Shown here: piece by piece, positions 1-64,000 of the stretch
How positions within the stretch are numbered: position 1 is the stretch's first letter
Layout of the letters: each line of letters starts with the position of its first letter
Assembly: GCA_964579435.1 (NCBI GenBank)
Contig: CAZOGI010000010.1
Location: 23,583-87,582 of the forward strand
Reading direction: 5' to 3'
Source of the DNA: an uncultured Planctomycetales bacterium
GTDB taxonomy: Bacteria; Omnitrophota; Gorgyraeia; Gygaellales; Profunditerraquicolaceae
Length of the DNA stretch: 64,000 bases
Notes under the pieces: model-generated
Database searches by the model: none
What the model was told of the DNA's origin: nothing
What the model saw: the letters and a program-made list of their open reading frames with translations, nothing else
Translations under genes and position numbers: made by a program

Positions 1-39
1 CCAAAGGCCGGCCGGTTTTTATCGTGAAGGAATCCTCCC

Positions 40-774
40 TTGAGCGCTAAAATCCTTCCCAAAGTAGTCATCCTCTGCGGCGGACAGGGCAAGAGACTGC
101 GCCCCCTGACCCAGAAACTCCCCAAGCCCCTGATCAAGCTCCACGACAAGCCGGTTCTGGAGCACATCATCGAGTTTTACTGGAAACGGGGATTCAAGGA
201 CTTCGTGCTGCTAGTCGGGTTCAACGCAGCCGCAATCAGGCGTTTCGTCGTGCGCTTGAAGCTGCCGGTCAGGATCGAACTTTCCGACGCGGGTGAAAAG
301 GCGGGGATCCTGGAACGCATCTACCGGGCGCGCGGACTGTTCGGGGACCGCGCGATCATCACCTACGGCGACACCTTCATCGACGTGGATATCGCAGCGA
401 TGCTCAAACGCCACCTTGCCCGAAAGCCTCTGGCGACGATCACCATCGCCGACATCCGCAGCCCCTTCGGACTGGTATCGCTGGACAGACAATCCCGTAT
501 TCGATCATTCGACGAGAAACCCCTGCAGCCATTCTACATCGGACATATGATCCTGGAAAAAACGGCCCTGCGGCGCCTTGACCGGCGAACGGTCAGCCTG
601 CCGGACGGGGAGGGGCTGGTCCGTTTCTTCAAACAGCTTATCCGCGGCAAGCATATTGACGCCTTCAAGCACGCAGGCCTGCAGATCACCTTCAACACGA
701 TGCAGGAATACCGCAAAGCCCAGACCGCATTCCTTCAATTCTACACCCAACGTGAGGAGAACGAAAGACCATGA
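40..774 (+). CDS. sugar-1-phosphate nucleotidyltransferase (NTP_transferase fold)
   Basis: 244-aa ORF with TTG start. N-terminal VVILCGGQGKRLRPLTQKLPKPL pyrophosphorylase signature. Stop overlaps the next start (ATGA at 771-774). Confidence 0.8.
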   Translation: MSAKILPKVVILCGGQGKRLRPLTQKLPKPLIKLHDKPVLEHIIEFYWKRGFKDFVLLVGFNAAAIRRFVVRLKLPVRIELSDAGEKAGILERIYRARGLFGDRAIITYGDTFIDVDIAAMLKRHLARKPLATITIADIRSPFGLVSLDRQSRIRSFDEKPLQPFYIGHMILEKTALRRLDRRTVSLPDGEGLVRFFKQLIRGKHIDAFKHAGLQITFNTMQEYRKAQTAFLQFYTQREENERP

Positions 775-1751
775 GCACCCTCAAGGGAAAACGAATCCTG
801 GTAACCGGAGGCAGCGGATTCATCGCTTCGCATCTGGTCAAGCGGCTCCTCGGCGAGGGCGCGCGCGTCGCGATCCTCACCAAATACAACAGCGTCATCG
901 ATAACGTGCGCCTCAGCGGCGTCTGGAGCCGGATACTGCCGCTGGAGGCGGACCTGCGCAACGGCGACTCCCTGGAGAAGGTGCGCGCGCTGCGGCCCCA
1001 GATCGTCTATCACTTCGCCGCCTACAACCACGTCGGCGACAGCTTCGAAAACGTCGCCGAGGCTATCGACTCAAACTCCAAAGGAACCGTCAACCTCATG
1101 CAGGCCTACGGCGGTTACGAGCGCTTCGTCTACATCTCTTCTTCCGAGATTTACGGGTTCCAGAAGACGGTTCCCTTCAAGGAAACGATGACGCCGTTTC
1201 CGACCTCCCCCTACGCGGTCGGCAAATACTCCGGAGAACTCTATGCGCGCATGGTCCGGCACGTCTTTAAAAAACCGGTGGTCGTCCTGCGTCCGTTCAA
1301 TGCCTTCGGCCCCTACCAGAGCCCGCGCGCGATCATCGCCGAGCTTATCCTCAAGGCCCTGCGCGGGGAGGAGATCGTCACCACCAAAGGCATCCAGACC
1401 CGCGATTTCAACTTCGTCGAAAACCTCGTCGACGGATTCATCCTCGCCGCACAGAAAGACGCGGCGATCGGGGAGGTCATCAACATCGGCTCGGGCCGGG
1501 AGATCACTATCCGCGACCTGGTGACACTGGTCCACTCCCTCAGCGGCTCCCGCTCGAAGCTCTCGATCGGCAAACTCCCGTACCGGCCGACCGAGATCTG
1601 GCGCATGCAGGCTGACGCAAGAAAAGCGAAAAAGATCCTCGGCTGGTCACCGCGGGTGAACCTCGAAGAAGGGCTGCAGCGCACCATCGCCTGGTTCCGG
1701 GATTTCGTCGCGCTCTATACGCAGGAAGATTCCCCCCTCAACCAGTTATGA
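771..1751 (+). CDS. NAD-dependent sugar epimerase/dehydratase (extended SDR)
   Basis: 326 aa. Rossmann motif ILVTGGSGFIASHL and catalytic YAVGK (YxxxK). ATGA coupling at both ends. Confidence 0.85.
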   Translation: MSTLKGKRILVTGGSGFIASHLVKRLLGEGARVAILTKYNSVIDNVRLSGVWSRILPLEADLRNGDSLEKVRALRPQIVYHFAAYNHVGDSFENVAEAIDSNSKGTVNLMQAYGGYERFVYISSSEIYGFQKTVPFKETMTPFPTSPYAVGKYSGELYARMVRHVFKKPVVVLRPFNAFGPYQSPRAIIAELILKALRGEEIVTTKGIQTRDFNFVENLVDGFILAAQKDAAIGEVINIGSGREITIRDLVTLVHSLSGSRSKLSIGKLPYRPTEIWRMQADARKAKKILGWSPRVNLEEGLQRTIAWFRDFVALYTQEDSPLNQL

Positions 1752-2596
1752 GCAAAGATCGGCGCAAGATACTGGTGACCGGGGCGCAAGGCTTTTTGGG
1801 CACACACCTCCTCAAGGCCCTGCGCGACGGCGGGCTCATTCCCTTTCAGTACGAGGGGGACGTGCGTCTCATCCACACCCTGCGCGCGCATTTCCCCGCG
1901 GTCTGCCATCTCGCAGGTTTCACGAAGACAAGCCCCTGCGTCTCCGAGCGGCTGCTGTTTGACTCCAACGTCACCGGCACCGCCAGCGTGATGCTCTACT
2001 GCGCGAGGGAAAACGCGCGCTGCGTATTCGCCTCGTCGGCTGCCGTGTATGAGCCGAAACCTATACTCCGGCGGATCAAAGAGGAAGACGCACTCGCCCC
2101 GGTTTCTGCCTATGGGATCAGCAAGCTGCTGGCGGAAAACATCTGCGCCCAATTCGCCCAGAGCGCCGGCGTCGCGACCGTTGCCCTGAGGATCTTCAAC
2201 CTTTACGGGCCGGGACAGAAGATGCCGTTTCTCGTCCCGTCCCTGCTGGATGCGCTCTCCCGGAACAAACCGGCGGACCTGGCCACCCCCGCAGCCATGC
2301 GCGATTTCGTGCATGTCCAGGATGTCTGTGCGGCGTTCGTGGCTGCCTGCGGGATAAAAACTTCAGGTTTCCTGGCCCTGAACGTCGGCACCTCCCAGGG
2401 CCACTCGGTCGAAGAAGTTGCCCGCCTGGCGGCGCAGATCCTGAAAGTGAAACCGCGGTTGCGACGCGATCCCCGGCGCAGAAAAGAACGGGACTTCGTC
2501 ATCGCTGAAACACGCGCCATCAGAAGAACGCTTGGCTGGAAACCATCCGTGCTTTTGCGCGCCGGGCTGGAACAGACAGCACAAACAGTATCCTAA
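1748..2596 (+). CDS. NAD-dependent sugar epimerase/reductase (extended SDR)
   Basis: 282 aa. ILVTGAQGFLGTHL Rossmann motif and SAYGISK YxxxK motif. Confidence 0.8.
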   Translation: MSKDRRKILVTGAQGFLGTHLLKALRDGGLIPFQYEGDVRLIHTLRAHFPAVCHLAGFTKTSPCVSERLLFDSNVTGTASVMLYCARENARCVFASSAAVYEPKPILRRIKEEDALAPVSAYGISKLLAENICAQFAQSAGVATVALRIFNLYGPGQKMPFLVPSLLDALSRNKPADLATPAAMRDFVHVQDVCAAFVAACGIKTSGFLALNVGTSQGHSVEEVARLAAQILKVKPRLRRDPRRRKERDFVIAETRAIRRTLGWKPSVLLRAGLEQTAQTVS

Positions 2597-2601
2597 CCCA
2601 T

Positions 2602-3315
2602 ATGCAAAAATCGACCATCGATCCGGCGCTGCGCCGGCACATCGAATCAGTAGGGGGCAAATACCGCCAGCTCACCGATACCCCCAGCTTCCGCTACTAC
2701 CTGAAGCGCCGGACCCGGCTGATGCAGGAACTTTTATGCCCCCGTATCAACGCCTCAACCGTTATACTGGACCTGGGCAGCGGCAACGGCGACTACCTGC
2801 AGACACTGCCGGGGCGCAAAAAACTCATCTGCCTGGATTTGTCTTTCAACGCCCTCAAGGCAAGCCGCAACGAAGCCGAAGATACCGTGCCGCTGAATGC
2901 CGACGTCCTGCGCCTGCCCCTGCAGGACGGCTGCATCGACGCGATCCTGCTCTTCGGCATGCTCCACCACGCCCCCGACCACCTGGCGCAGATATTCCGG
3001 GAGCTGGCGCGCGTCCTGCGCGCAGGCGGCATCGTGCTTATCGACGAGCCGAACGGCTACAACCTCTTCTGGTTCCTCTTCATGAAACTCAACGAGATAG
3101 ACCGCATCGGCGCCCGGCCCCTCTTTGCCCATACCCTCAAGAGATGCGCGCGACACAGCGGCCTGACCTTGAAAAGCTCCTCCTTCTGGGGCCTGGTTCC
3201 GCCGTTTTTGAAAGGAGAGTCGGGCGTGCTTTTTTTCGAACGGCTCTCCCGGGCGCTTGAGCGCACCCCGCTGGCCTTTGTCTGCACGCGCCTGACCATG
3301 GTGCTGGAGAAGTAA
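2602..3315 (+). CDS. class I SAM-dependent methyltransferase
   Basis: 237 aa. Motif I VILDLGSGNGDY, plus downstream LRAGGIVLIDEPN typical of Methyltransf_11-like enzymes. Confidence 0.8.
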   Translation: MQKSTIDPALRRHIESVGGKYRQLTDTPSFRYYLKRRTRLMQELLCPRINASTVILDLGSGNGDYLQTLPGRKKLICLDLSFNALKASRNEAEDTVPLNADVLRLPLQDGCIDAILLFGMLHHAPDHLAQIFRELARVLRAGGIVLIDEPNGYNLFWFLFMKLNEIDRIGARPLFAHTLKRCARHSGLTLKSSSFWGLVPPFLKGESGVLFFERLSRALERTPLAFVCTRLTMVLEK

Positions 3316-3317
3316 CC

Positions 3318-5156
3318 GTGCGCCCACTCATTCCCCGGCTGATACTCTGCGCGGCGCTGGCCTTTCCGGCGCTCCTGAGCGTTCCGGCGATCACCAGCCA
3401 TATCGATGATCCCAATGCGATCGTCTACTTCAACAACGACGAAGGCTACCTCATGGACCTGGTCTGGCACTATTACTCCGGGGAAAAACGCGCCAGTTAC
3501 CAGGCGGATTTCGATTACGGGCTGCAGCTGCTCTACCTCTCCGACGCCGCGAAGCTCTTCCTGCCGGCACACATCCGATTGAGCCCCGGATCGTTCGTCC
3601 TCTTCCTGCGCTGGCTCCACCTGTGCGCCTGGATCGCCTGCATCGCACTGCTCTACCGGATCATGGCGAAGCAGTTCAACTCTGAGGCTGCGGCAGCCGC
3701 GGCCGCAGCGCTCCTTGCGGTGCGGCCGGCATTCGCCTATTTTTCGATGAACCTCAAGCCCGAACCACTCGTCTTGCTCTTTACACTCCTGGGACTCTTT
3801 TTCTGCCTGCGCATTCTTCATGAAAAACCCCTGCCGAACATGCTGCTCTCGTGCGCATTCGCGTCCCTGGCGTTCCTGACCAAGTACGCCGGGGCGCTGC
3901 TCTTGCCGGCGATAGTCTGCGCGCTGTACCTGCGCCAGCGGACGGACCGTTCGACGCCGCGCCTGCGCGTCAGCACATTGCTGCCTTCTCTTTTCGGTCT
4001 GGCGCTTGTGGGGATCATACTCTTCCTCGTCACCGGCTACGTCCGCAAATCAACCGGCACGACCTGGGCGCAGGAATACGGGATAGGCCACTGCCTTTTC
4101 GCCGAACGCGCTTTCAGCCTCCCTTTTGCCTTAGCCATACTGCTGATACTCGTTCCGCTCATCGCCGCGCTGCTCAAGCGTATCCGTCACCCGCCTATCG
4201 AGCGTCTGGTCAAAGAAGGAGAGAGGCTCGAGGCCGCTGCGCTTCCGGTCTGCGCCGCCTTTGCTGCCTTCAGCACGATTTTCGGGATTCGCTGGCTTTT
4301 CAATCCCCGGCATTTCGTAACCACCTACGCCTTCCTGGGCTCATCCGCCACATCCTCTCGCCACCTCAGCGCACTCACGGGCAACGCCTCGATCGCGGTT
4401 GAGTTCCTGAAGAATGCGCTTGAGCAGATCGTTGCCCTCGACCCCTTCCTGTGCCTGGGACTGCTGGCGTACGCTTACGCCGAATACAGAACCGTTTGCC
4501 GCCTCAACGCCGCAGCGGACCGCTTTGCGGCACACCAACGCCTCGTGCTCGTCGTTTTTCTCTTGCCCGGGCTGGCCCTGGCCTTCTCGATGCTGCGCAT
4601 GGCGCAACACCACCTGCTCGCCTACACGGCGGTCATGATCGTACTGACCCTGCAGGCGATCCCGCTCCTTGCCGGGTTCCTGCGTCCGCCGAAGCTGCGT
4701 ACGGCCCTCGCCGTCCTTTTGTGCGCGGGGATAATCCTTGATCTGTCGATCAACGGCTCGATCGTCATCGCCCAACGCAGGAGATATCTCCTGCAAAGTC
4801 ACGACGTGGCTTTCCGGGTCAAAGACTGGTTCCTGCGCACCATCCCCAGAAACGCGCGGATCGTCGCCGACCATCCGACGCGCGTCTATGTGCCCGATGG
4901 ATACACGGCTATACGCCATTTCATCGGTTATCAGGATGACCGGGTCGAGCAGCTCCGAAGCCTGGTTGAGCTTGTGAAGCCGGAGTTTATCTATTATAAT
5001 AGAGGTCCCAGCGGCGGGGAACCGATCCCGGCGCTCGAGCGGATACTTCCGGAAGCACCCTACCGGCTTATCAAGCTTTTTAAAGACGATACCGGACCCT
5101 TCCAGCGCAGGGAGGGCGACGAATTCGCGCTGTACCAAAGGACCGTCAAACAGTAA
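3318..5156 (+). CDS. polytopic membrane protein, probable GT-C type (ArnT/PMT_2-like) glycosyltransferase
   Basis: 612 aa. GTG start 2 nt after the previous stop, behind a GGAGAAG SD. About 10 or more hydrophobic helices, acidic first-loop motif NNDEGY, C-terminal soluble domain. Confidence 0.55.
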   Translation: MRPLIPRLILCAALAFPALLSVPAITSHIDDPNAIVYFNNDEGYLMDLVWHYYSGEKRASYQADFDYGLQLLYLSDAAKLFLPAHIRLSPGSFVLFLRWLHLCAWIACIALLYRIMAKQFNSEAAAAAAAALLAVRPAFAYFSMNLKPEPLVLLFTLLGLFFCLRILHEKPLPNMLLSCAFASLAFLTKYAGALLLPAIVCALYLRQRTDRSTPRLRVSTLLPSLFGLALVGIILFLVTGYVRKSTGTTWAQEYGIGHCLFAERAFSLPFALAILLILVPLIAALLKRIRHPPIERLVKEGERLEAAALPVCAAFAAFSTIFGIRWLFNPRHFVTTYAFLGSSATSSRHLSALTGNASIAVEFLKNALEQIVALDPFLCLGLLAYAYAEYRTVCRLNAAADRFAAHQRLVLVVFLLPGLALAFSMLRMAQHHLLAYTAVMIVLTLQAIPLLAGFLRPPKLRTALAVLLCAGIILDLSINGSIVIAQRRRYLLQSHDVAFRVKDWFLRTIPRNARIVADHPTRVYVPDGYTAIRHFIGYQDDRVEQLRSLVELVKPEFIYYNRGPSGGEPIPALERILPEAPYRLIKLFKDDTGPFQRREGDEFALYQRTVKQ

Positions 5157-5167
5157 GGGAGAGACCG

Positions 5168-5965
5168 ATGAAGGCAGCAGCCAATATCCCGGCCATCATT
5201 CTCTGCGGCGGCAAGGGAGAGCGCATGCGGGAAGAGACCGAGATCAAGCCCAAACCGATGGTTGAGATCGGCGGAAAACCGATCCTCTGGCACATCATGA
5301 AATATTACTCTCATTTCGGAATGAGTTCGTTTATCCTGGCCCTTGGCTATAAGGGCGACCTCATCAAAAAGTACTTTTTCGACTATCGACTGCTCTGCAG
5401 CGACCTGACGATCTCACTCGACCCGAAGGTCCCGGCGCATATCCGCTCCCTTTCGACCGAAACCCACTGGGAGATCACCTGCGCCGATACCGGAGAAAAT
5501 ACGCTTAAAGGCGGCAGGATCAAACGGCTGGAACCGTACCTGAAGAACGAGCTCTTCCTTTTGACCTACGGCGACGGGCTGTGCACGGTCGACATCAAAA
5601 AACTCCTGGCGTTCCACCGTTCCCACGGCAAAATCGGCACCGTCACCGCCGTGCGTCCGCCGTCGCGCTTCGGCGAGATACTGCTCTCGGGAGACCGGGT
5701 CAGGGAATTCGAGGAGAAACCGCAGCTGACCAGCGGTTACATCAACGGCGGATTTTTCGTCTTCAAGCGCGAATTCCTCGAATACCTCACCGCCGAGGAA
5801 ACCTGCGATCTTGAATTCGGCGCCTTGCAGCAACTGGCCCGGGACAAACAGCTCATGGCCTACCGGCACGACGGATACTGGCAGTGCATGGACACGATCC
5901 GCGACCGGGACTACCTCAACAAACTCTGGGAGACAGAGACACCTCCCTGGAAGGTATGGAAATGA
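5168..5965 (+). CDS. rfbF: glucose-1-phosphate cytidylyltransferase
   Basis: 265 aa, full length. AIILCGGKGERMREETEIKPKPMVEIGGKPILWHIMKYYSHFG is the characteristic RfbF N-terminus. Confidence 0.9.
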   Translation: MKAAANIPAIILCGGKGERMREETEIKPKPMVEIGGKPILWHIMKYYSHFGMSSFILALGYKGDLIKKYFFDYRLLCSDLTISLDPKVPAHIRSLSTETHWEITCADTGENTLKGGRIKRLEPYLKNELFLLTYGDGLCTVDIKKLLAFHRSHGKIGTVTAVRPPSRFGEILLSGDRVREFEEKPQLTSGYINGGFFVFKREFLEYLTAEETCDLEFGALQQLARDKQLMAYRHDGYWQCMDTIRDRDYLNKLWETETPPWKVWK

Positions 5966-7029
5966 CCCCGTCCGCTCAAAGAACGGTCCTGGTGACCGGG
6001 AACCTTGGCTACATCGGTCCGGTAATGGTCAAAACTCTCAAGGAAAACGGATACCGGGTCGTGGGGCTGGATACCGGCTGGTTCGGCGATTGCGACTTCT
6101 TCAGGCTCCCGCCGGCGTACCTGCCGGACCGACAGATCCGCAAGGACGTACGCCGCGCCGGCCCCGAAGACGTAGCCGGGATAGATGCGATCGTGCATCT
6201 GGCGGCGCTCTCCAACGACCCCCTCGGGGAGCTCAACCCCATTCTGACCGACGAGATCAACCGGCAGGCGAGCGTACGCCTGGCGCGGATCGCCAAGGAA
6301 GCGGGGACGCAGCGCTTCATCTTCGCCTCATCCTGCAGCGTCTACGGCATCATGGACTCCGACGCGCCCATCGATGAGAGCGGACAGCTCAACCCCCTCA
6401 CCGCGTACGCGAAGGCAAAGGTCGGCGCAGAGGAGGAATTGCGCGCGCTGGCCGATGACTCCTTTCACCCGGTCTTCCTGCGCAACGCCACCGTGTACGG
6501 CGTTTCGCCCCGGTTACGCCTGGACCTGGTCGTCAACAACCTCTGCGCCGTCGGCTTTCTCACCAAGGAGCTGCTTATCCTCAGCGACGGCACGCCCTGG
6601 CGTCCGTTGGTGCACATCGAGGATTTCTGCGCCGCATTCGCCGCCGCCCTGCAGGCGCCGGCGGAACAGATCCATGCCCAGGCATTCAACGTGGGCACGG
6701 ACGCGGGAAATTACCGGGTGAGCGAAATCGCCGAGGCTATACGCCTGCAGCTGCCGGGTGCGACCGTACGCATCTCCCGCACCAGCTCTCCCGACGAACG
6801 CAGTTATCGCGTCAGTTTCTCCAAGATACGCTCGAGACTGCCCGGGTTCAAACCGTGCCGCGACCTGCGCCAGGGCATCGCCGAGATCCTGCAGGCGTAC
6901 GCGCAGCAACGCCTCTGCCCAGACGATTTCCAGGGAAAACAGTTCTTCCGCCTGCGCGCGCTCAAGGCCCTCATTGAGACAGGCTCGCTGGATGAGCGGT
7001 TATATCAAACCATAAGGAGCTCACGATGA
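5956..7029 (+). CDS. NAD-dependent sugar epimerase/dehydratase (extended SDR)
   Basis: Track ORF 5884-7029 trimmed to in-frame ATG 5956; ATG 5962 is an alternative that forms an ATGA overlap with the rfbF stop. TVLVTGNLGYIGPV Rossmann motif and YAKAK YxxxK motif. Confidence 0.8.
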   Translation: MEMTPSAQRTVLVTGNLGYIGPVMVKTLKENGYRVVGLDTGWFGDCDFFRLPPAYLPDRQIRKDVRRAGPEDVAGIDAIVHLAALSNDPLGELNPILTDEINRQASVRLARIAKEAGTQRFIFASSCSVYGIMDSDAPIDESGQLNPLTAYAKAKVGAEEELRALADDSFHPVFLRNATVYGVSPRLRLDLVVNNLCAVGFLTKELLILSDGTPWRPLVHIEDFCAAFAAALQAPAEQIHAQAFNVGTDAGNYRVSEIAEAIRLQLPGATVRISRTSSPDERSYRVSFSKIRSRLPGFKPCRDLRQGIAEILQAYAQQRLCPDDFQGKQFFRLRALKALIETGSLDERLYQTIRSSR

Positions 7030-7475
7030 TCGACGGAGTTCAGGTCATTCCCTTGAAAAAAATATGCGACGAACGCGGCATGATCATGCACATGCTCAAA
7101 AAAACCGATCCGCACTTCGAGCAGTTCGGCGAGATATATTTCGCCACCGCTTATCCCGGGGTGGTCAAAGGCTGGCACGAGCATACCCGTCAGGTACAGA
7201 TGTACGCCTGTATCGTCGGCATGATCAAACTGGTCCTCTACGACAACCGGCCGAAATCGCCGACGATTCGGCAACTGGCGGAGCTCTTCATCGGAGAGGA
7301 CAACTACCAGCTCGTGCGCATCCCCACCGGCGTCATCAACGGCTGGAAGAACATCGGCACCGATACCGCGATCCTGGCGAACTGCTCCAGCCTGCCTCAT
7401 GAGCAGGACGAGATGCTGCGCTATGACCCGCACGGGGAAACCGTGCCGTACCGCTGGGAACGGGCCGACCGCTGA
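7026..7475 (+). CDS. cupin-fold sugar-nucleotide 3,5-epimerase-like protein (RmlC-related)
   Basis: 149 aa. GVVKGWHEH and IPTGVINGW beta-barrel motifs. Sits between an SDR gene and an RmlD-like gene. Confidence 0.6.
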   Translation: MIDGVQVIPLKKICDERGMIMHMLKKTDPHFEQFGEIYFATAYPGVVKGWHEHTRQVQMYACIVGMIKLVLYDNRPKSPTIRQLAELFIGEDNYQLVRIPTGVINGWKNIGTDTAILANCSSLPHEQDEMLRYDPHGETVPYRWERADR

Positions 7476-7478
7476 GCC

Positions 7479-8369
7479 ATGATCAAAACCTATGCGTTGG
7501 TGATCGGGGCAAACGGTCTTATCGGACGGCAGGTTGGCAGGCTCCTGGGGGAGGAGTCCAAGAGCTGGCAGGGAACGGTGCGCAGCCGGCCGGAAGAGCG
7601 CCTGCGGCAACTGGACCTCACCGACTCCGTGGCTACCGAACGGCTCCTGTACGAACTGATGCCGGAGGGGGTATACCTATGCGCGAACCTTGCCGGAGGG
7701 GTCGACTTCTGCGAACGCACCCCCGAGGCCGGCAGGGCCTTCTACGTCGAAGGCACCCGCACGATCGCCCTGGCCTGCAAACGTCTTGGCTGCTGGCTGG
7801 GGTTCATCTCGACGGACTATGTCTTCGACGGGCAGGCCGGCCCCTACCGCGAAGAGGATGCGACGCACCCCCTGAACAAATACGGGGAGTTCAAGCTCGA
7901 GGCAGAGGATATCATCCGGCAGACCCTGCAGCGTTACTCGATCGTGCGCACCACCAACGTCTACGGATGGGACCCGCTCACCGTGACCCCGAATTTCATG
8001 ATGCAACTCTACCGCAGCATCTCTCAGGACAAACCCTTTCGCGCCGCCAGCTACCTCTGGGGAAACCCGACCTACGCGGCGGACCTGGCTGCGGCCCTGA
8101 TCGAGCTGCAGGAGAAAAGAGGCTACGGGACCTTTCACGTCGTGGGCCCGACCTTCATTAACCGCTACGATTGGGCCCTGAAGGCATGTGCCGCCTGGGG
8201 TTTCAACACCTCGCTCATCGAAGAAGCTCGCGAGATTCCTCCGGGAATGGTAGCGCGGCCCCTGAAAGCCCCGCTTTCCTGCGAACGGTTCCAGACAAAC
8301 TACCGCACGCGCCTGATGCCGCTGGAGGAAGGGCTGCTGCGCATGAAGGATACGATGGGCGGACGATGA
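7479..8369 (+). CDS. RmlD-family NAD(P)-dependent 4-keto-sugar reductase
   Basis: 296 aa. VIGANGLIGRQ Rossmann motif, STDYVFDG, and NKYGEFK (YxxxK). Confidence 0.8.
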   Translation: MIKTYALVIGANGLIGRQVGRLLGEESKSWQGTVRSRPEERLRQLDLTDSVATERLLYELMPEGVYLCANLAGGVDFCERTPEAGRAFYVEGTRTIALACKRLGCWLGFISTDYVFDGQAGPYREEDATHPLNKYGEFKLEAEDIIRQTLQRYSIVRTTNVYGWDPLTVTPNFMMQLYRSISQDKPFRAASYLWGNPTYAADLAAALIELQEKRGYGTFHVVGPTFINRYDWALKACAAWGFNTSLIEEAREIPPGMVARPLKAPLSCERFQTNYRTRLMPLEEGLLRMKDTMGGR

Positions 8370-9289
8370 ACAAACCGTTTTTCAGCGTGATCATCTCCAC
8401 ATACAACCGCGCGGCGGTTCTGCCCCGGGCGATCGCCAGCGTCCTCGACCAGACCGAGAAGGATTTGGAGCTCATCATCATCGACAACGGCTCAACCGAC
8501 TCCACCCCGCAGACGCTCGCCCAAATCAAGGATCCGCGCATCATCGCCCTGCGCAACCCCGTTTCCACCGGCTCCTGCGACGGGCCGCGCAACCTCGGCA
8601 TAGAGAAAGCCCGCGGCGCTTACACCTCTTTTCTCGACGATGACGACCTCTGGTACCCCGAGAAACTCGCCAAGACCCGCGCCGCGATCGAGCGCCATCC
8701 CGGGATAGACGTCGTCGCTCATTACGAGAACAGGCGCGTCAACGGGATCTTAAGCGGATTGATCCGGCACGAAGCAGAACCGGACCAACTCTTTGAAACC
8801 CTGCTCTACGATACCAACTGCCTTTCGCCCTGCGCCATCTCTTTGCGCACGCCGCTGCTGCGAGAACTGAAAGGGTTTGACCTGCGCCCGGAGTTCGCCG
8901 CGGCAGCGGATTACGATTTCTGGCTGCGCATGGCAAAACGGGGGGTGAGCATCCATTTCATAAAGGAGGCGCTGGGGGAATTCAACCAGAACGCAGAAAA
9001 CGGCAGCGTCACCGACGGCCGCTTCGATGCCAAGATCGCCTGGCTCATCGAATACCACATCCGTCTTTACGAGCACAGACGTTTCCCCCGGTATTCCGCC
9101 CGGGCCCTCAACCGGCTCTTCGTCCTCAACCTGATCGCCGCGCGCTCGTTTTTTTGCCGCCGCGCGATCGGCTCGGCGCTGCGCCACGCGACCAAGGCGG
9201 CGGCCTGCCTCATCTTCGAACCGCTGATGCCCAACCGCATACCGAAAGAGAAAAACCCATGCCCCGGCATGAACGCATCGCCCTCATAG
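8366..9289 (+). CDS. glycosyltransferase family 2
   Basis: Track ORF 8171-9289 trimmed to ATG 8366 (ATGA with the upstream stop). FFSVIISTYNRAAVLPRAI...LELIIIDNGSTD, with the DxD motif present as FLDDDD. Confidence 0.85.
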   Translation: MNKPFFSVIISTYNRAAVLPRAIASVLDQTEKDLELIIIDNGSTDSTPQTLAQIKDPRIIALRNPVSTGSCDGPRNLGIEKARGAYTSFLDDDDLWYPEKLAKTRAAIERHPGIDVVAHYENRRVNGILSGLIRHEAEPDQLFETLLYDTNCLSPCAISLRTPLLRELKGFDLRPEFAAAADYDFWLRMAKRGVSIHFIKEALGEFNQNAENGSVTDGRFDAKIAWLIEYHIRLYEHRRFPRYSARALNRLFVLNLIAARSFFCRRAIGSALRHATKAAACLIFEPLMPNRIPKEKNPCPGMNASPS

Positions 9290-10227
9290 GAGGGGCCGGT
9301 TTCATCGGCGTCTCCCTCGCAGAGCGTCTGGTCGCGGACCAGCGCGTCCTGATCATCGACAACCTCCACCGCAACGCCCTGCACAAAAATCCCTTACGGC
9401 GCAACAGGAACCTGCGGCTGATCAAGGCCGACATCCTGAAGCCACGGACCTTCGCCCCGCACCTGCGCGGCGTCAATACGATCGTGCACCTGGCATCGAT
9501 CGCGGGAGTAGATACCGTCATCTCCCATCCGGTCAAGACCATGGAGGTCGCCCTGATCGGAACCTATAATGTCCTGAAGGCGATCAAAGATCCCGGGACC
9601 CTGCGGCGGTTCGTCTTTTTCTCGACAAGCGAGATCTACGGCCCGCAGGCGGAACAGGTCAAAGAGACCGACCCGGCGACGATCGGCCCGGTTTCGCAGC
9701 CGCGCTGGACCTACGCGGCGGCAAAGTACGCCGCCGAGCACCTGGTCATGAACTGGGCGCGCCAGAACCGGGCGGATGCGCTCACCGTCCGGCCGTTCAA
9801 TGTCTTCGGCCCGCGACAGGTGGGGATCGGCGCCATCCACACCTTTATCCGCCGCGCCCTCGCCGGGCAAGACCTCCTGCTCAACAACGCCGGAACGTCC
9901 GTGCGCTCCTGGTGTTACATCGACGATTTTATCGACGGGCTCCTGCGCTGCCTGAGCGTCAAAGAGGCAAACGGATATGCCTTTAACCTGGGCAATCCCG
10001 ACAATACCGTCCGGACGCGCTCGCTCGCAGAGACGATCGTGGCGTTGACCGGGTCAAAGAGCCGGATACTGAAAACCCCGCAGGCCGGGGTCGACGTGCG
10101 CACACGTATCCCGGATATCACCCTGGCAAAGAGCATCCTGGGGTACTGCCCGCGCATTGACCTGGAGACCGGCCTCAAACGCACGATCGAGTGGTACCGC
10201 AGGCAGAAAGACGAAGGCAGGCCATGA
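9259..10227 (+). CDS. NAD-dependent sugar epimerase/dehydratase (extended SDR)
   Basis: Track ORF 9154-10227 trimmed to ATG 9259. [14 protein letters not shown] Rossmann motif and YAAAK YxxxK motif. Confidence 0.8.
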
Positions 10228-10748
10228 ATTCCCGACCGTTCAGATCCCACGGAAACGGCACCTTCAAGCGCGCGGACTTCGCCGCGCTGGGTAAGAACGT
10301 CATTTTCGAAAAGGGAGTGCTGGTCTTTCATCCCGGAACGATCCGCATCGAAGATAACGTCTACATCGGCCACAGCACGATCCTCAAAGGCTATCATCAG
10401 AACACCCTAAAGATCGGCAGCGGCACCTGGATCGGCCAGCAGTGCTTCCTGCACAGCGCCGGAGGCCTGCGCATCGGCAGGAACGTCGGCATCGGCCCCG
10501 CGGTCAGGATCTTGACGTCTTCCCACAGCGCCGAGCCGCGGGGCATCCCCATACTGCAGACGCCGCTCATTTTCAGAGCGGTCGTGATCGAAGACGACGG
10601 CGATATCGGGACGGGAGCGATCATTTTGCCCGGGGTTTCCATCGGCCGCGGCGCCCTTATCGGGGCCGGCAGTGTCGTCACCAGGGACATACCCGCATAC
10701 AGCGTCGCCGCGGGTGTCCCGGCCCGCGTCAAGCGCAAACGAACTTGA
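10224..10748 (+). CDS. hexapeptide-repeat (left-handed beta-helix) O-acetyltransferase
   Basis: Trimmed to ATG 10224 (ATGA overlap). Tandem hexapeptide units, e.g. [25 protein letters not shown]. Confidence 0.8.
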
Positions 10749-10753
10749 ATACC

Positions 10754-11458
10754 GTGAACGCGCCGCCGCAGATCAGCGCTGTCGTCATGGCCTACAACGA
10801 GGCTGGGTCCCTGCGCAGCGTCGTCGAAGAGATCGGCAGGGAATTGCAGGGGCTCTCGCGTCCCTGCGAGATCATCATCGTAAACGACGGCTCGACCGAC
10901 GGGTCCGCGCAAGCGGCAGAGGAGCTCGCCCGGGCCAACCCGTCGGTAAGCGTGATACATCATCCGGCCAACCGCGGGTTAGGGGGGGTGTACGCGACCG
11001 GATTCGCCAAGGCGCGCGGCGACTACATCACCTTTTTCCCCGCGGACGGCCAATTCCCCGCCTCGATCATCAAACGCTTCTTGTGCCGCATGGACGATGC
11101 GGACCTGATCCTGGGATACATCCCCGAACGCAAAAGCCCCGTCCTGGGGATACTTCTGTCGGCATGCGAAAAACTGCTCTACCGCTGCCTTTTCGGCCCG
11201 GTCCCGCGGCTCCAGGGGATATTCATGGTGCGCCGCTCGATACTCCGGGAGCTGAACCTGCAGAGCGACCCCGCGCGGGGATGGGGGATCGTCATGGAGC
11301 TGATCATCAGGGCCCACCGCGCACGAATGCGGATCGCGCACGAATCAACCACCATGCGCCCCCGTTCCTGCGGCTCCTCGAAAGTGAACAACATACGGAC
11401 TGCAGCGGCTAATTTCAAACAGCTCCTGCGGCTCTTCTTCATCCTCAGACGCCGATGA
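10754..11458 (+). CDS. glycosyltransferase family 2, polyprenyl-phosphate glycosyltransferase-like (DPM1/ArnC/GtrB type)
   Basis: Track ORF 10442-11458 trimmed to GTG 10754 (TTG 10745 also possible). ISAVVMAYNEAGSL...IIIVNDGSTDGS...ANRGLGG. ATGA-coupled to the downstream GT-C-like gene. Confidence 0.75.
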   Translation: MNAPPQISAVVMAYNEAGSLRSVVEEIGRELQGLSRPCEIIIVNDGSTDGSAQAAEELARANPSVSVIHHPANRGLGGVYATGFAKARGDYITFFPADGQFPASIIKRFLCRMDDADLILGYIPERKSPVLGILLSACEKLLYRCLFGPVPRLQGIFMVRRSILRELNLQSDPARGWGIVMELIIRAHRARMRIAHESTTMRPRSCGSSKVNNIRTAAANFKQLLRLFFILRRR

Positions 11459-12975
11459 AACGCTCTAGCGGCATTATCCTGGCCGTACTGCTGGCGGCCA
11501 ACCTCGTTGCGCATTTCCTGCCCCTGGAACGCCAGGCCCTGGCGCCCGACGATTACGCGGCACTGGTCCGCGCCCGGGGAGTCTCCCTGAAACAGGCCCT
11601 GAGCAACACGCTGCGCTACCCCGACCGGCCGCTCAATTATCTGGTCCTGTATCTTCAGGCGCGCTTTACCGGCGACCATCCGCAAAGAGGGCTTGTCCTT
11701 GTATTTCTCTCCAGCACGCTTTTGCTGCTGTGCGTTTTCCTCCTCTTTGATGCGCTCACCGGCGAGCGGCGCCTGGCGCTGCTGGCAGGATTCTTTTACT
11801 GCCTGCTCCCTGTAAAGCTGGAGACCTACCATACGCCGATCTTTTTCAACACCAACCTCGCCAGCTGCCTTTTCGTGCTGAGTTTCTATTTCTTTGTGCG
11901 TTTCGCGAACGAAAACCGGCGTCTTTATCTGTCTCTGTCGCTGTTGCTCTACGGAACCGGCATCTTCTGGTACGAAATCGGATTTTTCCTCCCCATCATC
12001 GCCGCGTGCTACTACCTTTTCCAGCGCAAAGAAAAGATCGACTCCCGGGCGCTCCTGCCGTACCTGTCTCTCATGGGTATCTATGCGGCGTATCGCCTCT
12101 CGGGCGGGTTCGGTTGTGCGGACAGACCGGAGAGCACGCACCAGCTCCGGGCGGCGGCGTTTCCGCTCAATCTGCTGGAGCTGGCGCACCACCTGGGCGG
12201 CCGCTATCTCCTGCGCACCGCCGGCTACGGCCTTATGCAATTTTTCAAAGCGGATCTTGCCTGGCCGCTGGTATGGGCCGGGTGCAATGCGGCGTTACTC
12301 ACCCTGATCCAAAAGAGACACATGACACAGGACACAAGACACAAAAAAGAACCGGTCAACAACCTGTTTCTGACGTGTGTCTTCGCCTTTTTCGCGCTGC
12401 CCATCCTGCTCAACGGGGCAGGGGGGGTTGCCGGAAGACACCTGGTCCTGCCGTCGCTGGCCCTGGCACTGTGGCTTGCCCTCTGGTGCGACCGGCCTGC
12501 GCCCGCGGGCCGCCGGTTTTGGATCTGGATCAGCGCAGGGCTCCTGTGCATCAGCCAGGGGACTGCCTGGAGCCAGGTCGTCGCCTGCCGGATCAATGCG
12601 GGGATCTACCGCGCATTGAAAGCCAATGCCCCGCAGTTGCAGAAGGCCGAAACGGTCATCATCGATCTGGAGAGCTTCGCCCGCCACATCCCGTTCACCC
12701 TCGTGCAGCGCGATTTCAATGTGCTCAACACCTATTACGGCGTCCAGTGCCTGGAAGACTGGGGACTGGTCTCGATGGTGCGCCTTGCCGGCGGCTCCCG
12801 GCACCGGACGTATAGCGCGGTTTCTACGCCCGCTCCCGAAGGGGCCGATGAGCTGCGCTTCTCGATACTGCAGGACGCCGGCTACCGTACCAAGAAACGC
12901 CTGACGATAACCGTGCCGAAGAAAAACTCCTTCCTCCTCGACTATGCAGACGCACAACGATACTTTCCCCGCTAA
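11455..12975 (+). CDS. polytopic membrane protein, probable GT-C glycosyltransferase
   Basis: 506 aa. Many TM helices and a first-loop acidic motif APDDY. Carries an in-frame GACACNN heptamer repeat at 12316-12344. Confidence 0.5.
   Translation: MKRSSGIILAVLLAANLVAHFLPLERQALAPDDYAALVRARGVSLKQALSNTLRYPDRPLNYLVLYLQARFTGDHPQRGLVLVFLSSTLLLLCVFLLFDALTGERRLALLAGFFYCLLPVKLETYHTPIFFNTNLASCLFVLSFYFFVRFANENRRLYLSLSLLLYGTGIFWYEIGFFLPIIAACYYLFQRKEKIDSRALLPYLSLMGIYAAYRLSGGFGCADRPESTHQLRAAAFPLNLLELAHHLGGRYLLRTAGYGLMQFFKADLAWPLVWAGCNAALLTLIQKRHMTQDTRHKKEPVNNLFLTCVFAFFALPILLNGAGGVAGRHLVLPSLALALWLALWCDRPAPAGRRFWIWISAGLLCISQGTAWSQVVACRINAGIYRALKANAPQLQKAETVIIDLESFARHIPFTLVQRDFNVLNTYYGVQCLEDWGLVSMVRLAGGSRHRTYSAVSTPAPEGADELRFSILQDAGYRTKKRLTITVPKKNSFLLDYADAQRYFPR
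12316..12344. repeat. GACACNN heptanucleotide tandem repeat (4 units), copy inside a CDS
   Basis: AGACACATGACACAGGACACAAGACACAA matches 29274-29302 at 26 of 29 positions (23 of the 26-nt paired 12-mer core). Read in the same codon phase at both loci. Confidence 0.75.
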
Positions 12976-12991
12976 AAGCGGGAGATCGCCG

Positions 12992-14281
12992 ATGCGCATG
13001 CTGCTGGCAGCCGCCTTTGTGGGCGCCTGCGCGCTCTCTCCCGCATTCGGGCTCTGCAGCGCGCTCACCGTTGCATTTTTCCTCTTTGCGCGCTCCAGAA
13101 CCCCGAAAGAGTACCGGCTGCCCCTGACCGTTATCCTGGCAGGATCGCTTGCCGTCAGGCTGTTCCTGTTGGCCCTGCTGCAGCTGTTTTTACTCTCCCA
13201 GCAGCGGCTGGACCTCTTCGGCGACGCTGCCGACAATATCACGCACGGCATCCTGATCGCCCGGGCCCTGCCTGATCTAAACAGCCCCCTGGTCTACCAC
13301 ATCTCGCATCTCTGGTCGAATATCGCCTATAATATCCACATCAAAACCTTCTTCAACGGATTCTTCTTCCTCTTGGCCGGCCCGGATCTGCTGAGCCTCA
13401 AATACACCAACGCCCTGGCGATCGCCGCGGCCGCGTTTCTGCTCTTCCGGGTAGGCTGCGCGCTGCGCGGCCCCCGGACCGGGCTGTTCGCAGCAGCCCT
13501 GCTTTGCTTCTGGCCGACCCTGTTGATCTGGTCGCTCTCGGATCTTAAAGAGGCGCAGACGATCCTGACTATTTGCCTGCTCTTATTCTGCGGGGTGCGC
13601 ATCATCCTCAACCCTGGCGATGCGCGGATACTCGGTGCGCTCGTTCTCGCCGGAGGATACCTGGTGCTGCTGCGGACGAAACTGTTGCCGATCGTGATCG
13701 CCTATACGACGGCGGTCACGGTAACCGCTTTTTTCAAAACCATCCCTTCCGGCAAGCGCCCCTTCGCGGTTCTGATCCTGGCGCTGCTTTCGGGTGCGCT
13801 GCTCCTCTGGCAGCAAAAATACTTCTGGATCGGGTACGATCTGGTCCTCGGCGCCCAGATCGGCTTTCTCACCAGCGGCGGATGGAATTACGATTTCCTC
13901 CGTTATCTCAACGTACTCCCGCCACATTCACCCGGCTTCATGCTGCTTTTCTCTCTCTTTGCCTGGTTCCATTTCCTGAGCGAACCCTTGCCCTGGCACG
14001 GTTTTTCGCTGGGGCTGCGCACGCTCATTCCCTTTACCCTGCTCTGGTATGCGCTCTTGGCGATGGCCGTGCGCGGACTCTTTATGGTTTGGCAGCACCC
14101 GAACAAACGGTCCCGGATCGTACCTCTTTGCCTGTGGTTCTTGATCTACGGGACGATGGTCGGTATGTCCATCGCCAATATCGGCACCGCCGTGCGTTTT
14201 CGCGACGCGCTGCTGCCGGCCGTCGTCCTCCTGGCCGGCTGCGGGCTGCGCTCACACGATGACTCGACCGCCTGCCCATAA
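12992..14281 (+). CDS. polytopic membrane protein (glycan polymerase or GT-C-like; function unknown)
   Basis: Track ORF 12944-14281 trimmed to ATG 12992, which is preceded by a GGGAG SD. About 11 hydrophobic helices. No diagnostic motif recognised. Confidence 0.45.
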   Translation: MRMLLAAAFVGACALSPAFGLCSALTVAFFLFARSRTPKEYRLPLTVILAGSLAVRLFLLALLQLFLLSQQRLDLFGDAADNITHGILIARALPDLNSPLVYHISHLWSNIAYNIHIKTFFNGFFFLLAGPDLLSLKYTNALAIAAAAFLLFRVGCALRGPRTGLFAAALLCFWPTLLIWSLSDLKEAQTILTICLLLFCGVRIILNPGDARILGALVLAGGYLVLLRTKLLPIVIAYTTAVTVTAFFKTIPSGKRPFAVLILALLSGALLLWQQKYFWIGYDLVLGAQIGFLTSGGWNYDFLRYLNVLPPHSPGFMLLFSLFAWFHFLSEPLPWHGFSLGLRTLIPFTLLWYALLAMAVRGLFMVWQHPNKRSRIVPLCLWFLIYGTMVGMSIANIGTAVRFRDALLPAVVLLAGCGLRSHDDSTACP

Positions 14282-15416
14282 CCGTTTTTTCGATCCGCAA
14301 CGCTGCCGGCTCTTTGCCCTCGGCCGTAACGGCATGTATGCGGCAGGGCTCCTTGCCGGTATCGGTAAAGGGGATCAGGTGCTAACCCCTGCCTTTGACT
14401 GTGACGCAGCGCTACAGCCTTTCCGCGCGCTCGGGGCCGACTGCGTCTTTTACCGCAGCGATCCGCTGACCCTGGAGGCAGACCGGCAGGACCTCCAACG
14501 GCGGATCGGCCCGCGCACCAAGCTCATCCACATCATCCAGCATTTCGGCATGCCGCAACCGTGGGATGAGATCGCAAAGATCCGGGAGAGAACCGGCATC
14601 CCGATCCTGGAAGACAATGCCTACTCGCTTTTTTCCTCGTACCGCAACCGCCCCTTCGGCACGTTCGGCGACATGGCGGTCTTCTCCCTGCGCAAGAATT
14701 TTCCGTTGACCGACGGGGGGATGCTGCGCCTCAATGCCCCGGGATACAGCCTGCAACGCTTTCCCGACCGGAAACCGCCATTGCTGTACCGCGAACAGAC
14801 AGGCCCGCTCCTGAGCCTGACCAAACGCCGCCTTGTTTCGATGCCATATTTGGGGACCGCACTGCGCGGCCTCCGGCACCGCCTGGGGCAGGCCCCTTTG
14901 GTTGCGCCGCCGCTCTATTGCGAAAACGCCGGGATCCCCGTAGTGGCGCAGCGCGACAAAACCGGCACAGAATTCTCCTGCGACTATCTGCGGCCGATGT
15001 CGGGGTATGCGCGAAAGCGATTTTTCTCCTATACGGACGGACTGATCCGGGAGATAGGGGAGAAGAAACGCTTTTTCTACGCGCAGGCGACGCTGCGGCT
15101 TAAACAGGCGCCGGGAATCTCGGTACTCTGGCCACAGCTGCCCGAAGGCATCGTTCCCTTCGGCGTGCTGTTACTGGTACCGCGCGGCCGCGACCGGCTC
15201 TATGAGCGCCTCTGCAGGCAACACGAAGTATTGACCTGGCCGACCCTGCCGGGCGCGGTCCTGGAACGCCTTGCGGAATTTCCCGAAGTCCTCACCCTGG
15301 GAAGGCAACTGCTGATACTCAACCTTCCCGCCGACAGGATCCTGCGCAAAGACTTTGCCTCATCCTGGGAGCAGCTCCTTGAACGGACCGCCTCACTGAG
15401 CGCAGAATATTCATGA
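14259..15416 (+). CDS. DegT/DnrJ/EryC1-type PLP-dependent sugar aminotransferase-like protein
   Basis: 385 aa. GDQVLTPAFDCDA, ILEDNAYS, and FSLRKNFPLTDGGML with Lys at the expected PLP position. Confidence 0.65.
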   Translation: MTRPPAHNRFFDPQRCRLFALGRNGMYAAGLLAGIGKGDQVLTPAFDCDAALQPFRALGADCVFYRSDPLTLEADRQDLQRRIGPRTKLIHIIQHFGMPQPWDEIAKIRERTGIPILEDNAYSLFSSYRNRPFGTFGDMAVFSLRKNFPLTDGGMLRLNAPGYSLQRFPDRKPPLLYREQTGPLLSLTKRRLVSMPYLGTALRGLRHRLGQAPLVAPPLYCENAGIPVVAQRDKTGTEFSCDYLRPMSGYARKRFFSYTDGLIREIGEKKRFFYAQATLRLKQAPGISVLWPQLPEGIVPFGVLLLVPRGRDRLYERLCRQHEVLTWPTLPGAVLERLAEFPEVLTLGRQLLILNLPADRILRKDFASSWEQLLERTASLSAEYS

Positions 15417-16528
15417 GACACTCCTGGATCACGAGCCTGGAAGACTTTCTGCCCCTCGCCGCCGAATGGGACGCGGCCGCACAAAAGGCCAACAACGATA
15501 ACCCGTTTCTTCTTTCCAGTTTCATCACCGCCTGGTGGCAGTATTTCAAAAAGGGAAAGGCGTTGCGGATACTGGCCCTCTTCGACCACGGCCGGCTGTG
15601 CGCGGGACTGCCGCTCTTTAAAGAACGCCTCGGCACCCGGGCCGCAGGCATATCCGTCCTGCGTTACCCGGGCGGTTCAGCGGCGAATTACACCGAACCG
15701 TTCACGCTACTTGACGGAGCGCATTTTTGGGAGGCCTTCGAGGAAGCGCTGGGCGCACGCCGGGACTGGGACGCGCTTGCGCTCACCGACGTGCGCGCCT
15801 CATCGGTCCTCGTCGCTTCACAACCGTCTCTCTCTTTTGCGCGGACCGCGCAGCTGATTGCGCTGCACGACCATGACAATTACGTCCTGGACCTGGGCGC
15901 TGCCGCAGGTCCCGGCGCGCAACTCTCCAAAAAGCTCCTCAAAGATCTGCGCGCCAAACGCAAACACGCCGAAACGCGGCTGGGCCCGATCAGCTTGCGC
16001 GAAAAGACCGCTGAAGGGCACGTCCGGGAGCTCTTCGATACCTATCGCGCCTTTTCGCGCGCCGCCTTTTCGCAGCGCAGCCGCAGGAGCGCCTTCGAAG
16101 ACGGCGCCTACGCCGATTTTTTCCGGACCTTCCTGTCGGATATGCAGCGCCAGGGCCGCCTGGAGGCGCACGGGCTCTACGCGGGAGAGACCATCCTGGC
16201 GATCAGCTTCGCCTACCGCTTCGGCCCGGGATTCAACTGGGTACTCACCGGTTTTGACTACCGCTACCGGTATTTCCGGCCCGGCTACCTTCTCATCGAG
16301 GAGATCATTAAAATGCTCCTGAAGAGGGGAGAGACGCGCTATAATTGGTACGGGTACGGACGTTTTTACAAGGACCAGTGGTGCAACCGTACCGAGCCGC
16401 TCCTGCGCTTCTGGGCGATACGCAACAGCTTTCGCGGCGCGGCGTTCTGGACCGGGGAACGGATCAAACAGCGCGCCAGGCAGAACCCCTTGCTGGCAGG
16501 GATCAAACGAAAGCTCCAGCCCCGCTAA
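15413..16528 (+). CDS. GNAT/FemAB-like acyltransferase (CelD/BcsL-type)
   Basis: 371 aa with ATGA start. The C-terminal FNWVLTGFDYRYRYFRPGYLLIEEIIK region is typical of the Acetyltransf_6-like family. Confidence 0.55.
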   Translation: MRHSWITSLEDFLPLAAEWDAAAQKANNDNPFLLSSFITAWWQYFKKGKALRILALFDHGRLCAGLPLFKERLGTRAAGISVLRYPGGSAANYTEPFTLLDGAHFWEAFEEALGARRDWDALALTDVRASSVLVASQPSLSFARTAQLIALHDHDNYVLDLGAAAGPGAQLSKKLLKDLRAKRKHAETRLGPISLREKTAEGHVRELFDTYRAFSRAAFSQRSRRSAFEDGAYADFFRTFLSDMQRQGRLEAHGLYAGETILAISFAYRFGPGFNWVLTGFDYRYRYFRPGYLLIEEIIKMLLKRGETRYNWYGYGRFYKDQWCNRTEPLLRFWAIRNSFRGAAFWTGERIKQRARQNPLLAGIKRKLQPR

Positions 16529-16532
16529 CACC

Positions 16533-17495
16533 ATGAAGATCGCCTCTGGCCTTCTGAACTCATACCGCAGCGTCAAAAAAAGCGCCCGCCATTTTCATAA
16601 TACCCGGCTGGACCGCTCGCCCAAGATGCTGGTGATTACCTATCACCGGGTAGTGCCTGCGGCCTGCTTCGATCCGCTGGGCGTCACCGTGAACCTGGAG
16701 ACGTTCAGGAAACAGATCCTCGGGATCGGCAGGAGATATCCGATCATTCCCCTGGCGACTGCCGCGGATTGGAGCAAAAACGGATTCCCCCGCCTGCCGC
16801 GCACGCACGCGGTCATCACGTTCGACGACGGCTATGCCGACAATTTCGCGTACGCCGCGGAATTCCTGAATGCACAGGGCATCCCGGCGGCATTCTTTGT
16901 GGTGACCGACTGGGCCGGTTCAAACCGGCTGCCCTGGGAGCATGTGCTGATGAGCGAACTCCTTCGGAAGAACACGGCGCTACGCGAACTGACGATCGGC
17001 ACTCGAACGATTTCCCAACGCACCGCCGAGTCGCGGCGGGCGTTCGCCCTGCGCGTCTTTGCGGCGGTCAAAACCGCTGCGCCCCAGGCGCGCCGCGGGC
17101 TTCAGGAGCGCCTCAACGACGGCGAAAAAACAGGAGAGCGCCTTTTTATGACCTGGGAGGAGCTGCACAGCCTCACCCGTTTTGGCCATGAGATCGGCTC
17201 CCACACCCAAACGCACCAATCGCTGCCGACCCTGCCGTTGGAAGAAGCGCTCCGGGAGATCCGTCAGAGTAAGGTTACCGTCGAGCGTCATACCAAAAGG
17301 CCCTGCCGTCATTTCGCCTTTCCCTTCGGCAGCCCCGACGACTACACCGATGAGCTTATCGAAGCGGTGCGCGCCGCCGGATATGATACCTGCCTCCTGA
17401 ATACCCAGGGCCCGACCCGGTTCGGACCGGAAACGTTCTGTTACCGCAGGATCGCCATGAGTGAGACAACCCGTATCTCCTCGCTGGCGGGATGA
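16533..17495 (+). CDS. polysaccharide deacetylase (NodB homology domain)
   Basis: 320 aa. HAVITFDDGYADNF (TFDDG motif) and a downstream His-rich HTQTH. Confidence 0.8.
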   Translation: MKIASGLLNSYRSVKKSARHFHNTRLDRSPKMLVITYHRVVPAACFDPLGVTVNLETFRKQILGIGRRYPIIPLATAADWSKNGFPRLPRTHAVITFDDGYADNFAYAAEFLNAQGIPAAFFVVTDWAGSNRLPWEHVLMSELLRKNTALRELTIGTRTISQRTAESRRAFALRVFAAVKTAAPQARRGLQERLNDGEKTGERLFMTWEELHSLTRFGHEIGSHTQTHQSLPTLPLEEALREIRQSKVTVERHTKRPCRHFAFPFGSPDDYTDELIEAVRAAGYDTCLLNTQGPTRFGPETFCYRRIAMSETTRISSLAG

Positions 17496-18448
17496 CCATG
17501 ATCTCCGTCGTCATCCCGACGCACAACCGGGCGGCATTCCTGCCCGAAGCGATCGAAAGCGCGCTGGCGCAGACGCACCCCGAGCGCGAGGTCATCGTTG
17601 TCGACGACGCCTCCACCGACGGGACCGGGGCGATCCTCACGCGCTTCGGCACGCGCATCCGCGCGCTCTTTCAGCAAAACAGCGAACGCGCCGCCGCGCG
17701 CAATAACGGCATCCGCCACGCACGCGGCGAGATCATCGCGCTGCTTGATTCCGACGACGCCTGGCTGCCCGAACACCTGGAATCCTGCTGGAAGTTGCTG
17801 CGGGATAACCCGCGCCTGGGCGTCGCTTTTGCGGGGTCCTACCTGATCGACGGGCAGGGACGCACCCTGGGGCGGATGCCGATACGCCGCCAGGAAGGGG
17901 CGCTTTTCGAAAAGATCGTCTCGAGCTTCTCCTCGGGCGGCTGCAACGCCTCATCCTGCCTGATCCGCCGGGATATCCTGCTCAAAGCGGGGCTCTTCAA
18001 CGAAAACCGGGCCCTCTGCGGCTCAGAGGACTGGGAGCTCTGGGCGCGCCTTGCGGCGCTAACACAGATCGCCCCGACCGACCGCTACACCGTCAAGGTC
18101 CGCACCCACGCACAGCAGACCTCCGCCAACGCCGAGCGCATGAGCGCGTCGATGCAGCTTGCCCTGCGCACGGTACTTGACAACCCGGCGCTGGCCGCAC
18201 GCACCGCCGGATTGCGCCGGCAGGCCGAATGCAGCATGCATACGGTCATCGCGACCGGCTATTACGGCTGCAAGGATATGCGCCGCGCCCGTGCGCACCT
18301 GGGTAAGGCGCTGCGCGCGTATCCAGCGGGGCTCTTCACCAACCGCCTCATTATCTTTACGCTGCTGCGTTCGCTCCTCGGAGGAGAACTCAGCAGTGCG
18401 CTGCGAAAGCTCAAATGGAAACTCCAGCACCAAACACTCAGCCGATAA
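17492..18448 (+). CDS. glycosyltransferase family 2
   Basis: 318 aa with ATGA start. ISVVIPTHNRAAFL...VIVVDDASTDGT and LLDSDD (DxD). Confidence 0.85.
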   Translation: MTMISVVIPTHNRAAFLPEAIESALAQTHPEREVIVVDDASTDGTGAILTRFGTRIRALFQQNSERAAARNNGIRHARGEIIALLDSDDAWLPEHLESCWKLLRDNPRLGVAFAGSYLIDGQGRTLGRMPIRRQEGALFEKIVSSFSSGGCNASSCLIRRDILLKAGLFNENRALCGSEDWELWARLAALTQIAPTDRYTVKVRTHAQQTSANAERMSASMQLALRTVLDNPALAARTAGLRRQAECSMHTVIATGYYGCKDMRRARAHLGKALRAYPAGLFTNRLIIFTLLRSLLGGELSSALRKLKWKLQHQTLSR

Positions 18449-19698
18449 ACACCCTCTTCATCAGCTATAACGGGGCGCTGCAGCCGCTCCTGCAATCGCA
18501 GGGCATCCCGTATCTGGAAGGCCTCACCCGCCACGGGTTTCGTCCGGTACTCCTCACCTTCGAGCGTCCGGATGACCTAAAGAAAGAGGGAGGCGAAGAC
18601 ACGGAAGAGACGCTGCGCAGGCGTCTCCGGGGAAGCGGCCTCATCTGGCGCCGCCTTATCTACCACAAACGGCCGACGGTTCCGGCGACTTTTTTCGACA
18701 TCGCCCTGGGGACGTGCGCCTCTATCGGCCTGGTCCTGAAATACCGGATCCGCCTCATCCACTGCCGCGCAACCATCCCGGCGCTCATCGGGTTCCTGGT
18801 CAGCCGCCTGACCCGGACACCCCTGATCTTCGACCTGCGGGGGCTGATGGCAGAGGAGTACGCTGACGGTGGGATGTGGAAGAAAAACGGGTTCCTCTAC
18901 CGCCTGACCCGCTGGATCGAAAAAAGGCTCCTCGTCAAATCAGACGCGCGCATCGTGCTGAGCGAGAATATCGCAACGTTCCTGAAGGAGAGCGATTACC
19001 TTCCGGCCCCGGCGGGCGATCCGGGAAAGGAGAGCACGGTCATTCCCTGCTGCGTCGACTCCCGCCGCTTCAGTCTAAACGCCGCCCCGGCATTGCCCGA
19101 ACCTGCCCGCACTGCCTCTGCCGGGCGTTTCGTGCTTCTCTACAGCGGGTCACTGGGCACCTGGTATCTCCTGGATCAGATGCTTGACTTTTTCCAAGAG
19201 CTGCGGCTGCGCGTTCCCGCAGCGCACTTCGTACTGGCAACCCATACCGGCACGGACGCTGTGCTCCGGCGCAGAGACGAACGCCGGATTCCCCAAAACT
19301 CCCTTTCGGTCATCGAAGCCGCGTTTGCGCAGATGCCCGGGGTAATCTCGGCAGCCGACGCCGGCATCTTTTTCATAAAGCCGGTTTTTTCGAAACGCTC
19401 TTCCTGCCCGATAAAATTCGCCGAATACCTGGCCTGCGGCAAACCCGTGGTGCTCAATGCCGGGATCGGGGACACCGACGCGATTGTCGAGAAGAGGAAG
19501 GTAGGAGTGGTAATAAAATCCTTCCATAGACGCGATCTTTCGGATAAGATAAGTGAATTGCTCGCCCTTCTGGCCCAGCCGCGCAGCATCCTGGCGCAGC
19601 GCTGTGCCGAGACCGCGGAGGAACTCTTCGGCCTCGCCGAAGGGATAGAGCGTTACGCGGCGGTGTATCGACGCGTTTTGGCGCGCAGCACCCCGTGA
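18415..19698 (+). CDS. glycosyltransferase family 4 (GT-B fold)
   Basis: 427 aa. C-terminal FAEYLACGKPVVLNAGIGD donor-binding motif. Confidence 0.7.
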   Translation: METPAPNTQPINTLFISYNGALQPLLQSQGIPYLEGLTRHGFRPVLLTFERPDDLKKEGGEDTEETLRRRLRGSGLIWRRLIYHKRPTVPATFFDIALGTCASIGLVLKYRIRLIHCRATIPALIGFLVSRLTRTPLIFDLRGLMAEEYADGGMWKKNGFLYRLTRWIEKRLLVKSDARIVLSENIATFLKESDYLPAPAGDPGKESTVIPCCVDSRRFSLNAAPALPEPARTASAGRFVLLYSGSLGTWYLLDQMLDFFQELRLRVPAAHFVLATHTGTDAVLRRRDERRIPQNSLSVIEAAFAQMPGVISAADAGIFFIKPVFSKRSSCPIKFAEYLACGKPVVLNAGIGDTDAIVEKRKVGVVIKSFHRRDLSDKISELLALLAQPRSILAQRCAETAEELFGLAEGIERYAAVYRRVLARSTP

Positions 19699-19709
19699 GA
19701 GAGGAATCC

Positions 19710-20594
19710 ATGCCCCCCAAAGCTTTCGTTACCGGCGCCAACGGCATGCTCGCCGACGCGCTCTGCCCGCTCCTGGCCAAAAGCGGCATGACCGTTATCG
19801 GTTCGGACATAGTCCCTGCTGAAGGGCTCCTGAAGCTCAATGTCGCCGAACGCAGCGCCGTCCAAGAAGCGATCCGGGAATGCCGGCCCGCCTTTGTCTT
19901 TCATCTTGCCGCAGAGACCAACGTCGACAAATGCGAGAGCGAAAAGGAACACGCCTTCGCCATTAACTGGCGGGGAACCGAATACGTGGCGCAGGCGGCG
20001 GCCGCGGCCGGCGCGACGCTGGTCTATATCAGCACCGGTGCGGTCTTTGACGGCCGCAAGAAAGGCGGCTACACCGAAGAGGATACCCCGGCGCCTTTGA
20101 GCGTTTACGGCACCAGCAAGCTCAAAGGAGAAGAGGCGGTCCGCTCCATCACCCCGCGCCATTGTATCGTACGCGCCGGATGGATGATCGGCGGCCTCAA
20201 TAAGGACAAAAAATTCGTCTGGAAGATCCTTCAGCAGCTCAAGGAGAACAAACCCCTCAAGGCGGTGGTCGACAAATTCGGCAGCCCGACCTTCACCGCC
20301 GATTTTTCCCGCGGGATCCTTTCGATCGTCGAGAAGGGCGCCTACGGCACCTACCATTGCGCCAACGAAGGGATCTGCACCCGCTACGATATCGCGCGAA
20401 AGATCGTCGAATTCCTGGGCCGCCGGGACATTGTTGTCGAAGCGGTCACCTCGGAGGCATTTCCGCTCCCGGCACCGCGCGGAGAATCAGAAGCGCTCCT
20501 CAACGCACAGATGCGCCGGCTGGGGCTTCCTGCGCAGCGGCACTGGGAAGAAGCCTTGCGGGAATACCTGAAAACCGCGACCGCCCCGGTATGA
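19710..20594 (+). CDS. RmlD-like NAD(P)-dependent sugar reductase
   Basis: Track ORF 19695 trimmed to ATG 19710, behind a GAGAGAGGA SD. AFVTGANGMLADAL and VYGTSK (YxxxK). Confidence 0.8.
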   Translation: MPPKAFVTGANGMLADALCPLLAKSGMTVIGSDIVPAEGLLKLNVAERSAVQEAIRECRPAFVFHLAAETNVDKCESEKEHAFAINWRGTEYVAQAAAAAGATLVYISTGAVFDGRKKGGYTEEDTPAPLSVYGTSKLKGEEAVRSITPRHCIVRAGWMIGGLNKDKKFVWKILQQLKENKPLKAVVDKFGSPTFTADFSRGILSIVEKGAYGTYHCANEGICTRYDIARKIVEFLGRRDIVVEAVTSEAFPLPAPRGESEALLNAQMRRLGLPAQRHWEEALREYLKTATAPV

Positions 20595-21676
20595 GGATCC
20601 TGTTCCTGCAGCCGTATCCGACCGAAGGACCCAGCAGCCGATACCGCGTCGAGCAGTTCATTCCCGGACTGCGCGCGCGGGGATGGGACTGCTGTGTGCG
20701 GCCGTTTCTTTCACCCGGGTTCTATCGCATCCGCTACACGAAAGGCCAGACCCTGCGCAAGATCTGGCTCTTCTTTCTCTGCAGTATCCGCCGCGCCGCA
20801 GACCTGGGGCGCGCCTTCGCCAGCGATATCGTCTTCATCCATCTTGAGGCATTCCCCCTGGGGCCGCCGCTCTTTGAATGGATACTCTTTCGCTGCGGCA
20901 AAAAAATAGTCTACGATATCGACGACGCCATCTACCTGGGCAGGACCAGCCCCGCAAACCGTTCCCTGCGTTTCCTGAAATGCCCCGGGAAGATCCCTCA
21001 CCTCATCCGCATGGCAGATGCGGTCGTCACCTGCAACACGTACCTGGGAGACTATTGCCGGCGCTGGAACAAAGAGGTATCCGTCATCCATACCGCCCTC
21101 GACACCGACCGCTTCAGCCCGCCGCCGGCATCCCGGCGGGGCGCGGGAGCGTTGACGATCGGCTGGATCGGCTCCCACAGCACCGCTGCCTACCTGGACC
21201 GGCTGCAGGGCATACTCGTGACGCTGGCCCGGGAATTTTCCTTCCGGTTCCTCATCGTCGGCGCAGGAGAATACCTCTTGCGCGCGCCGGGGGTTCGCGT
21301 CGAATACGCCGCCTGGCGGCTCGACGAAGAGGTGGAGCGCTTCCGGTCTCTCGATATCGGCGTCTACCCCTTACCGGACGACGAATGGGTGTTGGGCAAG
21401 ACCGGCTTCAAGACGCTGCAGTTTATGAGCGTCGGCGTCCCGTGCGTCGCCTCGGCAGTCGGGACGAACAGGCAGATCATCCGCGACGGCGTCAACGGCT
21501 TCCTGGCCAAGACCGACGATGAATGGCTGCGCAAGCTGCGGCTGCTGCTGCAGGATGAGCGGCTGCGCCGTTCGATCGGCGATGAAGGCCGCCGTACCGT
21601 CGAAAGCACCTATTCCCTCAAAATCGCTGCGGCGCGCCTGGAAGCGCTCCTGCAGTCAGTTCACCAACGGCGATAG
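20591..21676 (+). CDS. glycosyltransferase family 4 (GT-B fold)
   Basis: Track ORF 20357 trimmed to ATG 20591 (ATGA overlap). MRILFLQPYP N-terminus and LQFMSVGVPCVASAVGTN...DGVNGFL. Confidence 0.75.
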   Translation: MRILFLQPYPTEGPSSRYRVEQFIPGLRARGWDCCVRPFLSPGFYRIRYTKGQTLRKIWLFFLCSIRRAADLGRAFASDIVFIHLEAFPLGPPLFEWILFRCGKKIVYDIDDAIYLGRTSPANRSLRFLKCPGKIPHLIRMADAVVTCNTYLGDYCRRWNKEVSVIHTALDTDRFSPPPASRRGAGALTIGWIGSHSTAAYLDRLQGILVTLAREFSFRFLIVGAGEYLLRAPGVRVEYAAWRLDEEVERFRSLDIGVYPLPDDEWVLGKTGFKTLQFMSVGVPCVASAVGTNRQIIRDGVNGFLAKTDDEWLRKLRLLLQDERLRRSIGDEGRRTVESTYSLKIAAARLEALLQSVHQRR

Positions 21677-21680
21677 CCTT

Positions 21681-23585
21681 ATGTGCGGCATCTGCGGATT
21701 CATCGACAACCGGGCAGACGGGGCATGCGGCGAAGAGGTGCTGCGGGAGATGAACCGCCGCCTTTCGCACCGCGGACCCGACGACGAAGGAACCTACCTT
21801 GCCCGTTCGCCCCGTGTGGGGACCGTGGGCCTGGGCCACCGGCGCCTCAAGATCATCGATCTCTCCGCCGCCGGAAGGCAGCCGATGGCCAATGAAGACG
21901 GCAGCATCCGCCTCGTCCTCAACGGGGAAATCTACAACTACCGCCAGCTGCGCGCCCTGCTGCAGGAGAAAGGCCATGTCTTCTCTTCCGAGACCGACAC
22001 CGAAACCCTGGTCCATCTCTACGAAGAGGAGGGGACGGGACTGCTGCAACGGCTGCGCGGGATGTTCGCCTTCGCCCTCTGGGACGAAAAGAAACAGCTC
22101 CTCTTGCTTGCGCGTGACCGCATCGGGAAGAAACCGCTCGTGTACGCACAGGACGGCCGGTTTTTCTGTTTCGCTTCGGAGCTCAACAGCCTGATGGCTG
22201 CGGCAACCGGCCGCCCCCAGATGGAAATGCCGGCGCTGGACGACTACTTAAGCTTCGGGTACATCCCGGCGCCGCTGACCATTTACAAGGGTATCCGCAA
22301 ACTCCCGCCGGGACATTTCCTCATACTCAGGGATGGGCGGATGAGCCTGGAGCGCTACTGGCGGCTGCAGTACGGGCCGAAGCGGCGCATCAGCGAAGAG
22401 GATGCCGCCCAGGAAACCCTGCGGCTGCTGGAGGAATCGGTGCGCGTTCGGCTCAACAGCGACGTGCCCCTGGGCGCTTTCTTAAGCGGAGGTATCGACT
22501 CAAGCGCGGTGGTCGCGCTCATGAGCCGGGCAGGGGCGGGACAAGTCAAAACCTTCTCGATCGGATTCGGCGACGCCGATTACGACGAGCTCAAATTCGC
22601 GCGCCTCATCGCCCGCCGTTACGGGACCGACCACCACGAATTCACCGTCCGGCCCAACGCCCTCGGGATCATCGACGAGCTCGTGACCCGTTACGGCGAA
22701 CCGTTCGCCGACTCCTCCTGCATCCCGACCTACTACGTCTCCGAGATGACCCGCCGCTCGGTCACCGTCGCCCTCAACGGCGACGGGGGAGACGAATTGT
22801 TCGCCGGCTATGACCGGTACCGGGCGATGCTCATCGCGCAAAAGCTCTTCGAATACCCGCATGCGCTGCGCAGCAGGCTGCGGGCGCTGGAACGGCTCCT
22901 GCCGGATTCACCCAACCCCCGCAGCAGGCTGCGCAGGGCAAAACGGTTCCTGCAGGCCGCGTTCATGCCCGAAGCGAAACGCTACTGCCGGTGGCTGGGG
23001 ATCTTCACCCCCGAGCAGCGGCACAGCCTCTATTTAACGCGGGACAGCAGCCTGTACGAAAAAGACCGCGCCGCTGACCTCATCACCGCACTCCTGGGCG
23101 AGGCAAACACCGAGGCGCTTCTGGACAGGATACTCTATACCGACAGCCTCCTGTACCTGCCCTTTGATCTGCTGGTCAAAGTCGATATCGCCAGCATGAC
23201 CCATGCGCTGGAAGCGCGTTCTCCGTTCCTGGACCAGGAACTCATCGAATTCGTCGCCCGGCTTCCGGCGGATTACAAGCTGCGCGGCTCGACGAGCAAG
23301 TACCTCCTCAAAAAAGCGCTCCACCCCCATCTGCCCGGCCCGATACTGTCGCGGGGCAAGATGGGATTCGGCGTCCCCCTGGGCAGGTGGTTCCGCGGAG
23401 AGCTGCGCGATTTCGTCAAAGACAACCTCTGCTGCGCGCAGACGCGTATCACCTCATTCCTGAACGCGGAAGAGATCGACCGCATCGTCCACGAGCACAT
23501 CGTGCTGAACAAAGACCGTTCGTACCAGATATGGAGCCTGCTGATGCTGGAGTTGTGGCATCGCCGTTTTATGCCGTCGCCGTAA
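21681..23585 (+). CDS. asparagine synthase (glutamine-hydrolysing) family amidotransferase
   Basis: Track ORF 21519 trimmed to ATG 21681, giving the N-terminal MCGICG nucleophile. PP-loop FLSGGIDSS. Confidence 0.9.
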   Translation: MCGICGFIDNRADGACGEEVLREMNRRLSHRGPDDEGTYLARSPRVGTVGLGHRRLKIIDLSAAGRQPMANEDGSIRLVLNGEIYNYRQLRALLQEKGHVFSSETDTETLVHLYEEEGTGLLQRLRGMFAFALWDEKKQLLLLARDRIGKKPLVYAQDGRFFCFASELNSLMAAATGRPQMEMPALDDYLSFGYIPAPLTIYKGIRKLPPGHFLILRDGRMSLERYWRLQYGPKRRISEEDAAQETLRLLEESVRVRLNSDVPLGAFLSGGIDSSAVVALMSRAGAGQVKTFSIGFGDADYDELKFARLIARRYGTDHHEFTVRPNALGIIDELVTRYGEPFADSSCIPTYYVSEMTRRSVTVALNGDGGDELFAGYDRYRAMLIAQKLFEYPHALRSRLRALERLLPDSPNPRSRLRRAKRFLQAAFMPEAKRYCRWLGIFTPEQRHSLYLTRDSSLYEKDRAADLITALLGEANTEALLDRILYTDSLLYLPFDLLVKVDIASMTHALEARSPFLDQELIEFVARLPADYKLRGSTSKYLLKKALHPHLPGPILSRGKMGFGVPLGRWFRGELRDFVKDNLCCAQTRITSFLNAEEIDRIVHEHIVLNKDRSYQIWSLLMLELWHRRFMPSP

Positions 23586-23601
23586 GGCCCAAGAGAACCC
23601 C

Positions 23602-25488
23602 ATGACCGAAACCGTCAAAGAAGACATCATCTGCATTTCCTCCATCGACTGGGATTTCATCTGGCAGGGGCACCAGGAGATCTGCTCGACCCTGGCCCGC
23701 CAGGGCAACCGCGTCCTCTTCATCGAGAATACGGGAGTTCGCTCCCCCGGGATCCGGGATATGGGCAGGCTGCGCAGCCGCATCCGCAACTATCTGCGCG
23801 GGACCAAAGGCATACGCAAGGAAGCCCCCAACCTCTACGTTTACTCGCCGCTTGCCCTGCCGTTCCCGTATTCCCGCCTCGCCCGGATGATCAACCGGCG
23901 GCTGATGCTCTCGATGATCCGGCGCTGGATGGATGCGATCGGGTTCCAGCGGCCCGTGATCTGGACCTTTCTGCCGACCGGCACGGCGCTGGACCTCATC
24001 CACAGCCTCGAACCGAAACTCCTCATCTACTATTGCATCGACAATTTTACCGCCAGTTCCGCAGCCGCCGCCAGGATCCGTTCCAGCGAGCGAGCGCTGA
24101 TCAGGGAAGCGGACCTGGTCTTTACGACCTCGCACGCCCTCTATGAGTACTGCGCCCGGGACAGCTCCCGCGTGCACCTGTTCCCTTTCGGGGTCAACAT
24201 AAGCCGCTTCGAGGCGGTGCGCGACGATCCCAACGCGCCCGTCCCGCCGGACATCGCGGCGCTGCGCCCGCCGATCGTCGGCTACGTCGGCGGCATCCAC
24301 AAATGGATCGATTTTCCCCTCCTGGAGCATGCGGCGCGCGCGCTTCCCGATGTCACCTTCGCCCTGGTCGGCCCCCTGCAGGCCGACCCGGGAACGCTGC
24401 GGGGCCTGCCCAACGTGCATTTCCTGGGGAACAAACAGCACACCGAACTGCCGCACTACATAAAACGGTTCTCGGCTGCCGTCATTCCCTACCGCCTCAG
24501 CGAATACACCCGTAACGTCTATCCGACAAAACTCAACGAATACCTCTCCCTCGGCACCCCGGTTGTCTCAACCGCGCTGCCGGAAATAGAGGCATTCGCG
24601 CGCAAACATCCCGGGACCGTCGAGCTTGCCGATTCTCCGGAATCTTTTTCCCAGCGCCTCAAGGAAACCCTCCGCAAGAAAGAGGATGCGCCGCAACGCT
24701 CGGCGCGGATAGCCGCCGCGCGCCTGAACAGCTGGGAGGCGCGCATCGCCGAGATGTCCGCGCTTATCGGCGAAGCTCTGGAGAAAAAACGCATCCAGCA
24801 GGAAGCGCACTGGACGGAAAACATTCTGGCCTTCTCCCGCGCTGCTTCGCGCAAGATCTCCTCCATAATCCTCTTGACCGGCCTCGCCTACGGCGCCCTT
24901 TTTTACACCCCCTTGCTCTGGACCCTGGCCCGGCCGTTGCTGGTGGTCGAGAAACCGCTCAAGAGCGACGCGATAGTCGTCTTTGCCGGAGGGGTGGGGG
25001 AGTCGGGGAAATGGGGGCAAGGGTACGAGGAACGCGTGCAGTATGCCGTCGAACTGTACCGGCAGGGATTCGCCCCCAAGCTCCTCTTCTCCTCCGGCTA
25101 CAGCTACGCCTTCAAGGAACCGCAGATCATGAAAGCCCTGGCCGTTTCGCTGGGCGTCCCAACCACTGACATACTCCTGGAAGAGAATGCGATCCGCACC
25201 TACGAAAATGCCCTCTACAGCAGCGCCCTGTGCCGCGCGCACGGCTGGCACTCGATCCTCCTGGTCACTTCGCCCTATCATACGCGCCGCGCCTGCCTGG
25301 TCTTTCGAAAGATCGCGCCGCAGCTTTACGTCAGGTATACGCCCATTCCCCAAAGCCTTTTTTACACCCCGCCTGCCCGCAACGCAGGCGGCGGTATCCT
25401 GAAGAGATGGGCCACCCCCGATCAGGTCAGCGGCATACTGCATGAATATATAGGCATCGTCTACTATTGGATCAAAGGCTGGATTTAA
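23602..25488 (+). CDS. fusion protein: GT-B glycosyltransferase (TuaH-like) + C-terminal DUF218/YdcF-type domain
   Basis: 628 aa. N-terminal ICISSIDWDFIWQGHQE, a central hydrophobic segment, and C-terminal AIVVFAGGVGESG...LLVTSPYHTRRA. Confidence 0.65.
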   Translation: MTETVKEDIICISSIDWDFIWQGHQEICSTLARQGNRVLFIENTGVRSPGIRDMGRLRSRIRNYLRGTKGIRKEAPNLYVYSPLALPFPYSRLARMINRRLMLSMIRRWMDAIGFQRPVIWTFLPTGTALDLIHSLEPKLLIYYCIDNFTASSAAAARIRSSERALIREADLVFTTSHALYEYCARDSSRVHLFPFGVNISRFEAVRDDPNAPVPPDIAALRPPIVGYVGGIHKWIDFPLLEHAARALPDVTFALVGPLQADPGTLRGLPNVHFLGNKQHTELPHYIKRFSAAVIPYRLSEYTRNVYPTKLNEYLSLGTPVVSTALPEIEAFARKHPGTVELADSPESFSQRLKETLRKKEDAPQRSARIAAARLNSWEARIAEMSALIGEALEKKRIQQEAHWTENILAFSRAASRKISSIILLTGLAYGALFYTPLLWTLARPLLVVEKPLKSDAIVVFAGGVGESGKWGQGYEERVQYAVELYRQGFAPKLLFSSGYSYAFKEPQIMKALAVSLGVPTTDILLEENAIRTYENALYSSALCRAHGWHSILLVTSPYHTRRACLVFRKIAPQLYVRYTPIPQSLFYTPPARNAGGGILKRWATPDQVSGILHEYIGIVYYWIKGWI

Positions 25489-25501
25489 AAGAGGAGACCG
25501 C

Positions 25502-26353
25502 ATGAAACTCATCGACCCCAAAGGCAGACTCTTCGGCGTCATCAACGTCATCGACCTTCTCGCGCTCATCTTCCTTCTTTCCTTCATCCCGCTTTTCATC
25601 TTCTCCCTGCGCCTGCTCATGCCGCGCAAAATCGCCAAGCCGCAGGTCGAATACGTGACCATCGAGCTCTATGGGCTGTTCAAAAAGCTTCCGGCCGAAA
25701 CAGCCGAGACAGTTGCCGCCGCCGACACCGAACGCGCGCCCGACGGCTCTATCCTGGGCACCATCCTCTGGCGCGGAGAAACACGGCCGCACACCTGGAA
25801 GATAGACCTGGGCAACAACAAATTCCAGACCGTCCAGGACCCCTCCCTCAAGGAAATCCCGGTGAAACTGGCGCTTCGCGTCGAGCGGGTCGGCGAAAAG
25901 GCGACCTATAACATGCACCCAATCTCGCTGAATGAAGAACTGATCTTTTGCGCGGAAAAATACACCGCCCGCCTTCAGCTCAGGCCCGAGGGATTCCCGA
26001 CGGAATGGCTTACCGTTAAGGTCTGCTTCACCGGCCTATCCCCCGAATTGAGCAAATTGATCCGGGAAGGGGCCAACGAAAAAGACGAAACAAACCAGAT
26101 CATCGGCAAGGTCAGCAGGATCATCTCGTCGATCGTTTTAGAGCCCTCCCCGAACAAACTGCTGCAGGCGCAATTCGATCAAAACACAAAAGAGTACAAT
26201 CGCGTGATGACCGTGGTCGCAATGAAGCTTTTCTGCAGGAAGAGCCCTACCGGAGAATTCCAGTACAAGGATTTCGCCGTGCGCGTCGGCTCCCAGATCG
26301 TTTTCGCGACGCCGCACTTCATCATATCCGGGGATGTTCTCGAAATGGAATGA
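25502..26353 (+). CDS. DUF4330-like membrane-anchored protein
   Basis: 283 aa. The N-terminus MKLIDPKGRLFGVINVIDLLALIFLL resembles that family as I remember it. Confidence 0.5.
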   Translation: MKLIDPKGRLFGVINVIDLLALIFLLSFIPLFIFSLRLLMPRKIAKPQVEYVTIELYGLFKKLPAETAETVAAADTERAPDGSILGTILWRGETRPHTWKIDLGNNKFQTVQDPSLKEIPVKLALRVERVGEKATYNMHPISLNEELIFCAEKYTARLQLRPEGFPTEWLTVKVCFTGLSPELSKLIREGANEKDETNQIIGKVSRIISSIVLEPSPNKLLQAQFDQNTKEYNRVMTVVAMKLFCRKSPTGEFQYKDFAVRVGSQIVFATPHFIISGDVLEME

Positions 26354-26991
26354 CCATGAAATCTGAGGTCCTCAGCAAAAGCCTGACCAGACACCTCTTG
26401 AACGGGATGCGGCTATCCGCTATCCGGTGGCTGCGCCTGTTCGCATATGCCTATCCGCAGAGCGTCTCCTGCCGGTCGCTGCAACGCCTCGGATCCCCGT
26501 ACGGCAACAGCCGCACGCGCACGACAATCGCTCTGGCTCAACAGCTCTTTAATAATTCCGCTCACGGATACCCGTTCAGTCTTTTGCGAAGAGCCATGCT
26601 CATGCTTTCAGGAGTGCTGCTGCGGGAAAGGGGATTGCTCAAGAGCAGCCTTTTCGCTGCCGGCATGCGCACCGCAGGCGCACGGCTTATGCGCACGCTC
26701 GTTGACATTTCCGAGAACAGCATCCTGCGCGTCAGGGCAAAGCAACAAACCCGCGCGCCGGAATGGGCGATACTCCTTTTCTGCGGCCTGGGCATCGCCG
26801 CGGCACAGGCGCTCCTGGCACCGCCTCTGTGGACTTGCGTGTCTCCCCCCGTCGTCGTTTTTCGCAGCCTGTGCGCAGGACTGGGGGCATTGTCGGCGAT
26901 CGGCCTCATCGCCTTTCCCGATGAGCTCAAAAGGACCGCTGCGGGAAGCCTCGTCGCGGGGATCATAAATAGGTGTTGTAAAGGGGGCTGA
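26350..26991 (+). CDS. hypothetical membrane protein
   Basis: 213 aa. ATGA-coupled start, GC3-rich codons, C-terminal hydrophobic helices. No recognisable motif. Confidence 0.35.
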   Translation: MTMKSEVLSKSLTRHLLNGMRLSAIRWLRLFAYAYPQSVSCRSLQRLGSPYGNSRTRTTIALAQQLFNNSAHGYPFSLLRRAMLMLSGVLLRERGLLKSSLFAAGMRTAGARLMRTLVDISENSILRVRAKQQTRAPEWAILLFCGLGIAAAQALLAPPLWTCVSPPVVVFRSLCAGLGALSAIGLIAFPDELKRTAAGSLVAGIINRCCKGG

Positions 26992-27004
26992 TTTCCCTTA
27001 CAAT
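26976..27004 (+). promoter_or_regulatory. sigma70-like promoter TTGTAA-17 nt-TACAAT
   Basis: -35 at 26976-26981 and -10 at 26999-27004 with an exact 17-nt spacer. Lies across the stop of the upstream gene, about 45 nt before ATG 27053, which has a GAGGA SD. Confidence 0.4.
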
Positions 27005-27052
27005 ATGCGCCAGATGAAAGATAACCAAGGCTCACCCAAACGAGGACAAAAG

Positions 27053-28027
27053 ATGAATATACTGATCACCGGCGGCGCCGGATTCATCGGTTCGCACCTG
27101 GCAGAGCGCCTCCTGCGCGCGGGACACCGGGTAACGGCATTGGACAACCTTTCGACCGGCAAGATTTCCAATATCGCGCACCTGCAGAAAGACCGATCCT
27201 TCCAGCTGGTCATCGGCACGATCCTCAACGAGATGCTCGTCGACAAGCTGGTGGAGCGTTGCGACTGCATCTTCCATCTGGCGGCGGCGGTCGGCGTTGA
27301 GCTCATCGTCAAAAAGCCGATGGAATCACTCACCACCAACATCAAGGGCAGCGAGATCGTCCTGAACATGGCCCACCGTTACCACAAAAAGATCCTCATC
27401 ACCTCCACCTCCGAGATATACGGCAAAAACACCTCCGGCCCCCTCAAGGAAGACGGCGACCGGATCCTCGGATCCCCCTTAAAGACCCGCTGGAGCTACT
27501 CGACCGCCAAGGCAGTCGATGAGATGCTGGCATACGTCTACTGGAAGGAATACGGGGTCCCCTCGGTTATCGTGCGGCTCTTTAACACCGTCGGCCCGCG
27601 GCAATCAAGCGCCTACGGCATGGTCATGCCGCGTTTTATCGAGCAGGCGCTGGCAAACAGGCCGCTGACGGTCTTCGGCTCGGGCAAGCAAACGCGCTGC
27701 TTTATCCACGTCAAGGACGTGGTGAGCGCCCTCATCAAGCTCAGCAACGAGCCGCGCGCGATAGGGGAGGTCTTCAACATCGGCTCCCAGGAAGAGATCA
27801 GCATCGAAAAACTCGCCCTCAGGATCATCGCGCTCACCAGGAGCAAATCCAAGATCCAATACCTCCCGTACGAAAAGGCCTACGAAGAGGGATTCGAGGA
27901 TATGCAGCGTCGTGTCCCCGACACCTCCAAGATAAAAAAACTGGTCGGTTTTAAGCCGACGGTTTCCCTCTCCGGGATCATCCTCGACACCCTGCGCTCT
28001 CTTAAGAAAACAGCCAAGACACGCTAG
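27053..28027 (+). CDS. NAD-dependent sugar epimerase/dehydratase (UDP-sugar 4-epimerase/decarboxylase-like SDR)
   Basis: Track ORF 27005 trimmed to ATG 27053, behind a GAGGA SD. MNILITGGAGFIGSHL and YSTAK. Confidence 0.85.
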   Translation: MNILITGGAGFIGSHLAERLLRAGHRVTALDNLSTGKISNIAHLQKDRSFQLVIGTILNEMLVDKLVERCDCIFHLAAAVGVELIVKKPMESLTTNIKGSEIVLNMAHRYHKKILITSTSEIYGKNTSGPLKEDGDRILGSPLKTRWSYSTAKAVDEMLAYVYWKEYGVPSVIVRLFNTVGPRQSSAYGMVMPRFIEQALANRPLTVFGSGKQTRCFIHVKDVVSALIKLSNEPRAIGEVFNIGSQEEISIEKLALRIIALTRSKSKIQYLPYEKAYEEGFEDMQRRVPDTSKIKKLVGFKPTVSLSGIILDTLRSLKKTAKTR

Positions 28028-28049
28028 GCTCTTGCGCCATACGCACGCT

Positions 28050-29297
28050 ATGGCCGACTCCCGTCACCGACAACCAACCGCTGCGGTGCGCGTCATGCGC
28101 ATCATCGCCCGCCTGAATATCGGCGGCCCGGCAATCCATGCGGTACTGCTCAGCAGCTGCCTGGACCGGAACCGTTTCGAAACGCTCCTGGTCACCGGGG
28201 AAAAAGAGCCCCGGGAAGGGGACATGTCCTATCTGGCCAGGCGCGCGCGGATAGAAGCGGTGGTCATCCCGCAGATGCGCCGGTCACTCAACCCCTTGCT
28301 CGACCTGATCGCCTTCTTTAAGATCTGCGGCTTGATCTCCCGTTTCCGGCCGCAGATCCTGCACACCCACACCGCCAAAGCCGGCACCCTCGGGCGCCTG
28401 GCTGCCTTAACGATCAACCTCTGGCGCGCCCTGACCTTGAGCCCCTTCATCCGCACGGTGCATACGTTCCACGGTCATGTGCTCAGCGACTATTTCAACC
28501 CGATCCAGACCGCTTTCTTCCGAACGCTTGAACGCCTTCTCGCGGCAGGGACCGACCGGCTCGTGACCGTCAGCGAAACGGTTAAACAGGATCTACTGCG
28601 CCTCAAGATCTCCTCCGGGAAACGATTGAGCGTCATCCGGCTTGGGTTCGACCTCGAGCCTTTTTTGTCGCTTGAGCCGGCCCGTTGCGCTACCAGACCG
28701 CGGGTCGGCATCGTCGGCAGGCTCGTGCCGATCAAGAACCACCGCATGTTCCTGGACGCGGTCACGCTCCTGGAAACGGACGCGCAGGCGCATTGTGACT
28801 TTGAAATCATCGGTGACGGCGAGCTGCGCGAATCGCTTCAGTCTTATGCGCAACAGAAAGGCATCGCAGCGCACCTTGAGTTCCGGGGCTGGCAACAGGA
28901 CCTGCCGGCCGTCTACCGCAACCTCGACATCGTCGCGCTGACCTCACTCAACGAAGGCACGCCCGTCTCGATCATCGAAGCGCTCGCCTCAGGGCGAGCG
29001 GTCGTCGCAACCCAGGTCGGAGGGGTCAGCGATCTGCTCGGAGCGGCCCGCAGCGGTTTCGAGGATAACGCTGGTTTCAAAGTATGCCAGCGGGGAATAC
29101 TCATCCGCTCCGGCGATGCGCGCGGCCTCTTTGAGGCGCTGCGGTTTCTCTGCGCGCATCCGCAGCTGTGGCCGGCGCTTACCGAAGCAGGCAGGATATT
29201 CGCCCGGGAGAATTTCGGCAAGGAGCGGCTGGTGGGGGAGATAGAGCGACTGTACGGGGAGTTATTGAAACATAGACACATGACACCTGACACATGA
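28050..29297 (+). CDS. glycosyltransferase family 4 (GT-B fold)
   Basis: Track ORF 28032 trimmed to ATG 28050. RIIARLNIGGPAIH and EGTPVSIIEALASGRAVVAT. The last 8 codons and the stop lie inside the GACACNN repeat. Confidence 0.75.
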   Translation: MADSRHRQPTAAVRVMRIIARLNIGGPAIHAVLLSSCLDRNRFETLLVTGEKEPREGDMSYLARRARIEAVVIPQMRRSLNPLLDLIAFFKICGLISRFRPQILHTHTAKAGTLGRLAALTINLWRALTLSPFIRTVHTFHGHVLSDYFNPIQTAFFRTLERLLAAGTDRLVTVSETVKQDLLRLKISSGKRLSVIRLGFDLEPFLSLEPARCATRPRVGIVGRLVPIKNHRMFLDAVTLLETDAQAHCDFEIIGDGELRESLQSYAQQKGIAAHLEFRGWQQDLPAVYRNLDIVALTSLNEGTPVSIIEALASGRAVVATQVGGVSDLLGAARSGFEDNAGFKVCQRGILIRSGDARGLFEALRFLCAHPQLWPALTEAGRIFARENFGKERLVGEIERLYGELLKHRHMTPDT

Positions 29298-29334
29298 CAC
29301 AAGGTGGAGCACACGAACACAGGAACACAAGGAA
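29274..29334. repeat. GACACNN heptanucleotide tandem repeat
   Basis: GACACATGACAC CT GACACATGACAC is a perfect 12-mer repeated at a 14-nt period, i.e. 4 GACACNN units. It is followed by degenerate 7-nt units (GGTGGAG CACACGA ACACAGG AACACAA). Confidence 0.8.
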
Positions 29335-29390
29335 ATCCCGTGCCCTGATGCTCTTGTGCACCGGTGCGCCTGGCTCTTATAACTGGTGTC

Positions 29391-29419
29391 TTGTGCCTGG
29401 TCACCCGATTTGTTATAAT
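29391..29419 (+). promoter_or_regulatory. sigma70-like promoter TTGTGC-17 nt-TATAAT, leaderless-type
   Basis: -35 at 29391-29396 and -10 at 29414-29419. Only 8 nt separate the -10 from ATG 29428, and there is no SD. Confidence 0.5.
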
Positions 29420-29427
29420 ATAGACTT

Positions 29428-31233
29428 ATGACTCTGCCGATCGCACCCATACTCAGCTACCTGCCGGTATTCCTGCTGGCCTTCGCCCTGAGTTTTTTCG
29501 CCACCCCGATCGTGCGGCGCATCGCTCTGCACCAGGGCCTCATCGCCTACCCGCGCTCCGACCGCTGGCACAAGCAACCGACCGCCCTCATGGGAGGCAC
29601 CAGCATCTTCCTGGCAACGCTGGGGACGATCCTTTTTTTCCGGCTCTTTTCGCCCCCGATGACCGGGCTGCTCCTGGGAGGGACATTCCTCTTCCTCGCC
29701 GGCCTTGCCGATGATAAAATCCACCTGACGCCCTATACCAAGCTTTTCTTCCAGATCGCCGCCGGGTGCATCGCGGTCCTCTTCGGGACGACCCTGCCGC
29801 TCCCGCTGCACTCGATGCTCACCGTGCCGCTGACCCTGCTGTGGATCGTCGGGGTGACGAATTCTTTCAACCTCCTCGACAATATCGACGGCCTCGCGGC
29901 GGGGATCGCGACCATCTCCTCGCTCATGCTCTTCTTCACTTCACTGGTGCTCTCGCAGAACCCCTTCAGCATATTCGCGCTGATCCTGGCTGCTGCCGCG
30001 CTGGGATTCCTGCCCTATAATTTCAATCCCGCCCGGATCTTCATGGGAGACTCCGGCAGCATGTTCCTGGGATTCTCCCTGGCGGTCATCTCGATCTCGG
30101 GGAGCGGACGGCACCTCTCGAGCCTGTCCCTGACCATGCTCATCCCGGTCCTCATCCTTTCGGTGCCGATCTTCGATACTCTTTTCGTGATGATCGTGCG
30201 CACGCTCAACGGCCGCCGGATATTCGACGGCGGCAAAGACCATACCTCGCACCGTCTGGTCACCCTGGGGCTCTCCCAGCGCAAAACCGTCCTTCTGCTC
30301 TACGCCGTCAGCGTCGCCTTCGGCCTGATCGCAATACTCTATACCGCCCGCTTCAACCTCTTCGTCATCTCGGCGGTCGCCTTTCTTTCGGCGACGGTCC
30401 TGCTGTTCTTCGGCATCTTCCTCTTCGACGTAACCTCTTTCCCCGACGAAAAATCGGTCCGCCGCAAACAGCGGATGATGGCCGATGCCACGATCCTCAA
30501 CAACATCCTCATGCACAAACGCCGCTTCGTCGAGGTGCTCCTGGACCTGTCCTTTATCTTTATCGCCTACTACGCGTCGTATTTCCTGCGCTTTGAGGGC
30601 GTGGCCCTGCGGACCAACCTCGTGCTGATGCGGGAATCGCTCCTCTGGGTCATCCTCATCAAACTCTCGGTTTTCTTCATCTTCGGCATGTACCGGGGGA
30701 TGTGGCGTTATATCAGCGTCTCCGACCTGCTGACGATCTTCAAGGTCGTTTCCATCGGCTCGGTCTCCTCGATTATCTTCGTGACTTTCCTCTACCGCTT
30801 CCAGGATTATTCGCGCAAGGTCTTCTTCATCGACTGGATACTGCTGCTCTTTTTGACCTTGGGCTCGCGCATCATCATCCGGGTCATGGGCGAATTCTTC
30901 AGCGGATCGAAAAAAGGCAACACCAAGGTACTGATCTTCGGGGCAGGGGACACCGGCGAGATGCTCGTGCGCGAGATAAAACGAAACGCCGCGCTCTGCT
31001 ACAGCCCCGTCGGTTTCATCGATGACGACCCCACCAAGATCGGCACCAAGATACAGGGGGTCGCGGTTTTGGGCAACCGCGAACGCCTCGACCAGATCGT
31101 CCGGGAACGGGGGATACAGCTGCTCCTGGTCGCGGCCCCGGACATCGGCACCGAAGAATTCCAGGAACTGAGCGCCTACTGCAAGGAAAAAGGTATCGCG
31201 CTCAAGAAGATCAAGGGGCTTCTCGACGACTAA
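29428..31233 (+). CDS. WecA/MraY-family polyprenyl-phosphate sugar-1-phosphate transferase fused to a CapD/WbpM-N-terminal-like membrane + Rossmann module
   Basis: 601 aa. NSFNLLDNIDGLAAG and FMGDSGSMFLGF signatures. C-terminal KVLIFGAGDTGEMLVREI...VGFIDDDPTKIGTKIQGVAVLG. Confidence 0.8.
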   Translation: MTLPIAPILSYLPVFLLAFALSFFATPIVRRIALHQGLIAYPRSDRWHKQPTALMGGTSIFLATLGTILFFRLFSPPMTGLLLGGTFLFLAGLADDKIHLTPYTKLFFQIAAGCIAVLFGTTLPLPLHSMLTVPLTLLWIVGVTNSFNLLDNIDGLAAGIATISSLMLFFTSLVLSQNPFSIFALILAAAALGFLPYNFNPARIFMGDSGSMFLGFSLAVISISGSGRHLSSLSLTMLIPVLILSVPIFDTLFVMIVRTLNGRRIFDGGKDHTSHRLVTLGLSQRKTVLLLYAVSVAFGLIAILYTARFNLFVISAVAFLSATVLLFFGIFLFDVTSFPDEKSVRRKQRMMADATILNNILMHKRRFVEVLLDLSFIFIAYYASYFLRFEGVALRTNLVLMRESLLWVILIKLSVFFIFGMYRGMWRYISVSDLLTIFKVVSIGSVSSIIFVTFLYRFQDYSRKVFFIDWILLLFLTLGSRIIIRVMGEFFSGSKKGNTKVLIFGAGDTGEMLVREIKRNAALCYSPVGFIDDDPTKIGTKIQGVAVLGNRERLDQIVRERGIQLLLVAAPDIGTEEFQELSAYCKEKGIALKKIKGLLDD

Positions 31234-32466
31234 ATGACCGCGCCTTCGGCTCTGCTGACGCTCATCCAGGCACTCCTCTTCGGCGGCTGCCTGTGCTTTT
31301 TGCTCTTCGCCCCGTTCTCCAACGTCCTGGTCAAGGTCTGCTTCGGCGTCGGATCCTTTCTCTGGCTCGTCTATAACGTCCTCGATCGCAAAAAAAAGTT
31401 CCTCCGGGGCGTCCTGCCCGCACACCCGGTCAACCGCGCCCTTGCGTTCTTCGCCCTTGCCGGGCTGGCGTCGGTCCTCCTGGGCCATAACCCCTACCAG
31501 AGCCAGGGCGTATTTTTCGACAAATACCTGACCTATTTCTTCCTCTACGCTATCGGCATGGGACTCGCCGCGCGCATCGCTTCGGCGCCGCGCTGCCTCT
31601 CCTGGATACTGGTAACCGTCGCCCTGCTTTTCGGGATAGGGGGGGTGCACGATCTTATTCTCTACCACCGCATCAATGCGGCGCTCGCCGAACGGTTGTG
31701 GTCTGTCTTCAGGCACCAGATTAAATTCTACGCCTTCCCGCTGTATGTGACCTTCTATCTGCCGTTGTGCTTTTACCTTTTCATCGGATCCCGCAAACGG
31801 TTCCTGCGCGCCTCGGCGGCATGCGCCACGGCGCTCTTGTCCGTCTGCCTCTTCGCCAATGCCTCGCGCATCGCCTTCGGCGCCGTCCTCTCCAGCATCC
31901 TGCTGATCGCCTTTCTGCGCAGCCGCCGCAGCGCCCTCACCGTTTCGGCATTCTGCCTCCTGGCCGTCGGCGCGGTCCTGCTCATCCCGCAGGCGCGCGT
32001 GCGCATGAAGACCATCCCCAAGCCGGCTGAATGGTCCAACCGCCTGCCCCTGTACCGCTCGGCCTGGATGATCTACCGCGACAATCCGCTCTTCGGCGTC
32101 GGGGTCGGCAACTTTGAGCGGAGCCTGCATATCCCCAAATACGAACTCCCCGCCGATTATCCGGTCCCCCGCGAGCTTAACCTCCATGCCCACAACACCT
32201 ACCTTGAGCTGGCTGCCGAGATGGGGACGATCGGCCTTGCCGCGTTCCTGGGCGTATTTGCGGCATTCTTCATCGCCCTGCGGCGCAGGCTTACGCACAC
32301 TCCTGCCCCGCAGGACACCGCGCTTCTCTGCGGCATGGCGGCATCGATACTGGCGGTTTTGATTTTCGGCGTCGGCGCCTCGATCATTACCGTCGGCCTT
32401 ACCGTCTCCAGTTATTTCTGGCTTTTCTTCGGCCTGGCTTCCGGATTGCTGATCTCTAAACAATAA
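31234..32466 (+). CDS. O-antigen ligase/polymerase family (Wzy_C-type) membrane protein
   Basis: 410 aa with about 10 TM helices. Loop motif LHAHNTYLELAAEMGTIGL. Confidence 0.75.
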   Translation: MTAPSALLTLIQALLFGGCLCFLLFAPFSNVLVKVCFGVGSFLWLVYNVLDRKKKFLRGVLPAHPVNRALAFFALAGLASVLLGHNPYQSQGVFFDKYLTYFFLYAIGMGLAARIASAPRCLSWILVTVALLFGIGGVHDLILYHRINAALAERLWSVFRHQIKFYAFPLYVTFYLPLCFYLFIGSRKRFLRASAACATALLSVCLFANASRIAFGAVLSSILLIAFLRSRRSALTVSAFCLLAVGAVLLIPQARVRMKTIPKPAEWSNRLPLYRSAWMIYRDNPLFGVGVGNFERSLHIPKYELPADYPVPRELNLHAHNTYLELAAEMGTIGLAAFLGVFAAFFIALRRRLTHTPAPQDTALLCGMAASILAVLIFGVGASIITVGLTVSSYFWLFFGLASGLLISKQ

Positions 32467-32482
32467 CCGCTCCTTTTCCCGC

Positions 32483-34717
32483 ATGAACCGGTTTGCCGCA
32501 GGCATTACCTTCAGCGCCGCCGCAGGCATCATTGCCCAAGCGCTCCTTTTCCGGGAACTCTCGGTTGCCGTCTATACAAACGAGCTGCTCCTGGGGGCGC
32601 TTTTGTGCCAGTGGCTCATCATTGCCGCCCTGGGCGCAGCCGGTGCGATTTTCTTTCTGCGCCGCGCTACCCCTGCAAATTGGTTTTTTCTTTTCCTTGA
32701 GATCGCCTTCGCCCTTACCCTGGCTGCCGCCGTTACCTTCATTCGCTCCTTCAGGATTGTCTTTGCGATCGCTCCGGGAAAAGAACCGGGCCTCGGCATC
32801 GCGCTCCTCGTCTGCGGCATGAGCTGTCTGATCCCGGCCCTTATTCACGGAGCGCTGTTCCCTCTCTGGGCGCGCGTGCTGCCCGGGGAAAAAACAGTCG
32901 CACGGGCGTACGGCTGGGAAGCCCTCGGAGCGGCAGGCGGGGGAGTACTCTGCAGCTTCTGGCTCTTCCCGCACTTTTTTACGTACACAATACTCTTTGC
33001 GCTTTTTTCGGGTTGTCTGTGCATCGGCATAAGCATGCTGCGCAGGCCGGCGAAAACACGTCTGGCTTGGTGCGCCTTGGTTCTCGGAACCGCCCTGATC
33101 GTACGGCACCCGCTCGGCGCAGCCCTGGACCGGATCGAAAAAACAACCGCAGCCCGGCAGTGGGCGCATGCCGGCAGGCTCCTGGATTCCCGGCATTCGC
33201 GTTACGGACACCTCGCCCTTATTGCACGCAACGGACAACATACATATTATTACAACGGGACGCCGTTGCTGAGTTTGCCCGGATCGGACATCGACTTCGA
33301 AGAAACCGTCTCCCATCTGGCGCTTCTGGCGCATCCGTCTCCGGCGCAGGTACTGCTCCTGGGCCAAGGAAGCATCCGGCTCATCCCGCAGATACTCAAA
33401 CACCCCGTCGAAAAACTCGACTACGCCGAGCTTGACGACACACTCTTCTTTCTCATGGAACACAACGACCCGCAGAGCTCCCGCGCCTCCCTCAGCGACC
33501 CGCGCGTCAACCTGCGCTACCGCGACGGCCGCGCCTTCCTGACGGAGACGAACGCACTCTATGACGTCATCCTTATCATGCCTTCGAGTCCCCGCAGCCT
33601 TTTTACCAACCGCTTTTTGACGCGCGAATTTTACCTTCTGGCGCGCCAACACCTGAAACCGGGCGGCATCGTTGCCGCCTGGCAGGACGGATCAGACCAT
33701 TACCTGAGCCCGCAGAGAAATCGTATCCTCTCCAGCGTCTATGCCGCTTTCTCTTCTGCGTATCCCCGAACCCTGCTGCTGCCCGGGACGACCACCGTTC
33801 TTATCGGAACCGAAGACGAAGCCGCGTTTACAAAGACAGGGGATTGGGCCGAAGAACGCTACAGTGAACGCGGGCTGAAGCTATCGACGACGAACGAAAT
33901 GCACCTGCGCGATCGTTTCGCGCTGGGCCTGCCGCCTGCGAACTGGATGCTGCGGGAACTCCTCCCGCAAACACCCCGCAACAGCGACCGCCGTCCTTTT
34001 GGCGTCTTTGCCGGGATGGCCTTCTGGCAGAAACAGAATAGCCCCTCAACGGCATGGATTCTGGAGTCTGTCTCAGGCATCAGGACAAAACACTTGCTTT
34101 TCTTTTTACTGTCGGCAATGGCGTTTTGGGGAACAGCGCTTCGGCGCAGAAGAGACCCGGTCTCCCGCATTACAGAAATCGCGGTCTTTTCAACCGGATT
34201 CTGGGGGATGTGCTCTTCGATGCTGATCCTGTGTTCCTATCAAACAGTTCAGGGATACATCTTCGAGCGCTACGGGCTGATCGCGGGACTGTACATGGCA
34301 GGCCTGGGCATCTCAAGCTTCTGGGCGGCGAGAAGCGGAAGAAGAACAACGCGGCAGTTTCTCCTGCGCACCGAGATCGGCATGGTGCTGGCCTCATTCG
34401 GGCTCCTCCTGCTGCCGTCGATACGGGTACCCCATGCAACTGCGGTTTTTTGCCTGGCCTCTTTTGCGGCGGGCCTTCTCTGCGGGGCGGATTTCGCTTT
34501 TTCCAGCATCCTTGCATCAAATGATTCCGGCAAAGAAAACGCCCGGTTATACGTCGCGGATTTGGCCGGAGGATGCCTGGCGGCTTTGAGCGCGGGGGTC
34601 GTCCTGCTGCCGGTCATCGGGATGGCCTCGACGGCAGCGCTTTTGGCTGCGCTCAAAGCCTGCAGCGCCGCCTTCGCCTGGCGTTTAGGGCGCTTCCTGC
34701 CGCTGCCTTCCGATTAA
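32483..34717 (+). CDS. polytopic membrane protein with embedded spermidine-synthase-like (class I MTase fold) domain
   Basis: 744 aa. VLLLGQGSIRLI, ELDD, RDGRAFL and YDVILI motifs lie between two TM bundles. Confidence 0.65.
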   Translation: MNRFAAGITFSAAAGIIAQALLFRELSVAVYTNELLLGALLCQWLIIAALGAAGAIFFLRRATPANWFFLFLEIAFALTLAAAVTFIRSFRIVFAIAPGKEPGLGIALLVCGMSCLIPALIHGALFPLWARVLPGEKTVARAYGWEALGAAGGGVLCSFWLFPHFFTYTILFALFSGCLCIGISMLRRPAKTRLAWCALVLGTALIVRHPLGAALDRIEKTTAARQWAHAGRLLDSRHSRYGHLALIARNGQHTYYYNGTPLLSLPGSDIDFEETVSHLALLAHPSPAQVLLLGQGSIRLIPQILKHPVEKLDYAELDDTLFFLMEHNDPQSSRASLSDPRVNLRYRDGRAFLTETNALYDVILIMPSSPRSLFTNRFLTREFYLLARQHLKPGGIVAAWQDGSDHYLSPQRNRILSSVYAAFSSAYPRTLLLPGTTTVLIGTEDEAAFTKTGDWAEERYSERGLKLSTTNEMHLRDRFALGLPPANWMLRELLPQTPRNSDRRPFGVFAGMAFWQKQNSPSTAWILESVSGIRTKHLLFFLLSAMAFWGTALRRRRDPVSRITEIAVFSTGFWGMCSSMLILCSYQTVQGYIFERYGLIAGLYMAGLGISSFWAARSGRRTTRQFLLRTEIGMVLASFGLLLLPSIRVPHATAVFCLASFAAGLLCGADFAFSSILASNDSGKENARLYVADLAGGCLAALSAGVVLLPVIGMASTAALLAALKACSAAFAWRLGRFLPLPSD

Positions 34718-37456
34718 CGCAGAGAGCTCCGGGGCAAGGGGAGAACGCATCTGCCGCAATCTCTGCAGCTGCTCCTGCGCCGAAGCGAAATCCTTACGTT
34801 CCAAAAAAAGCCTCCCGAGGTGAAAAACTGCCAGGGGAGAGGGGCTGGGCAGCGACAAAGCCCGGACGAACGCCTCCTGAGCCTCATCGAGCCTGCCGCG
34901 TGCCATTTCAATGACACCGACGCTCACCCATGCCTCGCAGGATTTGGGGTCTCGCGCAAGGAAATCCTGAAGCACAGCCAGGGCATCATCGAAACGCCGC
35001 TGCGTTGCCAACAGAGCGCTCAGGTTCAACGCTGCCCGCCGGTGTCCCGGCTCAAGCCGGAGGGTTAAGCGGTATTCATCGATCGCCGGCGCCGTGATCT
35101 TCTGGCTTTCGTACGTGACTGCAAGATTGTAATGCGCCCGGGCGTTGGAAGGATCCAGGTCCAGCGCGCGCTTCAGGGCATTCGCCGCTTTGACGGGATC
35201 GCGCCGTTTTCCGCTCAAGATCCCCATCCGCAGGAATGCCTCGGCTGAACCCGGGTCGATCTCGGCCGCCGCCTGGTACAGGCGCAACGCTTTCTCCTGC
35301 ATCCCCAGCTCCTCCAAAACGCCGCCGAAGGCAAGATACGGTCCCGCACCCGGGGTTTGGCGCCGCGCCTTTTCAAAAGCCTGCTCCTGCGCCGTAAACG
35401 TCGCCTGTTCCTCCCGCAAGCCGATTAGTTGCCGCAGAAGGCGTTTGTCCTGAGGCCGGCGGGAAGCCTCTGACTGCAGAAGCTCCAGCGCCTGCGCGAA
35501 GAGTCCTTCCTGGCGGTAAAGCTTCAGGAGCAAGCGCAGGGCCGGGACAAAATCAGGCGAACGCTGCACGCACTCCCGGGCATACCGGATTGCTTGCGGG
35601 GAATCATTCTTCTGCTCAAAAAGCTGAGCCAGAGTGTAGAGCGCCAGGTAATCCCCGGGGTTCAAAGAGAGAGCGGTGCGCAGCGATTCTTCGGCGCGTT
35701 CCATCATACCCTTGCGCAGATACAACGCTCCCAGATCGGAGTAAACCCGGGATTCCTGCGGTTCTCGGGAAATAAGCTTCAGATACGTATCGATCGCTCC
35801 GGTAATATTGCCTGCCGCCACATAAGATTCGGCAAGGTTAAAATACGCCTCTTGGTATCGCGGTTCGACGGAAATCGCGGTCCGGAATGAGGCGATTGCC
35901 CGCTCATACCGCTCGCGCGAACGGTACAGTACGCCCAGGTTATTATGCACCTCCGGCAGCCGGGGATTGACCGCAAGGGCCTGGCGCAGGAACGCCTCGC
36001 CTTTATCCGTTTCGCCCCGCTCAAAATAGAGCACGCCCAGATTGGCGATTCCCCTGACATACGAAGGGTCAAGGCGGAATGATTCGCGAAACGCCCGCTC
36101 GGCGCGCTGGAAATCATGCGCATTCTTGTAGGCCATCCCCAGGTTGAGCTGCGCGCGCGGCTTGCGGGGAGATTTGGAGACCACATCCTCCCACAGTCCG
36201 GTATCGGTAAGCCAGACATTTCCGTAACGCAGCGTCCCCGCGCCGAAGGCGAAAACAACCAGAGCCAGAAACAAAACCCATGCACGCGTTGCCGCCTGAG
36301 CGCCGAGTTCGGCCCGCTGCTGCGGCATGATGCGCCCGAAAAAACGGTACAGGGCCAGCACCCCCAGCACGATCCAGCCCACGGAGGGCAGATACAGCCG
36401 GTGCAGGAAGACCGTATCTTTAAGCGGCACAAAACTGGAATCGGGAGCGCTGATCAGAAAATAGAACAGCGCCCAGAAAACCAGGGACGGATGCGACCGG
36501 AAGCGGCGTCGCAGCCACACCAGAAGCGAAAACAGCGCCGCGCAGGCCACAAAGGTCAGCGGCTCGAATATCGACGCCGCATAACGCCAGTCATAATCGA
36601 GGTTGAGCCCAACGGGAAAAATAAGGATAAAAAGGTAATACCAGAAAACCGAACACTGCGTCAGCAAATACGTCCAGGCGCTCACAAACGGTATGCCAAA
36701 ACCTGCAGCCGCTTGTTCCCCGTACGCGCCGCTGCGGTAACCTCCCCCGATCAGATATGCGCCGAAGAGCAGGGTCGCCGCAAGGCACAGGTAGAACCAG
36801 CGTCTCCTTGAAAGTGCGCGCAACGAGCGCCCGGAAATAAAACAGTAATCGAAGAGCGCAATTACCAGGGGGGCGGTATTTCCGGTCTCCTTGGAGCCGA
36901 TCGCGCACAAAACCGCAACGACGGTTGCCGAAAGCAGCGGCACGCGGAAACGCCGAAACCGTTCGGCGAGGATGAATAAAACCAGAGACGCCAGATAAAA
37001 GAACGAACACAACAGGACTGACCGGCTCGAGACATAGACGACTGACTCCACGCGCACCGGATGGACCACGAAAATAAGCGCGCTCAGGAACGCGGCACGA
37101 ATCCCCGGCGCACGCCATCTCTCGGGCACCGACGGGAGCGAAAACGTCAGGGAGAGGAAAACGAAGAGCAAAACCCCGTTGAGCGCATGCAGCAGCGTAT
37201 TGAAGAGATGGTATCCGAAAGGCTCGAGCCCGCCGAGGCGATAATTGATCGCGAAACTCAATTGGTACAGCGGACGCTCGCTGAAACGCAGGAAGGGATT
37301 GCTCAGGTTCCGGATAAACCGGTTCTCGGTAACCGTCCCCTGGTCGTCGAACTGAAAAGGGCTGCTCAGCGTGTGGGCATACAGCAGGAAGGCGCTTGCC
37401 ACCAGCAGCACCGCCAGGAATACGACCGGAACGGTTTGTTTCGAGCTCATAGTCAT
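34685..37456 (-). CDS. TPR-repeat GT-C glycosyltransferase-like protein (TMTC/DUF1736-type)
   Basis: Track ORF runs to 37795; trimmed to ATG 37456 (MTMSSKQ...). TM1 is followed by FQFDD, then about 10 TM helices, then 10 or more TPR units. Confidence 0.7.
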   Translation of the reverse strand: MTMSSKQTVPVVFLAVLLVASAFLLYAHTLSSPFQFDDQGTVTENRFIRNLSNPFLRFSERPLYQLSFAINYRLGGLEPFGYHLFNTLLHALNGVLLFVFLSLTFSLPSVPERWRAPGIRAAFLSALIFVVHPVRVESVVYVSSRSVLLCSFFYLASLVLFILAERFRRFRVPLLSATVVAVLCAIGSKETGNTAPLVIALFDYCFISGRSLRALSRRRWFYLCLAATLLFGAYLIGGGYRSGAYGEQAAAGFGIPFVSAWTYLLTQCSVFWYYLFILIFPVGLNLDYDWRYAASIFEPLTFVACAALFSLLVWLRRRFRSHPSLVFWALFYFLISAPDSSFVPLKDTVFLHRLYLPSVGWIVLGVLALYRFFGRIMPQQRAELGAQAATRAWVLFLALVVFAFGAGTLRYGNVWLTDTGLWEDVVSKSPRKPRAQLNLGMAYKNAHDFQRAERAFRESFRLDPSYVRGIANLGVLYFERGETDKGEAFLRQALAVNPRLPEVHNNLGVLYRSRERYERAIASFRTAISVEPRYQEAYFNLAESYVAAGNITGAIDTYLKLISREPQESRVYSDLGALYLRKGMMERAEESLRTALSLNPGDYLALYTLAQLFEQKNDSPQAIRYARECVQRSPDFVPALRLLLKLYRQEGLFAQALELLQSEASRRPQDKRLLRQLIGLREEQATFTAQEQAFEKARRQTPGAGPYLAFGGVLEELGMQEKALRLYQAAAEIDPGSAEAFLRMGILSGKRRDPVKAANALKRALDLDPSNARAHYNLAVTYESQKITAPAIDEYRLTLRLEPGHRRAALNLSALLATQRRFDDALAVLQDFLARDPKSCEAWVSVGVIEMARGRLDEAQEAFVRALSLPSPSPLAVFHLGRLFLERKDFASAQEQLQRLRQMRSPLAPELSALIGRQRQEAP

Positions 37457-37475
37457 CGGGCCGTTTTGCGGCCGT

Positions 37476-37814
37476 TCATGTCTTCTGGCCCTCTGCCTCC
37501 AGCAGCACGAGTCTTTGGGTAAGCAGTTTGATCTTCTGTTCGAGACAGGAGATAGCGATCGAAAAATGGAGCAGCATCGCCGTGATGACGAAAAACGCTG
37601 CAAGAAAGAGCAGGGAGGGAGGGTAGTAGACGCCGACGAGCGCCGAGACCCGCTCCAGCAACGCGCGCCAAAGGCACAGGGAGAGGAGCATCCCGCAGCC
37701 CAGAAGCCACAGCAGGGCATACTTCTCCTTAAGACGCCCCGTGCGGATGCTGTAGAAGACAAAACCGACCAGCGCCAGGATCCCGCATACCGCAAACACT
37801 TGTATCCGGCTCAT
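37476..37814 (-). CDS. DUF2304-family small membrane protein
   Basis: 112 aa. LKEKYALLWLL...YYPPSLLFL core plus a C-terminal coiled-coil tail. Start overlaps the stop of the upstream GT2. Confidence 0.7.
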   Translation of the reverse strand: MSRIQVFAVCGILALVGFVFYSIRTGRLKEKYALLWLLGCGMLLSLCLWRALLERVSALVGVYYPPSLLFLAAFFVITAMLLHFSIAISCLEQKIKLLTQRLVLLEAEGQKT

Positions 37815-38548
37815 TCCTCGCCTCCCGGGTTATCCGTTTTTCCTGCCGACACCAGCAACAGCGCCAAAGAGACTTTGGCCATGTAATACAACGCCCGCAA
37901 AGGGGTAATGCTCGAGCGGCCGCCGCAACGTCCCCGCATCGCCACCGGCACCTCAAGCACCCGGAAACCGCTCTTGAGCGCCAAAACCGTCGATTCCGGC
38001 TCCGGATAATCATCCGCATACTCCCGGGAAAAAAGCTCGACCACCTCACGCCTCATGAGACGCATACCCGAAGTCGGATCGGTTATCCAAACTCCGGTCC
38101 GCAGCCAGATCAGGCAGGACAGGAACCGGATACCGATCCTGCGCAGGAACGTGGAAGGATAGCCGCCTGCGGCACGGAAACGCGAGGCAATGACCATATC
38201 CGCACCCGCCTGCGAAGCGCGGCGGCACAGCAGCGCCGCCATCGCCGGGAGCGCCGCGGCGGGATGCTGTCCGTCGCCGTCAACCTGAACGAGGGCGTCA
38301 AATCCTTGGCGCAGGCAATAACGGAAACCCGTCTGCATGATCGCGCCGATCCCCATGTTGAAAGGCATCCGTAACACCGTAGCCCCGGCGGCACGGGCGG
38401 ACTCATCCGTCGCGTCCCCAGAAGCATCGTCGATCACCAGGACCTCGGCAGCCACGCCCGAACCCTTGACCTCGGCGATGACACCCCGAATGCTCTCTTC
38501 CTCGTTGTATGCGGGGACCACCGCCAGAACCCGCAATTGCTCACTCAT
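37811..38548 (-). CDS. glycosyltransferase family 2, polyprenyl-phosphate glycosyltransferase-like
   Basis: Track ORF trimmed to ATG 38548 (MSEQLRVLAVVPAYNEEESI). VLVIDDASGD and VDGDGQHP. Confidence 0.8.
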   Translation of the reverse strand: MSEQLRVLAVVPAYNEEESIRGVIAEVKGSGVAAEVLVIDDASGDATDESARAAGATVLRMPFNMGIGAIMQTGFRYCLRQGFDALVQVDGDGQHPAAALPAMAALLCRRASQAGADMVIASRFRAAGGYPSTFLRRIGIRFLSCLIWLRTGVWITDPTSGMRLMRREVVELFSREYADDYPEPESTVLALKSGFRVLEVPVAMRGRCGGRSSITPLRALYYMAKVSLALLLVSAGKTDNPGGEE

Positions 38549-40769
38549 AGGCCGGCGCATCCTCCCGCAACGGATCAACCGCTGCCCCCGCGAGGCTGCG
38601 CTCGATCATCCAGATCTTATCCTTCAACTGCTCCTTTATCAACGCCTCCTGCCGGGAATCCCCGAGCCGTTCCACCACCCGCCGGTAGACGGCAATACTC
38701 TCCTGCGCACGGCCAAGGCGCTCATAGCACACCCCCAGGTAATACTGTGACAGGGAAAATTCCGGGACAACGCAGACGATCCCTTCCAGATGGGGGAGCG
38801 CCTCGCTAAAAAGGGACTGGGACATAAGCGTCATGGCCAGGTTATACCGGGCCGGCAGCAGGGCCGGCATGATCTCCAAGCAGCGCTGATACAGCCGGAC
38901 CGCTTTTTGCGGATTTCCCGCGCTGCGGTAACAGACCGCCGCGTTTATCATCGCTTGCACCGCCTGCGGGTGCTCCTTAAGGACGGCCTCGAACGAGGCG
39001 ATCGCGTCAGAGTAGCGTTTCTGCTGCAGGAAAGAAAACCCCTGCGCATACGCCGGGCTGGCGCCTGCGTCATTGAGGAACGCAGCGATCTTCTTCTCTA
39101 CTCCCATCTTCAGGAAGGCCTCGCGGGCATCCCGGGGCGCCATCCCCTGTAACCGCAGCGCCGCCTCGAGCAACAGGTACAGCTCAAGCGCATCATGATG
39201 CAGGAGCAGCGTCTGCTTGATGACCGTTTCCGCCGCCGCAGCCTCGCCGCTGCGCAGCAGCGCCTCGGCGAGATTGCGCCCGGCCCACAGATGGTTCGGG
39301 CGCAAACGCAGAGCCTCCCGGTATTCGCCGATTGCCCGCGGCAAATCCCCCCGCGCGTGATAGAGGAGCCCGACCTGATTATGCGCATCCGCCAGCGGCA
39401 CCTGGTCGAAATTGGGCGCGTGCAGGCTCGTCGCCCTTACCATGACCAGCACCAGCGCGCCCCGCGCCAGGAGTTCCCTGCCGCGCTGCGCGCGCGCGGC
39501 ATTCACGGTTGCGGCCAAAAAATCAGCCGCCCAGAGAGCCAAAACCGGCACCAGGACTTCCCGGTACCGGTCGATTATGTGGCCCAGGATCAACACCAGC
39601 GACGTCACAAAAAAATAGAGGATCAGCGGACCGTGCCCTTCCAGACCGCGCCGGCGCAGGATCATCCACGCCAATCCGCTTAGACCAAAGACGGCCAGCG
39701 GCCAGAACCCGATCGAGCCGTAGCGCAGGAGGCGCGAGCGCAGCCGGAAATACGCCATCTGGTAATTATCGGAGAGCCCGGTCCGGTTTACCAGGAGTAT
39801 GGATTTGCGGCCGAGAAGCTGCCAGAAATGCGCCGGATCGGACCGGATCTCCTCGATCGTCTGTCGGGTCCAGAAACGGGAGACCTGCGACGGCTTCAGG
39901 GGACGGCCGCTGCGGCGCCGGGCCTCGCGCAGCGAATCGATCTCTTCGAACGCCGGGTCGATGCGCATGAAATCCGGCTCTTTGAGGCCGCCGTCGGCAC
40001 CCCGGAAATTACCGATGTAAAAGTTGATCCCGGCGCCGTAGGTCGTCAAAACCGCATCTTTACCGACAACCAAATTGCGCACGGCAAGGACGCCGATGAC
40101 CAGGCCGAAACCGAGCAGGAAAGAGAAAACGCGCTTGACGGCGGGTGCGCTGAGGCGGCCGGTAACGGCGATGAAAACGGCCAACGCCAGGGCAAAAACA
40201 AGCACGGTATCCTTTGCCAGGGCGGCAAACCCCAGGCACATCCCCGCGGCGAACCAGGCCGCAGGTTTCAAAGAACGCTGCGCCCGCATGACGCACCAGA
40301 GGCCGGCCGTGCACCAGAAGACTTCCAAAACCGATTTCAGGAGCAAGCTCTCGAAAAAGATCGCCGGTCCGTAGAAAACGCTGATCAGGGAAGCCAGGAG
40401 CGCCCTGCGGCGCGACATGAGCATGCACCCCATCGAATACACGAAAAGCGGGACGCAGGAACCGATCAGGAACTGGATAAGGCGAGCGGCGGTGATCGAA
40501 CCTCCGAGGGCGTACACCACCGCCAAAAAATACGCGTACAGCGGCGAGACAAAATAGATGCCGTTGCCCAGCCACCCTTTGGAGAGAAGCGAGCGCGCCC
40601 AGGCGTCATAATACTGGGAATCGAAAAGGAGGGAACCAAAAAGGATGTCGCCGCGCACCTCAAAAAAATAGGCCAGGCGCAGCACAAGGGCGGCGGCAAA
40701 GAGAGCTCCCCAGAGCCATCGGGGGGGAGGTTTGAGCGCCGCACCGGGAGTGGCGGGTGATCGCGACAT
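38541..40769 (-). CDS. ArnT/PMT_2-like GT-C glycosyltransferase with C-terminal TPR domain
   Basis: 742 aa. N-terminal LFDSQYYDAWARSLL...SPLYAYFLAVVYALGG, about 11 TM helices, and a C-terminal TPR array (e.g. AIASFEAVLKEHPQAVQAMINAAVCY). Confidence 0.7.
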   Translation of the reverse strand: MSRSPATPGAALKPPPRWLWGALFAAALVLRLAYFFEVRGDILFGSLLFDSQYYDAWARSLLSKGWLGNGIYFVSPLYAYFLAVVYALGGSITAARLIQFLIGSCVPLFVYSMGCMLMSRRRALLASLISVFYGPAIFFESLLLKSVLEVFWCTAGLWCVMRAQRSLKPAAWFAAGMCLGFAALAKDTVLVFALALAVFIAVTGRLSAPAVKRVFSFLLGFGLVIGVLAVRNLVVGKDAVLTTYGAGINFYIGNFRGADGGLKEPDFMRIDPAFEEIDSLREARRRSGRPLKPSQVSRFWTRQTIEEIRSDPAHFWQLLGRKSILLVNRTGLSDNYQMAYFRLRSRLLRYGSIGFWPLAVFGLSGLAWMILRRRGLEGHGPLILYFFVTSLVLILGHIIDRYREVLVPVLALWAADFLAATVNAARAQRGRELLARGALVLVMVRATSLHAPNFDQVPLADAHNQVGLLYHARGDLPRAIGEYREALRLRPNHLWAGRNLAEALLRSGEAAAAETVIKQTLLLHHDALELYLLLEAALRLQGMAPRDAREAFLKMGVEKKIAAFLNDAGASPAYAQGFSFLQQKRYSDAIASFEAVLKEHPQAVQAMINAAVCYRSAGNPQKAVRLYQRCLEIMPALLPARYNLAMTLMSQSLFSEALPHLEGIVCVVPEFSLSQYYLGVCYERLGRAQESIAVYRRVVERLGDSRQEALIKEQLKDKIWMIERSLAGAAVDPLREDAPAYE

Positions 40770-40773
40770 TGGG

Positions 40774-41757
40774 TTACCTCTCCTGGCGCGCCTGAAAAAG
40801 CGCCAGCGCTTTCAGGACGACGCAGGTGGTATGCAAATAGAACCCCTCATCGACGCGCCTGCCGTAGAGGGCGCGCAAGCGCTCGTAGTCCCCGAAGGAG
40901 CCGTTCGGATTCTGGCAGGAGAGAAGGAACTTTACTCCCTGAGGGATAATCGTTGCTGTGCGCATTTTGAGCAGTTCCATGCACAGTAAAAGCTCGGCCA
41001 CCAGGTCGGGATCCCGCTTTCCGATATATGCCGCAGCCAGATCGCTCAGGACCGAATCCAGGTATTGCGCATCGCTTTCGCTCAGCAGCTCCGACAGGGA
41101 GTCGTCACCGAAGCCGGCGAGCGCCAGGACCTCATGCGTCAGCGCGTACACCTCCAGCGTATCGAGGGCAGAAGCATCGGGACGCGCCTGGATAATGCCC
41201 GCGCGGTATGCCGCACGCAGGTCAAAGGGCGGCTCGATGCCGAAAAAACGGTAATAGACGGCGAAAGCCAGCTGCTGGTTAACGCCCCGGGAAGAAAGGT
41301 GCGCGTTCAGGCGGGGGAGGATGGCGCGGATCTCTTGGCGGTATGCGGTTGTCTCGAAGCCGGATTTCTCCAGGAGGTAACAAAAACGCAGGTACGAGGT
41401 CGCATCCTCGGCAAACTGCTCCGCCGGGATCGCTCCCATATCGTGAAACGAAGCCTCCTCGGTGATGCGGGCGATCTTGCGCAGGCGCAGCTCGAGGGAC
41501 GGCCGCAGCTGCGGCGGCAGACGGGGCGCGATCGCCGTATACGCTTCAAAAAGCTCGACGGTCTTTTTCTTCCCCTTGATCCCGAAACGGCGCAATTGCC
41601 CCGGGTTAAACTCGATCGTATCCAGCCAGGGCGCAGCCTTGATCATGCTGCGCAGCAGGAGTTCCCGGAGCAAAGGCTCCGAGGAAGCGCCGCAACCGGG
41701 CACCGCGACAGAGAGGCCGACAACCAAAGCAAGGGGGAGGAAGGTACGGTTCGTCAT
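40774..41757 (-). CDS. secreted protein or lipoprotein with a prenyltransferase/terpene-cyclase-like alpha/alpha-toroid repeat
   Basis: 327 aa. Signal peptide LALVVGLSVAVPGCG with a possible lipobox. C-terminal LLSCQNPNGSFGDY. Confidence 0.45.
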   Translation of the reverse strand: MTNRTFLPLALVVGLSVAVPGCGASSEPLLRELLLRSMIKAAPWLDTIEFNPGQLRRFGIKGKKKTVELFEAYTAIAPRLPPQLRPSLELRLRKIARITEEASFHDMGAIPAEQFAEDATSYLRFCYLLEKSGFETTAYRQEIRAILPRLNAHLSSRGVNQQLAFAVYYRFFGIEPPFDLRAAYRAGIIQARPDASALDTLEVYALTHEVLALAGFGDDSLSELLSESDAQYLDSVLSDLAAAYIGKRDPDLVAELLLCMELLKMRTATIIPQGVKFLLSCQNPNGSFGDYERLRALYGRRVDEGFYLHTTCVVLKALALFQARQER

Positions 41758-41773
41758 AGCGACTTGAGGAAAT

Positions 41774-41802
41774 ATTATAACATGAAAGGTCGCAGGGACA
41801 CA
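41774..41802 (-). promoter_or_regulatory. candidate promoter for the minus-strand block (TGTGTC-17 nt-TATAAT)
   Basis: On the minus strand, TATAAT (plus-strand 41774-41779) lies 16 nt upstream of ATG 41757. The -35 is weak. Confidence 0.3.
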
Positions 41803-41831
41803 ATGACCCTTGATACCAGCCTAAAATCCCA

Positions 41832-41860
41832 TTGAGTTAACCGGCGGCGGTTGATAGAAT
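41832..41860 (+). promoter_or_regulatory. sigma70-like promoter TTGAGT-17 nt-TAGAAT, leaderless-type
   Basis: -35 at 41832-41837 and -10 at 41855-41860. ATG 41869 lies only 8 nt after the -10. Confidence 0.5.
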
Positions 41861-41868
41861 AAGGGCAG

Positions 41869-43308
41869 ATGAATATATTACTCCTGAACCCCTCCTTCGG
41901 CCCCGACTTCTGCAAATCCGCCCGCTGGTTCGCCCGCTCGCGCGGCAGGGTGCAGCGCCATCCCGATTTCCTCTGCGAGGCAACGGCGCTTCTGGAAGCG
42001 CACGGACACGACTGCGCGCTTATCGACGCGGCTGCCGGGAACCTCGGCGCCGAAGAGACCGCCCAACACATACGCCGCATCCGGCCGCAGTTGACGCTCA
42101 TCCAGGCAACGACCCCGAGCATCGATTCCGACATCTCCTGGGCCCGGCAGGCAAAAGAGCTGACCGGCGGCAGGTCCCGCACCGTTCTGGTCGGAGCGCA
42201 CGTGACCGCCGAACCCGAAGACACCTTGCGGCGGGGCAGGGGCGCGGTTGATGCCGTTGCCCGGGGAGAGTACGACCTGACGCTCAAGGAACTGGCAGAT
42301 GGATCTGACTTCGGCTCGATCCTTGGCCTTGCGTACCTGAGCGCCGACACGTTCGTCGCCACCGCGCCGCGCCCGTTCATCGAAGACCTGGACACGCTGC
42401 CCTTTCCGGCGTGGAGACACATCGACCCGCGCACCTACCGCGACGGGACCAAACGCCACCCCTTTATCACGCTGCTGGGCTCCCGGGGGTGCTTGGGGAC
42501 ATGCACCTTCTGCCTTTTGCCGCAAACGATGTACGGCCGCCGCGCCCGGACCAAGAGCCCGCAGCGCATTATCGATGAGATCCGCTACGATCTTGGCCTC
42601 TTCCCGTTCCTGAAGGAGATCATGTTCGAGGACGACACCTTTGTCAGCGCCGCTAACGCGGGGCGCCTCGAAAGCATATGCCGCCTCCTGGAAAAAGAAC
42701 GCATCCGCATACCCTGGAGCGCAAACGCGCGCGCCGACCTGCTCGACCGCGCGCTCCTGGAGCGCCTTAAAAAATGCGGTTGCAGGATGCTCTGCGTCGG
42801 TTACGAATTCGGCGCCCAGGAGATGCTGGATGCGGCCGGCAAGAATATTCCGCTTTCGACGATGCGCGAATTTTCCGCGTGGGCTGCCGAAGCCGGTATC
42901 CGCCTGCACGGCTGTTTCATGTTCGGCGGACCGGGGGAGAACGAGCGGACCTGCAGACAGACCCTGGAGTTCGCCAAAGAGCTTCCCCTGGAAACGGCCC
43001 AGTTCTCGGGGATCGCCGCGTACCCGGGCACCGCGTATTACCGGTGGTCGAAAGAGAAGGGATATCTGTGCGCCCGCGACTGGAGCGACTGGGTCCGCGC
43101 AGACGGCGAGCAGGCGACGGTGCTGCAGTTCCCCGGACTCCCCAAAGAAGAAATAAACCGCTGGATCAACAGGAGCCTGCGCGAATTTTACCTGCGTCCG
43201 GCGCAGCTCGCCCGGCTCGCGGGGGCGAGCCTGCGCAGCTGGAACGATTTCGAAACAAGGCTCTACGGTCTGCGTCAATTACTCGCGGGCGAGGCGCTCA
43301 AACGATGA
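41869..43308 (+). CDS. B12-binding-domain radical SAM enzyme (paralogue 1)
   Basis: 479 aa. N-terminal MNILLLNP...HGHDCALIDA (B12-binding-like). LLGSRGCLGTCTFC CxxxCxxC cluster motif. Confidence 0.85.
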   Translation: MNILLLNPSFGPDFCKSARWFARSRGRVQRHPDFLCEATALLEAHGHDCALIDAAAGNLGAEETAQHIRRIRPQLTLIQATTPSIDSDISWARQAKELTGGRSRTVLVGAHVTAEPEDTLRRGRGAVDAVARGEYDLTLKELADGSDFGSILGLAYLSADTFVATAPRPFIEDLDTLPFPAWRHIDPRTYRDGTKRHPFITLLGSRGCLGTCTFCLLPQTMYGRRARTKSPQRIIDEIRYDLGLFPFLKEIMFEDDTFVSAANAGRLESICRLLEKERIRIPWSANARADLLDRALLERLKKCGCRMLCVGYEFGAQEMLDAAGKNIPLSTMREFSAWAAEAGIRLHGCFMFGGPGENERTCRQTLEFAKELPLETAQFSGIAAYPGTAYYRWSKEKGYLCARDWSDWVRADGEQATVLQFPGLPKEEINRWINRSLREFYLRPAQLARLAGASLRSWNDFETRLYGLRQLLAGEALKR

Positions 43309-44705
43309 ACGTGCTCTTTATCGAACCTCCTGCCTTCGGCCCGTTCGGGACCCTGCGGATCCTGGGCAGCATCGGCTCGCTCAAGGCCGACATCCGCTGG
43401 CCGCCGTACGACCTGATGATCCTGGCGGGGATGGCGCGCGCGCAAAAACATCGCGCGCAGATCATCGATGCCCAAACCCGGGGCATGGACCTGCGCGCCG
43501 TGAAAGCCGCGATCGCCTCGCGCAATCCCGATTTTGTCGTTTTCACGACGACGCCGTTGACGCTGAGAGAGGATGCCCGCGTCGCAGAAGCCGCAAAAGC
43601 GGCTTCTGCCGCCATTCGCACCGTTGCCGTCGGACTCTCCATGCGCGCCTATCCGCTCAACCCCCTGCAGGAGACCCCGGCGCTGGACTATGCGGCGTAT
43701 GCCGATCCCGAGCCGATCCTCTCACAACTCCTGGAAGGGTGCCCCCCCGAAACAATCCCCGGGATATACCGCAGAGGCGCCGATCTTGCCGTCAAGAACC
43801 CGCCTGCGCAGCCGGCCCCGGATCTTGACCGCTTCGGTATACCCGCCCAGGACCTCATCGAGCATGCGCGATACCGCGATCCGCTCATGCGCGCGCGGCC
43901 GATGACCATCGTCAACTGTTCCCGCGGCTGTGCGGGATCCTGCGCCCACTGCCTCTCCGTTTTCCAGAAACCCCTGCGCTACCGAAGCGTCGCTTCGGTG
44001 ATGGAGGAGCTGCGGCTGTGTTGGCGGCTGGGCGTGCGCGAGATAAAATTTTTCGATTGCGGATTGACCAACGACCCTGACTGGACACGAAGGCTCTGCG
44101 AGGAGATGCTGCGCGGGGGGCTGTGCTTCTCCTGGAACGCAAACAGCCGTTGCGACCGTCTCAGCCTGCCGCTTTTGAAGCTGATGAAAAGAGCGGGGTG
44201 CCATACGGTGGCGATCGGCTCGGAGAGCGCAAGCAATACGGTACTGCGGGAGATGAACAAAGGGGTCACCCGCGATGGCATTGCCAAAGCCGTCGCAGAA
44301 GCCCGGAAGGCAGGCCTACGCATCATGCTCTATTTCACCCTGGGGCTCAAAGGGGAAACCGAAGAGACCGTCAAAGAGACCATCTCCTTCGCAAAAAGAA
44401 TGAACCCGGACTTCGCCACCTTCGGCCTGGCCGTGCCCATCCCGCAGACTCCCTTTTACGATTATCTCGTATCACAGGGGCTGCTCAAGAACGCCGGGAA
44501 CGCCTCCGGCGACCCGGACAACATACCCGCGTTTTCCTATCCGGGTTTAAGCGCTGCGCGGCTCTTTGCGCTCTCCCGAGAAGCATACCGTTCGTTTTAT
44601 CTGCGCCCGTCCTACATCCTGAAGAAACTCCTGGGGGCAACGCCCCGGGGGCTGATCAACGACGCGCGCAACGCCGTATACCTGGCGAAACGGATACTGC
44701 AATGA
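43305..44705 (+). CDS. B12-binding-domain radical SAM enzyme (paralogue 2)
   Basis: Track ORF 42774 trimmed to ATG 43305 (ATGA overlap). MNVLFIEPP..., VNCSRGCAGSCAHC. Confidence 0.85.
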   Translation: MNVLFIEPPAFGPFGTLRILGSIGSLKADIRWPPYDLMILAGMARAQKHRAQIIDAQTRGMDLRAVKAAIASRNPDFVVFTTTPLTLREDARVAEAAKAASAAIRTVAVGLSMRAYPLNPLQETPALDYAAYADPEPILSQLLEGCPPETIPGIYRRGADLAVKNPPAQPAPDLDRFGIPAQDLIEHARYRDPLMRARPMTIVNCSRGCAGSCAHCLSVFQKPLRYRSVASVMEELRLCWRLGVREIKFFDCGLTNDPDWTRRLCEEMLRGGLCFSWNANSRCDRLSLPLLKLMKRAGCHTVAIGSESASNTVLREMNKGVTRDGIAKAVAEARKAGLRIMLYFTLGLKGETEETVKETISFAKRMNPDFATFGLAVPIPQTPFYDYLVSQGLLKNAGNASGDPDNIPAFSYPGLSAARLFALSREAYRSFYLRPSYILKKLLGATPRGLINDARNAVYLAKRILQ

Positions 44706-46093
44706 CCGGACAAACAATCCTCCTGGTCAATCCCGGTCACCGCGAATGGGCGCGTGTGCTGCCGCTGGGCATCGCCTACGTTGCCGCTGCCGCCCGGAAA
44801 GCGGGATTCCCGGTGCGCACGATCGACGCAACCGCCGAACGACTTTCACCGCAGGCGCTGGCCCTGCGATTGAAAAAACTCAAACCTGCGGTCCTGGGGA
44901 TCACCGCGACCACGGTGCAGATCGCCTCTGCCTGGGAGATCGCCCGCCTGGCAAAAGAGCATGATCCCGGCTGCGTCACGGTGCTGGGAGGAGTCCACCC
45001 CAGCGCGCTGCCCGAGGAGAGCCTGGGACAGCCGTCTGTTGATTTCGTCTGCAGGGGAGAGGGAGAAGCAACTTTCGTTTCTTTACTCAGCGCCCTTTCC
45101 TCCCGCACTCACCCAGGGTCGGTCCAGGGGATATCCTTCCGCTCAAACGGCTCTGTCGTGCACACGCCGGACCGCCGGCTCGTTCCCGATCCGGACCTCT
45201 TCGCGTTTCCGGCGCGGGAGCTCTTTGACTTCCCCCGCCGGTACCAAAGCCCCCTTGCCCTGCGAAGAAGATGCGCGACGATCCTGACCAGCAGGGGCTG
45301 CCCGGGCACCTGCACCTTCTGCAACAAAAATATCTCCGGAAGCGTCTTTAGGCCGCGCAGCCCCGCCTCGGTCATCGAAGAGATGGAATCGCTCATCCGC
45401 ACCTTCGGCATCCAGGAATTCCATATTGCCGACGACTGTTTCAGCTGGGACATGCAGCGGGTCATGGACCTCTGCGCGCTGATGCGCAAACGCATCCCCG
45501 CCATCCGCTGGGCCTGCACCAACGGCATCCGCGTCGACCGCTCGACCAAACCGTTCTTTCGCGAAATGAAAGCCGCCGGCTGTTACCGCGTCTCCTTCGG
45601 CGTCGAATCGGGAGACGAGGCGCTGCTGAAGCGCATCGGCAAGAATATAGACCAGGAATCGATACGCAGGGCCGTCTCGCTTGCCCAAAGCGCAGGACTC
45701 GTCACCATCTGCTTTTTTATGCTCGGCAATCACGGCGAGACTGCCGCTCACGCTCAAAAAACCATCGAATTCGCCCGCTCTCTGCGCACCGATTACGCCC
45801 AGTTCACGCTGGCCATGCCCTATCCGGGAACCGCATTTTTCAGGCAGCTGGAGAAAGAAGGCCGGATCCGCAGCCGCGATTGGAGGAGGTATTCGGTGTA
45901 CGGGCCGGACATTCCCTACGAGCCGGCCGGGATGAGCGCAGAGGAATTGCTGGGCTTCTACAGACAGGCGTACCGCGCCTTTTATCTGCGGCCACGGCAG
46001 ATCGCCTTTCTCCTTTCCCGGCGGCTGCGCCTCGGCGCCGGCATCGGCAGCTTCGTACGCTCATCAGCGGAGGTCTTGCGCCGTGCCCGATAA
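44702..46093 (+). CDS. B12-binding-domain radical SAM enzyme (paralogue 3)
   Basis: Track ORF 44123 trimmed to ATG 44702 (ATGA overlap). TILLVNPGH..., LTSRGCPGTCTFC. Confidence 0.85.
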   Translation: MTGQTILLVNPGHREWARVLPLGIAYVAAAARKAGFPVRTIDATAERLSPQALALRLKKLKPAVLGITATTVQIASAWEIARLAKEHDPGCVTVLGGVHPSALPEESLGQPSVDFVCRGEGEATFVSLLSALSSRTHPGSVQGISFRSNGSVVHTPDRRLVPDPDLFAFPARELFDFPRRYQSPLALRRRCATILTSRGCPGTCTFCNKNISGSVFRPRSPASVIEEMESLIRTFGIQEFHIADDCFSWDMQRVMDLCALMRKRIPAIRWACTNGIRVDRSTKPFFREMKAAGCYRVSFGVESGDEALLKRIGKNIDQESIRRAVSLAQSAGLVTICFFMLGNHGETAAHAQKTIEFARSLRTDYAQFTLAMPYPGTAFFRQLEKEGRIRSRDWRRYSVYGPDIPYEPAGMSAEELLGFYRQAYRAFYLRPRQIAFLLSRRLRLGAGIGSFVRSSAEVLRRAR

Positions 46094-47084
46094 GAGCGCC
46101 ATGCCGGACATAGCCATCATCATTCCCGCCCGCAACTGCGCCGGCACCATACCGCTTGCGCTACAGGCGTGCCTCAAGCAGGATTACGCCGGCAGATACG
46201 AAATAATCGTCGTGGATGACGGCTCAACCGATGATACCGCAGCGGCCGTCAAAAATTTCCCCGTGCGTCTCATCGAACAAAAACACGCCGGCCCTGCCTG
46301 CGCGCGCAACCGGGGGACAAAAGCTTCAGAGGCGCAGCGCTACGCTTTCATCGATGCGGACTGCGTGCCGCCGTGCGATTGGCTGCGGCGCCTCAACGCT
46401 GCCTTCACGGCAACGGGGTACGCCTGCGCCTACGGCAGCTACACGATCCGCAACAAAAACTCCCTCCTGGCGGAAGGGATCTACCGGGAAATACTCCTGC
46501 GCCACAGCCGCCTCAAACAGGACTCTGCCGCACTCGGCTCCTACAACGCAATCTTCGACGCGACAGTCTTTCACGAATGCGGCGGCTTCGACGAATCATT
46601 CCGGGACGCAAGCGCCGAGGACACGGAGCTGGCGTACCGCCTTCGCCGCAACGGCAAACGCATACTTTTTCTGCCGGAGTGCACAGTGGCGCATCTTTTC
46701 CCCGAGCAGCTGGATTTCTATCTGGCTTCCCAATTCCGCCACGGTTTCTGGAGAGCGCGTCTCTACAGGCTGCATCCGGCAATGGCGGCAGGGGACGGAT
46801 ACACGCGGCTCAAGGACATCATCGAGACGCCCGCGGCGCTCCTGCTGAGCCTCTGCGCCGCGTTCTTTTTTCATCACGCCTGCCGCGTTGCCGCACTCCT
46901 GCTCTTTGCGGGACTGCTGCTTGCGCATGGCGCCTCCGCGGCGCAGCTCTCCCTGCAGGCGAAAAAGCCGGCGCTCCTCCTGTATGCCGGCGCGCTGCTC
47001 CTGCGCAGTTTTGCGCGGGCATACGGATTCTTTTTCGGGCTTCTGGCACTTCCCGGCAAAAACCGATGCGCTGCTCGATCGTAA
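46083..47084 (+). CDS. glycosyltransferase family 2 with C-terminal TM helices
   Basis: 333 aa; GTG 46083, or ATG 46101 as an alternative start. IAIIIPARNCAGTI...IIVVDDGSTDDT and FIDADC. Confidence 0.75.
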   Translation: MPDKSAMPDIAIIIPARNCAGTIPLALQACLKQDYAGRYEIIVVDDGSTDDTAAAVKNFPVRLIEQKHAGPACARNRGTKASEAQRYAFIDADCVPPCDWLRRLNAAFTATGYACAYGSYTIRNKNSLLAEGIYREILLRHSRLKQDSAALGSYNAIFDATVFHECGGFDESFRDASAEDTELAYRLRRNGKRILFLPECTVAHLFPEQLDFYLASQFRHGFWRARLYRLHPAMAAGDGYTRLKDIIETPAALLLSLCAAFFFHHACRVAALLLFAGLLLAHGASAAQLSLQAKKPALLLYAGALLLRSFARAYGFFFGLLALPGKNRCAARS

Positions 47085-47752
47085 TCCCCGCCCACAACGA
47101 AGAGGGCACGATCCGGACGCTCCTGGAAAGAACCCGGGAGTTTCTCGGCGGAACCGGGGAATGCGAGATCATTGTGGTCGATGACGGCTCAAGCGATAAA
47201 ACCGCAGAGCGGGTGCAGAAACTGGCGGCATCGATCCCGACGATACGGCTCCTGCGTCTTTCTCCCCGCAGAGGGCAGGGGATGGCGCTTGCCGCCGGGA
47301 TTGCTGCCGCACAGACCGGCATCATCGTCACGATGGATGCCGACCTGCAGAACGACCCGGCCGATATCCCGGCCCTGCTTGAGCGTCTCGAAAACGGCTT
47401 TGACGTTGTCTGCGGCTGGCGCAAAAACAGGAAAGACCCGTTCGTAAAACGAATAAAATCCCGGGTCGCCAACCTCTTGCAACGCCTTTTGCTCGGCGTT
47501 AAACTGCATGATATGAGCTGCACCCTGCGCGCCTACCGGCGGGAGGCGCTCGAAGGGATCGAATTCGGGCGGGGGTATGATTTTTCGCTCCTGCCGTACC
47601 TGATCGCGCGCCGCAAAGCCATGCGCATCTGCGAGGTCCCGGTCAGCCACGAGCGCCGGCACAGCGGCACCTCCAAATACGGGTTTTGGGGGACCTGCGC
47701 CGGGACATTCGTCAGTTTTGTGCGCTGCGTTGCAGCGCGACCGCATAAATGA
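47066..47752 (+). CDS. glycosyltransferase family 2, polyprenyl-phosphate glycosyltransferase (ArnC/GtrB/DPM1 type)
   Basis: Track ORF 46373 trimmed to ATG 47066. CSIVIPAHNEEGTI...IIVVDDGSSDKT...MDADLQNDP...CTLRAYRREAL. Confidence 0.85.
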   Translation: MRCSIVIPAHNEEGTIRTLLERTREFLGGTGECEIIVVDDGSSDKTAERVQKLAASIPTIRLLRLSPRRGQGMALAAGIAAAQTGIIVTMDADLQNDPADIPALLERLENGFDVVCGWRKNRKDPFVKRIKSRVANLLQRLLLGVKLHDMSCTLRAYRREALEGIEFGRGYDFSLLPYLIARRKAMRICEVPVSHERRHSGTSKYGFWGTCAGTFVSFVRCVAARPHK

Positions 47753-47799
47753 GGCGTGACCATCTAGAAACAAGAGACCTGGGTCAGGAAACATGCACA

Positions 47800-49704
47800 A
47801 TGCAAGGATACCCCATGACTGATCGCCGATTCAACCTTTTCATCAGCTTCGCCTGCCTGGCGCTCATCGCGCTCTCCTACGCCAACACTCTCAAGGCGGA
47901 TTTCCACTTCGACGATTTCGACAGCATCGTCAATGTCCCGGCGATCCGCAGCCTGACCAATTTCAAGGAGATATTCCGTCTCACCGAACGGCCGCTCGTC
48001 AACTACTCCTTCGCCGTCAACTACTTCTTCGGAAAACTCAACGTCACCGGATTCCATCTGGTCAATATCGGGCTCCACGCGCTCTGCACGCTGCTGGTCT
48101 TTTTCTTCCTGCGGGAATTGCTTGGCGTACCCCTGCTTAAGGAACGCTACAGCCAAAAGATTGGCCGGTGGCTCTCTGCGGGAAGCGCGTTTCTTTTTGC
48201 CGTCCATCCGGCCAGAGTGGAAGCGGTCACGTATATTACCGCCCGATCGGAGAGCATGGCGTCGGCTTTTTATCTGCTCTCCTGCCTTTGCTTCCTGAAA
48301 TCCCTCTCTGACATCAAGAGAGAGCGGCTCTTCCAAGCGGCGGCAATTGTAGCCAGCGCCATCGGCATGGCAACCAAGGAGATCGTCGCCACACTGCCGG
48401 CGTCCCTGCTGCTGCTCGATTATCTTTTTGTGTGCGCCGGGAATCCCGCCTGCCTGAAGAAACGCGCCCGGTTCCATGCCTCGATGTTCGCCACGATCGC
48501 CGTTACCGTTGCGCTGGTGCTCTATTCGGACAAATGGGGAGCAGCCGGACTGGGTAACCCGAACCTGCACACGCCCCTTCAACACGCCCTCAGTGGTTTG
48601 CGCGCGTACGTCTATTATCTGGCCCTTTTCATCTTTCCGGCACCCGGACGCCTTAACTTCGACACCGATTTTGCCCTCTCCCGCAGCTTCACCGAACCGC
48701 AGGTCCTCGGCGCAAGCCTCTTCATCGCCGCGGCACTTGTCTTGGCCCTGTACGAATCGCGCCGGTGCCCCTTGATCACCTTCGCGATCTTGTGGTATTT
48801 TCTCCTGCTTCTGCCGACCACCAGCTTCATTCCGATCGAAGACCTCGTCTATGAGCGCAGGATGTATCTGGCCGCGCTCGGGCCCGGGCTCATCACGCTC
48901 CTTGCCCTCGGGCCGCTTCCCCGACGCCTGCGCATCGGCATTCTGGCGCTGACAGTCGGGATCCTCTCCCTGTGGACCATCCAGCGCAACGCCATCTGGC
49001 GAACCGAATTCTCCCTCCTGAGCGATTCGCTCAAAAAATCTCCGTACAAAACCCGCACGCTTACGAATATGGGCATGTTTTACCTCACCAAACAACAGGA
49101 CTTAGCTGCTGCCCGCTCCTACCTTGCCAGGGCCTTGCACTACAACCCGGATGCGGCAAACAGCCTGCTGAATATGGGCGTGGTGCAGCTGTTGGAGAAC
49201 AATCTGTCCGGGGCAGAACAACTTTTCCGTAAATTGCTTTATCTCTTTCCGGACGCAACCGCCGGCTATGTCAACCTGGCGACCGTATACCGCCGCTCCG
49301 GCCGGCTCCGGGAAGCAGAAGAGCTTCTACGAACCGCAATCACCATCGAACCTTCCTTCGCGGAAGCGTACGGGAATCTGGGCGTTATTCTGGCAAGCAA
49401 AAGAGAATTTGAGGAAGCCGAAAAGGCGCTTATTAAATCAATCGCTCTGAATCCCGATCTGCCTGAGCCGCACCATAGCCTGGGGCTCATCTATCAGAAG
49501 AGGGGTGACCATAAAAACGCTATCACTCAATTCCAGAGAGCCGTCACTTTGCAGCCTCAATTTTCAAAGGCTCTTTACAGCATGGGCATCTCGTACCTGG
49601 CGCTTGGAGATAAAGAAAAAGCAGAGGAGACGTATGCGAAGCTCCTGAAAATCAATCTTGATCTGGCGCTAAACTTGTTGTCCAGGATTGAGTTAAGACT
49701 TTAG
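47800..49704 (+). CDS. TPR-repeat GT-C glycosyltransferase-like protein (TMTC/DUF1736-type)
   Basis: Track ORF 47749 trimmed to ATG 47800. TM1 then FHFDDFD, about 10 TM helices, and a C-terminal TPR array. Paralogue of 34685-37456. Confidence 0.7.
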   Translation: MQGYPMTDRRFNLFISFACLALIALSYANTLKADFHFDDFDSIVNVPAIRSLTNFKEIFRLTERPLVNYSFAVNYFFGKLNVTGFHLVNIGLHALCTLLVFFFLRELLGVPLLKERYSQKIGRWLSAGSAFLFAVHPARVEAVTYITARSESMASAFYLLSCLCFLKSLSDIKRERLFQAAAIVASAIGMATKEIVATLPASLLLLDYLFVCAGNPACLKKRARFHASMFATIAVTVALVLYSDKWGAAGLGNPNLHTPLQHALSGLRAYVYYLALFIFPAPGRLNFDTDFALSRSFTEPQVLGASLFIAAALVLALYESRRCPLITFAILWYFLLLLPTTSFIPIEDLVYERRMYLAALGPGLITLLALGPLPRRLRIGILALTVGILSLWTIQRNAIWRTEFSLLSDSLKKSPYKTRTLTNMGMFYLTKQQDLAAARSYLARALHYNPDAANSLLNMGVVQLLENNLSGAEQLFRKLLYLFPDATAGYVNLATVYRRSGRLREAEELLRTAITIEPSFAEAYGNLGVILASKREFEEAEKALIKSIALNPDLPEPHHSLGLIYQKRGDHKNAITQFQRAVTLQPQFSKALYSMGISYLALGDKEKAEETYAKLLKINLDLALNLLSRIELRL

Positions 49705-49810
49705 TGAGGAGTGAGGAGTTAGGAGTTTGGAGTTTGGAGCTATGCTTTTAGTTCGTATTTTCTCCCAACTCCTAACTCCCTACCCCCAACTCCCTACTCC
49801 CAACTCCCGA
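49705..49810. repeat. inverted arrays of heptanucleotide tandem repeats (long imperfect hairpin; possible terminator/insulator)
   Basis: Left arm: GAGGAGT GAGGAGT TAGGAGT TTGGAGT TTGGAGC. About a 20-nt AT-rich spacer. Right arm: CTCCCAA CTCCTAA CTCCCTA CCCCCAA CTCCCTA CTCCCAA CTCCCGA. The arms are largely complementary. Confidence 0.8.
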
Positions 49811-49910
49811 ATCACCTTGCCGCCTAAAATGAGCGATGGCATACTTTATAATAGGTAAGAAGATCGGCAACAAAAACCATGACACCAGAGACAAGAAAAC
49901 AAAAAAGAAA

Positions 49911-49938
49911 GTGACTCTTGAGAATAAAATAATATAAT
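49911..49938 (+). promoter_or_regulatory. candidate promoter GTGACT-16 nt-TATAAT, very short leader
   Basis: Sits in the AT-rich 245-nt intergenic region. -10 at 49933-49938, with ATG 49951 lying 12 nt downstream and no SD. Confidence 0.4.
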
Positions 49939-49950
49939 AATAGTTAAGCC

Positions 49951-52900
49951 ATGAAGAGCTTACCGACAAAGAAATTTTTCCGCACTTTTCTCATCCTGGG
50001 GATAACGACGCTCCTGTGCGCAACCCCGCATGCCCTTGCCGCAACCCGTTTCTATTTCGACGCCTCAACCGCAGCAGATGTCACTGCCTCCTATGACGCC
50101 GGCTGGGAATACCAATCCGAGGCAGGCCGCTACAAACTCAACAGGACCAAAGGCTCCTCCGCAATAACCATCGGCACCCAGATCGGCCCCTGGACCGCCG
50201 GCAGCGCCAACCAGGCCCTTGACCGCCAGTACATAAGCGATCCGATCGAAGCCCAGACCATAAGCGGCACGGTCAAAGGCCAGGTCATGTCGCGTGAATA
50301 CAACACCAGCGATAACGTGAACCGGATGTACATCACGGTCAAAGTCGTCTCCAACGACGGTTCCAGCGTGCGGGGGACACTCCTTGCCCTCAATACCTAT
50401 TACACGAATGCCGAACTGATCAGCAACGTAACCCACCGCAACGCCATCCTTGCCAATTCCGACACCGTCACCAACGTCACCGCGCAGCAGGGCGACCGCA
50501 TCCTCATCGAGATCGGCTTCGGCAGCTCGACAACCCAGACCACGCCCGAAGGCTCCTGCAAATGGGGGGAGAATGCATCCGACCTCCCGGAAAACGAAAC
50601 CCAAACAACCGACGGTGCGGGGTGGTTTGAGTTCTCCGCGGATATCACTTTCTATACTCCGCCCAAACCGCAATTCACCCAGAAAGCCTACCAGTGGGAG
50701 AATGACGATTCAACCTCAGGCGTCAACGCCAATTCACAGGCAGCCGAAGACAATACCGCCCTTACCGACGTGCGCATCGGACAGCGCCTCACCTGCAGGA
50801 TGCAGGTCGAGAACGACTCAACCGCCGCATCGAGCGACACCGTCTATCAGCTGCAGTGGGAGAACAACACCGATAACCCCGGGCGCTGGTTCCCGGTCGG
50901 CTACGGGACGCAGATCTCGTACGCAACCGGGCTCGCCGGCTTAAGCGGCGCCTCAACCGGCACCACCGCGCTCTGCGGAACCCCCACGTACACCATGGTC
51001 GCCGGCACCTGGCAGTCAGGGACGAGCCAGAACCCGCCCCACTCCATGGAGACGCAGCGAAGCGCGGAATTCTCTTTTGTCATCGACACCGCCAACGCAA
51101 AAGAAAATAAAGTCTATCGCCTGCGCCTCTTCGACAAAACAAACGCCCAGGCTTTCAATGCCTACACCGTCTATCCGCAGCTGACCACCGTCACCGCCGC
51201 CAACAACACCCTGCGCTACAGCAAAGAGCCACTCGATGCGGTGCAGAACACCTGGCGCATGGCCTCCTATCTGGACGAAACCGGCTATGACAACAGCGCC
51301 TCGGATAACTCGGTTTACGATTCGCTCCCCGCCCGGCGGCTTGCCCTTCGTGCGCAAGCCGACCTGACCTTTACCTCATTCGATGTTTCGCAATACCCGA
51401 CCTCGCAGATGGCCGTAGGCGTGGGAGACTTCAACAACGACGGCTACAACGACCTGCTCATGGGCGGCCAGCGCTACGCGACCTATGTCGGCCGGGCATA
51501 CCTTTATCTCGGCGGCAGCCCGATGGACAGCGTCTGTGACCTCACCATGCAGGCCGGTGCCCTCTACACCAATTCTTATTTCGGCTCCGCGGTCGCGGTC
51601 GGAGATATCAACAACGACAGTTTCGACGACGCCGTGGTCGGCAACTGGGGGTATTACCGTATGTACCTCTACTACGGCTCCACGACCATGAACAACGTCA
51701 TCGACATGACCTTTACCGGCGAAGCGACGAGCGACTACTACGGCTATTCGATCGGCATCAACGACGTCAACGGCGACAGCTTCAAGGATATCGTCACCAA
51801 CGCCCAGTGGTGGAATAACGGCCAGGGAAGACTCTACGTCTATTACGGCGGCACCACGATGAACAATGTTTGTGACCTGACGATAAACGGACAGGGAGGG
51901 GTGCACAACTATCCCGGGTTCGCCTGCGTCGTCGAAGACGTCAACAACGACAGTTTTGCCGACATACTCGTCAGCTCTCCCTACTACTACTATTCGGACA
52001 TGCGCGGCAGGGCATGGCTCTGGTACGGCGGAAACCCGATGGATGCCACCTGCGACAAGACCTTTACCGGAGAGACAACGGGCTCCTATTTCGGCGCTTC
52101 GGGATTATCGATCGGCGAAGTCAATAACGACGGCTTTAAGGACATCCTTATCGGAGCCTACGTCTACAGCTCCACGAAGGGCCGATCGTATCTTTTTTAT
52201 GGAGCGACCGGCACGAGCATGGATATAACCGCTGACAAAACCATCACCGGGAACGCGGGAGACTATCAGGGACAGGGAGAGCAGATCGTCGACGTCAATA
52301 ACGACGACTACGCTGACCTGGTCATCGGCGCCGATGCCTTCGGCAACAGCAGGGGAGTGGTCAAGATTTACTACGGCGGCGCCGACATGGACATCGTCGA
52401 AGACCTCAGCATCGCCACGGGCCAGACAGGCAACTATTTTTCCCAATCGGTCAATACGGGCGACCTGAACAACGACGGGGCCGCTGACCTGATCATCGGA
52501 GCCAACAGCTATCCGAGCCTCACCTACCAGGGCCGCGCCTGGGTTTATTACACCAAACCCCTCTTTGCCCCAACCCAGATCTTCGCCAAAAAGAACACCA
52601 ACAACACCGATTACATCGCCTTTGCCTGGAAAGGCAAAACCGACATGGCCGCAACTTCCGACAACATCATCGTCGAGGCTGCCCAGCAGACGGCGATGGA
52701 TGGCACTAACGACGAGACATTCACCGGAGAAGCGGGGAGCAATTTTTTCAGCAACTGTATCGCGCTTGCCGATTTCAACAACGACCATTACCAGGACCTG
52801 GTGCTGGGCGCCGACGGCTACAACAGCAACCAGGGCCGCGCCTATCTCTACTACGGCGGCACCGGCATAGTCGACACCGCCGCGGCACTTACGTTTAATT

Positions 52901-55900
52901 GTCCGGACACCGGCACCAATTATTTTGCGGGAGGCGGCTGGACCGTATCAACCGGGGACGTAAACGGGGACCTTTATGCCGACCTGCTCCTGGGGGCCGT
53001 CGGCTATAACACGAACATGGGCCGGGCTTTCCTGTACTTAAGCAAGCGCTTCGGCCTCATGGACGGCAGCCCTGACCTGACGCTCACCAGCCCGGCGACC
53101 GGCACAAACTCTTTCGGCAGGAACGCCGTCGGAGACGTCAACGGCGACGGTTTTGCCGATATGCTTATCGGTGCGCCCAGCTACGACACCAATAGGGGCC
53201 GGGTATACCTCTACTACGGCGCCTCAACTCCCGACGCCACTGCTGACCTGGTCCTCGCCGGCGAGACAACCGGAACCTATTTCGGCGACCGGATTGCGGT
53301 CAGTGACGTGAACGGCGATTATTTCTCGGACGTGCTGGTTATGGCTTATGCCTATGCCTCGACCCGCGGCAGGGCATACCTCTATTACGGCGGCACGACC
53401 ATGGATGCCACCTGTGACAAGACCTTTACCGGAGAAGCATCAAACACCAATTTCGGCCGCAGCGGCGGCATCGGCGATATCGATAACGACGGCTACGGCG
53501 ACGTCGTCATCGGGGCCAACCTGTACGCAACAAGCAGCGGCCGCGCCTATCTGTTCTGGGGCGCCACCAACATGGATGTCACCTGCGACAAAACCTTCAC
53601 CGGCGAAACAGCAAGCATACAGTTCGGCCAGGATGTCAGCATTTCCGACCTCAACGCCGACTCCTACGGGGATCTGGTCGTCACCGCCTACACCTGGAAC
53701 ACCAGCCAGGGCCGCGCCTATGTCTACAAAGGCGCCAGCCAGGCCTCCTTTGATACGACCTGTGACCTCACCTTAAGCGGCCTCACCACTACCGACAACT
53801 ACGGACGGGCCGCCCGCTCAGGCGATGTCAACAACGACGGATTCGCCGACCTGGTCGTCGGCGCCTACAATTACAACAGCGGACGCGGCCGGGCGTACCT
53901 CTATTACGGCGATACCGTCTCCTGGGTGACCCAGGCAACCGAAAGTTCCCTGGCAGCAGACACCCCCGGATGGATATACGCGTTCATCGATACCGACCCG
54001 AACCTCTATTACACGCCGGATAACTGGACGTATTGGCGGGTCTATCAGGCTCCGGGACAAGATACCAAAATTCTGGATATCGATTACGTGCAGTTCGACT
54101 TCCAGGCAACGGCGGTCAAGCTCATCTCTTTCTGGGCATTCGGCAAGGACGAAGAGGTCCAGGTCAGATGGGAAACCGCCTCTGAATCGCAGAACCTGGG
54201 CTTCAACCTCTACCGCTCGACATCCTCCGACGGAACTTACACCAAGATAAACGCAGGGATCATCTCCGGCCTCGGCAGCTCGCTGACCGGCAAAGAATAC
54301 TCCTTTACCGACGCCGATGTCTCAAACGGCCGCACCTACTACTACAAGCTGGAATCGATCGAGTTCACCGGCACCCGCGTCATGCACGGCCCCATCGAAG
54401 CGCATCCCGGGCTCGATGCCGACTCAGACGGCATGAGCGACGACTGGGAGGCGCATTACGGGCTCAACAGCGCTGACGCCTCGGACGCAGGGGCAGACCG
54501 CGACAGCGACGGACTGACGAATCTGCAGGAATACACCCTGGGCACCGACCCGACCCGCTCGGGCCAGGTAAGCGCAGGCGCAAGCGGCAGCGGCGGGCTC
54601 ACCGTCGTCTCCAGCGACTCAACCGGCATCACCCTGGAACTGCGCACCCCCGGGATCGAAAGCCGCACCGTCACCGTCAACAAACAAGCGTATCAATCCC
54701 TGAGCATCCCTGCCTATGCGCACGGCTATACGGCCATAAGCGCAAGCGCGCGCATGCCGGTCAAGCCGGTGATGCTTGCCCTGCCGCCCAATGCCGGCTG
54801 TTCCGTAGAAATCCTCAGCGAAGAGACGGAGATCTTCAGTAATTATACGGTAGAGCCGGTTACCACCTACACCCTGGAAGCGGATGCCAACGAAGAAGCG
54901 CTGCAATCGGGAGGCTTCGGCAAAACAGGACCGCTCGAGATAACGGTCGATCCGGCCGCGATCAACACCGTCTTCTATCAGCAGGACAGCAGCTATCCCG
55001 GGGAGCGCGCCGAGGTCGAATGGGTGGGAGATCTGCGCTCTCAGCGTATCGCCTGCCTGCGCCTGGCGCCGCTGCGCTTCAACCCGGCAAAGAAGGAGCT
55101 GACGATCTCCAAAGTCCTGCGCGTGCGGGTCACCTTTACCCAGGGAGGCGCTGCATCGGGAAACTGGCAGCTCTCCGAAACGGCCAAAAACGCGCGCATC
55201 AAGATCAAAACCGAAGGAGGCGGCATCCGCCGGCTTACCTGGACCGACCTGTATAACGCCGGCCTCACCGACGTGATCTGGTCCGACCCGCGACTCCTTT
55301 CCATGACCAACCTCGGCACGGAAATCGCTATCCGCGTCAAAGGCGAAGAGGACGGGATCTTCAATTTCGACGATTACGTGGAATTTTACGCCCGGGAAAT
55401 ACCGGCGCATTACGATGGATCGAGCCCCTACGCCGCGTATGCAAAATACTCTCCCCACAATGTTTACTTTTTGGGCTTTGGATCCTCCAACGGCAAACGC
55501 ATGGAGACGCGCGAAAGCAGCGCCAATGAAGGAAGCGTCTCGCCCGCGCGCTTCCGCCACACCGCCACCTTCGAGCAGAACGATTTTTACTGGAGCACCC
55601 GGGCGGGAGGGGAGCACGCAGACCGCTGGTTCTGGTCGCCTGCCCTCTGGGAAGACACGAGCCAGGAATACGCGCTGAACCTGCCCCATGTCGATGTCGA
55701 CAGCGCCGCCGAGACGGCAAGCGTCTCTTTGGTGTACTACCCGCTCCTGTACCTGCCGCAGCCCAGCGAAACCGCCAAAGCGACCGTCGCCCACGAAACA
55801 AGCGCAACCCTCAACGGCGTCTCCCTCGGCAGTGACACCTGGCAGGGCATGCAGGAACGCACCATCGAGGCGGAAATCGCACACGCCAGCCTTATTACCG

Positions 55901-57924
55901 GAAGCAACACCCTCAAGCTCGCGCACAAGAAAGTATCGCCTGCCGAGCACGACGCTCTTATCGCCAATTATTGCACGATCACCTACTGGCACACATTTGA
56001 GGCGGATTCGGACGCGCTCTCCTTCTCCTGCGCGAGCGAAACAGGGGACACCGCCGCATTCACGGTCACCGGCCTGACGACCCAGGAATGCTCTGCTTAC
56101 GATATTACCGATCCTGCCCAGCCGGTCGCCTTTTCCGGGCTCTCCGCGGTTTTCGACCCCGGAACCAACACCTACTGCGTTTCCTTCAAAGACGATATCC
56201 CGGCGGCGCAGGAGCGCCGTTATCTGGTGCTGGCCGACGCGCAAAAGACAGCCCCCGCGGCCCTTTCCTTCGTTGCCGCGCCGGCGCTTGACCTGAGCCT
56301 CGCCGGCAACCACGCCGATTACCTGATCATCACTCATTCCTCTTTTTCGGACGCCCTGGAGCCCCTCAAAAACCTGCACACCGCCCAGGCACTCGACGTG
56401 CAGATCATCGACATCGAAGATATCTATAACGCCTTCGCGTACGGGTTCCCGACGCCGCAGGCGGTCAAGGACTTCGTCAGCTACGCCTACGCGAACTGGA
56501 AAGGGCTCTGCCAAAAAACCTCGCCGCCCCGGGTCATGGCCCCGACGTACGTGCTCCTCGTCGGAGACGCCCACTACGATTACCGCGACAATCTCGGGAC
56601 CGGGCGCAGCATCTATGTGCCGACCTACCTCATTGCGGATCAACCCAATATCGGCGAGACCGCATCCGACAACTGGTTCGCCTGCATGGGGGGACAGGAG
56701 GATACCCTTGCGGATCTCTTTATCGGAAGGCTGCCGGTCAGGACAAACCAGGAGTGCCAGGCGGTAGTCTCCAAAACAATCGCCTACGCGGCACAGGAGG
56801 CCGGGGGAGCGTATACGCGGGCAACCTTCCTGGCCGATGTCGGCAGCGAATTCGAGCAGACCTGCGAGAGCCTCTCCGGCAAACTCTCCGCCGAAGTAAC
56901 CGGGCAAAAACTCTATTTGTCGGACTACCCCAGCGCCGCCTCGTTCGTCTCCGGACTCATCTCCTCCGTCAACAGCGGGACGCTCCTCTTGACCTATGTC
57001 GGCCACGCCGCAACCTATCTCTGGACCGCCGACGGCTCATTCGACACCGACTCCGTCGCCTCTCTGAACAACACCGCCGCCTTCCCGCTGGTCGTTTCCC
57101 TCGACTGCCTCGACGGCTACTTTATCAACCCCCAGGAACAGTACGAATCCCTCGCCGAGACCTTCCTGCGCAAATCCGGCTCCGGCGCCGTCGCCTGTTT
57201 CTCGCCCTCGGGCATGGGCATGCCGTCAAGCCATCTCATACTCGGCACCTATTTCTATAAAGCGCTCTTTGAGAGCGGCTCAACCCATCTGGGACAGGCG
57301 GCAACCGAAGCAAAACTCAATTATTTCGCCAGCACCGGCGCCGCCGGGCTGGACTTGGTGCATACCTATAACCTCTTGGGGGACCCGGCGCTCGCCCTGA
57401 AGATCCCGGCCGCTGCGTCCCAGACCGGCCAGACCGCCGTGACGACGACTGCCGCCGCGACAACTCAAACCGCAACAGAATCGGAATCCGCAACGACAAC
57501 GAGCGCGGAAACAGACGCCTTTACCTCGATCCTCGGCTCGGCGCTGGCCAACGTTGAAGAAGGCAAGAAATGGCGCGACGAAACCAAACAGGCCAAAGAC
57601 CCCCAGGACCCGGCAGAAACATCCGCGGAACCGCAGGGCGTCCTCGCGAAACTGCCGATCCCCAGGATCATCAAAGAGATCGTCAAGAAACAGAAGACGG
57701 CGCTGACGCAGCCAGCCGGCCAACCCGCGGCAACCGGTCTCACCCATGCGGATACCGCGCCGGAGGGAAGCGAATACGCTCAAGACGCAACAGTCCCGGA
57801 GCGTTCATCCGCCGTGCAGCAGAAATCCCCGCGCACGAATATCCTGCGCACCGTCATCGAAACAGTCTGGAAAGCTGTAGTCACCTTCTTCAAAAAACTC
57901 CTGGCCCTGATCCTGGGTAAATGA
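49951..57924 (+). CDS. giant secreted protein: 14 FG-GAP repeats (two predicted 7-bladed propellers) + TSP3-like acidic motif + peptidase C25 (gingipain-like) domain
   Basis: 2657 aa. Signal peptide ...LLCATPHALA. 14 D-x-N-x-D-x-x-x-D / GRAYLYYG units. DADSDGMSDDWE...DSDGLTNLQEYTLGTDP. C25-like ADYLIITH..., YVGHA (His codon 57004-57006), SLDCLDGYF (Cys codon 57106-57108). T/A/E-rich linker and a hydrophobic C-terminal tail. Confidence 0.9.
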   Translation: MKSLPTKKFFRTFLILGITTLLCATPHALAATRFYFDASTAADVTASYDAGWEYQSEAGRYKLNRTKGSSAITIGTQIGPWTAGSANQALDRQYISDPIEAQTISGTVKGQVMSREYNTSDNVNRMYITVKVVSNDGSSVRGTLLALNTYYTNAELISNVTHRNAILANSDTVTNVTAQQGDRILIEIGFGSSTTQTTPEGSCKWGENASDLPENETQTTDGAGWFEFSADITFYTPPKPQFTQKAYQWENDDSTSGVNANSQAAEDNTALTDVRIGQRLTCRMQVENDSTAASSDTVYQLQWENNTDNPGRWFPVGYGTQISYATGLAGLSGASTGTTALCGTPTYTMVAGTWQSGTSQNPPHSMETQRSAEFSFVIDTANAKENKVYRLRLFDKTNAQAFNAYTVYPQLTTVTAANNTLRYSKEPLDAVQNTWRMASYLDETGYDNSASDNSVYDSLPARRLALRAQADLTFTSFDVSQYPTSQMAVGVGDFNNDGYNDLLMGGQRYATYVGRAYLYLGGSPMDSVCDLTMQAGALYTNSYFGSAVAVGDINNDSFDDAVVGNWGYYRMYLYYGSTTMNNVIDMTFTGEATSDYYGYSIGINDVNGDSFKDIVTNAQWWNNGQGRLYVYYGGTTMNNVCDLTINGQGGVHNYPGFACVVEDVNNDSFADILVSSPYYYYSDMRGRAWLWYGGNPMDATCDKTFTGETTGSYFGASGLSIGEVNNDGFKDILIGAYVYSSTKGRSYLFYGATGTSMDITADKTITGNAGDYQGQGEQIVDVNNDDYADLVIGADAFGNSRGVVKIYYGGADMDIVEDLSIATGQTGNYFSQSVNTGDLNNDGAADLIIGANSYPSLTYQGRAWVYYTKPLFAPTQIFAKKNTNNTDYIAFAWKGKTDMAATSDNIIVEAAQQTAMDGTNDETFTGEAGSNFFSNCIALADFNNDHYQDLVLGADGYNSNQGRAYLYYGGTGIVDTAAALTFNCPDTGTNYFAGGGWTVSTGDVNGDLYADLLLGAVGYNTNMGRAFLYLSKRFGLMDGSPDLTLTSPATGTNSFGRNAVGDVNGDGFADMLIGAPSYDTNRGRVYLYYGASTPDATADLVLAGETTGTYFGDRIAVSDVNGDYFSDVLVMAYAYASTRGRAYLYYGGTTMDATCDKTFTGEASNTNFGRSGGIGDIDNDGYGDVVIGANLYATSSGRAYLFWGATNMDVTCDKTFTGETASIQFGQDVSISDLNADSYGDLVVTAYTWNTSQGRAYVYKGASQASFDTTCDLTLSGLTTTDNYGRAARSGDVNNDGFADLVVGAYNYNSGRGRAYLYYGDTVSWVTQATESSLAADTPGWIYAFIDTDPNLYYTPDNWTYWRVYQAPGQDTKILDIDYVQFDFQATAVKLISFWAFGKDEEVQVRWETASESQNLGFNLYRSTSSDGTYTKINAGIISGLGSSLTGKEYSFTDADVSNGRTYYYKLESIEFTGTRVMHGPIEAHPGLDADSDGMSDDWEAHYGLNSADASDAGADRDSDGLTNLQEYTLGTDPTRSGQVSAGASGSGGLTVVSSDSTGITLELRTPGIESRTVTVNKQAYQSLSIPAYAHGYTAISASARMPVKPVMLALPPNAGCSVEILSEETEIFSNYTVEPVTTYTLEADANEEALQSGGFGKTGPLEITVDPAAINTVFYQQDSSYPGERAEVEWVGDLRSQRIACLRLAPLRFNPAKKELTISKVLRVRVTFTQGGAASGNWQLSETAKNARIKIKTEGGGIRRLTWTDLYNAGLTDVIWSDPRLLSMTNLGTEIAIRVKGEEDGIFNFDDYVEFYAREIPAHYDGSSPYAAYAKYSPHNVYFLGFGSSNGKRMETRESSANEGSVSPARFRHTATFEQNDFYWSTRAGGEHADRWFWSPALWEDTSQEYALNLPHVDVDSAAETASVSLVYYPLLYLPQPSETAKATVAHETSATLNGVSLGSDTWQGMQERTIEAEIAHASLITGSNTLKLAHKKVSPAEHDALIANYCTITYWHTFEADSDALSFSCASETGDTAAFTVTGLTTQECSAYDITDPAQPVAFSGLSAVFDPGTNTYCVSFKDDIPAAQERRYLVLADAQKTAPAALSFVAAPALDLSLAGNHADYLIITHSSFSDALEPLKNLHTAQALDVQIIDIEDIYNAFAYGFPTPQAVKDFVSYAYANWKGLCQKTSPPRVMAPTYVLLVGDAHYDYRDNLGTGRSIYVPTYLIADQPNIGETASDNWFACMGGQEDTLADLFIGRLPVRTNQECQAVVSKTIAYAAQEAGGAYTRATFLADVGSEFEQTCESLSGKLSAEVTGQKLYLSDYPSAASFVSGLISSVNSGTLLLTYVGHAATYLWTADGSFDTDSVASLNNTAAFPLVVSLDCLDGYFINPQEQYESLAETFLRKSGSGAVACFSPSGMGMPSSHLILGTYFYKALFESGSTHLGQAATEAKLNYFASTGAAGLDLVHTYNLLGDPALALKIPAAASQTGQTAVTTTAAATTQTATESESATTTSAETDAFTSILGSALANVEEGKKWRDETKQAKDPQDPAETSAEPQGVLAKLPIPRIIKEIVKKQKTALTQPAGQPAATGLTHADTAPEGSEYAQDATVPERSSAVQQKSPRTNILRTVIETVWKAVVTFFKKLLALILGK

Positions 57925-58745
57925 CAACCCGTCTTTTTTGCATCGAAATAGCCGATTATCCCTTCGGCATAGAAGCGCCCGAACCCCTCTGGGGCGCATT
58001 TCAGGAAACCTATCTGCCGTTCCTGAGCGCCCGGGAGCCGCGCTACCGCATCCGCGCCGAGATCGACCCCACCGCGCAACCCGTTGACCTCTGGGAGGGG
58101 ATGACCCTGGATAAGACGACGCTCTCGATCAGCGATGACACCTCGAGTGCGCGTTTCGATTTCAAGACAAAAGAAGGGACGATCCGCCTGAACCCCGCCA
58201 GACTCCTGGTGCCGTTGGGCGCCTTCCTGCGCAATATCGTCACTGTGCTCTTGAGCCTCCAGGATGACGGCCTCCTGATGCATGCCTGCGGGGTCCTGTA
58301 CGAAGAGGAAGCATTCCTCTTCACCGGGCGTTCCGGCGCCGGAAAAACGACGGTATCGCGCGCGCTCGCCCATTTGCCGACGATCTCCGACGATCTTTTG
58401 CTGGTCAAGCCCACCCCCGGAGGATTCGGCGTCTGGCCGCACCCGCGCTGGGGAGACCGCCAGAGCGGATCATTCCAAAACCGGCCGCACCGGATCAGCA
58501 GTATTTACCTCTTGTGCCAGGATACCGGGGTTTTCGTGAAAAGGCTCGGCCCGGCCCGGGCCACCGCGCACCTCTTGACCGTTCCGCACGTCCCCGTCAA
58601 CCGCATCCCCGCCGCGCGCATCCTGGAAAGCACCCAACGCCTGGCGGAGACGGTCCCGGTGTACGAACTGCACTTCCGGCCCGACCCGTCGTTCTGGGAA
58701 AAGATACTGCAGGAGAGAGAAAGGATTGTCGCTGCATGGAAATGA
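57921..58745 (+). CDS. HPr kinase-related (HprK-like) P-loop kinase
   Basis: 274 aa. ATGA overlap with the giant gene stop. MHACGVLYEEEAFLFTGRSGAGKTTVSRAL...ISDD aligns with the HprK C-terminal catalytic core. Confidence 0.7.
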   Translation: MTTRLFCIEIADYPFGIEAPEPLWGAFQETYLPFLSAREPRYRIRAEIDPTAQPVDLWEGMTLDKTTLSISDDTSSARFDFKTKEGTIRLNPARLLVPLGAFLRNIVTVLLSLQDDGLLMHACGVLYEEEAFLFTGRSGAGKTTVSRALAHLPTISDDLLLVKPTPGGFGVWPHPRWGDRQSGSFQNRPHRISSIYLLCQDTGVFVKRLGPARATAHLLTVPHVPVNRIPAARILESTQRLAETVPVYELHFRPDPSFWEKILQERERIVAAWK

Positions 58746-59017
58746 AATCAGCAATCCCGTTCAAGAACGAGAAGACCGCTTCCCGCATCATCCAGGACCA
58801 GGCCGTGATCGTCATCCTGGAAAACCAGGAGACGGTGGTCCTCAACGAGAGCGCCTCGCGCATCTGGGAACTAAGCGACGGGAAACGCACGCTCGGGGAA
58901 ATCGCCCGCATACTGGAAGAGGAATTTTCGGTATCCGCGCAAACCGCCCTGCAGGACGCCGCCGCCTTCCTGGGCGAAGCGGAAGGCAAGGGGATCTTTT
59001 CACTCAACCGCCCATGA
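58742..59017 (+). CDS. PqqD-family protein (stand-alone RiPP recognition element-like)
   Basis: Track ORF 58514 trimmed to ATG 58742 (ATGA overlap); ATG 58736 is an alternative. VVLNESASRIWELSDGKRTLGEIARILEEEFSV...AAFLGEAEGKGIF. Confidence 0.75.
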   Translation: MKSAIPFKNEKTASRIIQDQAVIVILENQETVVLNESASRIWELSDGKRTLGEIARILEEEFSVSAQTALQDAAAFLGEAEGKGIFSLNRP

Positions 59018-60036
59018 CCCCGACCGGCTTCACCGATATCTTTGCGCACAGCATGCGGCAGAACCTCTGCCTGATCGCGCACCTGGAGCTCACCCACGCC
59101 TGCAACCTGCGCTGCCGGCACTGTTACTGCGTCCCCGACGCGGACCGGCCGGAGTGCTCGTTCGGGGAAATCCGCTCGGTCCTGCGGCAGCTCAAAGAAG
59201 CGGGAACGCTCTTTTTGTGCCTCAGCGGAGGCGAACTGCTCTGCAGAGCGGACATCTTCGAGATACTCTCCTGCGCGCGCGCCGAAGGGTTCGCCCTGCG
59301 CCTGATGACCAACGGCACGCTCATCGACGAAACGGCAGCCGCGCGCATCGCAGCCGCAGCCGCGGTTACGGTCGACATGAGCATCTACGCGGCAAATCCC
59401 CGGCTGCACGACGCGGTGACGGGAAAACCCGGATCGTTGCACCTGACCCTGCAGGCAGCAGCGCTCCTGAGGGAACGGGGGATACGCGTCGTGTTCAAGT
59501 TCATCGTCATGAAAGACACCGTCGGGGAATTCAAAAACATCCGCGCGCTCTGCCAAGAGAGAGGGATCGATTTCATCTACGACGTCTGCCTGGTCGAGCG
59601 CACCGACGGCGACGCCCGGCCGCTGCAGTACCGCCTGGACAAAGAAGGAATCAAATCGTTCCTGCGCCGGAACGCGCTGTCTCCCGCGGCATCGCCCGAC
59701 GGGTCGGTTTTGTGCACCGCCGGACTCAACAACATCTTCATCTCTCCGCAGCTGGACGTCTATCCCTGCATCGGCATCCGTGAAAAGATCGGCTCCCTGC
59801 GCCAAGGTTCCCTGAAGGACATCTGGGAATCCGCGCCGCTGCTGCGGAGGCTGCGCACCCTCACCGATGCCGAACTGAACGCCTGCTCTTCCTGCGCGAA
59901 GCGCGCCTACTGCTTCCGCTGCGCCGGCCTGGCGCTGGAAGCGTCAAACGACCTCTGCGCCCGCTCGCCGTTCGACTGCGAAGTTGCCCAGGCGCTCGCG
60001 GAAACCGCACAAAGAGAAAAGGAGACCGTCCTATGA
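59014..60036 (+). CDS. radical SAM enzyme with C-terminal SPASM domain (peptide-maturase type)
   Basis: Track ORF 58726 trimmed to ATG 59014 (ATGA overlap). LELTHACNLRCRHCY. C-terminal Cys array CTAG...YPC...CSSCAKRAYCFRCAG...C...C. Confidence 0.85.
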   Translation: MTPTGFTDIFAHSMRQNLCLIAHLELTHACNLRCRHCYCVPDADRPECSFGEIRSVLRQLKEAGTLFLCLSGGELLCRADIFEILSCARAEGFALRLMTNGTLIDETAAARIAAAAAVTVDMSIYAANPRLHDAVTGKPGSLHLTLQAAALLRERGIRVVFKFIVMKDTVGEFKNIRALCQERGIDFIYDVCLVERTDGDARPLQYRLDKEGIKSFLRRNALSPAASPDGSVLCTAGLNNIFISPQLDVYPCIGIREKIGSLRQGSLKDIWESAPLLRRLRTLTDAELNACSSCAKRAYCFRCAGLALEASNDLCARSPFDCEVAQALAETAQREKETVL

Positions 60037-60194
60037 ACAAGAAAAATCAACCCGCCGCGAAACGACCGTACACCAAACCCGCTATCGCCTTCAGCAAAAA
60101 GATCGAGATCATCTCCGCGGTATGCGATTCCGGCTTCGGCGGACTGAGCAACTGCCGCAAATCATCGACGCCCTGCCTGCGTTCCCGGGCCTAA
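60033..60194 (+). CDS. 53-aa candidate precursor peptide (not in the supplied ORF track)
   Basis: ATG 60033 overlaps the rSAM stop (ATGA), with GGAG 8 nt upstream. Translation: MNKKNQPAAKRPYTKPAIAFSKKIEIISAVCDSGFGGLSNCRKSSTPCLRSRA. GC3-rich codons. Three Cys and several Ser/Thr lie in the C-terminal 23 residues. Confidence 0.55.
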   Translation: MNKKNQPAAKRPYTKPAIAFSKKIEIISAVCDSGFGGLSNCRKSSTPCLRSRA

Positions 60195-60207
60195 GCTCAG
60201 GCGTACC

Positions 60208-61824
60208 GTGGACCGTTCAGACCCCGAGACCGTCTCGCTCTCGCTGGTACGCGACAGCCTCAATGTCCGCGGCGGGACGATCACCCTCACGATCGCCGGA
60301 TCCTGCATGTCGCCGCTGATCCGGGCAGGAGACCGCGTCACCATACGATCGGTTTCTTTCGCTGAACTCACTCCCGGCGACATAATCGCCTTCCAGGACC
60401 GCAACCTGCTCTACGCGCACCGCCTGACCGGCAAAGATCCCCGCACGCAGAATCTGCACACCCAGGCGGACCGGTCATGGCAGACGGACATCGCGTTCTC
60501 CTTTTCCCAGGTGTTGGGAAAAGTGACCGCCGTCTCGAAACAGGGCAGGACCCTGCATCTTGACCGCTTCCCCGGCCGGCAGATCAACCGTGCCTATGGC
60601 GCCTGCCGCCGCCTGCTTCAGGCGATCACGCTCCCCGCGCGAGCGGCGCATGAGGCCCTGCGCCGGAGGCAGGGGACAGAGGAGCGGCAAGCACTCTTTG
60701 CGGTTGTCTCTGTCGCCAGCCGCGGCTTTCTGGAGACCCCGTTCCCGCTGCCGGAGCGCATCGATGAGCCCCTCTTTGGGGAACAGGCGCGCGCCCAAAC
60801 ACTGGCACCCTGGTGCTTTTGCGTACTGCGCGATCGGCAGCGCGACCACGATGTTTTTTCTCCCACTCTGCGCGAAACGCTCAGGCTCGAATATTACGAA
60901 ACCTTTTCCCTGAATGCCCAATCCCTCCCCGGGACACAGGAACTCTTCGCTCACCTGCGCGCCCAGGAGATCGGATTCCTCGTCTTCAAAGGCCTGGTGC
61001 TGGCCCAGGGCGTCTATGCGGATATCGGAGCGCGCCGCCTGGGAGACACCGATATCCTCATCAGAAGGGAGGACCTCTCCCGTCTCGACCGGGTCCTGCG
61101 CGAGAGAGGCTTTCGTTGTCCGGTTCCCCTCACGGCAGTCCCGGAGGCGCCCAACGCGTACCGCAATGCGCTGCTGTATTTGCCTCCCGACGGATCCCTG
61201 CAGAGACCGCTGCATGTGTACTGGCACTGGGTCAATCTCGCCGCGTTTTCCCGGCGCCTCCCCGGGTCGATACGGATGGAACGGATCTGGCAGGACCGCA
61301 TCAAGGTCGACATCGCCGGCATCTGCCTGGAGACGTTCTCCTGGGAACATCACCTCATCTACCTGTCCATGCACGCGCTCGCCCATTCCTATTTCCCGCT
61401 CAGCACCCTTATCGACATCGCCGGGCTGCTGACGAAACGCCGAAAAGACCTCGAGTGGAACGGCATCCTCAAAGACGCCCAGACCTTCGGCCTGGAGCGG
61501 CCGCTCTTGCTTGCCCTCACCCTGGCCCGGGAGATCTGCTCCGCCCCGGTTCCCGCCGCGGCGTTAAGCCGGCTACGGCCAACCCGCCTGAGCTTATTCG
61601 AAAGACGCTTCATCGCAGACGCGCAGCGGTTACGGCTGAAAACGGGAAAAGAGTGGCTCCTTTACCTGGGCATGAACGACACGCCGCTTGAGCGCCTCGA
61701 TTTTATCCTCCGCGCGCTTTTTCCGCCCGCGCACCTTCTTGCCCTCATCCGCCAGCAGCCGCGCGCCGCCCTCGCCGCATCGTACGGGAAACGCCTGGTC
61801 GCGGCAATGCGCAGCGCCTCCTAA
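60208..61824 (+). CDS. fusion protein: S26B (SipW/Sec11)-like signal-peptidase domain + NTP_transf_5-type nucleotidyltransferase
   Basis: 538 aa with GTG start. N-terminal IAGSCMSPLIRAGDRV...GDIIAF...YAHRL...ADRSWQTD...LGKVTAV follows the ER-type SPase pattern. Central KGLVLAQGVYADIGARRLGDTDILIRREDL nucleotidyltransferase motif. Confidence 0.7.
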   Translation: MDRSDPETVSLSLVRDSLNVRGGTITLTIAGSCMSPLIRAGDRVTIRSVSFAELTPGDIIAFQDRNLLYAHRLTGKDPRTQNLHTQADRSWQTDIAFSFSQVLGKVTAVSKQGRTLHLDRFPGRQINRAYGACRRLLQAITLPARAAHEALRRRQGTEERQALFAVVSVASRGFLETPFPLPERIDEPLFGEQARAQTLAPWCFCVLRDRQRDHDVFSPTLRETLRLEYYETFSLNAQSLPGTQELFAHLRAQEIGFLVFKGLVLAQGVYADIGARRLGDTDILIRREDLSRLDRVLRERGFRCPVPLTAVPEAPNAYRNALLYLPPDGSLQRPLHVYWHWVNLAAFSRRLPGSIRMERIWQDRIKVDIAGICLETFSWEHHLIYLSMHALAHSYFPLSTLIDIAGLLTKRRKDLEWNGILKDAQTFGLERPLLLALTLAREICSAPVPAAALSRLRPTRLSLFERRFIADAQRLRLKTGKEWLLYLGMNDTPLERLDFILRALFPPAHLLALIRQQPRAALAASYGKRLVAAMRSAS

Positions 61825-61859
61825 CCCAACTCCTTCAGCGACTGGGAATTAAAAAAATC

Positions 61860-61888
61860 TTGCCCGATCGGATGAATTGTGTTAGAGT
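61860..61888 (+). promoter_or_regulatory. sigma70-like promoter TTGCCC-17 nt-TAGAGT
   Basis: -35 at 61860-61865 and -10 at 61883-61888. The downstream gene has an AAGAGGGG SD 4 nt before ATG 61915. Confidence 0.4.
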
Positions 61889-61914
61889 ATTAAAAATATA
61901 GGTAAGAGGGGACA

Positions 61915-63846
61915 ATGCCGCAATACGATTTCAACCTTCGCGATTATTTCCGGATCTTCCGCAAACGCAAGCTCGTCATCATCCTGACCTTTCTTCTGGT
62001 TTGTGCCGTCAGCTATGCCTTTCTTTCCACCCAGCCGACCGTCTATCAGGCCGATTGCACCGTCAAGATCGAAGAGCGCAAGACCATCGCCGGGCTCCTG
62101 ACCGAATGGATCATGTACAATCCGGGCGATGTCATGGAATCCCAGACCAAGATCATCCGGGGGTTCCCGATCATGCGCCAGGTCGCCCTGCGCCTGAAGC
62201 TCATCGACCAGAACAGCTCGGAGGATCAGATAAACGAAGCGGTGAACCGGCTCCAGGACCAGGTCGAGACCGAGCGTATCGAGTCGACCAACATGATCAA
62301 GATCAAGACCTCTTCCGCATCGCCCGACGAAGCGATGAACCTGGCCAATACCGTCGCCGAGGTCTATATAGAAGAGAACCTCACCGAAAAAGCCAAACAG
62401 GCACGCCACGTGCGCCAGTTCATCCAGGACCAGCTCTCGGGGCTTGACTCCCGACTCAAGGAATCAGAAGAGAAACTCAAGGAATTCGGGACCGGTACCG
62501 ACGTCAAATTTGCCGCGCCCATCGAACAGAAACTCATCGAGCTGGAATTCCAGCGCGCGGAACTCCTGCAGAAATACACCGAAAAACACCCTCTGGTCAT
62601 CCAGATCCGCGAACAGATCAAAGAGCTCCAGCAACGGGTCAGCGATTACAGCGGCCAGGAGCTGGAGTACGCGCGGCTGACCCGGGAGATCGATGTCAAT
62701 AAGAAGCTCTACGCCATACTCAAGGAAAAGCTCGAAGAGGCGCGCATAACCGAGGCACAGAAGGTCGGCGACATCTCGATCGTCAACCCGGCCTTTTTGC
62801 CGACGACGCCGCTTTCCGGGAACAAACAACTCAAATTTCTCATCGGCGCCTTCCTCGGGCTCCTGCTGGGACTGACCTTCGCCTTCGTGACCGAAACCCT
62901 GGACACCTCCATCGCCACGATCGAGGACGTCGAATCGGTGATCAAGCTGCCGGTCCTGGGGGTCGTGCCTTCCTTCGAATCCGCGGCCCAGGAAGACCGC
63001 AGCATGCTCGACGAAATAAAAGAGCTCTTCCGGGGGAAAAAACGCACGCCGAGCGAAGAAGCCGCGATCCGGCTCATCGCGCACTATAAGCCGCAGTCGC
63101 CGATAACCGAGGCCTACCGCAACATCCATACCAACCTGAAACTGGACCAGAGCAAGAAGACGATCCTCATCACCAGTTCCAACCCGCAGGAAGGCAAGAG
63201 CAGCGTCGTCTGCAACCTGGCCATCGTCATGTCGCAGCTGGGGCTTAAAACCCTGATCATCTCCTCAGACCTGCGCCGTCCCGTGCTCTCCAAAACCTTC
63301 GGGATCCCGCGCGAACCGGGGCTCAGCGAGCTTGCCATGGGTACGGCGACCCTGGACCAGGCCCTCTACAGCATCACCGACATCCTGCTGGGGACCCTCA
63401 AGATCGAAGACATCCAAAAGACCCGCGGCATCGACAATATCTGGATCATCCCCTCGGGGAGCATGGTCACCAACCCCGTGGAGATCATCGAATCCGCCAA
63501 GCTGCAGGAGATCGTCGAGGCCGCCAAGAAACGTTTCGATTTCATCATCTTCGATTCCCCGCCGGTCCTTCCCGTCACCGACGCCAGCCTCCTGGCGCCG
63601 AAAATGGATTGCGTCATCATCGTCTACGAGATCGGCCGCACCAGCCGTGAAGCGCTCCTGCGCACCAAGATCCAGCTGGAAACCGTCGGCGCGCGTATAA
63701 CCGGGATCGTGCTCAACCATACCAAGCCCCAGACCGAAGCCCTGGCGACCTATCCCTACAATTACCGGTACAAATACCGCTACTATGACGAAGAGCACCA
63801 GAAGAAGCAGGGAGGGTTTTTCAAAAAGGCGCGCAAGAGAAGCTAA
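61915..63846 (+). CDS. polysaccharide co-polymerase (Wzz domain) fused to BY-kinase tyrosine autokinase
   Basis: 643 aa. N-terminal TM + coiled-coil Wzz region. Walker A SSNPQEGKSS, A-prime ISSDLRRP, Walker B IIFDSPPV. C-terminal Tyr cluster YPYNYRYKYRYYDEE. Confidence 0.9.
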   Translation: MPQYDFNLRDYFRIFRKRKLVIILTFLLVCAVSYAFLSTQPTVYQADCTVKIEERKTIAGLLTEWIMYNPGDVMESQTKIIRGFPIMRQVALRLKLIDQNSSEDQINEAVNRLQDQVETERIESTNMIKIKTSSASPDEAMNLANTVAEVYIEENLTEKAKQARHVRQFIQDQLSGLDSRLKESEEKLKEFGTGTDVKFAAPIEQKLIELEFQRAELLQKYTEKHPLVIQIREQIKELQQRVSDYSGQELEYARLTREIDVNKKLYAILKEKLEEARITEAQKVGDISIVNPAFLPTTPLSGNKQLKFLIGAFLGLLLGLTFAFVTETLDTSIATIEDVESVIKLPVLGVVPSFESAAQEDRSMLDEIKELFRGKKRTPSEEAAIRLIAHYKPQSPITEAYRNIHTNLKLDQSKKTILITSSNPQEGKSSVVCNLAIVMSQLGLKTLIISSDLRRPVLSKTFGIPREPGLSELAMGTATLDQALYSITDILLGTLKIEDIQKTRGIDNIWIIPSGSMVTNPVEIIESAKLQEIVEAAKKRFDFIIFDSPPVLPVTDASLLAPKMDCVIIVYEIGRTSREALLRTKIQLETVGARITGIVLNHTKPQTEALATYPYNYRYKYRYYDEEHQKKQGGFFKKARKRS

Positions 63847-63852
63847 GAACGC

Positions 63853-64000
63853 ATGTCCGGCATGAACTCGTTTTGCACCCCAGGGCCACAGCGCCTTTTT
63901 TTTTCGCCCCGCGATGCTTTTGCGCAAAAGAGAGCGCAGGCAAGCCTTGCCCTCGTTTTTTCCCTCATCGCCCTCGCGCTCATCCTGCCGGTCGGCCTCC
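63853..64000 (+). CDS. 5-prime fragment of a downstream ORF (truncated by the window edge)
   Basis: ATG 63853 is open to the window end (49 codons). MSGMNSFCTPGPQRLFFSPRDAF...LVFSLIALALILPVGL suggests an N-terminal TM helix. Function unknown. Confidence 0.3.
   Translation, partial: MSGMNSFCTPGPQRLFFSPRDAFAQKRAQASLALVFSLIALALILPVGL

Follow-up and report, generated by a model that had tools for sequence, protein, structure and literature searches.

The window analysed here (the whole stretch of DNA, 64 kb long) carries an exopolysaccharide (EPS) locus in which three short GT2 genes, GT2a, GT2b and GT2c, occur together with six GT-C genes. All ten genes described in the first-pass annotation were recovered in an ORF check of the window, and are listed below with the Wzy_C gene and the GT2 genes of other types.

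GTC0, 3318..5156, plus strand: polytopic GT-C of the PMT_2 type, 612 aa
GT2a, 10754..11458, plus strand: candidate polyprenyl-phosphate sugar synthase, 234 aa
GTCa, 11455..12975, plus strand: GT-C of the PMT_2 type, 506 aa
M3, 12992..14281, plus strand: divergent GT-C, 429 aa
Wzy_C protein, 31234-32466: separate from the six GT-Cs
TPR1, 34685..37456, minus strand: TMTC-like GT-C with a long C-terminal TPR array, 923 aa
DUF2304 protein, 37476..37814, minus strand: GacJ/Rv3632 family, three membrane helices, 112 aa
GT2b, 37811..38548, minus strand: PpgS/AglJ/dolichyl-phosphate hexose transferase type, 245 aa
GTCb, 38541..40769, minus strand: GT-C of the PMT_2 type with a C-terminal TPR array, 742 aa
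GT2c, 47066..47752, plus strand: ArnC-like, 228 aa
TPR3, 47800..49704, plus strand: TMTC-like GT-C with a C-terminal TPR array, 634 aa
Three GT2 genes of other types: 8366-9289, 17492-18448 and 46083-47084

The junctions between these genes, together with their Pfam domains, bear out the three GT2 and GT-C pairs that had been proposed. The start of GTCa and the stop of GT2a overlap in ATGA. On the minus strand, the GT2b/DUF2304 pair lies between two TPR-bearing GT-Cs in a single five-gene operon, with GTCb upstream of GT2b (8 bp overlap), a 4 bp overlap between GT2b and DUF2304, and then a gap of 19 bp to TPR1, the final gene. TPR3 starts at 47800, after the end of GT2c at 47752; in the deposited annotation its start is at 47815 (P0001). 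Six GT-C genes with translational coupling within 64 kb are not a chance arrangement. Other EPS genes in the locus encode a WecA-like initiating enzyme, a Wzz/tyrosine-kinase protein, a Wzy-like protein, nucleotide-sugar enzymes and transferases of the GT4 and GT2 types. The scanned genes of the window included no flippase of the GtrA or Wzx type.

Judging from their sequences, GT2a, GT2b and GT2c probably load a sugar onto a membrane lipid carrier. None of them has a membrane helix, all match Glycos_transf_2 in Pfam (E values of 2e-25, 2.6e-17 and 2e-35), and their top matches among solved structures are DPMS, ArnC and GtrB, with PpgS joining these as best matches overall; their R..G.SK motif can be aligned to both DPMS and ArnC. 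In pairwise sequence comparison they cluster together; the other three GT2s of the locus fall outside this group and have cytoplasmic-acceptor types (TuaG, EpsD and MftF) as their best matches. GT2c (motifs DADLQ and R..G.SKY) matches the ArnC model of NCBIfam (E 1.6e-38) and the whole soluble domain of solved ArnC (E 5e-36, query residues 2-226 to ArnC residues 9-232 of 327), and the protein ends at the point at which ArnC would continue into its membrane helices. GT2b (metal motif DGDGQ) is matched best by PpgS in NCBIfam (8.2e-26), with AglJ and dolichyl-phosphate hexose transferase next, and its best solved structures, DPMS and ArnC, cover the full soluble domain. GT2a is probably a polyprenyl-phosphate sugar synthase as well, with less certainty than the other two. 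In its metal motif, PADGQ stands in place of DADLQ, the first Asp of DxD being replaced (PAD), and its best NCBIfam match is generic and confined to the N-terminal half. A C-terminal amphipathic helix comes after its R..G.SK motif, its best solved structure is DPMS (5mlz, residues 6-212, E 3.7e-12) with ArnC next, and it shares 31% identity with GT2c over 220 aa (E 1e-22).

The DUF2304 protein covers the entire PF10066 profile (E 3.8e-23, positions 1-106 of 106). An earlier suggestion that it is a GtrA-like flippase has to be abandoned, as it belongs to the GacJ/Rv3632 family of GT2-activating partners. In the Gac system the proposed flippase is a separate Wzx-type protein, GacK, while GacJ and the GT2 GacI form a complex in which the Km of GacI for undecaprenyl phosphate is reduced; PpgS is likewise stimulated by Rv3632 (bioRxiv 10.1101/180810; PMC9671496; PMC8035078). 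By analogy, the DUF2304 protein is likely to act at the membrane as the partner of GT2b and to activate it; no DUF2304-like protein accompanies GT2a or GT2c.

All six membrane proteins come out as GT-C by HMM or by fold. Three of them score above the PMT_2 cut-off of Pfam (26.1 bits): GTC0 (E 2.9e-12, 47.5 bits), GTCa (E 2e-7, 31.8 bits) and GTCb (E 3.6e-9, 37.5 bits), the last also matching TPR families. The acidic motifs APDDY (GTCa) and FHFDD (TPR3) were located directly after the first hydrophobic helix, as had been claimed. The corresponding loop of GTC0, which has neither a TPR domain nor an adjacent GT2, contains IDD and NNDEGY, and GTCb has FDS at this position, not DD or DE. Pfam TPR matches confirm long TPR arrays in GTCb, TPR1 and TPR3.

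These three TPR-bearing GT-Cs are members of a very large bacterial family, so far unstudied, that is related to the human TMTC protein mannosyltransferases, a likeness that can be detailed for TPR1 and TPR3. The two share 30% identity over 639 aa (E 3e-73). Neither has a GT-C match in Pfam or NCBIfam, and DUF1736 was not reached even at E <=1; a structure model was therefore needed for the GT-C assignment, and the fold it gave is nearest to PMT protein mannosyltransferases. TPR3 is predicted to have 11 membrane helices, its TPR array and its first outside loop, which holds FHFDD, both lying outside the membrane, and TPR1 has FQFDD after helix 1. In the family alignment (A1, 61 sequences) both keep every invariant residue, TPR1 sharing the invariant DD, R, H, Y, R and P columns, and a bacterial homolog (P0172) has a genuine TMTC_DUF1736 match over the aligned loop. 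The resemblance to TMTC noted at first reading thus holds for both in helix number, the invariant DD, C-terminal TPRs, PMT-like fold and this DUF1736 match.

M3, previously called ambiguous, can now be placed as a divergent GT-C. The protein alone has no Pfam match, and neither sequence-profile searches of solved structures nor an hhalign comparison with A1 gave one; PMT_2 is, however, matched by 11 of the 14 members of its family (best E 1.2e-8). Foldseek searches with a structure model (pLDDT 81) gave only GT-C top matches (STT3, AglB, ArnT, ALG9 and PglB) at E down to 7.7e-5 and a probability of 1.00, with a TM of about 0.45 and a moderately confident model. M3 has an invariant G77-D78 loop and a W-S...L-K-E motif, and keeps 26/26 invariant columns of its family.

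The ArnC/ArnT (GtrB/GtrC) logic first proposed for the locus holds, given the solved-structure matches of the short GT2s. Each pair also recurs in the closest relatives found. In one relative (L001), a GT2c homolog (51% identity) lies directly upstream of a TPR3 homolog and adjoins a GTCb homolog. The GT2a-GTCa-M3 triad is kept in L010, with the GTCa relative (42% identity) between those of GT2a (48%) and M3; there and in L011, M3 relatives stand beside a fusion of a nucleotidyltransferase and a DPM1-like GT2. A Bacteroidetes MAG (L007) has a trio of DUF2304 (34% identity), a TMTC-like gene and a GT2b relative (40.5%), and a syntenic locus (L012) contains a GTC0 relative (37%). In most TMTC-like relatives no DPM1-like GT2 lies within 8-10 kb (one is present in only ~3/13 usable loci); GT2 adjacency of TMTC-like genes is enriched, and is not a rule.

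Taken as a whole, the explanation we consider probable is a Wzy-dependent exopolysaccharide pathway in which several multi-component transmembrane glycosylation modules are embedded. It builds on domain identities, folds, motifs, gene coupling and synteny, all of them observed. On the cytoplasmic face, GT2a, GT2b and GT2c (soluble or peripheral) would each move one sugar, which like the carrier we infer, from a nucleotide sugar to polyprenyl (undecaprenyl) phosphate, and DUF2304 would complex with GT2b as an activating and anchoring partner, like GacJ for GacI and Rv3632 for PpgS. The lipid-linked monosaccharides would presumably then be flipped, by a flippase not identifiable in the window. 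On the periplasmic face, an orientation deduced from helix count and positive-inside charges, the six GT-Cs would transfer the sugar to acceptors via the acidic first-loop site. GT2a probably supplies the donor for GTCa and M3, GT2b/DUF2304 that for GTCb and TPR1, and GT2c that for TPR3; GTC0 has no local synthase. The putative acceptor of the GT-Cs without TPRs is most likely the exported polymer, and that of the three TPR-bearing enzymes could be polymer or protein. There is precedent for a cytoplasmic GT-A with a separate small membrane protein, for several GT-A/GT-C pairs per organism and for a flippase encoded elsewhere (PMC8035078; 10.1101/180810). Points that weigh against this reading are the absence of a flippase among the scanned genes, the weaker matches of GT2a, the missing DUF2304-like partners of GT2a and GT2c, the scarcity of DPM1-like GT2s near TMTC-like relatives and the moderate confidence of the M3 model.

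It is possible, though in our view doubtful, that TPR1, TPR3 and possibly GTCb act in the periplasm as O-glycosyltransferases of proteins, bacterial counterparts of TMTC1-4, whose TPRs bind secreted or envelope proteins and whose donor comes from GT2b/DUF2304 or GT2c. The PMT-nearest fold and the TMTC architecture with its transitive DUF1736 link are consistent with this, as are a pilus-gene operon (L004: PilB, PilC, pilin, GT2, GT2, PMT_2, PMT_2, TMTC-like) that ends in a TMTC-like gene, and the L007 trio, which lies away from polysaccharide genes. A candidate substrate is the giant FG-GAP/C25 protein encoded next to TPR3, with its signal peptide and Thr/Ser/Ala-rich tail. However, in the window these genes sit inside an EPS cluster, literature searches found no experimentally studied bacterial TMTC-like member, and scaffolds of periplasmic polysaccharide export (BcsC, PgaA, AlgK, PelB) commonly carry TPR domains too. 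Further to that, a strong hairpin (-42.5 kcal/mol) and an A/T-rich spacer lie between TPR3 and the giant gene, and the closest TPR3 relative (46% identity) has a GT4 gene downstream and no giant gene. The adjacency reported in the first-pass annotation is real, and the functional link to the giant secreted protein is weak.

That the short GT2s are ordinary cytoplasmic extenders of an Und-PP-linked repeat unit, with GT-Cs that use other donors (Und-PP-oligosaccharides) or act as ligases or polymerases and an adjacency due to shared EPS membership only, seems to us improbable. The generic match of GT2a, the oligosaccharyltransferases among the best fold matches of M3 and the many TMTC-like genes without a GT2 neighbour could be read this way, but the ArnC match of GT2c, the PpgS match of GT2b (8e-26), a DUF2304 protein known as a partner of lipid-sugar synthases, the start/stop codon overlaps and the keeping of pairs across distant lineages argue against it; M3, at only 429 aa, has no STT3/PglB periplasmic domain, and a separate Wzy_C protein is present. 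It is very hard to credit that some of the six GT-C paralogs lack catalytic activity and serve the export machinery as TPR scaffolds or chaperone-like partners, as their number and the FDS of GTCb might hint, given the intact invariant residues of TPR1, TPR3 and M3.

We conclude that the locus, read as an EPS pathway with embedded glycosylation modules, would be a dense new instance of known multi-component transmembrane glycosylation, its variant element being the TPR-fused TMTC-like transferases. In GacI/GacJ/GacK/GacL of Streptococcus pyogenes and PpgS/Rv3632/Rv3779 of Mycobacterium tuberculosis, as proposed here, a helix-less cytoplasmic GT2 makes a polyprenyl-phosphate monosaccharide, an adjacent three-helix DUF2304 protein boosts it, and a GT-C then decorates the finished cell-wall polymer outside the membrane. 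The GT2/DUF2304 gene overlap is the same arrangement, and GT2b best matches the PpgS model. Unlike in those systems, the module is flanked by two TPR-fused GT-Cs, one of them TMTC-like, no Wzx-type equivalent of GacK was seen in the window, and the host is an uncultivated bacterium, not a firmicute or actinobacterium.

ArnC/ArnT and GtrB/GtrA/GtrC, which modify Gram-negative lipid A and O-antigen, follow the same logic, in which a periplasmic GT-C is supplied by a lipid-phosphate sugar synthase, whereas the two C-terminal membrane helices of ArnC and GtrB are absent from GT2a, GT2b and GT2c, no GtrA-like protein occurs here, and TPR domains are missing from ArnT and GtrC. Eukaryotic TMTC1-4 resemble TPR1 and TPR3 in their ~11 helices, the invariant DD of the first non-cytoplasmic loop, a TPR array at the C-terminus that lies on that side too, the PMT-nearest GT-C fold and a conserved loop that ends in D-aromatic and is preceded by a hydrophobic non-membrane helix; the donor here, however, would be undecaprenyl-phosphate-linked instead of dolichyl-phosphate mannose, and cadherin-type acceptors are not applicable. 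Lactococcus lactis also has several GT-A/GT-C pairs (csdAB, csdCD and csdEF), each decorating a different envelope polymer, with a shared flippase, CflA, encoded elsewhere (PMC8035078). The lactococcal GT-As are membrane-anchored and their GT-Cs are without TPR arrays, whereas here the pairs are concentrated in one 64-kb EPS locus.

The window (~60% G+C) is occupied over nearly all of its 64 kb by a single glycan-biosynthesis locus. Pfam and NCBIfam scans, covering about 45 ORFs, matched nucleotidyltransferases, epimerases/dehydratases, RmlC- and RmlD-like enzymes, a DegT aminotransferase, acetyltransferases, a polysaccharide deacetylase, an AsnB-like amidotransferase and four GT4 transferases, while an Rfam scan of the window returned zero matches. 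All ORFs listed by the first-pass annotation were found where it had placed them and with the motifs it had described. The genes discussed here are:

8366-9289, ordinary GT2 transferase
17492-18448, ordinary GT2 transferase
46083-47084, ordinary GT2 transferase, membrane-anchored
29428-31233, WecA-like initiating enzyme fused to a CoA_binding_3 domain
31234-32466, Wzy_C protein
61915-63846, Wzz/GNVR/tyrosine-kinase protein
10754-11458 (+), short GT2, GT2a
37811-38548 (-), short GT2, GT2b
47066-47752 (+), short GT2, GT2c
37476-37814 (-), DUF2304 protein
3318-5156 (+), membrane protein GTC0
11455-12975 (+), membrane protein GTCa
12992-14281 (+), membrane protein M3
38541-40769 (-), membrane protein GTCb
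34685-37456 (-), membrane protein with TPRs, TPR1
47800-49704 (+), membrane protein with TPRs, TPR3

The genes for a conventional Wzy-dependent assembly line are in place; the short GT2 and GT-C genes are extras embedded in this EPS locus. The initiating enzyme is itself an unusual hybrid of both initiating-enzyme classes: its 601 aa combine a WecA/MraY-type phosphotransferase domain (residues 15-328) with the N-terminal, non-catalytic half of a WbaP/WcaJ-type phosphoglycosyltransferase, including CoA_binding_3 (residues 371-595). A 149-aa RmlC-like protein (7026-7475) also matches Polysacc_synt_C, as does its counterpart in the syntenic locus L012 (3854-4303), an odd match for a cupin-sized protein.

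The three short GT2s had been proposed to be of the polyprenyl-phosphate type, and sequence comparison supports this. The top solved-structure matches of all three are DPMS (5mlz), ArnC and GtrB, whereas the three ordinary GT2s, taken as controls, best match TuaG, EpsD and MftF; the short GT2s cluster together and the controls with one another. GT2c aligns to residues 9-232 of ArnC (of 327; E 5e-36), ending where the ArnC membrane helices start. Among NCBIfam models, GT2b scores best with mycobacterial PpgS (8e-26); AglJ and a dolichyl-phosphate hexose transferase come next. NCBIfam matches of GT2a are confined to its N-terminal half, but it aligns full-length to DPMS (E 3.7e-12), R..G.SK motif included, and shares 31% identity with GT2c across 220 residues. 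The D-x-D-x-Q metal motif reads DADLQ in GT2c, DGDGQ in GT2b and PADGQ in GT2a (first Asp gone), and the R..G.SK region reads RRHSGTSKY, RGRCGGRSS and RPRSCGSSK, respectively, aligned with RARGESK of DPMS and REFGDSKY of ArnC. We take the metal motif and R..G.SK region required of polyprenyl-phosphate GT2s to be present in all three. A hydropathy scan of the three found zero membrane helices, so that the C-terminal helices of GtrB, ArnC and archaeal DPMS are absent; human DPM1 likewise has none. In NCBIfam, the PpgS model and that of the haloarchaeal dolichyl-phosphate hexose transferase (226 and 213 positions, respectively) are just as short as the three GT2s, and GacI has been described as a putative cytoplasmic glycosyltransferase (bioRxiv 10.1101/180810). 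The helix-less state matches a helix-less sub-type, like PpgS and GacI. Taken together, sequence comparison indicates that GT2a, GT2b and GT2c are lipid-phosphate enzymes, GT2a being the weakest case.

Six GT-C-like membrane enzymes had likewise been proposed. GTC0, GTCa and GTCb exceed the PMT_2 gathering score in Pfam. M3 itself is without a family match, yet PMT_2 is matched by 11 of 14 members of its family, and the top Foldseek matches of its model (pLDDT 81) are all GT-C (STT3, AglB, ArnT, ALG9 and PglB). TPR1 and TPR3 are paralogs (30% identity over 639 residues), in whose N-terminal domains Pfam and NCBIfam detected no GT-C family; sequence and profile searches against solved structures with TPR3, alignment A3 and the M3 family gave nothing significant, and an hhalign comparison of the M3 family with the TMTC-like family of TPR1 and TPR3 was uninformative (probability 3.9%). 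A very confident TPR3 model built from 61 homologs (pLDDT 94.9, pTM 0.92) matched TPR proteins only in Foldseek. Its helices give 11 membrane spans with Lys/Arg-rich short inside loops, which places the N-terminus inside and the FHFDD loop and TPR array outside; this outside orientation of acidic loops follows from helix count and charge distribution only. Residues D38, D39, R64, H93, Y145, R149, K193, P200, P280 and Y356 are invariant in the TPR1/TPR3 family. In the first loop, DD is invariant across the 61 sequences of this family and GD across the M3 family, while GTCa carries APDDY, GTC0 IDD and NNDEGY, and GTCb FDSQYYD. We found in each a polytopic domain with a GT-C fold or PMT_2 match and an acidic first outside loop, and we conclude from the PMT_2 matches, the M3 family and model, and the TPR1/TPR3 model and family that all six are GT-C enzymes. 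Transporter and polymerase identities were rejected for all six.

The GT2a stop and GTCa start share an ATGA overlap. On the minus strand, a DUF6895 gene (40774-41757) is followed by GTCb, GT2b, DUF2304 and TPR1, with overlaps of 8 bp (GTCb/GT2b) and 4 bp (GT2b/DUF2304) and a gap of 19 bp before TPR1; in this one-operon order, GT2b/DUF2304 is bracketed by two TPR-bearing GT-Cs. The earlier pairing of GT2b/DUF2304 with GTCb stands as regards adjacency and overlap, but this is not a simple pair, as TPR1 flanks the other side in the same operon. The membrane-anchored GT2 at 46083-47084 overlaps GT2c by 19 bp, and TPR3 starts ~50 bp after GT2c. The membrane-anchored GT2 (333 aa) has its membrane helices at the C-terminus and shows GT21/HpnI-like similarity. 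It may act as a lipid glycosyltransferase, and the related locus L001 contains a similar gene, of 318 aa. Between the GT-C operons lie the DUF6895 gene and a run of three B12-binding radical SAM genes (41869-46093). Such radical SAM genes, which may methylate a sugar or lipid, are again neighbors of PMT_2 or TMTC-like genes in five related loci (L001, L008, L010, L011 and L012), one of those in L001 being a fusion with DUF6895.

GT2 and GT-C pairs recur in relatives. In the metagenome contig L001, a TPR3 relative (46% identical) has a GT2c relative (51%) immediately upstream, with a PMT_2+TPR protein, a PMT_2 protein and B12 radical SAM genes in the vicinity. In the Omnitrophota MAG locus L010, a GT2a relative (48%), a GTCa relative (42%) and an M3 relative lie next to one another in the same order. 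The M3 relatives of L010 and L011 are followed directly 3' by a 482-aa fusion of a nucleotidyltransferase and a DPM1-like GT2 (7337-8785 and 7340-8788, respectively), which would be a single polypeptide activating a sugar and loading the lipid. In the Bacteroidetes MAG locus L007 (2092-5266), DUF2304 forms a tight group of three with a TMTC-like GT-C and a GT2b relative (40%), located among integrase, ribosomal protein L33 and SRP genes, remote from any polysaccharide cluster. At the same time, a DPM1-like GT2 was absent within 8-10 kb of most other TMTC-like relatives (L002, L003, L005, L008, L009 and L014-L021). A GT2 neighbor occurs in about 3 of 13 usable TMTC-like loci (rough binomial p ~0.001-0.02 over a rough background), and we read adjacency as enriched, at this rough level of significance, and not obligatory. 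Single-protein scans covered 5 genome and 10 metagenome loci and found a DPM1-like GT2 in the flanks of one of the former (L004) and none of the latter; GT2 adjacency as a general property of the TMTC-like family was accordingly dropped. The lack of such a neighbor at most loci would fit donors that are shared and supplied from another site, as in Lactococcus (PMC8035078).

The suggestion that the DUF2304 protein is a GtrA-like flippase did not hold. The protein matches PF10066 over its full length (E 3.8e-23) and has three hydrophobic segments by hydropathy; in Pfam and NCBIfam, DUF2304 is its only family match, with no membership of GtrA/DPMS-TM. DUF2304 is the family of GacJ and Rv3632 (bioRxiv 10.1101/180810; PMC9671496; review PMC8035078), which activate their GT2 partners: GacJ is purified together with its GT2, GacI, whose Km for undecaprenyl phosphate it lowers from 18.7 to 1.1 uM, and Rv3632 stimulates PpgS. 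In the streptococcal system, the proposed flippase is a separate Wzx-type protein, GacK, and the GT-C is GacL; the GT-C of the PpgS/Rv3632 system is Rv3779 (bioRxiv 10.1101/180810; PMC9671496; review PMC8035078). A flippase role was rejected on the family match, the published role as a GT2-activating partner and the proposal of GacK for translocation. By analogy, GT2b and DUF2304 would be a straightforward instance of a GacI/GacJ-type two-protein synthase, which they resemble in having a small three-helix DUF2304 protein whose gene overlaps that of the GT2. The DUF2304-GT2 pairing is seen again in L007.

With regard to acceptors, we favor polymer decoration for the GT-Cs without TPRs, given the EPS context and a conserved block that comprises M3, DegT, a FemAB-like acetyltransferase, a deacetylase, GT2 and GT4. 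For the TPR enzymes, protein acceptors receive some support from a fold nearest to PMTs and from an operon in an Omnitrophota MAG (L004, 1638-11749). This operon encodes a PilB-like ATPase, a PilC-like platform protein, a pilin-like N_methyl protein, two GT2s, two PMT_2 proteins and a TMTC-like TPR GT-C, and its makeup points to pilins being glycosylated by enzyme sets of this kind. Periplasmic scaffolds for polysaccharide export typically have TPR domains as well, so that a TPR array does not tell a polymer acceptor from a protein one.

A giant protein encoded downstream of TPR3 (49951-57924) had been suggested as a partner of this enzyme. It is a secreted protein of 2657 aa with a Sec signal peptide and 12 FG-GAP repeats. 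Propeptide_C25 and Peptidase_C25 (gingipain-like) domains occupy residues 1551-2483, and the protein also has a tail rich in Thr, Ser, Ala and Glu and a hydrophobic helix at its C-terminus. Directly 3' of the TPR3 stop lies a long, imperfect hairpin of GGAGT/ACTCC-type short units (49700-49830; -42.5 kcal/mol, z -5.0), which no shuffled sequence matches in folding, and an A/T-rich spacer separates it from the giant gene. The hairpin is probably a transcription boundary, and co-transcription was rejected because hairpin and spacer intervene. Moreover, the closest TPR3 relative, in L001, has a GT4 gene downstream instead of the giant gene, leaving the proposed coupling weak. The genes 3' of the giant gene (57921-61824), for a weakly ScmC-like protein, a radical SAM/SPASM maturase and an NTP_transf_5 protein, resemble a peptide-maturation cassette.

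The core mechanistic reading, a lipid-sugar synthase working with a periplasmic GT-C, is supported. This logic is textbook, and the locus is a mostly ordinary, though unusually dense, polysaccharide-decoration locus. The part worth keeping is the TPR-fused TMTC-like GT-C family, which is enormous (52,489 cluster representatives at E <=0.001 and 22,289 at E <=1e-10) and escapes the Pfam and NCBIfam GT-C models; most members are annotated only as "tetratricopeptide repeat protein", and our literature searches turned up no bacterial member that has been studied by experiment. Two or three TMTC-like paralogs often lie together, in tandem or convergently (L008, L017 and L021), which suggests enzyme families with differing acceptors. 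A bolder and, in our view, rather unlikely reading is that the 22,289-representative FxFDD-plus-TPR family consists of periplasmic protein O-glycosyltransferases, prokaryotic counterparts of TMTCs, which take their donor from a GacI/GacJ-like synthase and act on pilins and on large adhesin-like proteins that are secreted, the FG-GAP/C25 giant among them. If true, this would be a pathway of protein glycosylation that is widespread among Gram-negative bacteria and candidate phyla and has yet to be studied. The conserved neighbors (ArnC-like short GT2, GacI/GacJ-like pair and, in one relative, pilin operon) provide a handle on donor and acceptor, and a route to ask whether bacteria use TMTC-type protein glycosylation.

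TMTCs have 11 helices, a DD loop, lumenal TPRs and a non-membrane hydrophobic helix ahead of the helix 7-8 loop (PMC7801869). In their predicted architecture TPR1 and TPR3 are alike in the 11 helices, the DD loop, the hydrophobic non-membrane helix and a C-terminal TPR array on the same side; they differ in the helix 7-8 loop, where the Pfam TMTC_DUF1736 match is missing (none at E <=1 in their N-terminal domains). A bacterial homolog of TPR3, P0172, aligns with TPR3 residues 16-415 (BLASTP E 2e-30) and has a true TMTC_DUF1736 match (E 1.2e-11) exactly over the part aligned to TPR3 residues ~254-316. The TMTC likeness claimed for the TPR-bearing GT-Cs is therefore upheld for TPR1 and TPR3 in architecture and homology, but not in DUF1736 content: the two are TMTC-like, homologous to TMTCs and outside the Pfam-defined family. 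We conclude that the locus is a dense new instance of a known multi-component transmembrane glycosylation scheme, in which the variant element is the TPR-fused, TMTC-like GT-Cs from a very large bacterial family.

Follow-up and report, generated by a model that had tools for sequence, protein, structure and literature searches.

A GACACNN heptanucleotide repeat read in frame within a variable loop of a GT-C glycosyltransferase gene from an uncultured Planctomycetales bacterium

Results

The gene that hosts the repeat

The stretch of DNA analysed here, referred to as the window, comprises 64,000 nucleotides from an uncultured Planctomycetales bacterium (GCA_964579435.1 CAZOGI010000010.1:23583-87582) and carries a glycan-synthesis cluster. 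On the plus strand, positions 11455-12975 hold a single intact gene for a 506-aa membrane glycosyltransferase of the GT-C fold with a PMT_2 domain, and the same 506-aa product is on record at NCBI. A homologue search with this protein returned 59 proteins (best identity 44%), which are 493-625 aa long and match 82-99% of the query as one protein, except for three entries cut by contig ends. None of the 59 is split at the repeat described below, and alignments of 27 and 57 sequences were colinear with the query across it. Residues invariant in the 27 aligned sequences stand on both sides of the repeat: H20, F21, P23, E25, R26, D32 and on to G249 before it, and P316, R328, L332, G369, W372 and on to G429 behind it. 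Among these, E25, R26 and D32, together with D33 (present in at least 90% of the sequences), follow helix 1 in the manner of the acidic motif that GT-C enzymes carry in their first external loop.

An AlphaFold2 model built from the homologue alignment (mean pLDDT 83, pTM 0.85) consists of helices up to about residue 390 followed by a beta-rich domain, as expected for the soluble C-terminal domain of a GT-C enzyme. Foldseek matched the model to the GT-C structures STT3, PglB, AglB, ArnT, PMT and DPY19 with probability 1.0, in agreement with the PMT_2 match. Kyte-Doolittle hydropathy was too crude for counting helices, and the model was used in its place.

The best matches of the window's proteins were found in Omnitrophota genomes assembled from metagenomes, which would place the window in or near that lineage, and the nearest relative of the host gene in metagenome contigs was 39% identical. 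Neither the ORF at 11455 nor the two ORFs downstream of it gave a record in exact look-ups against the contig index. An apparent disruption of the gene in another assembly, read from an absent self-match, proved to be a clustering artefact, the cluster representative being an unrelated 55-aa peptide.

A period-7 array and its copies in the window

Positions 12316-12344 of the plus strand (site 1) consist of an A followed by four heptamers, GACACAT, GACACAG, GACACAA and GACACAA. Tandem Repeats Finder reported period 7, 4.1 copies and 86% matches, and the longest perfect stretch is two units long (GACACAAGACACAA). The array is read in the frame of the host gene as RHMTQDTRHKKE and encodes R288-K297 (RHMTQDTRHK). 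On its 3' side follows an A/G-rich tail, AAAAGAA (12345-12351), which is probably a decayed repeat unit; it is common to site 3 (see below), and a similar tail accompanies an array in a ProRS-like gene of Omnitrophota. The array stands out from its gene in composition. Over 36 nt from 12316 the GC content is 39%, compared to 60% for the gene, which places this segment in the lowest 1% of 36-nt windows. Its codons are rare as well: AGA, which makes up 5% of Arg codons, and ACA, with 9% of Thr codons, are each used twice. Low GC content and rare codons support that the array segment arose at the nucleotide level.

A second array (site 2; 29274-29302, plus strand) has the same make-up, an A followed by GACACAT, GACACCT, GACACAT and GACACAA, and was likewise called as a period-7 array by Tandem Repeats Finder. 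It covers the last 7 codons and the TGA (29295-29297) of a GT4 gene at 28032-29297. The intergenic sequence behind it (29303-29405), upstream of the gene at 29428, contains decayed CA-rich units (GGTGGAG, CACACGA, ACACAGG, AACACAA) and, after these, a degenerate inverted partner with the segments CTCTTGTG and GGTGTCTTGTGCC, the best minus-strand match in the comparison with site 1. Within the same interval, Tandem Repeats Finder called a period-8 array at 29306-29334, and a partial inverted copy of the array lies at approximately 29383-29400. A Logan assembly from SRR12133403 was 100% identical over 27239-29452, and the sequence of site 2 is thus reproducible.

A third, decayed copy (site 3; CATGACACCAGAGACAAGAAAACAAAAAAGAAAG) is located at 49878-49911 on the plus strand, 40-73 nt upstream of the ATG of a 2657-aa ORF (49951-57924). 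It is identical to site 1 at 27 of 32 positions, a score reached by 0 of 2000 local composition-matched shuffles, and the two sites have in common a tail outside the repeat (ACAAAAAAGAA). All three sites lie on the coding strand of the one glycan-synthesis cluster within 64 kb. Their positions relative to gene starts differ: site 1 is intragenic and 600 nt from the next start, and about 126 nt separate site 2 from the downstream ATG of the gene at 29428.

The resemblance of sites 1 and 2 exceeds chance. A 21-nt degenerate pattern had four matches in the window, all at these two sites and each site matching in two overlapping registers, and none in 100 dinucleotide shuffles. None of the eight units of the two sites departs from the GACAC core, variation being confined to positions 6 and 7. 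Period 7 also characterizes four of the nine best-scoring tandem arrays of the window. Two of these four, of GTGAGGA/GTTAGGA type at 49703-49739 and of CTCCCAA type at 49762-49808 (plus-strand coordinates), are mutually inverted and fold into a long hairpin (z = -3.5); they belong to the same repeat class as GACACNN with a different unit. Near site 1, an 8-nt segment at 12376-12383 (TGTGTCTT) is an inverted match to AAGACACA (12336-12343). It lies 32 nt downstream of site 1, falls on codons of the next transmembrane helix (LTCVF) and would pair in an 8-bp stem, with a fold no better than shuffles (z-score -0.32). The match is possibly due to chance, for which our own rough estimate is about 0.04.

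Reading phase and stop codons

Direct reading of both frames confirmed the observation in the earlier note that the same repeat occurs at sites 1 and 2 with an identical codon phase. Site 2, translated as part of ORF 28032-29297, gives RHMTPDT and then the TGA at 29295-29297. Sites 2 and 1 differ in their final 12-mer by a single base, a T at 29295 against an A at 12337, and this one change does make or remove the TGA, as had been noted: unit 3 is GACACAT at site 2 and GACACAA at site 1.

The coding properties of the unit put this difference into context. All three sense frames of a (GACACAA)n run are free of stop codons and yield the same cyclic peptide, DTRHKTQ. Stops arise only from units ending in T (TGA) or TA (TAG), and the variants ending in AA, AG and CC are free of stops. 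At site 2, units 1, 2 and 3 all end in T and give a TGA in each of the three frames, so that any ORF entering the array would terminate there. At site 1, only unit 1 ends in T, which leaves two of the three phases open. The shared phase is therefore weak evidence, and the claim that identical phase at two unrelated genes is unlikely to be chance does not hold, since the probability is 1/3, or 1/2 when the gene at site 1 is required to remain open. The T/A change that removes the stop is a difference between the unit variants GACACAT and GACACAA and no relic of a gene boundary.

The GT4 gene agrees with this reading of site 2. Its conserved sequence ends at RLYGELL, and beyond a conserved anchor near the LY motif, 12 residues from the C-terminus, its tail measures 12 aa compared to an orthologue median of about 6 aa; only 11 of 120 orthologues have a tail as long. 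As the tail exceeds the median by about 6 aa, RHMTPDT is incidental read-through into an array located immediately behind the gene.

The loop that holds the array

In the host protein, the array falls between two conserved positions, G259 and P316. This interval is 58 aa long in the query. Across the 57 aligned sequences its median length is 57 aa (range 54-62), and 42 of them have exactly 57 aa. Consequently, there is no net insertion: the array fills a pre-existing loop and lengthens it by no more than one residue. The model has the helix 269-291 ending with residues 288-291, followed by a coil of residues 292-302 with pLDDT of about 54 before the helix 303-318. The homologues' loops at the position of the array are unrelated in sequence and rich in K/R (2-6 K/R).

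The C-terminal domain of GT-C enzymes is periplasmic. Counted back from this domain in the model, the helix at 350-390 runs outward and that at 333-345 inward, the conserved GGVxGRHLxLPS loop lies outside, and the helix at 303-318 runs outward. Together with the positive-inside rule, this count places the array-bearing loop on the predicted cytoplasmic side.

The proposal that the repeat inserted in frame into a cytoplasmic loop and is tolerated there thus stands in part. The array does lie in a low-confidence, K/R-rich loop that is predicted to be cytoplasmic, but a net change of +1 aa does not correspond to an insertion. The earlier note had also described a counter-scenario in which the two halves never occur as separate genes and the segment is conserved at the protein level. 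Its first half agrees with our data, as no split homologue was found; its second half does not, the segment not being conserved as protein and the loop sequence varying.

GACACNN arrays in other genomes

We scanned one genome per bacterial and archaeal species (GTDB species representatives) for four consecutive GACACNN units. At least 120 loci carried such an array, with about one expected by chance according to our own estimate. The phyla among the matches listed include Acidobacteriota, Planctomycetota, Chloroflexota, Verrucomicrobiota, Gemmatimonadota, Omnitrophota and Bacteroidota, besides Streptomyces and others. Among these listed matches most arrays are pure, built from GACACCT, GACACCC, GACACAA or GACACGA, and many adjoin an inverted partner array or arrays of other heptamers. 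The other arrays in the listed loci, those without the GACAC core, are dominated by period 7 (84) and period 14 (51), compared to 4 for period 6 and 18 for period 8. A sense ORF of 100 aa or more encloses only 23% of the listed arrays, compared to 70% of random positions in the same loci, and a long ORF starts within 40 nt downstream of 34% of the listed arrays and of 28% of controls.

Two Omnitrophota genomes among the matches listed carry a mixed array of AA, AG and AT units in frame inside conserved genes. In a MiaB-like methylthiotransferase, KTHDTRHKTH aligns with RFEKPDGETI of the solved MiaB structure 7MJV, with a gain of 2 aa. In a prolyl-tRNA synthetase-like (ProRS-like) gene, DTGHKTQDT lies in a variable linker and adds 4 aa compared to 5ZNJ and 2J3L. 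In the GT-C, MiaB-like and ProRS-like genes alike, the array occupies a hydrophilic variable linker whose length is barely altered.

Discussion

A simple repeat of the long heptamer type

Site 1 is a heptanucleotide simple repeat of the LSSR5-11 class, being built of tandem units and longer than expected by chance. According to the account of Mrazek et al. (2007) given in PMC4679880, long simple sequence repeats with units of 5-11 nt most commonly have heptamer units, polymerase slippage has been proposed as their origin, and they occur in free-living bacteria with larger genomes. As far as that account describes the class (Mrazek, Guo and Shah 2007, via PMC4679880), the GACACNN arrays resemble it in their head-to-tail 7-nt units and, across the listed arrays, in their mostly intergenic position; the dominance of period 7 among the other arrays of the listed loci likewise fits that account. 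Site 1 differs from it in being short (four units), imperfect and coding, although its unit is not a multiple of three.

Other members of this class, the cyanobacterial STRR and the TAACTGA heptamers found in Beggiatoaceae, Cyanobacteria and Bacteroidetes (MacGregor 2015, PMC4679880), are similarly scattered 7-nt tandem units. Some of these lie within ORFs, and stop codons in the unit restrict their location (PMC4679880). The window differs from these cases in its GACACNN unit and in a host that is not a cyanobacterium. Moreover, the TAACTGA arrays of 5'-UTRs sit a few nucleotides upstream of gene starts, in contrast to sites 1-3.

The Rickettsia palindromic elements offer a different parallel, as they too are repeated DNA that is translated as a tolerated surface or loop segment of conserved proteins. 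Those elements are palindromic, measure 100-150 bp and make the protein longer upon insertion. Site 1, in contrast, is 28 nt long and tandem and leaves the length of the loop unchanged, and its host protein is not longer than the homologues by the length of an element.

Origin of the array

We consider it likely that site 1 is a slippage-type heptamer repeat tolerated in a variable loop on the presumably cytoplasmic side of the membrane. The array itself is most likely a by-product of replication slippage and presumably neutral. It would most likely have arisen at the nucleotide level through replication slippage or misaligned templated repair, and the variants retained would be those that kept the frame and the approximate length of the loop. 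The peptide encoded by GACACAA units (D-T-R-H-K-T-Q) is hydrophilic and positively charged and would suit a poorly conserved, K/R-rich loop. That an array is found inside a gene at all follows from a unit that is unusually compatible with coding. At 29274, the array simply lies beyond the conserved end of the GT4 protein, where the ORF enters it and stops.

Three aspects of the data sit less comfortably with slippage. First, the array is 28 nt long at a net gain of +1 aa, whereas adding units in frame would lengthen the gene by multiples of 21 nt (7 aa). The small gain therefore requires the assumption of either a compensating deletion or a templated conversion, neither of which was observed. 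Second, the invariant GACAC core could reflect selection on the core. Third, the tail in common between sites 1 and 3 (ACAAAAAAGAA) hints that these are copies of one element and not products of independent slippage. The placement of all three copies on the coding strand of a single cluster also weighs against slippage. Because of these puzzles of loop length, intact core and common tail, three rival explanations are kept alive at low probability.

One rival is that GACAC arrays, with their 7-nt spacing, are bound by a regulator, either in the mRNA or in the non-template strand of the DNA, and thereby coordinate expression of the glycan cluster. Candidates for the putative binder would include single-strand binding proteins of the cold-shock or S1 type and factors for anti-termination or pausing, and site 1 would sit in a tolerant loop that lets it serve as coding sequence and signal at once. 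We judge this account, with both of these additions, to be unlikely. It would accommodate the three sense-strand copies in one 64-kb polysaccharide cluster, the core that is intact in eight of eight units while positions 6 and 7 vary, and the location of sites 2 and 3 upstream of the genes at 29428 and 49951. There is also a precedent in the TAACTGA heptamers, which have been proposed, although not proven, to be sites of a post-transcriptional regulator, with CspB binding one heptamer per protein (PMC4679880). However, the copies show no fixed placement with respect to starts or promoters, and the arrays among the matches listed, mostly pure repeats, differ widely in their spacers, as expected from slippage.

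Searches for a regulatory context did not support a cis-signal. Rfam had no match in the whole window at gathering thresholds, and permissive Rfam scans of sites 1 and 2 returned only a chance mir-542 match. The RNA folds of sites 1 (z -0.32) and 2 (z -1.09) were no better than those of shuffles. Scans for promoters and terminators were negative for sites 1 and 2, and beside site 3 they gave a single weak sigma-70-like site. No NusG- or RfaH-like gene was detected in the 37 ORFs scanned, a set that ends before 46083 and thus before the 2657-aa ORF. A literature search on the heptamer words themselves yielded primer noise only. The GACAC word is not enriched in the window (63 observed compared to 60 expected under a Markov model). 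The strand asymmetry between GACAC (63) and GTGTC (7) was considered as a signal and discarded, as lower-order composition accounts for it (expected 60 and 10).

A small dispersed element of approximately 30-35 nt (CATGACACNNGACACAAGACACAAAAAAGAA) that replaced loop codons, either by in-frame insertion or through gene conversion, in the manner of Rickettsia palindromic elements, would explain why sites 1 and 3 match at 27 of 32 nt with the non-repeat tail included. The 8-nt inverted match 32 nt downstream of site 1 and the atypical local GC content and codon usage could be read in the same way. We nevertheless regard such an element as quite improbable: the loop is no longer than that of the homologues (+1 aa), target-site duplications and terminal inverted repeats are lacking, and the flanks outside the array are dissimilar between the sites. 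A slippage-type repeat, and not a single mobile sequence, is indicated instead by the 7-nt periodicity and by comparable arrays at 120 or more loci of unrelated genomes.

Very improbable, in our estimation, is the idea that GACAC arrays are the substrate or product of a dedicated and widespread system that overwrites short stretches of DNA without changing their length. Such a system would be either a protein that recognizes GACAC cores spaced by 7 nt on single-stranded nucleic acid or a template-directed activity that adds repeats or carries out repair, and we hold this specification to be just as improbable as the system itself. If true, it would explain the replacement of linkers at a cost of +1 to +4 aa, the invariant core and the dominance of heptamers across phyla.

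The surface-polysaccharide setting also brings phase variation to mind. Under this reading, gain or loss of one 7-nt unit at site 1 would shift the reading frame of the GT-C gene and so switch a modification of the surface glycan on or off. Site 1 resembles contingency loci such as the tetranucleotides of Haemophilus lic and lgtC and the 7-bp repeats of the hmw promoter in that its unit is not divisible by three and lies in a glycosyltransferase gene of a surface-polysaccharide cluster. Repeats of this kind are a classical genomic signature of contingency loci (PMC4679880). The tract differs from them, however, in being too short and imperfect, with four units and a longest perfect run of two, compared to the long and near-perfect tracts of switches. 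Similar in-frame GACACNN arrays also occur in the housekeeping genes for ProRS and MiaB, where switching would harm. Both points weaken the proposal, and we give it very little credence. In addition, the independent assembly of site 2 contained no length variant, and a metagenome scan with exact flanks of site 1 and a gap of 8-38 nt found none at that site. The tract is far below the length of tracts that switch at useful rates.

Finally, the earlier note suggested that ORF 11455-12975 may be an evolutionary or assembly-level fusion of two genes at the repeat. All that speaks for this is the likeness of site 1 to site 2, whose sequence closes the GT4 gene. On the present data the fusion is rejected and retains next to no probability, because full-length single-chain homologues cross the junction colinearly, invariant residues stand on both sides of it (H20 to G249 and P316 to G429 in 27 sequences), the GT-C model is coherent and NCBI records the 506-aa product, all of which agree on a single gene.

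Implications

The locus mainly carries a caution for the reading of genomes. The same repeat in the same phase at the end of one gene and in the interior of another mimics a fossil gene boundary, which here comes down to unit variants that do or do not contain TGA. The GACACNN arrays, present at no fewer than 120 loci of species-representative genomes and able to form a DTRHKTQ-like linker when read in frame within conserved proteins, provide a concrete small case of how, in uncultivated bacteria, variable protein loops can be remodelled by simple repeats. Selection at the nucleotide level, if it acted on the arrays, would make them a new cis-signal that overlaps coding sequence.

Heptamer arrays in other genomes

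A scan of species-representative genomes placed the (GACACNN)x4 array at 120 loci or more (L001-L120), distributed over many phyla, and an inverted partner array was frequent beside it among the matches listed. Among the other tandem repeats of these listed loci, periods of 7 and 14 overwhelmingly prevail, accounting for 135 of the 289 arrays that lack a GACAC core. In two Omnitrophota members, GACAC(AA/AG/AT) arrays run in frame through genes. One lies in a MiaB-like gene (locus L076, reverse complement, 1389-1414), where it encodes KTHDTRHKTH in a variable linker only 2 aa longer than in a solved homologue. The other, in a ProRS-like gene (locus L070, 199-224), encodes DTGHKTQDT, likewise within a variable linker and with only 4 aa more than the solved homologues.

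Within the window, the pentamer core occurs about as often as a lower-order Markov model predicts, with GACAC found 63 times on the plus strand (60 expected) and GTGTC 7 times (10 expected). This strand is C-rich throughout (C 0.33, G 0.28), and the excess persists across 34685-41757, where the genes lie on the minus strand. Such a pattern points to a skew related to replication and not to an effect of coding.

The array-bearing glycosyltransferase gene and its database record

The membrane glycosyltransferase ORF 11455-12975 shares 32 nt (12944-12975) with the following ORF 12944-14281, which encodes a multi-helix protein of 445 aa without a Pfam match. Translation of this second gene may in reality begin further downstream. 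A lookup of its exact product in the contig index returned no record. The protein collection does contain the 506-aa protein encoded by ORF 11455-12975 (P0180, an NCBI record from a 92,612-bp contig), where it is grouped under an unrelated 55-aa representative (P0181) whose genomic context differs (L145). This grouping is a database clustering artefact, and it explains why the self-hit was missing from the homologue search.

Intergenic repeats and promoter-like motifs

Between gene 47749-49704 and the 2657-aa ORF 49951-57924, a pair of heptamer arrays (49703-49808) combines GTGAGGA/GTTAGGA/GTTTGGA x5 with CTCCCAA/CTCCTAA/CTCCCTA x6.7 in mutually inverted orientation. Folding predicts a long imperfect hairpin (z = -3.5), which may be a terminator or insulator-like structure made of simple repeats. 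GTGACT-16 nt-TATAAT (within 49911-49953) ends 12 nt upstream of the ATG at 49951, and an extended -10 consensus, TGTTATAAT (within 29411-29430), ends 8 nt upstream of the ATG at 29428. The mRNAs of both genes may be leaderless or almost leaderless.

Content of the gene cluster

The cluster encodes three PMT_2/GT-C-type membrane glycosyltransferases (3318-5156, 11455-12975 and 38541-40769), of which one carries a fusion to TPR repeats, together with three successive B12-binding radical SAM genes (41869-46093), many GT2/GT4 genes, sugar-nucleotide enzymes and a Wzy_C-domain protein of the O-antigen ligase/polymerase family. It is a glycan-modification locus of unusually large size.

Follow-up and report, generated by a model that had tools for sequence, protein, structure and literature searches.

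Heptanucleotide repeats in bacteria

Many bacterial genomes contain an excess of heptameric repeats, for which an explanation by polymerase footprint and slippage has been proposed (PMC4692102, citing Mrazek 2007). Examples are the cyanobacterial STRR heptamers, GGGAATC of Xanthomonas and GGGGA(T/C)T of Nostoc (PMC4692102; citing Mrazek 2007 and Mazel 1990). The heptamers of Nostoc lie near start codons (bioRxiv 10.1101/2022.06.06.494920). Direct repeats of TAACTGA were described from marine Beggiatoaceae, some Cyanobacteria and Bacteroidetes (MacGregor 2015, PMC4679880). Geobacter metallireducens carries four tandem GGGACCG heptamers at 49 sites, both within and between genes, as well as five tandem MTYCTGA heptamers; a regulatory role of these elements was proposed and not demonstrated (PMC2700814). 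In neuO of E. coli K1, a tract of AAGACTC units is located in the 5' coding region, and the gene is ON when the number of units is divisible by 3; such tracts comprise 3-53 repeats, commonly about 20 (PMC13001214).

The window analysed here, a stretch of 64,000 nucleotides, contains a GACACNN array at 29275-29302. Heptanucleotide simple sequence repeats (SSRs) are already known as a class. The array was assigned to this class on the basis of at least three head-to-tail copies beyond composition, the dominance of period 7 at the scale of the window, and an unconstrained location. Shared with the described bacterial heptameric SSRs are the head-to-tail arrangement of 7-nt units, the presence of several arrays per genome, the strong preference for intergenic positions, and occasional inverted pairs able to form stem-loops; length variation between related genomes, a trait of the described repeats, was seen for the present unit at one orthologous site in Anaerolineae. 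Unlike the known repeats, GACACNN is neither G-rich nor quadruplex-forming, and an array of four units is short. The hosts differ as well: in the present case the host is a probable Omnitrophota relative, and most of the other hits are from Chloroflexota/Anaerolineae. The STRR1-3 units of heterocystous cyanobacteria are reportedly CCCCAGT, TTGGTCA and CAACAGT; the unit found here is GACACNN, the nearest protein homologues with names are from Candidatus Omnitrophota, and the array is not a member of that family.

Like TAACTGA, GACAC arrays in forward orientation stop all three reading frames, run across the stop of the preceding gene and lie ahead of the next one. Both repeats are distributed patchily across phyla, and their few copies within ORFs occupy peripheral or variable positions. 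Apart from the unit itself, two differences were noted. TAACTGA sets are located a few nucleotides from start codons, where they replace the Shine-Dalgarno sequence, whereas the 29275 array lies 126 nt upstream; and TAACTGA repeats inside ORFs are in reverse orientation, whereas GACAC arrays occur there in forward orientation and are translated in frame, provided that their TGAs have mutated or fall outside the reading frame. The elements of Geobacter metallireducens are alike in consisting of four or five tandem heptamers and in having intergenic and intragenic copies, but differ in unit and phylum. Direct-repeat operators such as the ctxAB heptads and SARP boxes are bound by a cognate regulator and have a fixed position relative to the promoter; the distance from the 29275 array to the putative -35 hexamer downstream is about 90 nt. 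A second array in the window, at 12317, resembles neuO as a 7-nt repeat inside the gene of a surface-polysaccharide-modifying enzyme in which only three-unit changes keep the frame. However, it consists of four non-identical units, unlike the long perfect tracts of neuO with their measured switching, and the 29275 array, at the end of its gene, is unable to switch the enzyme off.

The array at the end of the GT4 gene

The core array (29275-29302, + strand) consists of the units GACACAT, GACACCT, GACACAT and GACACAA, which start at 29275, 29282, 29289 and 29296. AGACACATGACACCTGACACATGACACAAGG begins at 29274, and the 12-mer GACACATGACAC is present at 29275 and at 29289, with a spacing of 14 nt; the four GACACNN heptamers and the 14-nt period of the 12-mer are thus as described in the original prediction. 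TGA triplets are located at 29281, 29288 and 29295, one per reading frame on the + strand. Forward translation of the core array gives DT*HLTHDT, THDT*HMTQ and HMTPDT*H, and the reverse strand is free of stops in all three frames.

The array includes the last codons and the stop of a gene for a GT4-family glycosyltransferase with the Pfam domains Glyco_transf_4 and Glycos_transf_1. The open reading frame extends from 28032 to 29297 (+ strand); the database version of the protein (P0001, 100% identical) starts at 28095 and has 400 amino acids. The stop codon TGA (29295-29297) does lie in the repeat and spans two units, its T being the final base of unit 3 and its GA the start of unit 4. This position is unremarkable. 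Every NTGACAC unit contains a TGA and the unit length of 7 is not divisible by 3, so that three units stop all forward frames and a gene running into such an array terminates there. Nothing more is needed to account for a stop codon in the repeat. At the 119 array loci from other genomes (see below), the array contained the stop of the upstream ORF on the same strand in 24 of 103 cases; in a further 11, this stop was no more than 9 nt away.

The array encodes the tail KHRHMTPDT of the GT4 protein, located beyond the conserved ..LY..L end; in homologues, the tails past ..LY..L are variable and comprise roughly 0-13 amino acids. Other than P0001, the closest GT4 homologues are about 50% identical (the next one 52%), and those with names are from Candidatus Omnitrophota. 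Over positions 27239-29452, the window was identical to an independent Logan assembly of SRR12133403.

A scan of the window against Rfam 15 at gathering scores gave no matches, a permissive Rfam scan of 29200-29480 returned only a spurious microRNA match (22 bits versus a threshold of 70), and no tRNA or tmRNA was found. The likeness of ATGACAC to the reverse complement of the Pho-box motif CTGTCAT was dropped: Pho boxes repeat every 11 bp, and the array has a period of 7. The sequence GACACACGA, which recurs at array ends in several phyla, turned out to be a partial next unit.

The spacer and the putative promoter of the WecA-type gene

The core array is followed by an A/C-rich, degenerate continuation, GGAGCACAC GAACACAG GAACACAAG GAAA (29303-29334, + strand). 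The 7-nt periodicity had been predicted to persist in degenerate form to about 29334. TRF scored 29306-29334 as period 8, not 7 (3.5 copies of GGAACACA, 80% matches); read in 7-nt register, the continuation has units at 29310 and 29324 that differ from GACAC at a single base. The region 29266-29340, composed of 43% A, 27% C, 21% G and 9% T, has practically no structure (-6.5 kcal/mol for its 75 nt, z -0.2). Folding of the whole spacer (29260-29430) was no better than that of shuffled sequences (z -0.76), and the folds of spacer sub-regions were not significant (z -0.18 to -0.78, with -0.38 among the values).

Further downstream, the palindrome GCACCGGTGC was confirmed at 29358-29367. Three degenerate units on the - strand, GTGACCA GGCACAA GACACCA (29384-29404), form a weak inverted partner of the array and overlap a putative -35 hexamer, TTGTGC (29391-29396). 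Its two arms of 14 nt each, 29274-29287 and 29385-29398, match at 86% complementarity across an interval of 97 nt. An extended -10-like element, TGTTATAAT (29411-29419, + strand), ends 8 nt before the ATG at 29428 of a WecA/MraY-type gene (29428-31233). Of the 11 occurrences of TATAAT, 4 fall within the about 600 nt of true intergenic sequence, an enrichment in these few regions. Judged from sequence, TGTTATAAT belongs to the putative promoter of the WecA-type gene; a consensus promoter scan made no call here because the -35 match is just 3/6. The array would then lie about 90-115 nt upstream of the putative -35/-10 pair (about 90 nt from the putative -35), and 126 nt separate the array end at 29302 from the WecA-type ATG, with the TATAAT box between. 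A terminator scan detected no terminator-like site or U-tract in the spacer at 29274. An RNA copy of the array would at most be an A/C-rich unstructured spacer between the end of a transcription unit and the putative WecA-type promoter.

Related arrays in the window

The array is not random and is akin to period-7 arrays elsewhere. Allowing up to 2 mismatches, GACACATGACAC matched at 7 positions in the window versus 2.3 expected, a number reached by none of 100 shuffles. GACAC pairs 7 nt apart (GACAC..GACAC) occurred 6 times versus 0.075 expected. Period 7 was the only period for which TRF reported at least 4 copies; four such arrays, made of three different units, were present in the window versus none in 40 dinucleotide shuffles.

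The second GACAC array, GACACAT GACACAG GACACAA GACACAA (12317-12344, + strand), is located in a gene for an ArnT/PMT_2-like membrane glycosyltransferase of 506 amino acids (11455-12975). It is in frame and encodes ..KRHMTQDTRHKKE..; only one of its units has a TGA, which is out of frame. The arrays at 12317 and 29275 are identical at 26 of 29 positions (BLAST E 1e-4), and much of this similarity is automatic because both have one 5-nt core in common. A near-identical copy at 12316-12344 had been predicted, and the array is real, at 12317-12344, but intragenic instead of at a gene boundary. The idea that it marks the junction of two genes was rejected: ArnT-like homologues of 500-520 amino acids cover 95-98% of the ORF and span both halves, which indicates a single gene. 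The closest named homologues are again from Candidatus Omnitrophota. The array occupies a short, charged inter-helix loop that is variable in sequence and equal in length among the homologues.

The remaining relatives that had been named fared less well. CATGACACCAGAGACAAGAAAACAAAAAAGAAA (49878-49910, + strand), in the putative leader of a gene for a 2657-aa protein, may be a decayed relative; its matches to the 12317 copy comprise just one 8-mer and one 11-mer (E 30 and 0.5), in collinear order at an offset of 1 nt, so that it is marginal and statistically insecure as a related copy. The site at 41797 is an 8-mer match at chance level. With the best copy (12317) intragenic and 41797 not above chance, the claim of related copies at other gene boundaries was not upheld, while the location of all arrays on the + strand was. 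A longer dispersed element was rejected, as the similarity between 12317 and 29275 ends at the array edges. A dispersed repeat family therefore exists only loosely: the unit recurs at two window sites and in many genomes, but without similarity outside the arrays.

Inverted heptamer arrays of other units, (GAGGAGT/TTGGAGT)n and (CTCCCAA/CTCCCTA)n, form a long hairpin at 49703-49808, directly after the stop codon of a TPR gene and ahead of TATAAT boxes. TRF resolved the component arrays 49703-49739 and 49762-49808, and the fold of 49695-49815 (-42.5 kcal/mol, z -5.3) was more stable than all of 200 shuffles. The same genome thus makes heptamer arrays from other units too.

Arrays in other genomes

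Two samples were analysed, one of 119 genome loci found by the array pattern and an unbiased one of 380 kb selected by GT4 homology alone. NTGACAC arrays of up to about 19 units were found in many genomes, namely of Chloroflexota (half of the loci), Omnitrophota, Planctomycetota, Verrucomicrobiota, Elusimicrobiota and Bacteroidota; the genome of Chloroflexota BJ8 alone contained 10 GACAC-array loci. Among tandem repeats of at least 3 copies at the pattern loci, 198 had period 7 and 35 period 8, with at most 7 for any other period. About 90 of the 198 period-7 arrays were made of unrelated units. Intergenic positions accounted for 95 of 173 arrays and ORF ends for 34 of 173, and 32 of 118 arrays ended less than 20 nt before a candidate start codon, many of the arrays lying 0-40 nt before one. 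A possible carriage by phages was rejected, since the 6 matches in a viral collection are about the number expected by chance for 17 specified bases (assuming a collection of about 50 Gb).

Unpaired arrays mostly had GACAC on the sense strand of the gene that follows, in 39 versus 8 cases when the array had 4 units or more and the open frames beside it reached 250 aa or more (heuristic gene calls), and in 56 versus 11 cases with looser criteria and likewise heuristic gene calls. Such a bias may point to selection or a function acting on the RNA, or to mutation that proceeds differently on the two strands. Among orthologous sites, L026 and L109 (Anaerolineae) differ in the number of units, 5 versus 11, and in the pair L018/L035 the array hairpin is 100% identical at loci that are about 91% identical overall. 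In the Omnitrophota locus L022, arrays are followed by a long spacer and then by GTGTCATGTGTC ahead of the next gene. By eye, in-frame arrays were also read in a loop of a MiaB-like radical-SAM protein (KTHDTRHKTH) and at the N-terminus of a dihydroorotate-dehydrogenase (PyrD)-like protein.

At the GT4-homologue loci, 32 of 58 tandem arrays had period 7. Most of these 32 were outside long ORFs (24), and 19 had a complementary partner within 160 nt; the heptamer hairpins that were tested gave z values of -4.4 to -8.3. Arrays follow directly after the GT4 gene at four of the loci, none of them with GACAC units, and in L151 a heptamer-array hairpin is located in the same GT4 to WecA-like spacer.

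Origin and possible functions of the array

The element at 29275 is probably a heptanucleotide microsatellite of the type NNGACAC/NTGACAC, made by slippage and tolerated at unconstrained positions. Of the three options originally offered (dispersed repeat family, protein-binding array, slippage-prone tract), the slippage-prone tract fits best, with the dispersed family true in the loose sense given above and nothing that speaks specifically for protein binding. Most likely, slipped-strand mispairing would generate and maintain the array in a lineage that favours a repeat length of 7 nt. It would survive only in nearly unconstrained sequence, such as the C-terminal tail of the GT4 protein and the adjoining spacer (29275-29334) or the loop of the ArnT-like protein (12317-12344). 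The dominance of period 7 in the window, at the pattern loci and at the GT4 loci, together with the 5 versus 11 units at one site, is best fitted by slippage. An origin by slippage is inferred, as is the lack of any dedicated, sequence-specific role of the 29275 locus. Several observations run counter to this reading. The ArnT-like loop has not become longer through its array, and an in-situ conversion would fit this better than a simple insertion. Slippage acting on each locus separately is insufficient on its own to explain why one unit is found in distant phyla and many times in a single genome; the unpaired arrays are biased towards sense orientation (39 versus 8); and the L018/L035 array hairpin is identical despite loci of about 91% identity.

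It is rather unlikely that the array is what remains of the left arm of a terminator- or insulator-like heptamer hairpin, of the sort that this lineage builds between transcription units, with a right arm largely eroded or overwritten by the promoter. An intact example exists in the window at 49703-49808, after a stop codon and before TATAAT boxes, and partners are common among the period-7 arrays at GT4-homologue loci (19 of 32, z -4.4 to -8.3), including the L151 hairpin in the equivalent spacer. The layout of the Omnitrophota locus L022, with arrays, a long spacer and GTGTCATGTGTC, is alike. The three degenerate inverted units at 29404-29384 are in 7-nt register, with 14-nt arms at 86% complementarity, but a match of this length and quality is within chance for the region and its arms are separated by 97 nt. 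Long-range pairing was no better than in shuffles (z -0.76), and a U-tract or other terminator signature is lacking.

Also decidedly unlikely is a cis-regulatory role, be it as a DNA direct-repeat operator for the WecA-type promoter or as an A/C-rich RNA platform for a binding protein or the ribosome, comparable to the proposal made for the TAACTGA repeats. Such a role would agree with the sense orientation of arrays relative to the downstream gene across loci, with the many arrays that finish 0-40 nt ahead of a start codon, with a unit common to several phyla, and with the perfectly conserved orthologous array (L018/L035). The position about 90-115 nt upstream of the putative -35/-10 pair also agrees with it, and precedents exist in the TTTTGAT heptads of ctxAB, the Nostoc heptamers near start codons and the TAACTGA repeats (PMC4679880). 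At this locus, however, the array is 126 nt away from the start codon with the putative promoter between, and the second-best copy (12317) is within a coding region. Pfam scans of 20 window proteins yielded no DNA-binding regulator family, which also argues against such a role. The same GT4 junction carries other units in relatives, so that the unit sequence is not conserved there. Finally, the orientation bias is derived from heuristic gene calls, and selection against G/U-rich, self-pairing RNA could yield the same. It is quite improbable that NTGACAC arrays in general constitute a cross-phylum cis-element instead of passive microsatellites. They would then be maintained in sense orientation from one gene's stop codon to the start codon of the next, as an RNA that a conserved RNA-binding protein or the ribosome reads, for example an unstructured landing pad or a stop-and-reset module for all three frames, and the in-frame ArnT-like copy could switch a surface-glycan enzyme on and off at low frequency.

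Phase variation is highly improbable. In this case, the arrays would be contingency tracts, and a one-unit change at 12317-12344 would turn the ArnT-like enzyme off, while a change at 29275 would alter the GT4 tail. In simulations, a one-unit change caused a frameshift of the ArnT-like gene, leaving 23 or 175 residues after the array versus 226, and a three-unit change kept the frame; at the very end of the GT4 gene, unit changes spared the enzyme. Both host genes act on surface glycans according to Pfam, neuO with its AAGACTC repeats (PMC13001214) is a precedent, and the number of units does vary at one site between related Anaerolineae. Nevertheless, there are four units only, all of which differ at the NN positions at 12317, and this is far from a long perfect tract. 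Alternative alleles were absent from the protein collection and the metagenomes searched: exact look-ups of window proteins matched only the organism's own 2.2-kb Logan contig, the protein cluster has a single member, the closest homologues of window proteins are 40-53% identical with no close relative among them, and metagenomes scanned with both flanks fixed and the gap between them free to vary gave no alternative allele. The sequence belongs to an environmental MAG, for which host-driven selection is not obvious.

That the A/C-rich RNA is a rut site, loading Rho and ending the upstream operon, is barely conceivable: it lies directly downstream of the stop codon, is unstructured (-6.5 kcal/mol over 75 nt) and has more C than G (27% versus 21%), but a C-rich, G-poor RNA would be required, and 29266-29340 is A-rich instead of C-rich, with only 4 YC dimers in 75 nt versus about 12 expected from the window average, a composition on which this reading was rejected.

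Significance

The 29275 locus itself is of little importance, as the stop codon in the repeat is mechanical and the genes are those of ordinary polysaccharide synthesis. The known over-representation of heptameric repeats is extended to uncultured Omnitrophota-like organisms and to Anaerolineae. In these lineages, many of the intergenic hairpins are made of inverted heptamer arrays with locus-specific units. For annotation, the arrays are a hazard: they provide stops and ATG/GTG/TTG starts in three frames on one strand only, which leads to wrong start calls and spurious antisense ORFs. One unit, NTGACAC, recurs across phyla with an apparent sense-strand bias. If this bias survives a genome-wide test, it would revive the question of whether heptamer repeats are products of polymerase slippage or signals.

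Array at the end of the GT4 gene

The sequence AGACACATGACACCTGACACATGACACAAGG starts at 29274, as originally described, and contains four GACACNN units at 29275, 29282, 29289 and 29296 (array 1, 29275-29302). The stop codon of the GT4 gene (TGA, 29295-29297) was also correctly placed inside the repeat, where it terminates an ORF of 28032-29297. The database form of the protein (P0001) starts at 28095, comprises 400 aa and was assigned to the GT4 glycosyltransferases by Pfam. An independent Logan assembly of SRR12133403 was identical to the window over 27239-29452; array 1 is therefore not an assembly artefact. The palindrome GCACCGGTGC is present at 29358-29367 as described. The degenerate continuation at 29306-29334 was scored as a repeat by TRF, but with a period of 8 instead of the claimed 7. 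The region 29266-29340, with 43% A and 27% C, is unstructured. Array 1 is a real feature, ordinary in kind.

In the register NTGACAC, each unit contains TGA. Since a 7-nt unit shifts the reading frame, any three successive units provide one TGA per forward frame. The forward frames of 29275-29302 read DT*.., THDT*.. and HMTPDT*, and no frame of the reverse strand contains a stop; for this reason, such arrays yield spurious long antisense ORFs and wrong start calls. The catalytic domain of the GT4 protein ends at a conserved ..LY..L motif, followed in homologues by tails of approximately 0-13 unrelated residues. The tail KHRHMTPDT is simply array 1 translated up to the third TGA, and nothing more. 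The site is tolerant to slippage, because in simulations added units caused no change, and the loss of one unit merely made the tail 26 aa longer.

Local setting and statistics

The window is dense in polysaccharide synthesis genes, including several glycosyltransferase families, Wzy_C, Wzz/GNVR, PMT_2-TPR proteins and radical-SAM enzymes. The nearest protein homologues are 40-53% identical and carry the name Candidatus Omnitrophota; judged by these names alone, the organism is probably a relative of that group. Only approximately 600 nt are true intergenic DNA. Four of the 11 TATAAT hexamers are located in this DNA, approximately 1% of the window, each directed at the adjacent gene (within 29411-29430; 41774-41779, minus strand; 49847-49852; 49933-49938). 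Upstream of the WecA-type gene, TGTTATAAT (29411-29419) ends 8 nt before the ATG (29428), with TTGTGC 17 nt upstream; both may constitute a putative promoter of a leaderless or near-leaderless mRNA. A consensus promoter scanner made no call at this site, and the fold of the GT4-WecA-type spacer was not better than that of shuffled sequence. The spacer also contains a 27-codon ORF, MLLCTGAPGSYNWCLVPGHPICYNIDL (29348-29431), whose TGA overlaps the WecA-type ATG (ATGA). Removal of two units from array 1 would lead to GT4 read-through in the frame of this ORF to the same TGA; the shared frame is probably coincidental.

Directly after the stop of the TPR gene, an inverted heptamer pair, (GAGGAGT/TTGGAGT)n at 49703-49739 and (CTCCCAA/CTCCCTA)n at 49762-49808, folded into a hairpin of 100 nt (-42.5 kcal/mol, z -5.3), with a TATAAT box approximately 40 nt farther on. 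It looks like a terminator or insulator made of heptamer repeats.

The 12-mer of the array, allowing up to two mismatches, matched 7 times in the window versus 2.3 expected, a number reached in none of 100 shuffles. GACAC pairs at 7-nt spacing were observed 6 times versus 0.075 expected. The window holds four tandem repeats with at least four copies, all of period 7, and no such period-7 array occurred in 40 dinucleotide shuffles. The arrays in the window far exceed chance. The weaker relatives proposed at 49878 and 41797 are at or near chance, the former having just a collinear 8-mer and 11-mer in common with the copy at 12317 and the latter being an 8-mer. A 2657-aa gene (49951-57924) is preceded by an A-rich putative leader, which contains an 11-codon ORF (MTPETRKQKRK, 49879-49914).

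Copy inside the ArnT-like gene

The array at 12317-12344 (array 2; GACACAT, GACACAG, GACACAA, GACACAA) had been regarded as a near-identical copy at a gene boundary. It matches array 1 in 26 of 29 positions (E 1e-4); the similarity stops at the array edges, and the likeness is largely due to the shared 5-nt core. The assumed boundary position was wrong, as array 2 is located within ORF 11455-12975 (PMT_2, ArnT-like domain). This ORF is one gene, since its homologues (500-520 aa) span 95-98% of its length. The product of array 2, ..QKRHMTQDTRHKKE.., is a short charged loop flanked by hydrophobic segments, which in homologues is variable in sequence and equal in length. TGA is kept in only one unit, out of frame, which allows the array to survive inside the gene. 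In the slippage simulation, a one-unit change caused a frameshift, and only three-unit changes preserved the frame.

In a collection of 15 billion proteins, neither an exact nor a near-identical match to the ArnT-like product and no exact-sequence record of the WecA-type product (29428-31233) were found, unlike the neighbouring GT4 protein of the same contig, which is present. This could stem from start codons called at other positions, from annotation as a pseudogene or from gaps in the collection.

Heptamer arrays in other genomes

The pattern GACACATGACACNNGACAC was scanned over 185,579 species-representative genomes, resulting in at least 119 loci. According to record titles, Chloroflexota accounted for 59 of the 119 matches listed (mostly Anaerolineae, Ardenticatenales, Promineifilaceae and Caldilineales), followed by Bacteroidota (11), Omnitrophota (7), Patescibacteria (6), Planctomycetota and Verrucomicrobiota (5 each), Elusimicrobiota (4) and 22 others. 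Bare 3-unit arrays made up 15 of these 22, as follows from the chance expectation for 17 specified bases.

All following counts refer to the matches listed. At least five units were present in 34 of the 59 Chloroflexota loci, and the longest array (19 units) belonged to a member of the Bacteroidota (locus L040). Repeats of at least three copies had a period of 7 in 198 cases, of 8 in 35 and of any other length in at most 7 each; approximately 90 of the 198 consisted of unrelated units. An intergenic or ORF-end position was found for 129 of 173 arrays. Of 103 same-strand upstream ORFs, 24 terminated within the array and 11 more at most 9 nt from it. In Chloroflexota, the arrays often formed inverted pairs, (GTGTCAN)n-loop-(NTGACAC)n. 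In-frame copies occupied variable protein regions, e.g. KTHDTRHKTH in an Omnitrophota MAG, where the host protein was read by eye as MiaB-like radical-SAM. Some matches are ordinary coding sequence, because in three Chloroflexota genomes (L002, L063, L088) 3-4 GACAC units lie antisense in a long ORF that is approximately 81% conserved among them. In Candidatus Omnitrophota RA.bin146 (L022, 2165-2420), GACAC heptamers plus an A-rich spacer, ACGAAAACCTTAAAAACAGAAAAAA, form a higher-order repeat of approximately 58 nt in four copies. It is located in a polysaccharide-export cluster between two genes which, judged by eye, are Wza-like and ExeA-like ATPase genes, and a short inverted partner, GTGTCATGTGTC, immediately precedes the ribosome-binding site of the next gene.

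A further 80 metagenome loci (380 kb in total) were picked by homology to the GT4 protein alone. Period 7 again prevailed, accounting for 32 of the 58 arrays with three or more copies; 24 of these 32 were outside long open frames, and 19 had a complementary partner within 160 nt. Hairpins tested in this sample were strong (z -4.4 to -8.3). Those with heptamer arms, at L151 4195-4300, L167 715-815 and 2055-2150, L200 1568-1650, L204 1625-1730, L188 420-555 and L194 6430-6560, are intergenic, with arms of complementary arrays of locus-specific units, and some abut start or stop codons. In four loci, arrays directly followed the GT4 gene; one of the four, L151, has the GT4 to WecA-like synteny of the window, and its spacer contains a heptamer-array hairpin. 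The GACAC unit was absent from these arrays. The GT4 junction is therefore permissive for heptamer arrays in this lineage. The recurring feature is the 7-nt period and not the unit sequence. No published description of this hairpin habit was found for these lineages.

Origin of the array and related repeats

Array 1 is rather likely to be a heptanucleotide microsatellite tolerated only in unconstrained sequence. Strand slippage would generate the array, which would persist solely where the sequence is unconstrained. At one orthologous site with flanks 86-92% identical (L026/L109), 5 and 11 units were counted. The arrays themselves, with their statistics, positions and reading-frame consequences, are established, as is the preference of related sequences for a period of 7; the slippage origin and the absence of a dedicated function are inferred.

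A protein- or ribosome-binding element, similar to what has been put forward for the TAACTGA repeats of Beggiatoaceae (PMC4679880), is a less likely alternative. Like the arrays here, those repeats provide stops in three frames, overlap upstream stop codons and are oriented forward upstream of genes; unlike array 1, they directly precede start codons (PMC4679880). Three observations fit poorly with a purely passive repeat and speak for this alternative. The GACAC unit recurs across phyla and at many loci per genome (10 in isolate BJ8, among the matches listed). Unpaired arrays in the matches listed were sense to the downstream gene in 39 versus 8 cases by strict and 56 versus 11 by looser criteria, both based on heuristic gene calls, and one orthologous array (L018/L035) was identical. 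Array 1 might plausibly also be the remnant of a decayed terminator hairpin. Three degenerate inverted units in 7-nt register at 29404-29384 are suggestive, but the pairing that they give (14 nt, 86% complementary, across 97 nt) was not significant. For the array at 12317 alone, a contingency locus is possible, with the neuO AAGACTC tract as an analogue (PMC13001214), although the tract is too short and too imperfect. A rut site at array 1 was rejected because of the composition.

Over-representation of heptameric repeats is documented for many bacteria and has tentatively been tied to polymerase footprint and slippage (PMC4692102). Array 1 shares with this general class the head-to-tail 7-nt units, the dominance of period 7 and the location in unconstrained sequence, and it belongs to none of the named unit-specific families. 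The four- or five-heptamer tandem families of Geobacter metallireducens, both intragenic and intergenic, are a close analogue (PMC2700814). The G-rich heptamers of Xanthomonas and Nostoc are among the closest as well, as are the cyanobacterial STRR heptamers (PMC4692102). In the literature outside subscription journals, no paper was found on GACAC or NTGACAC arrays or on heptamer arrays in Chloroflexota or Omnitrophota. The class of bacterial heptanucleotide repeats is known already; the GACAC unit and the lineages are new. The recurrence of NTGACAC across phyla, together with its apparent sense-strand bias, is the thread of note.
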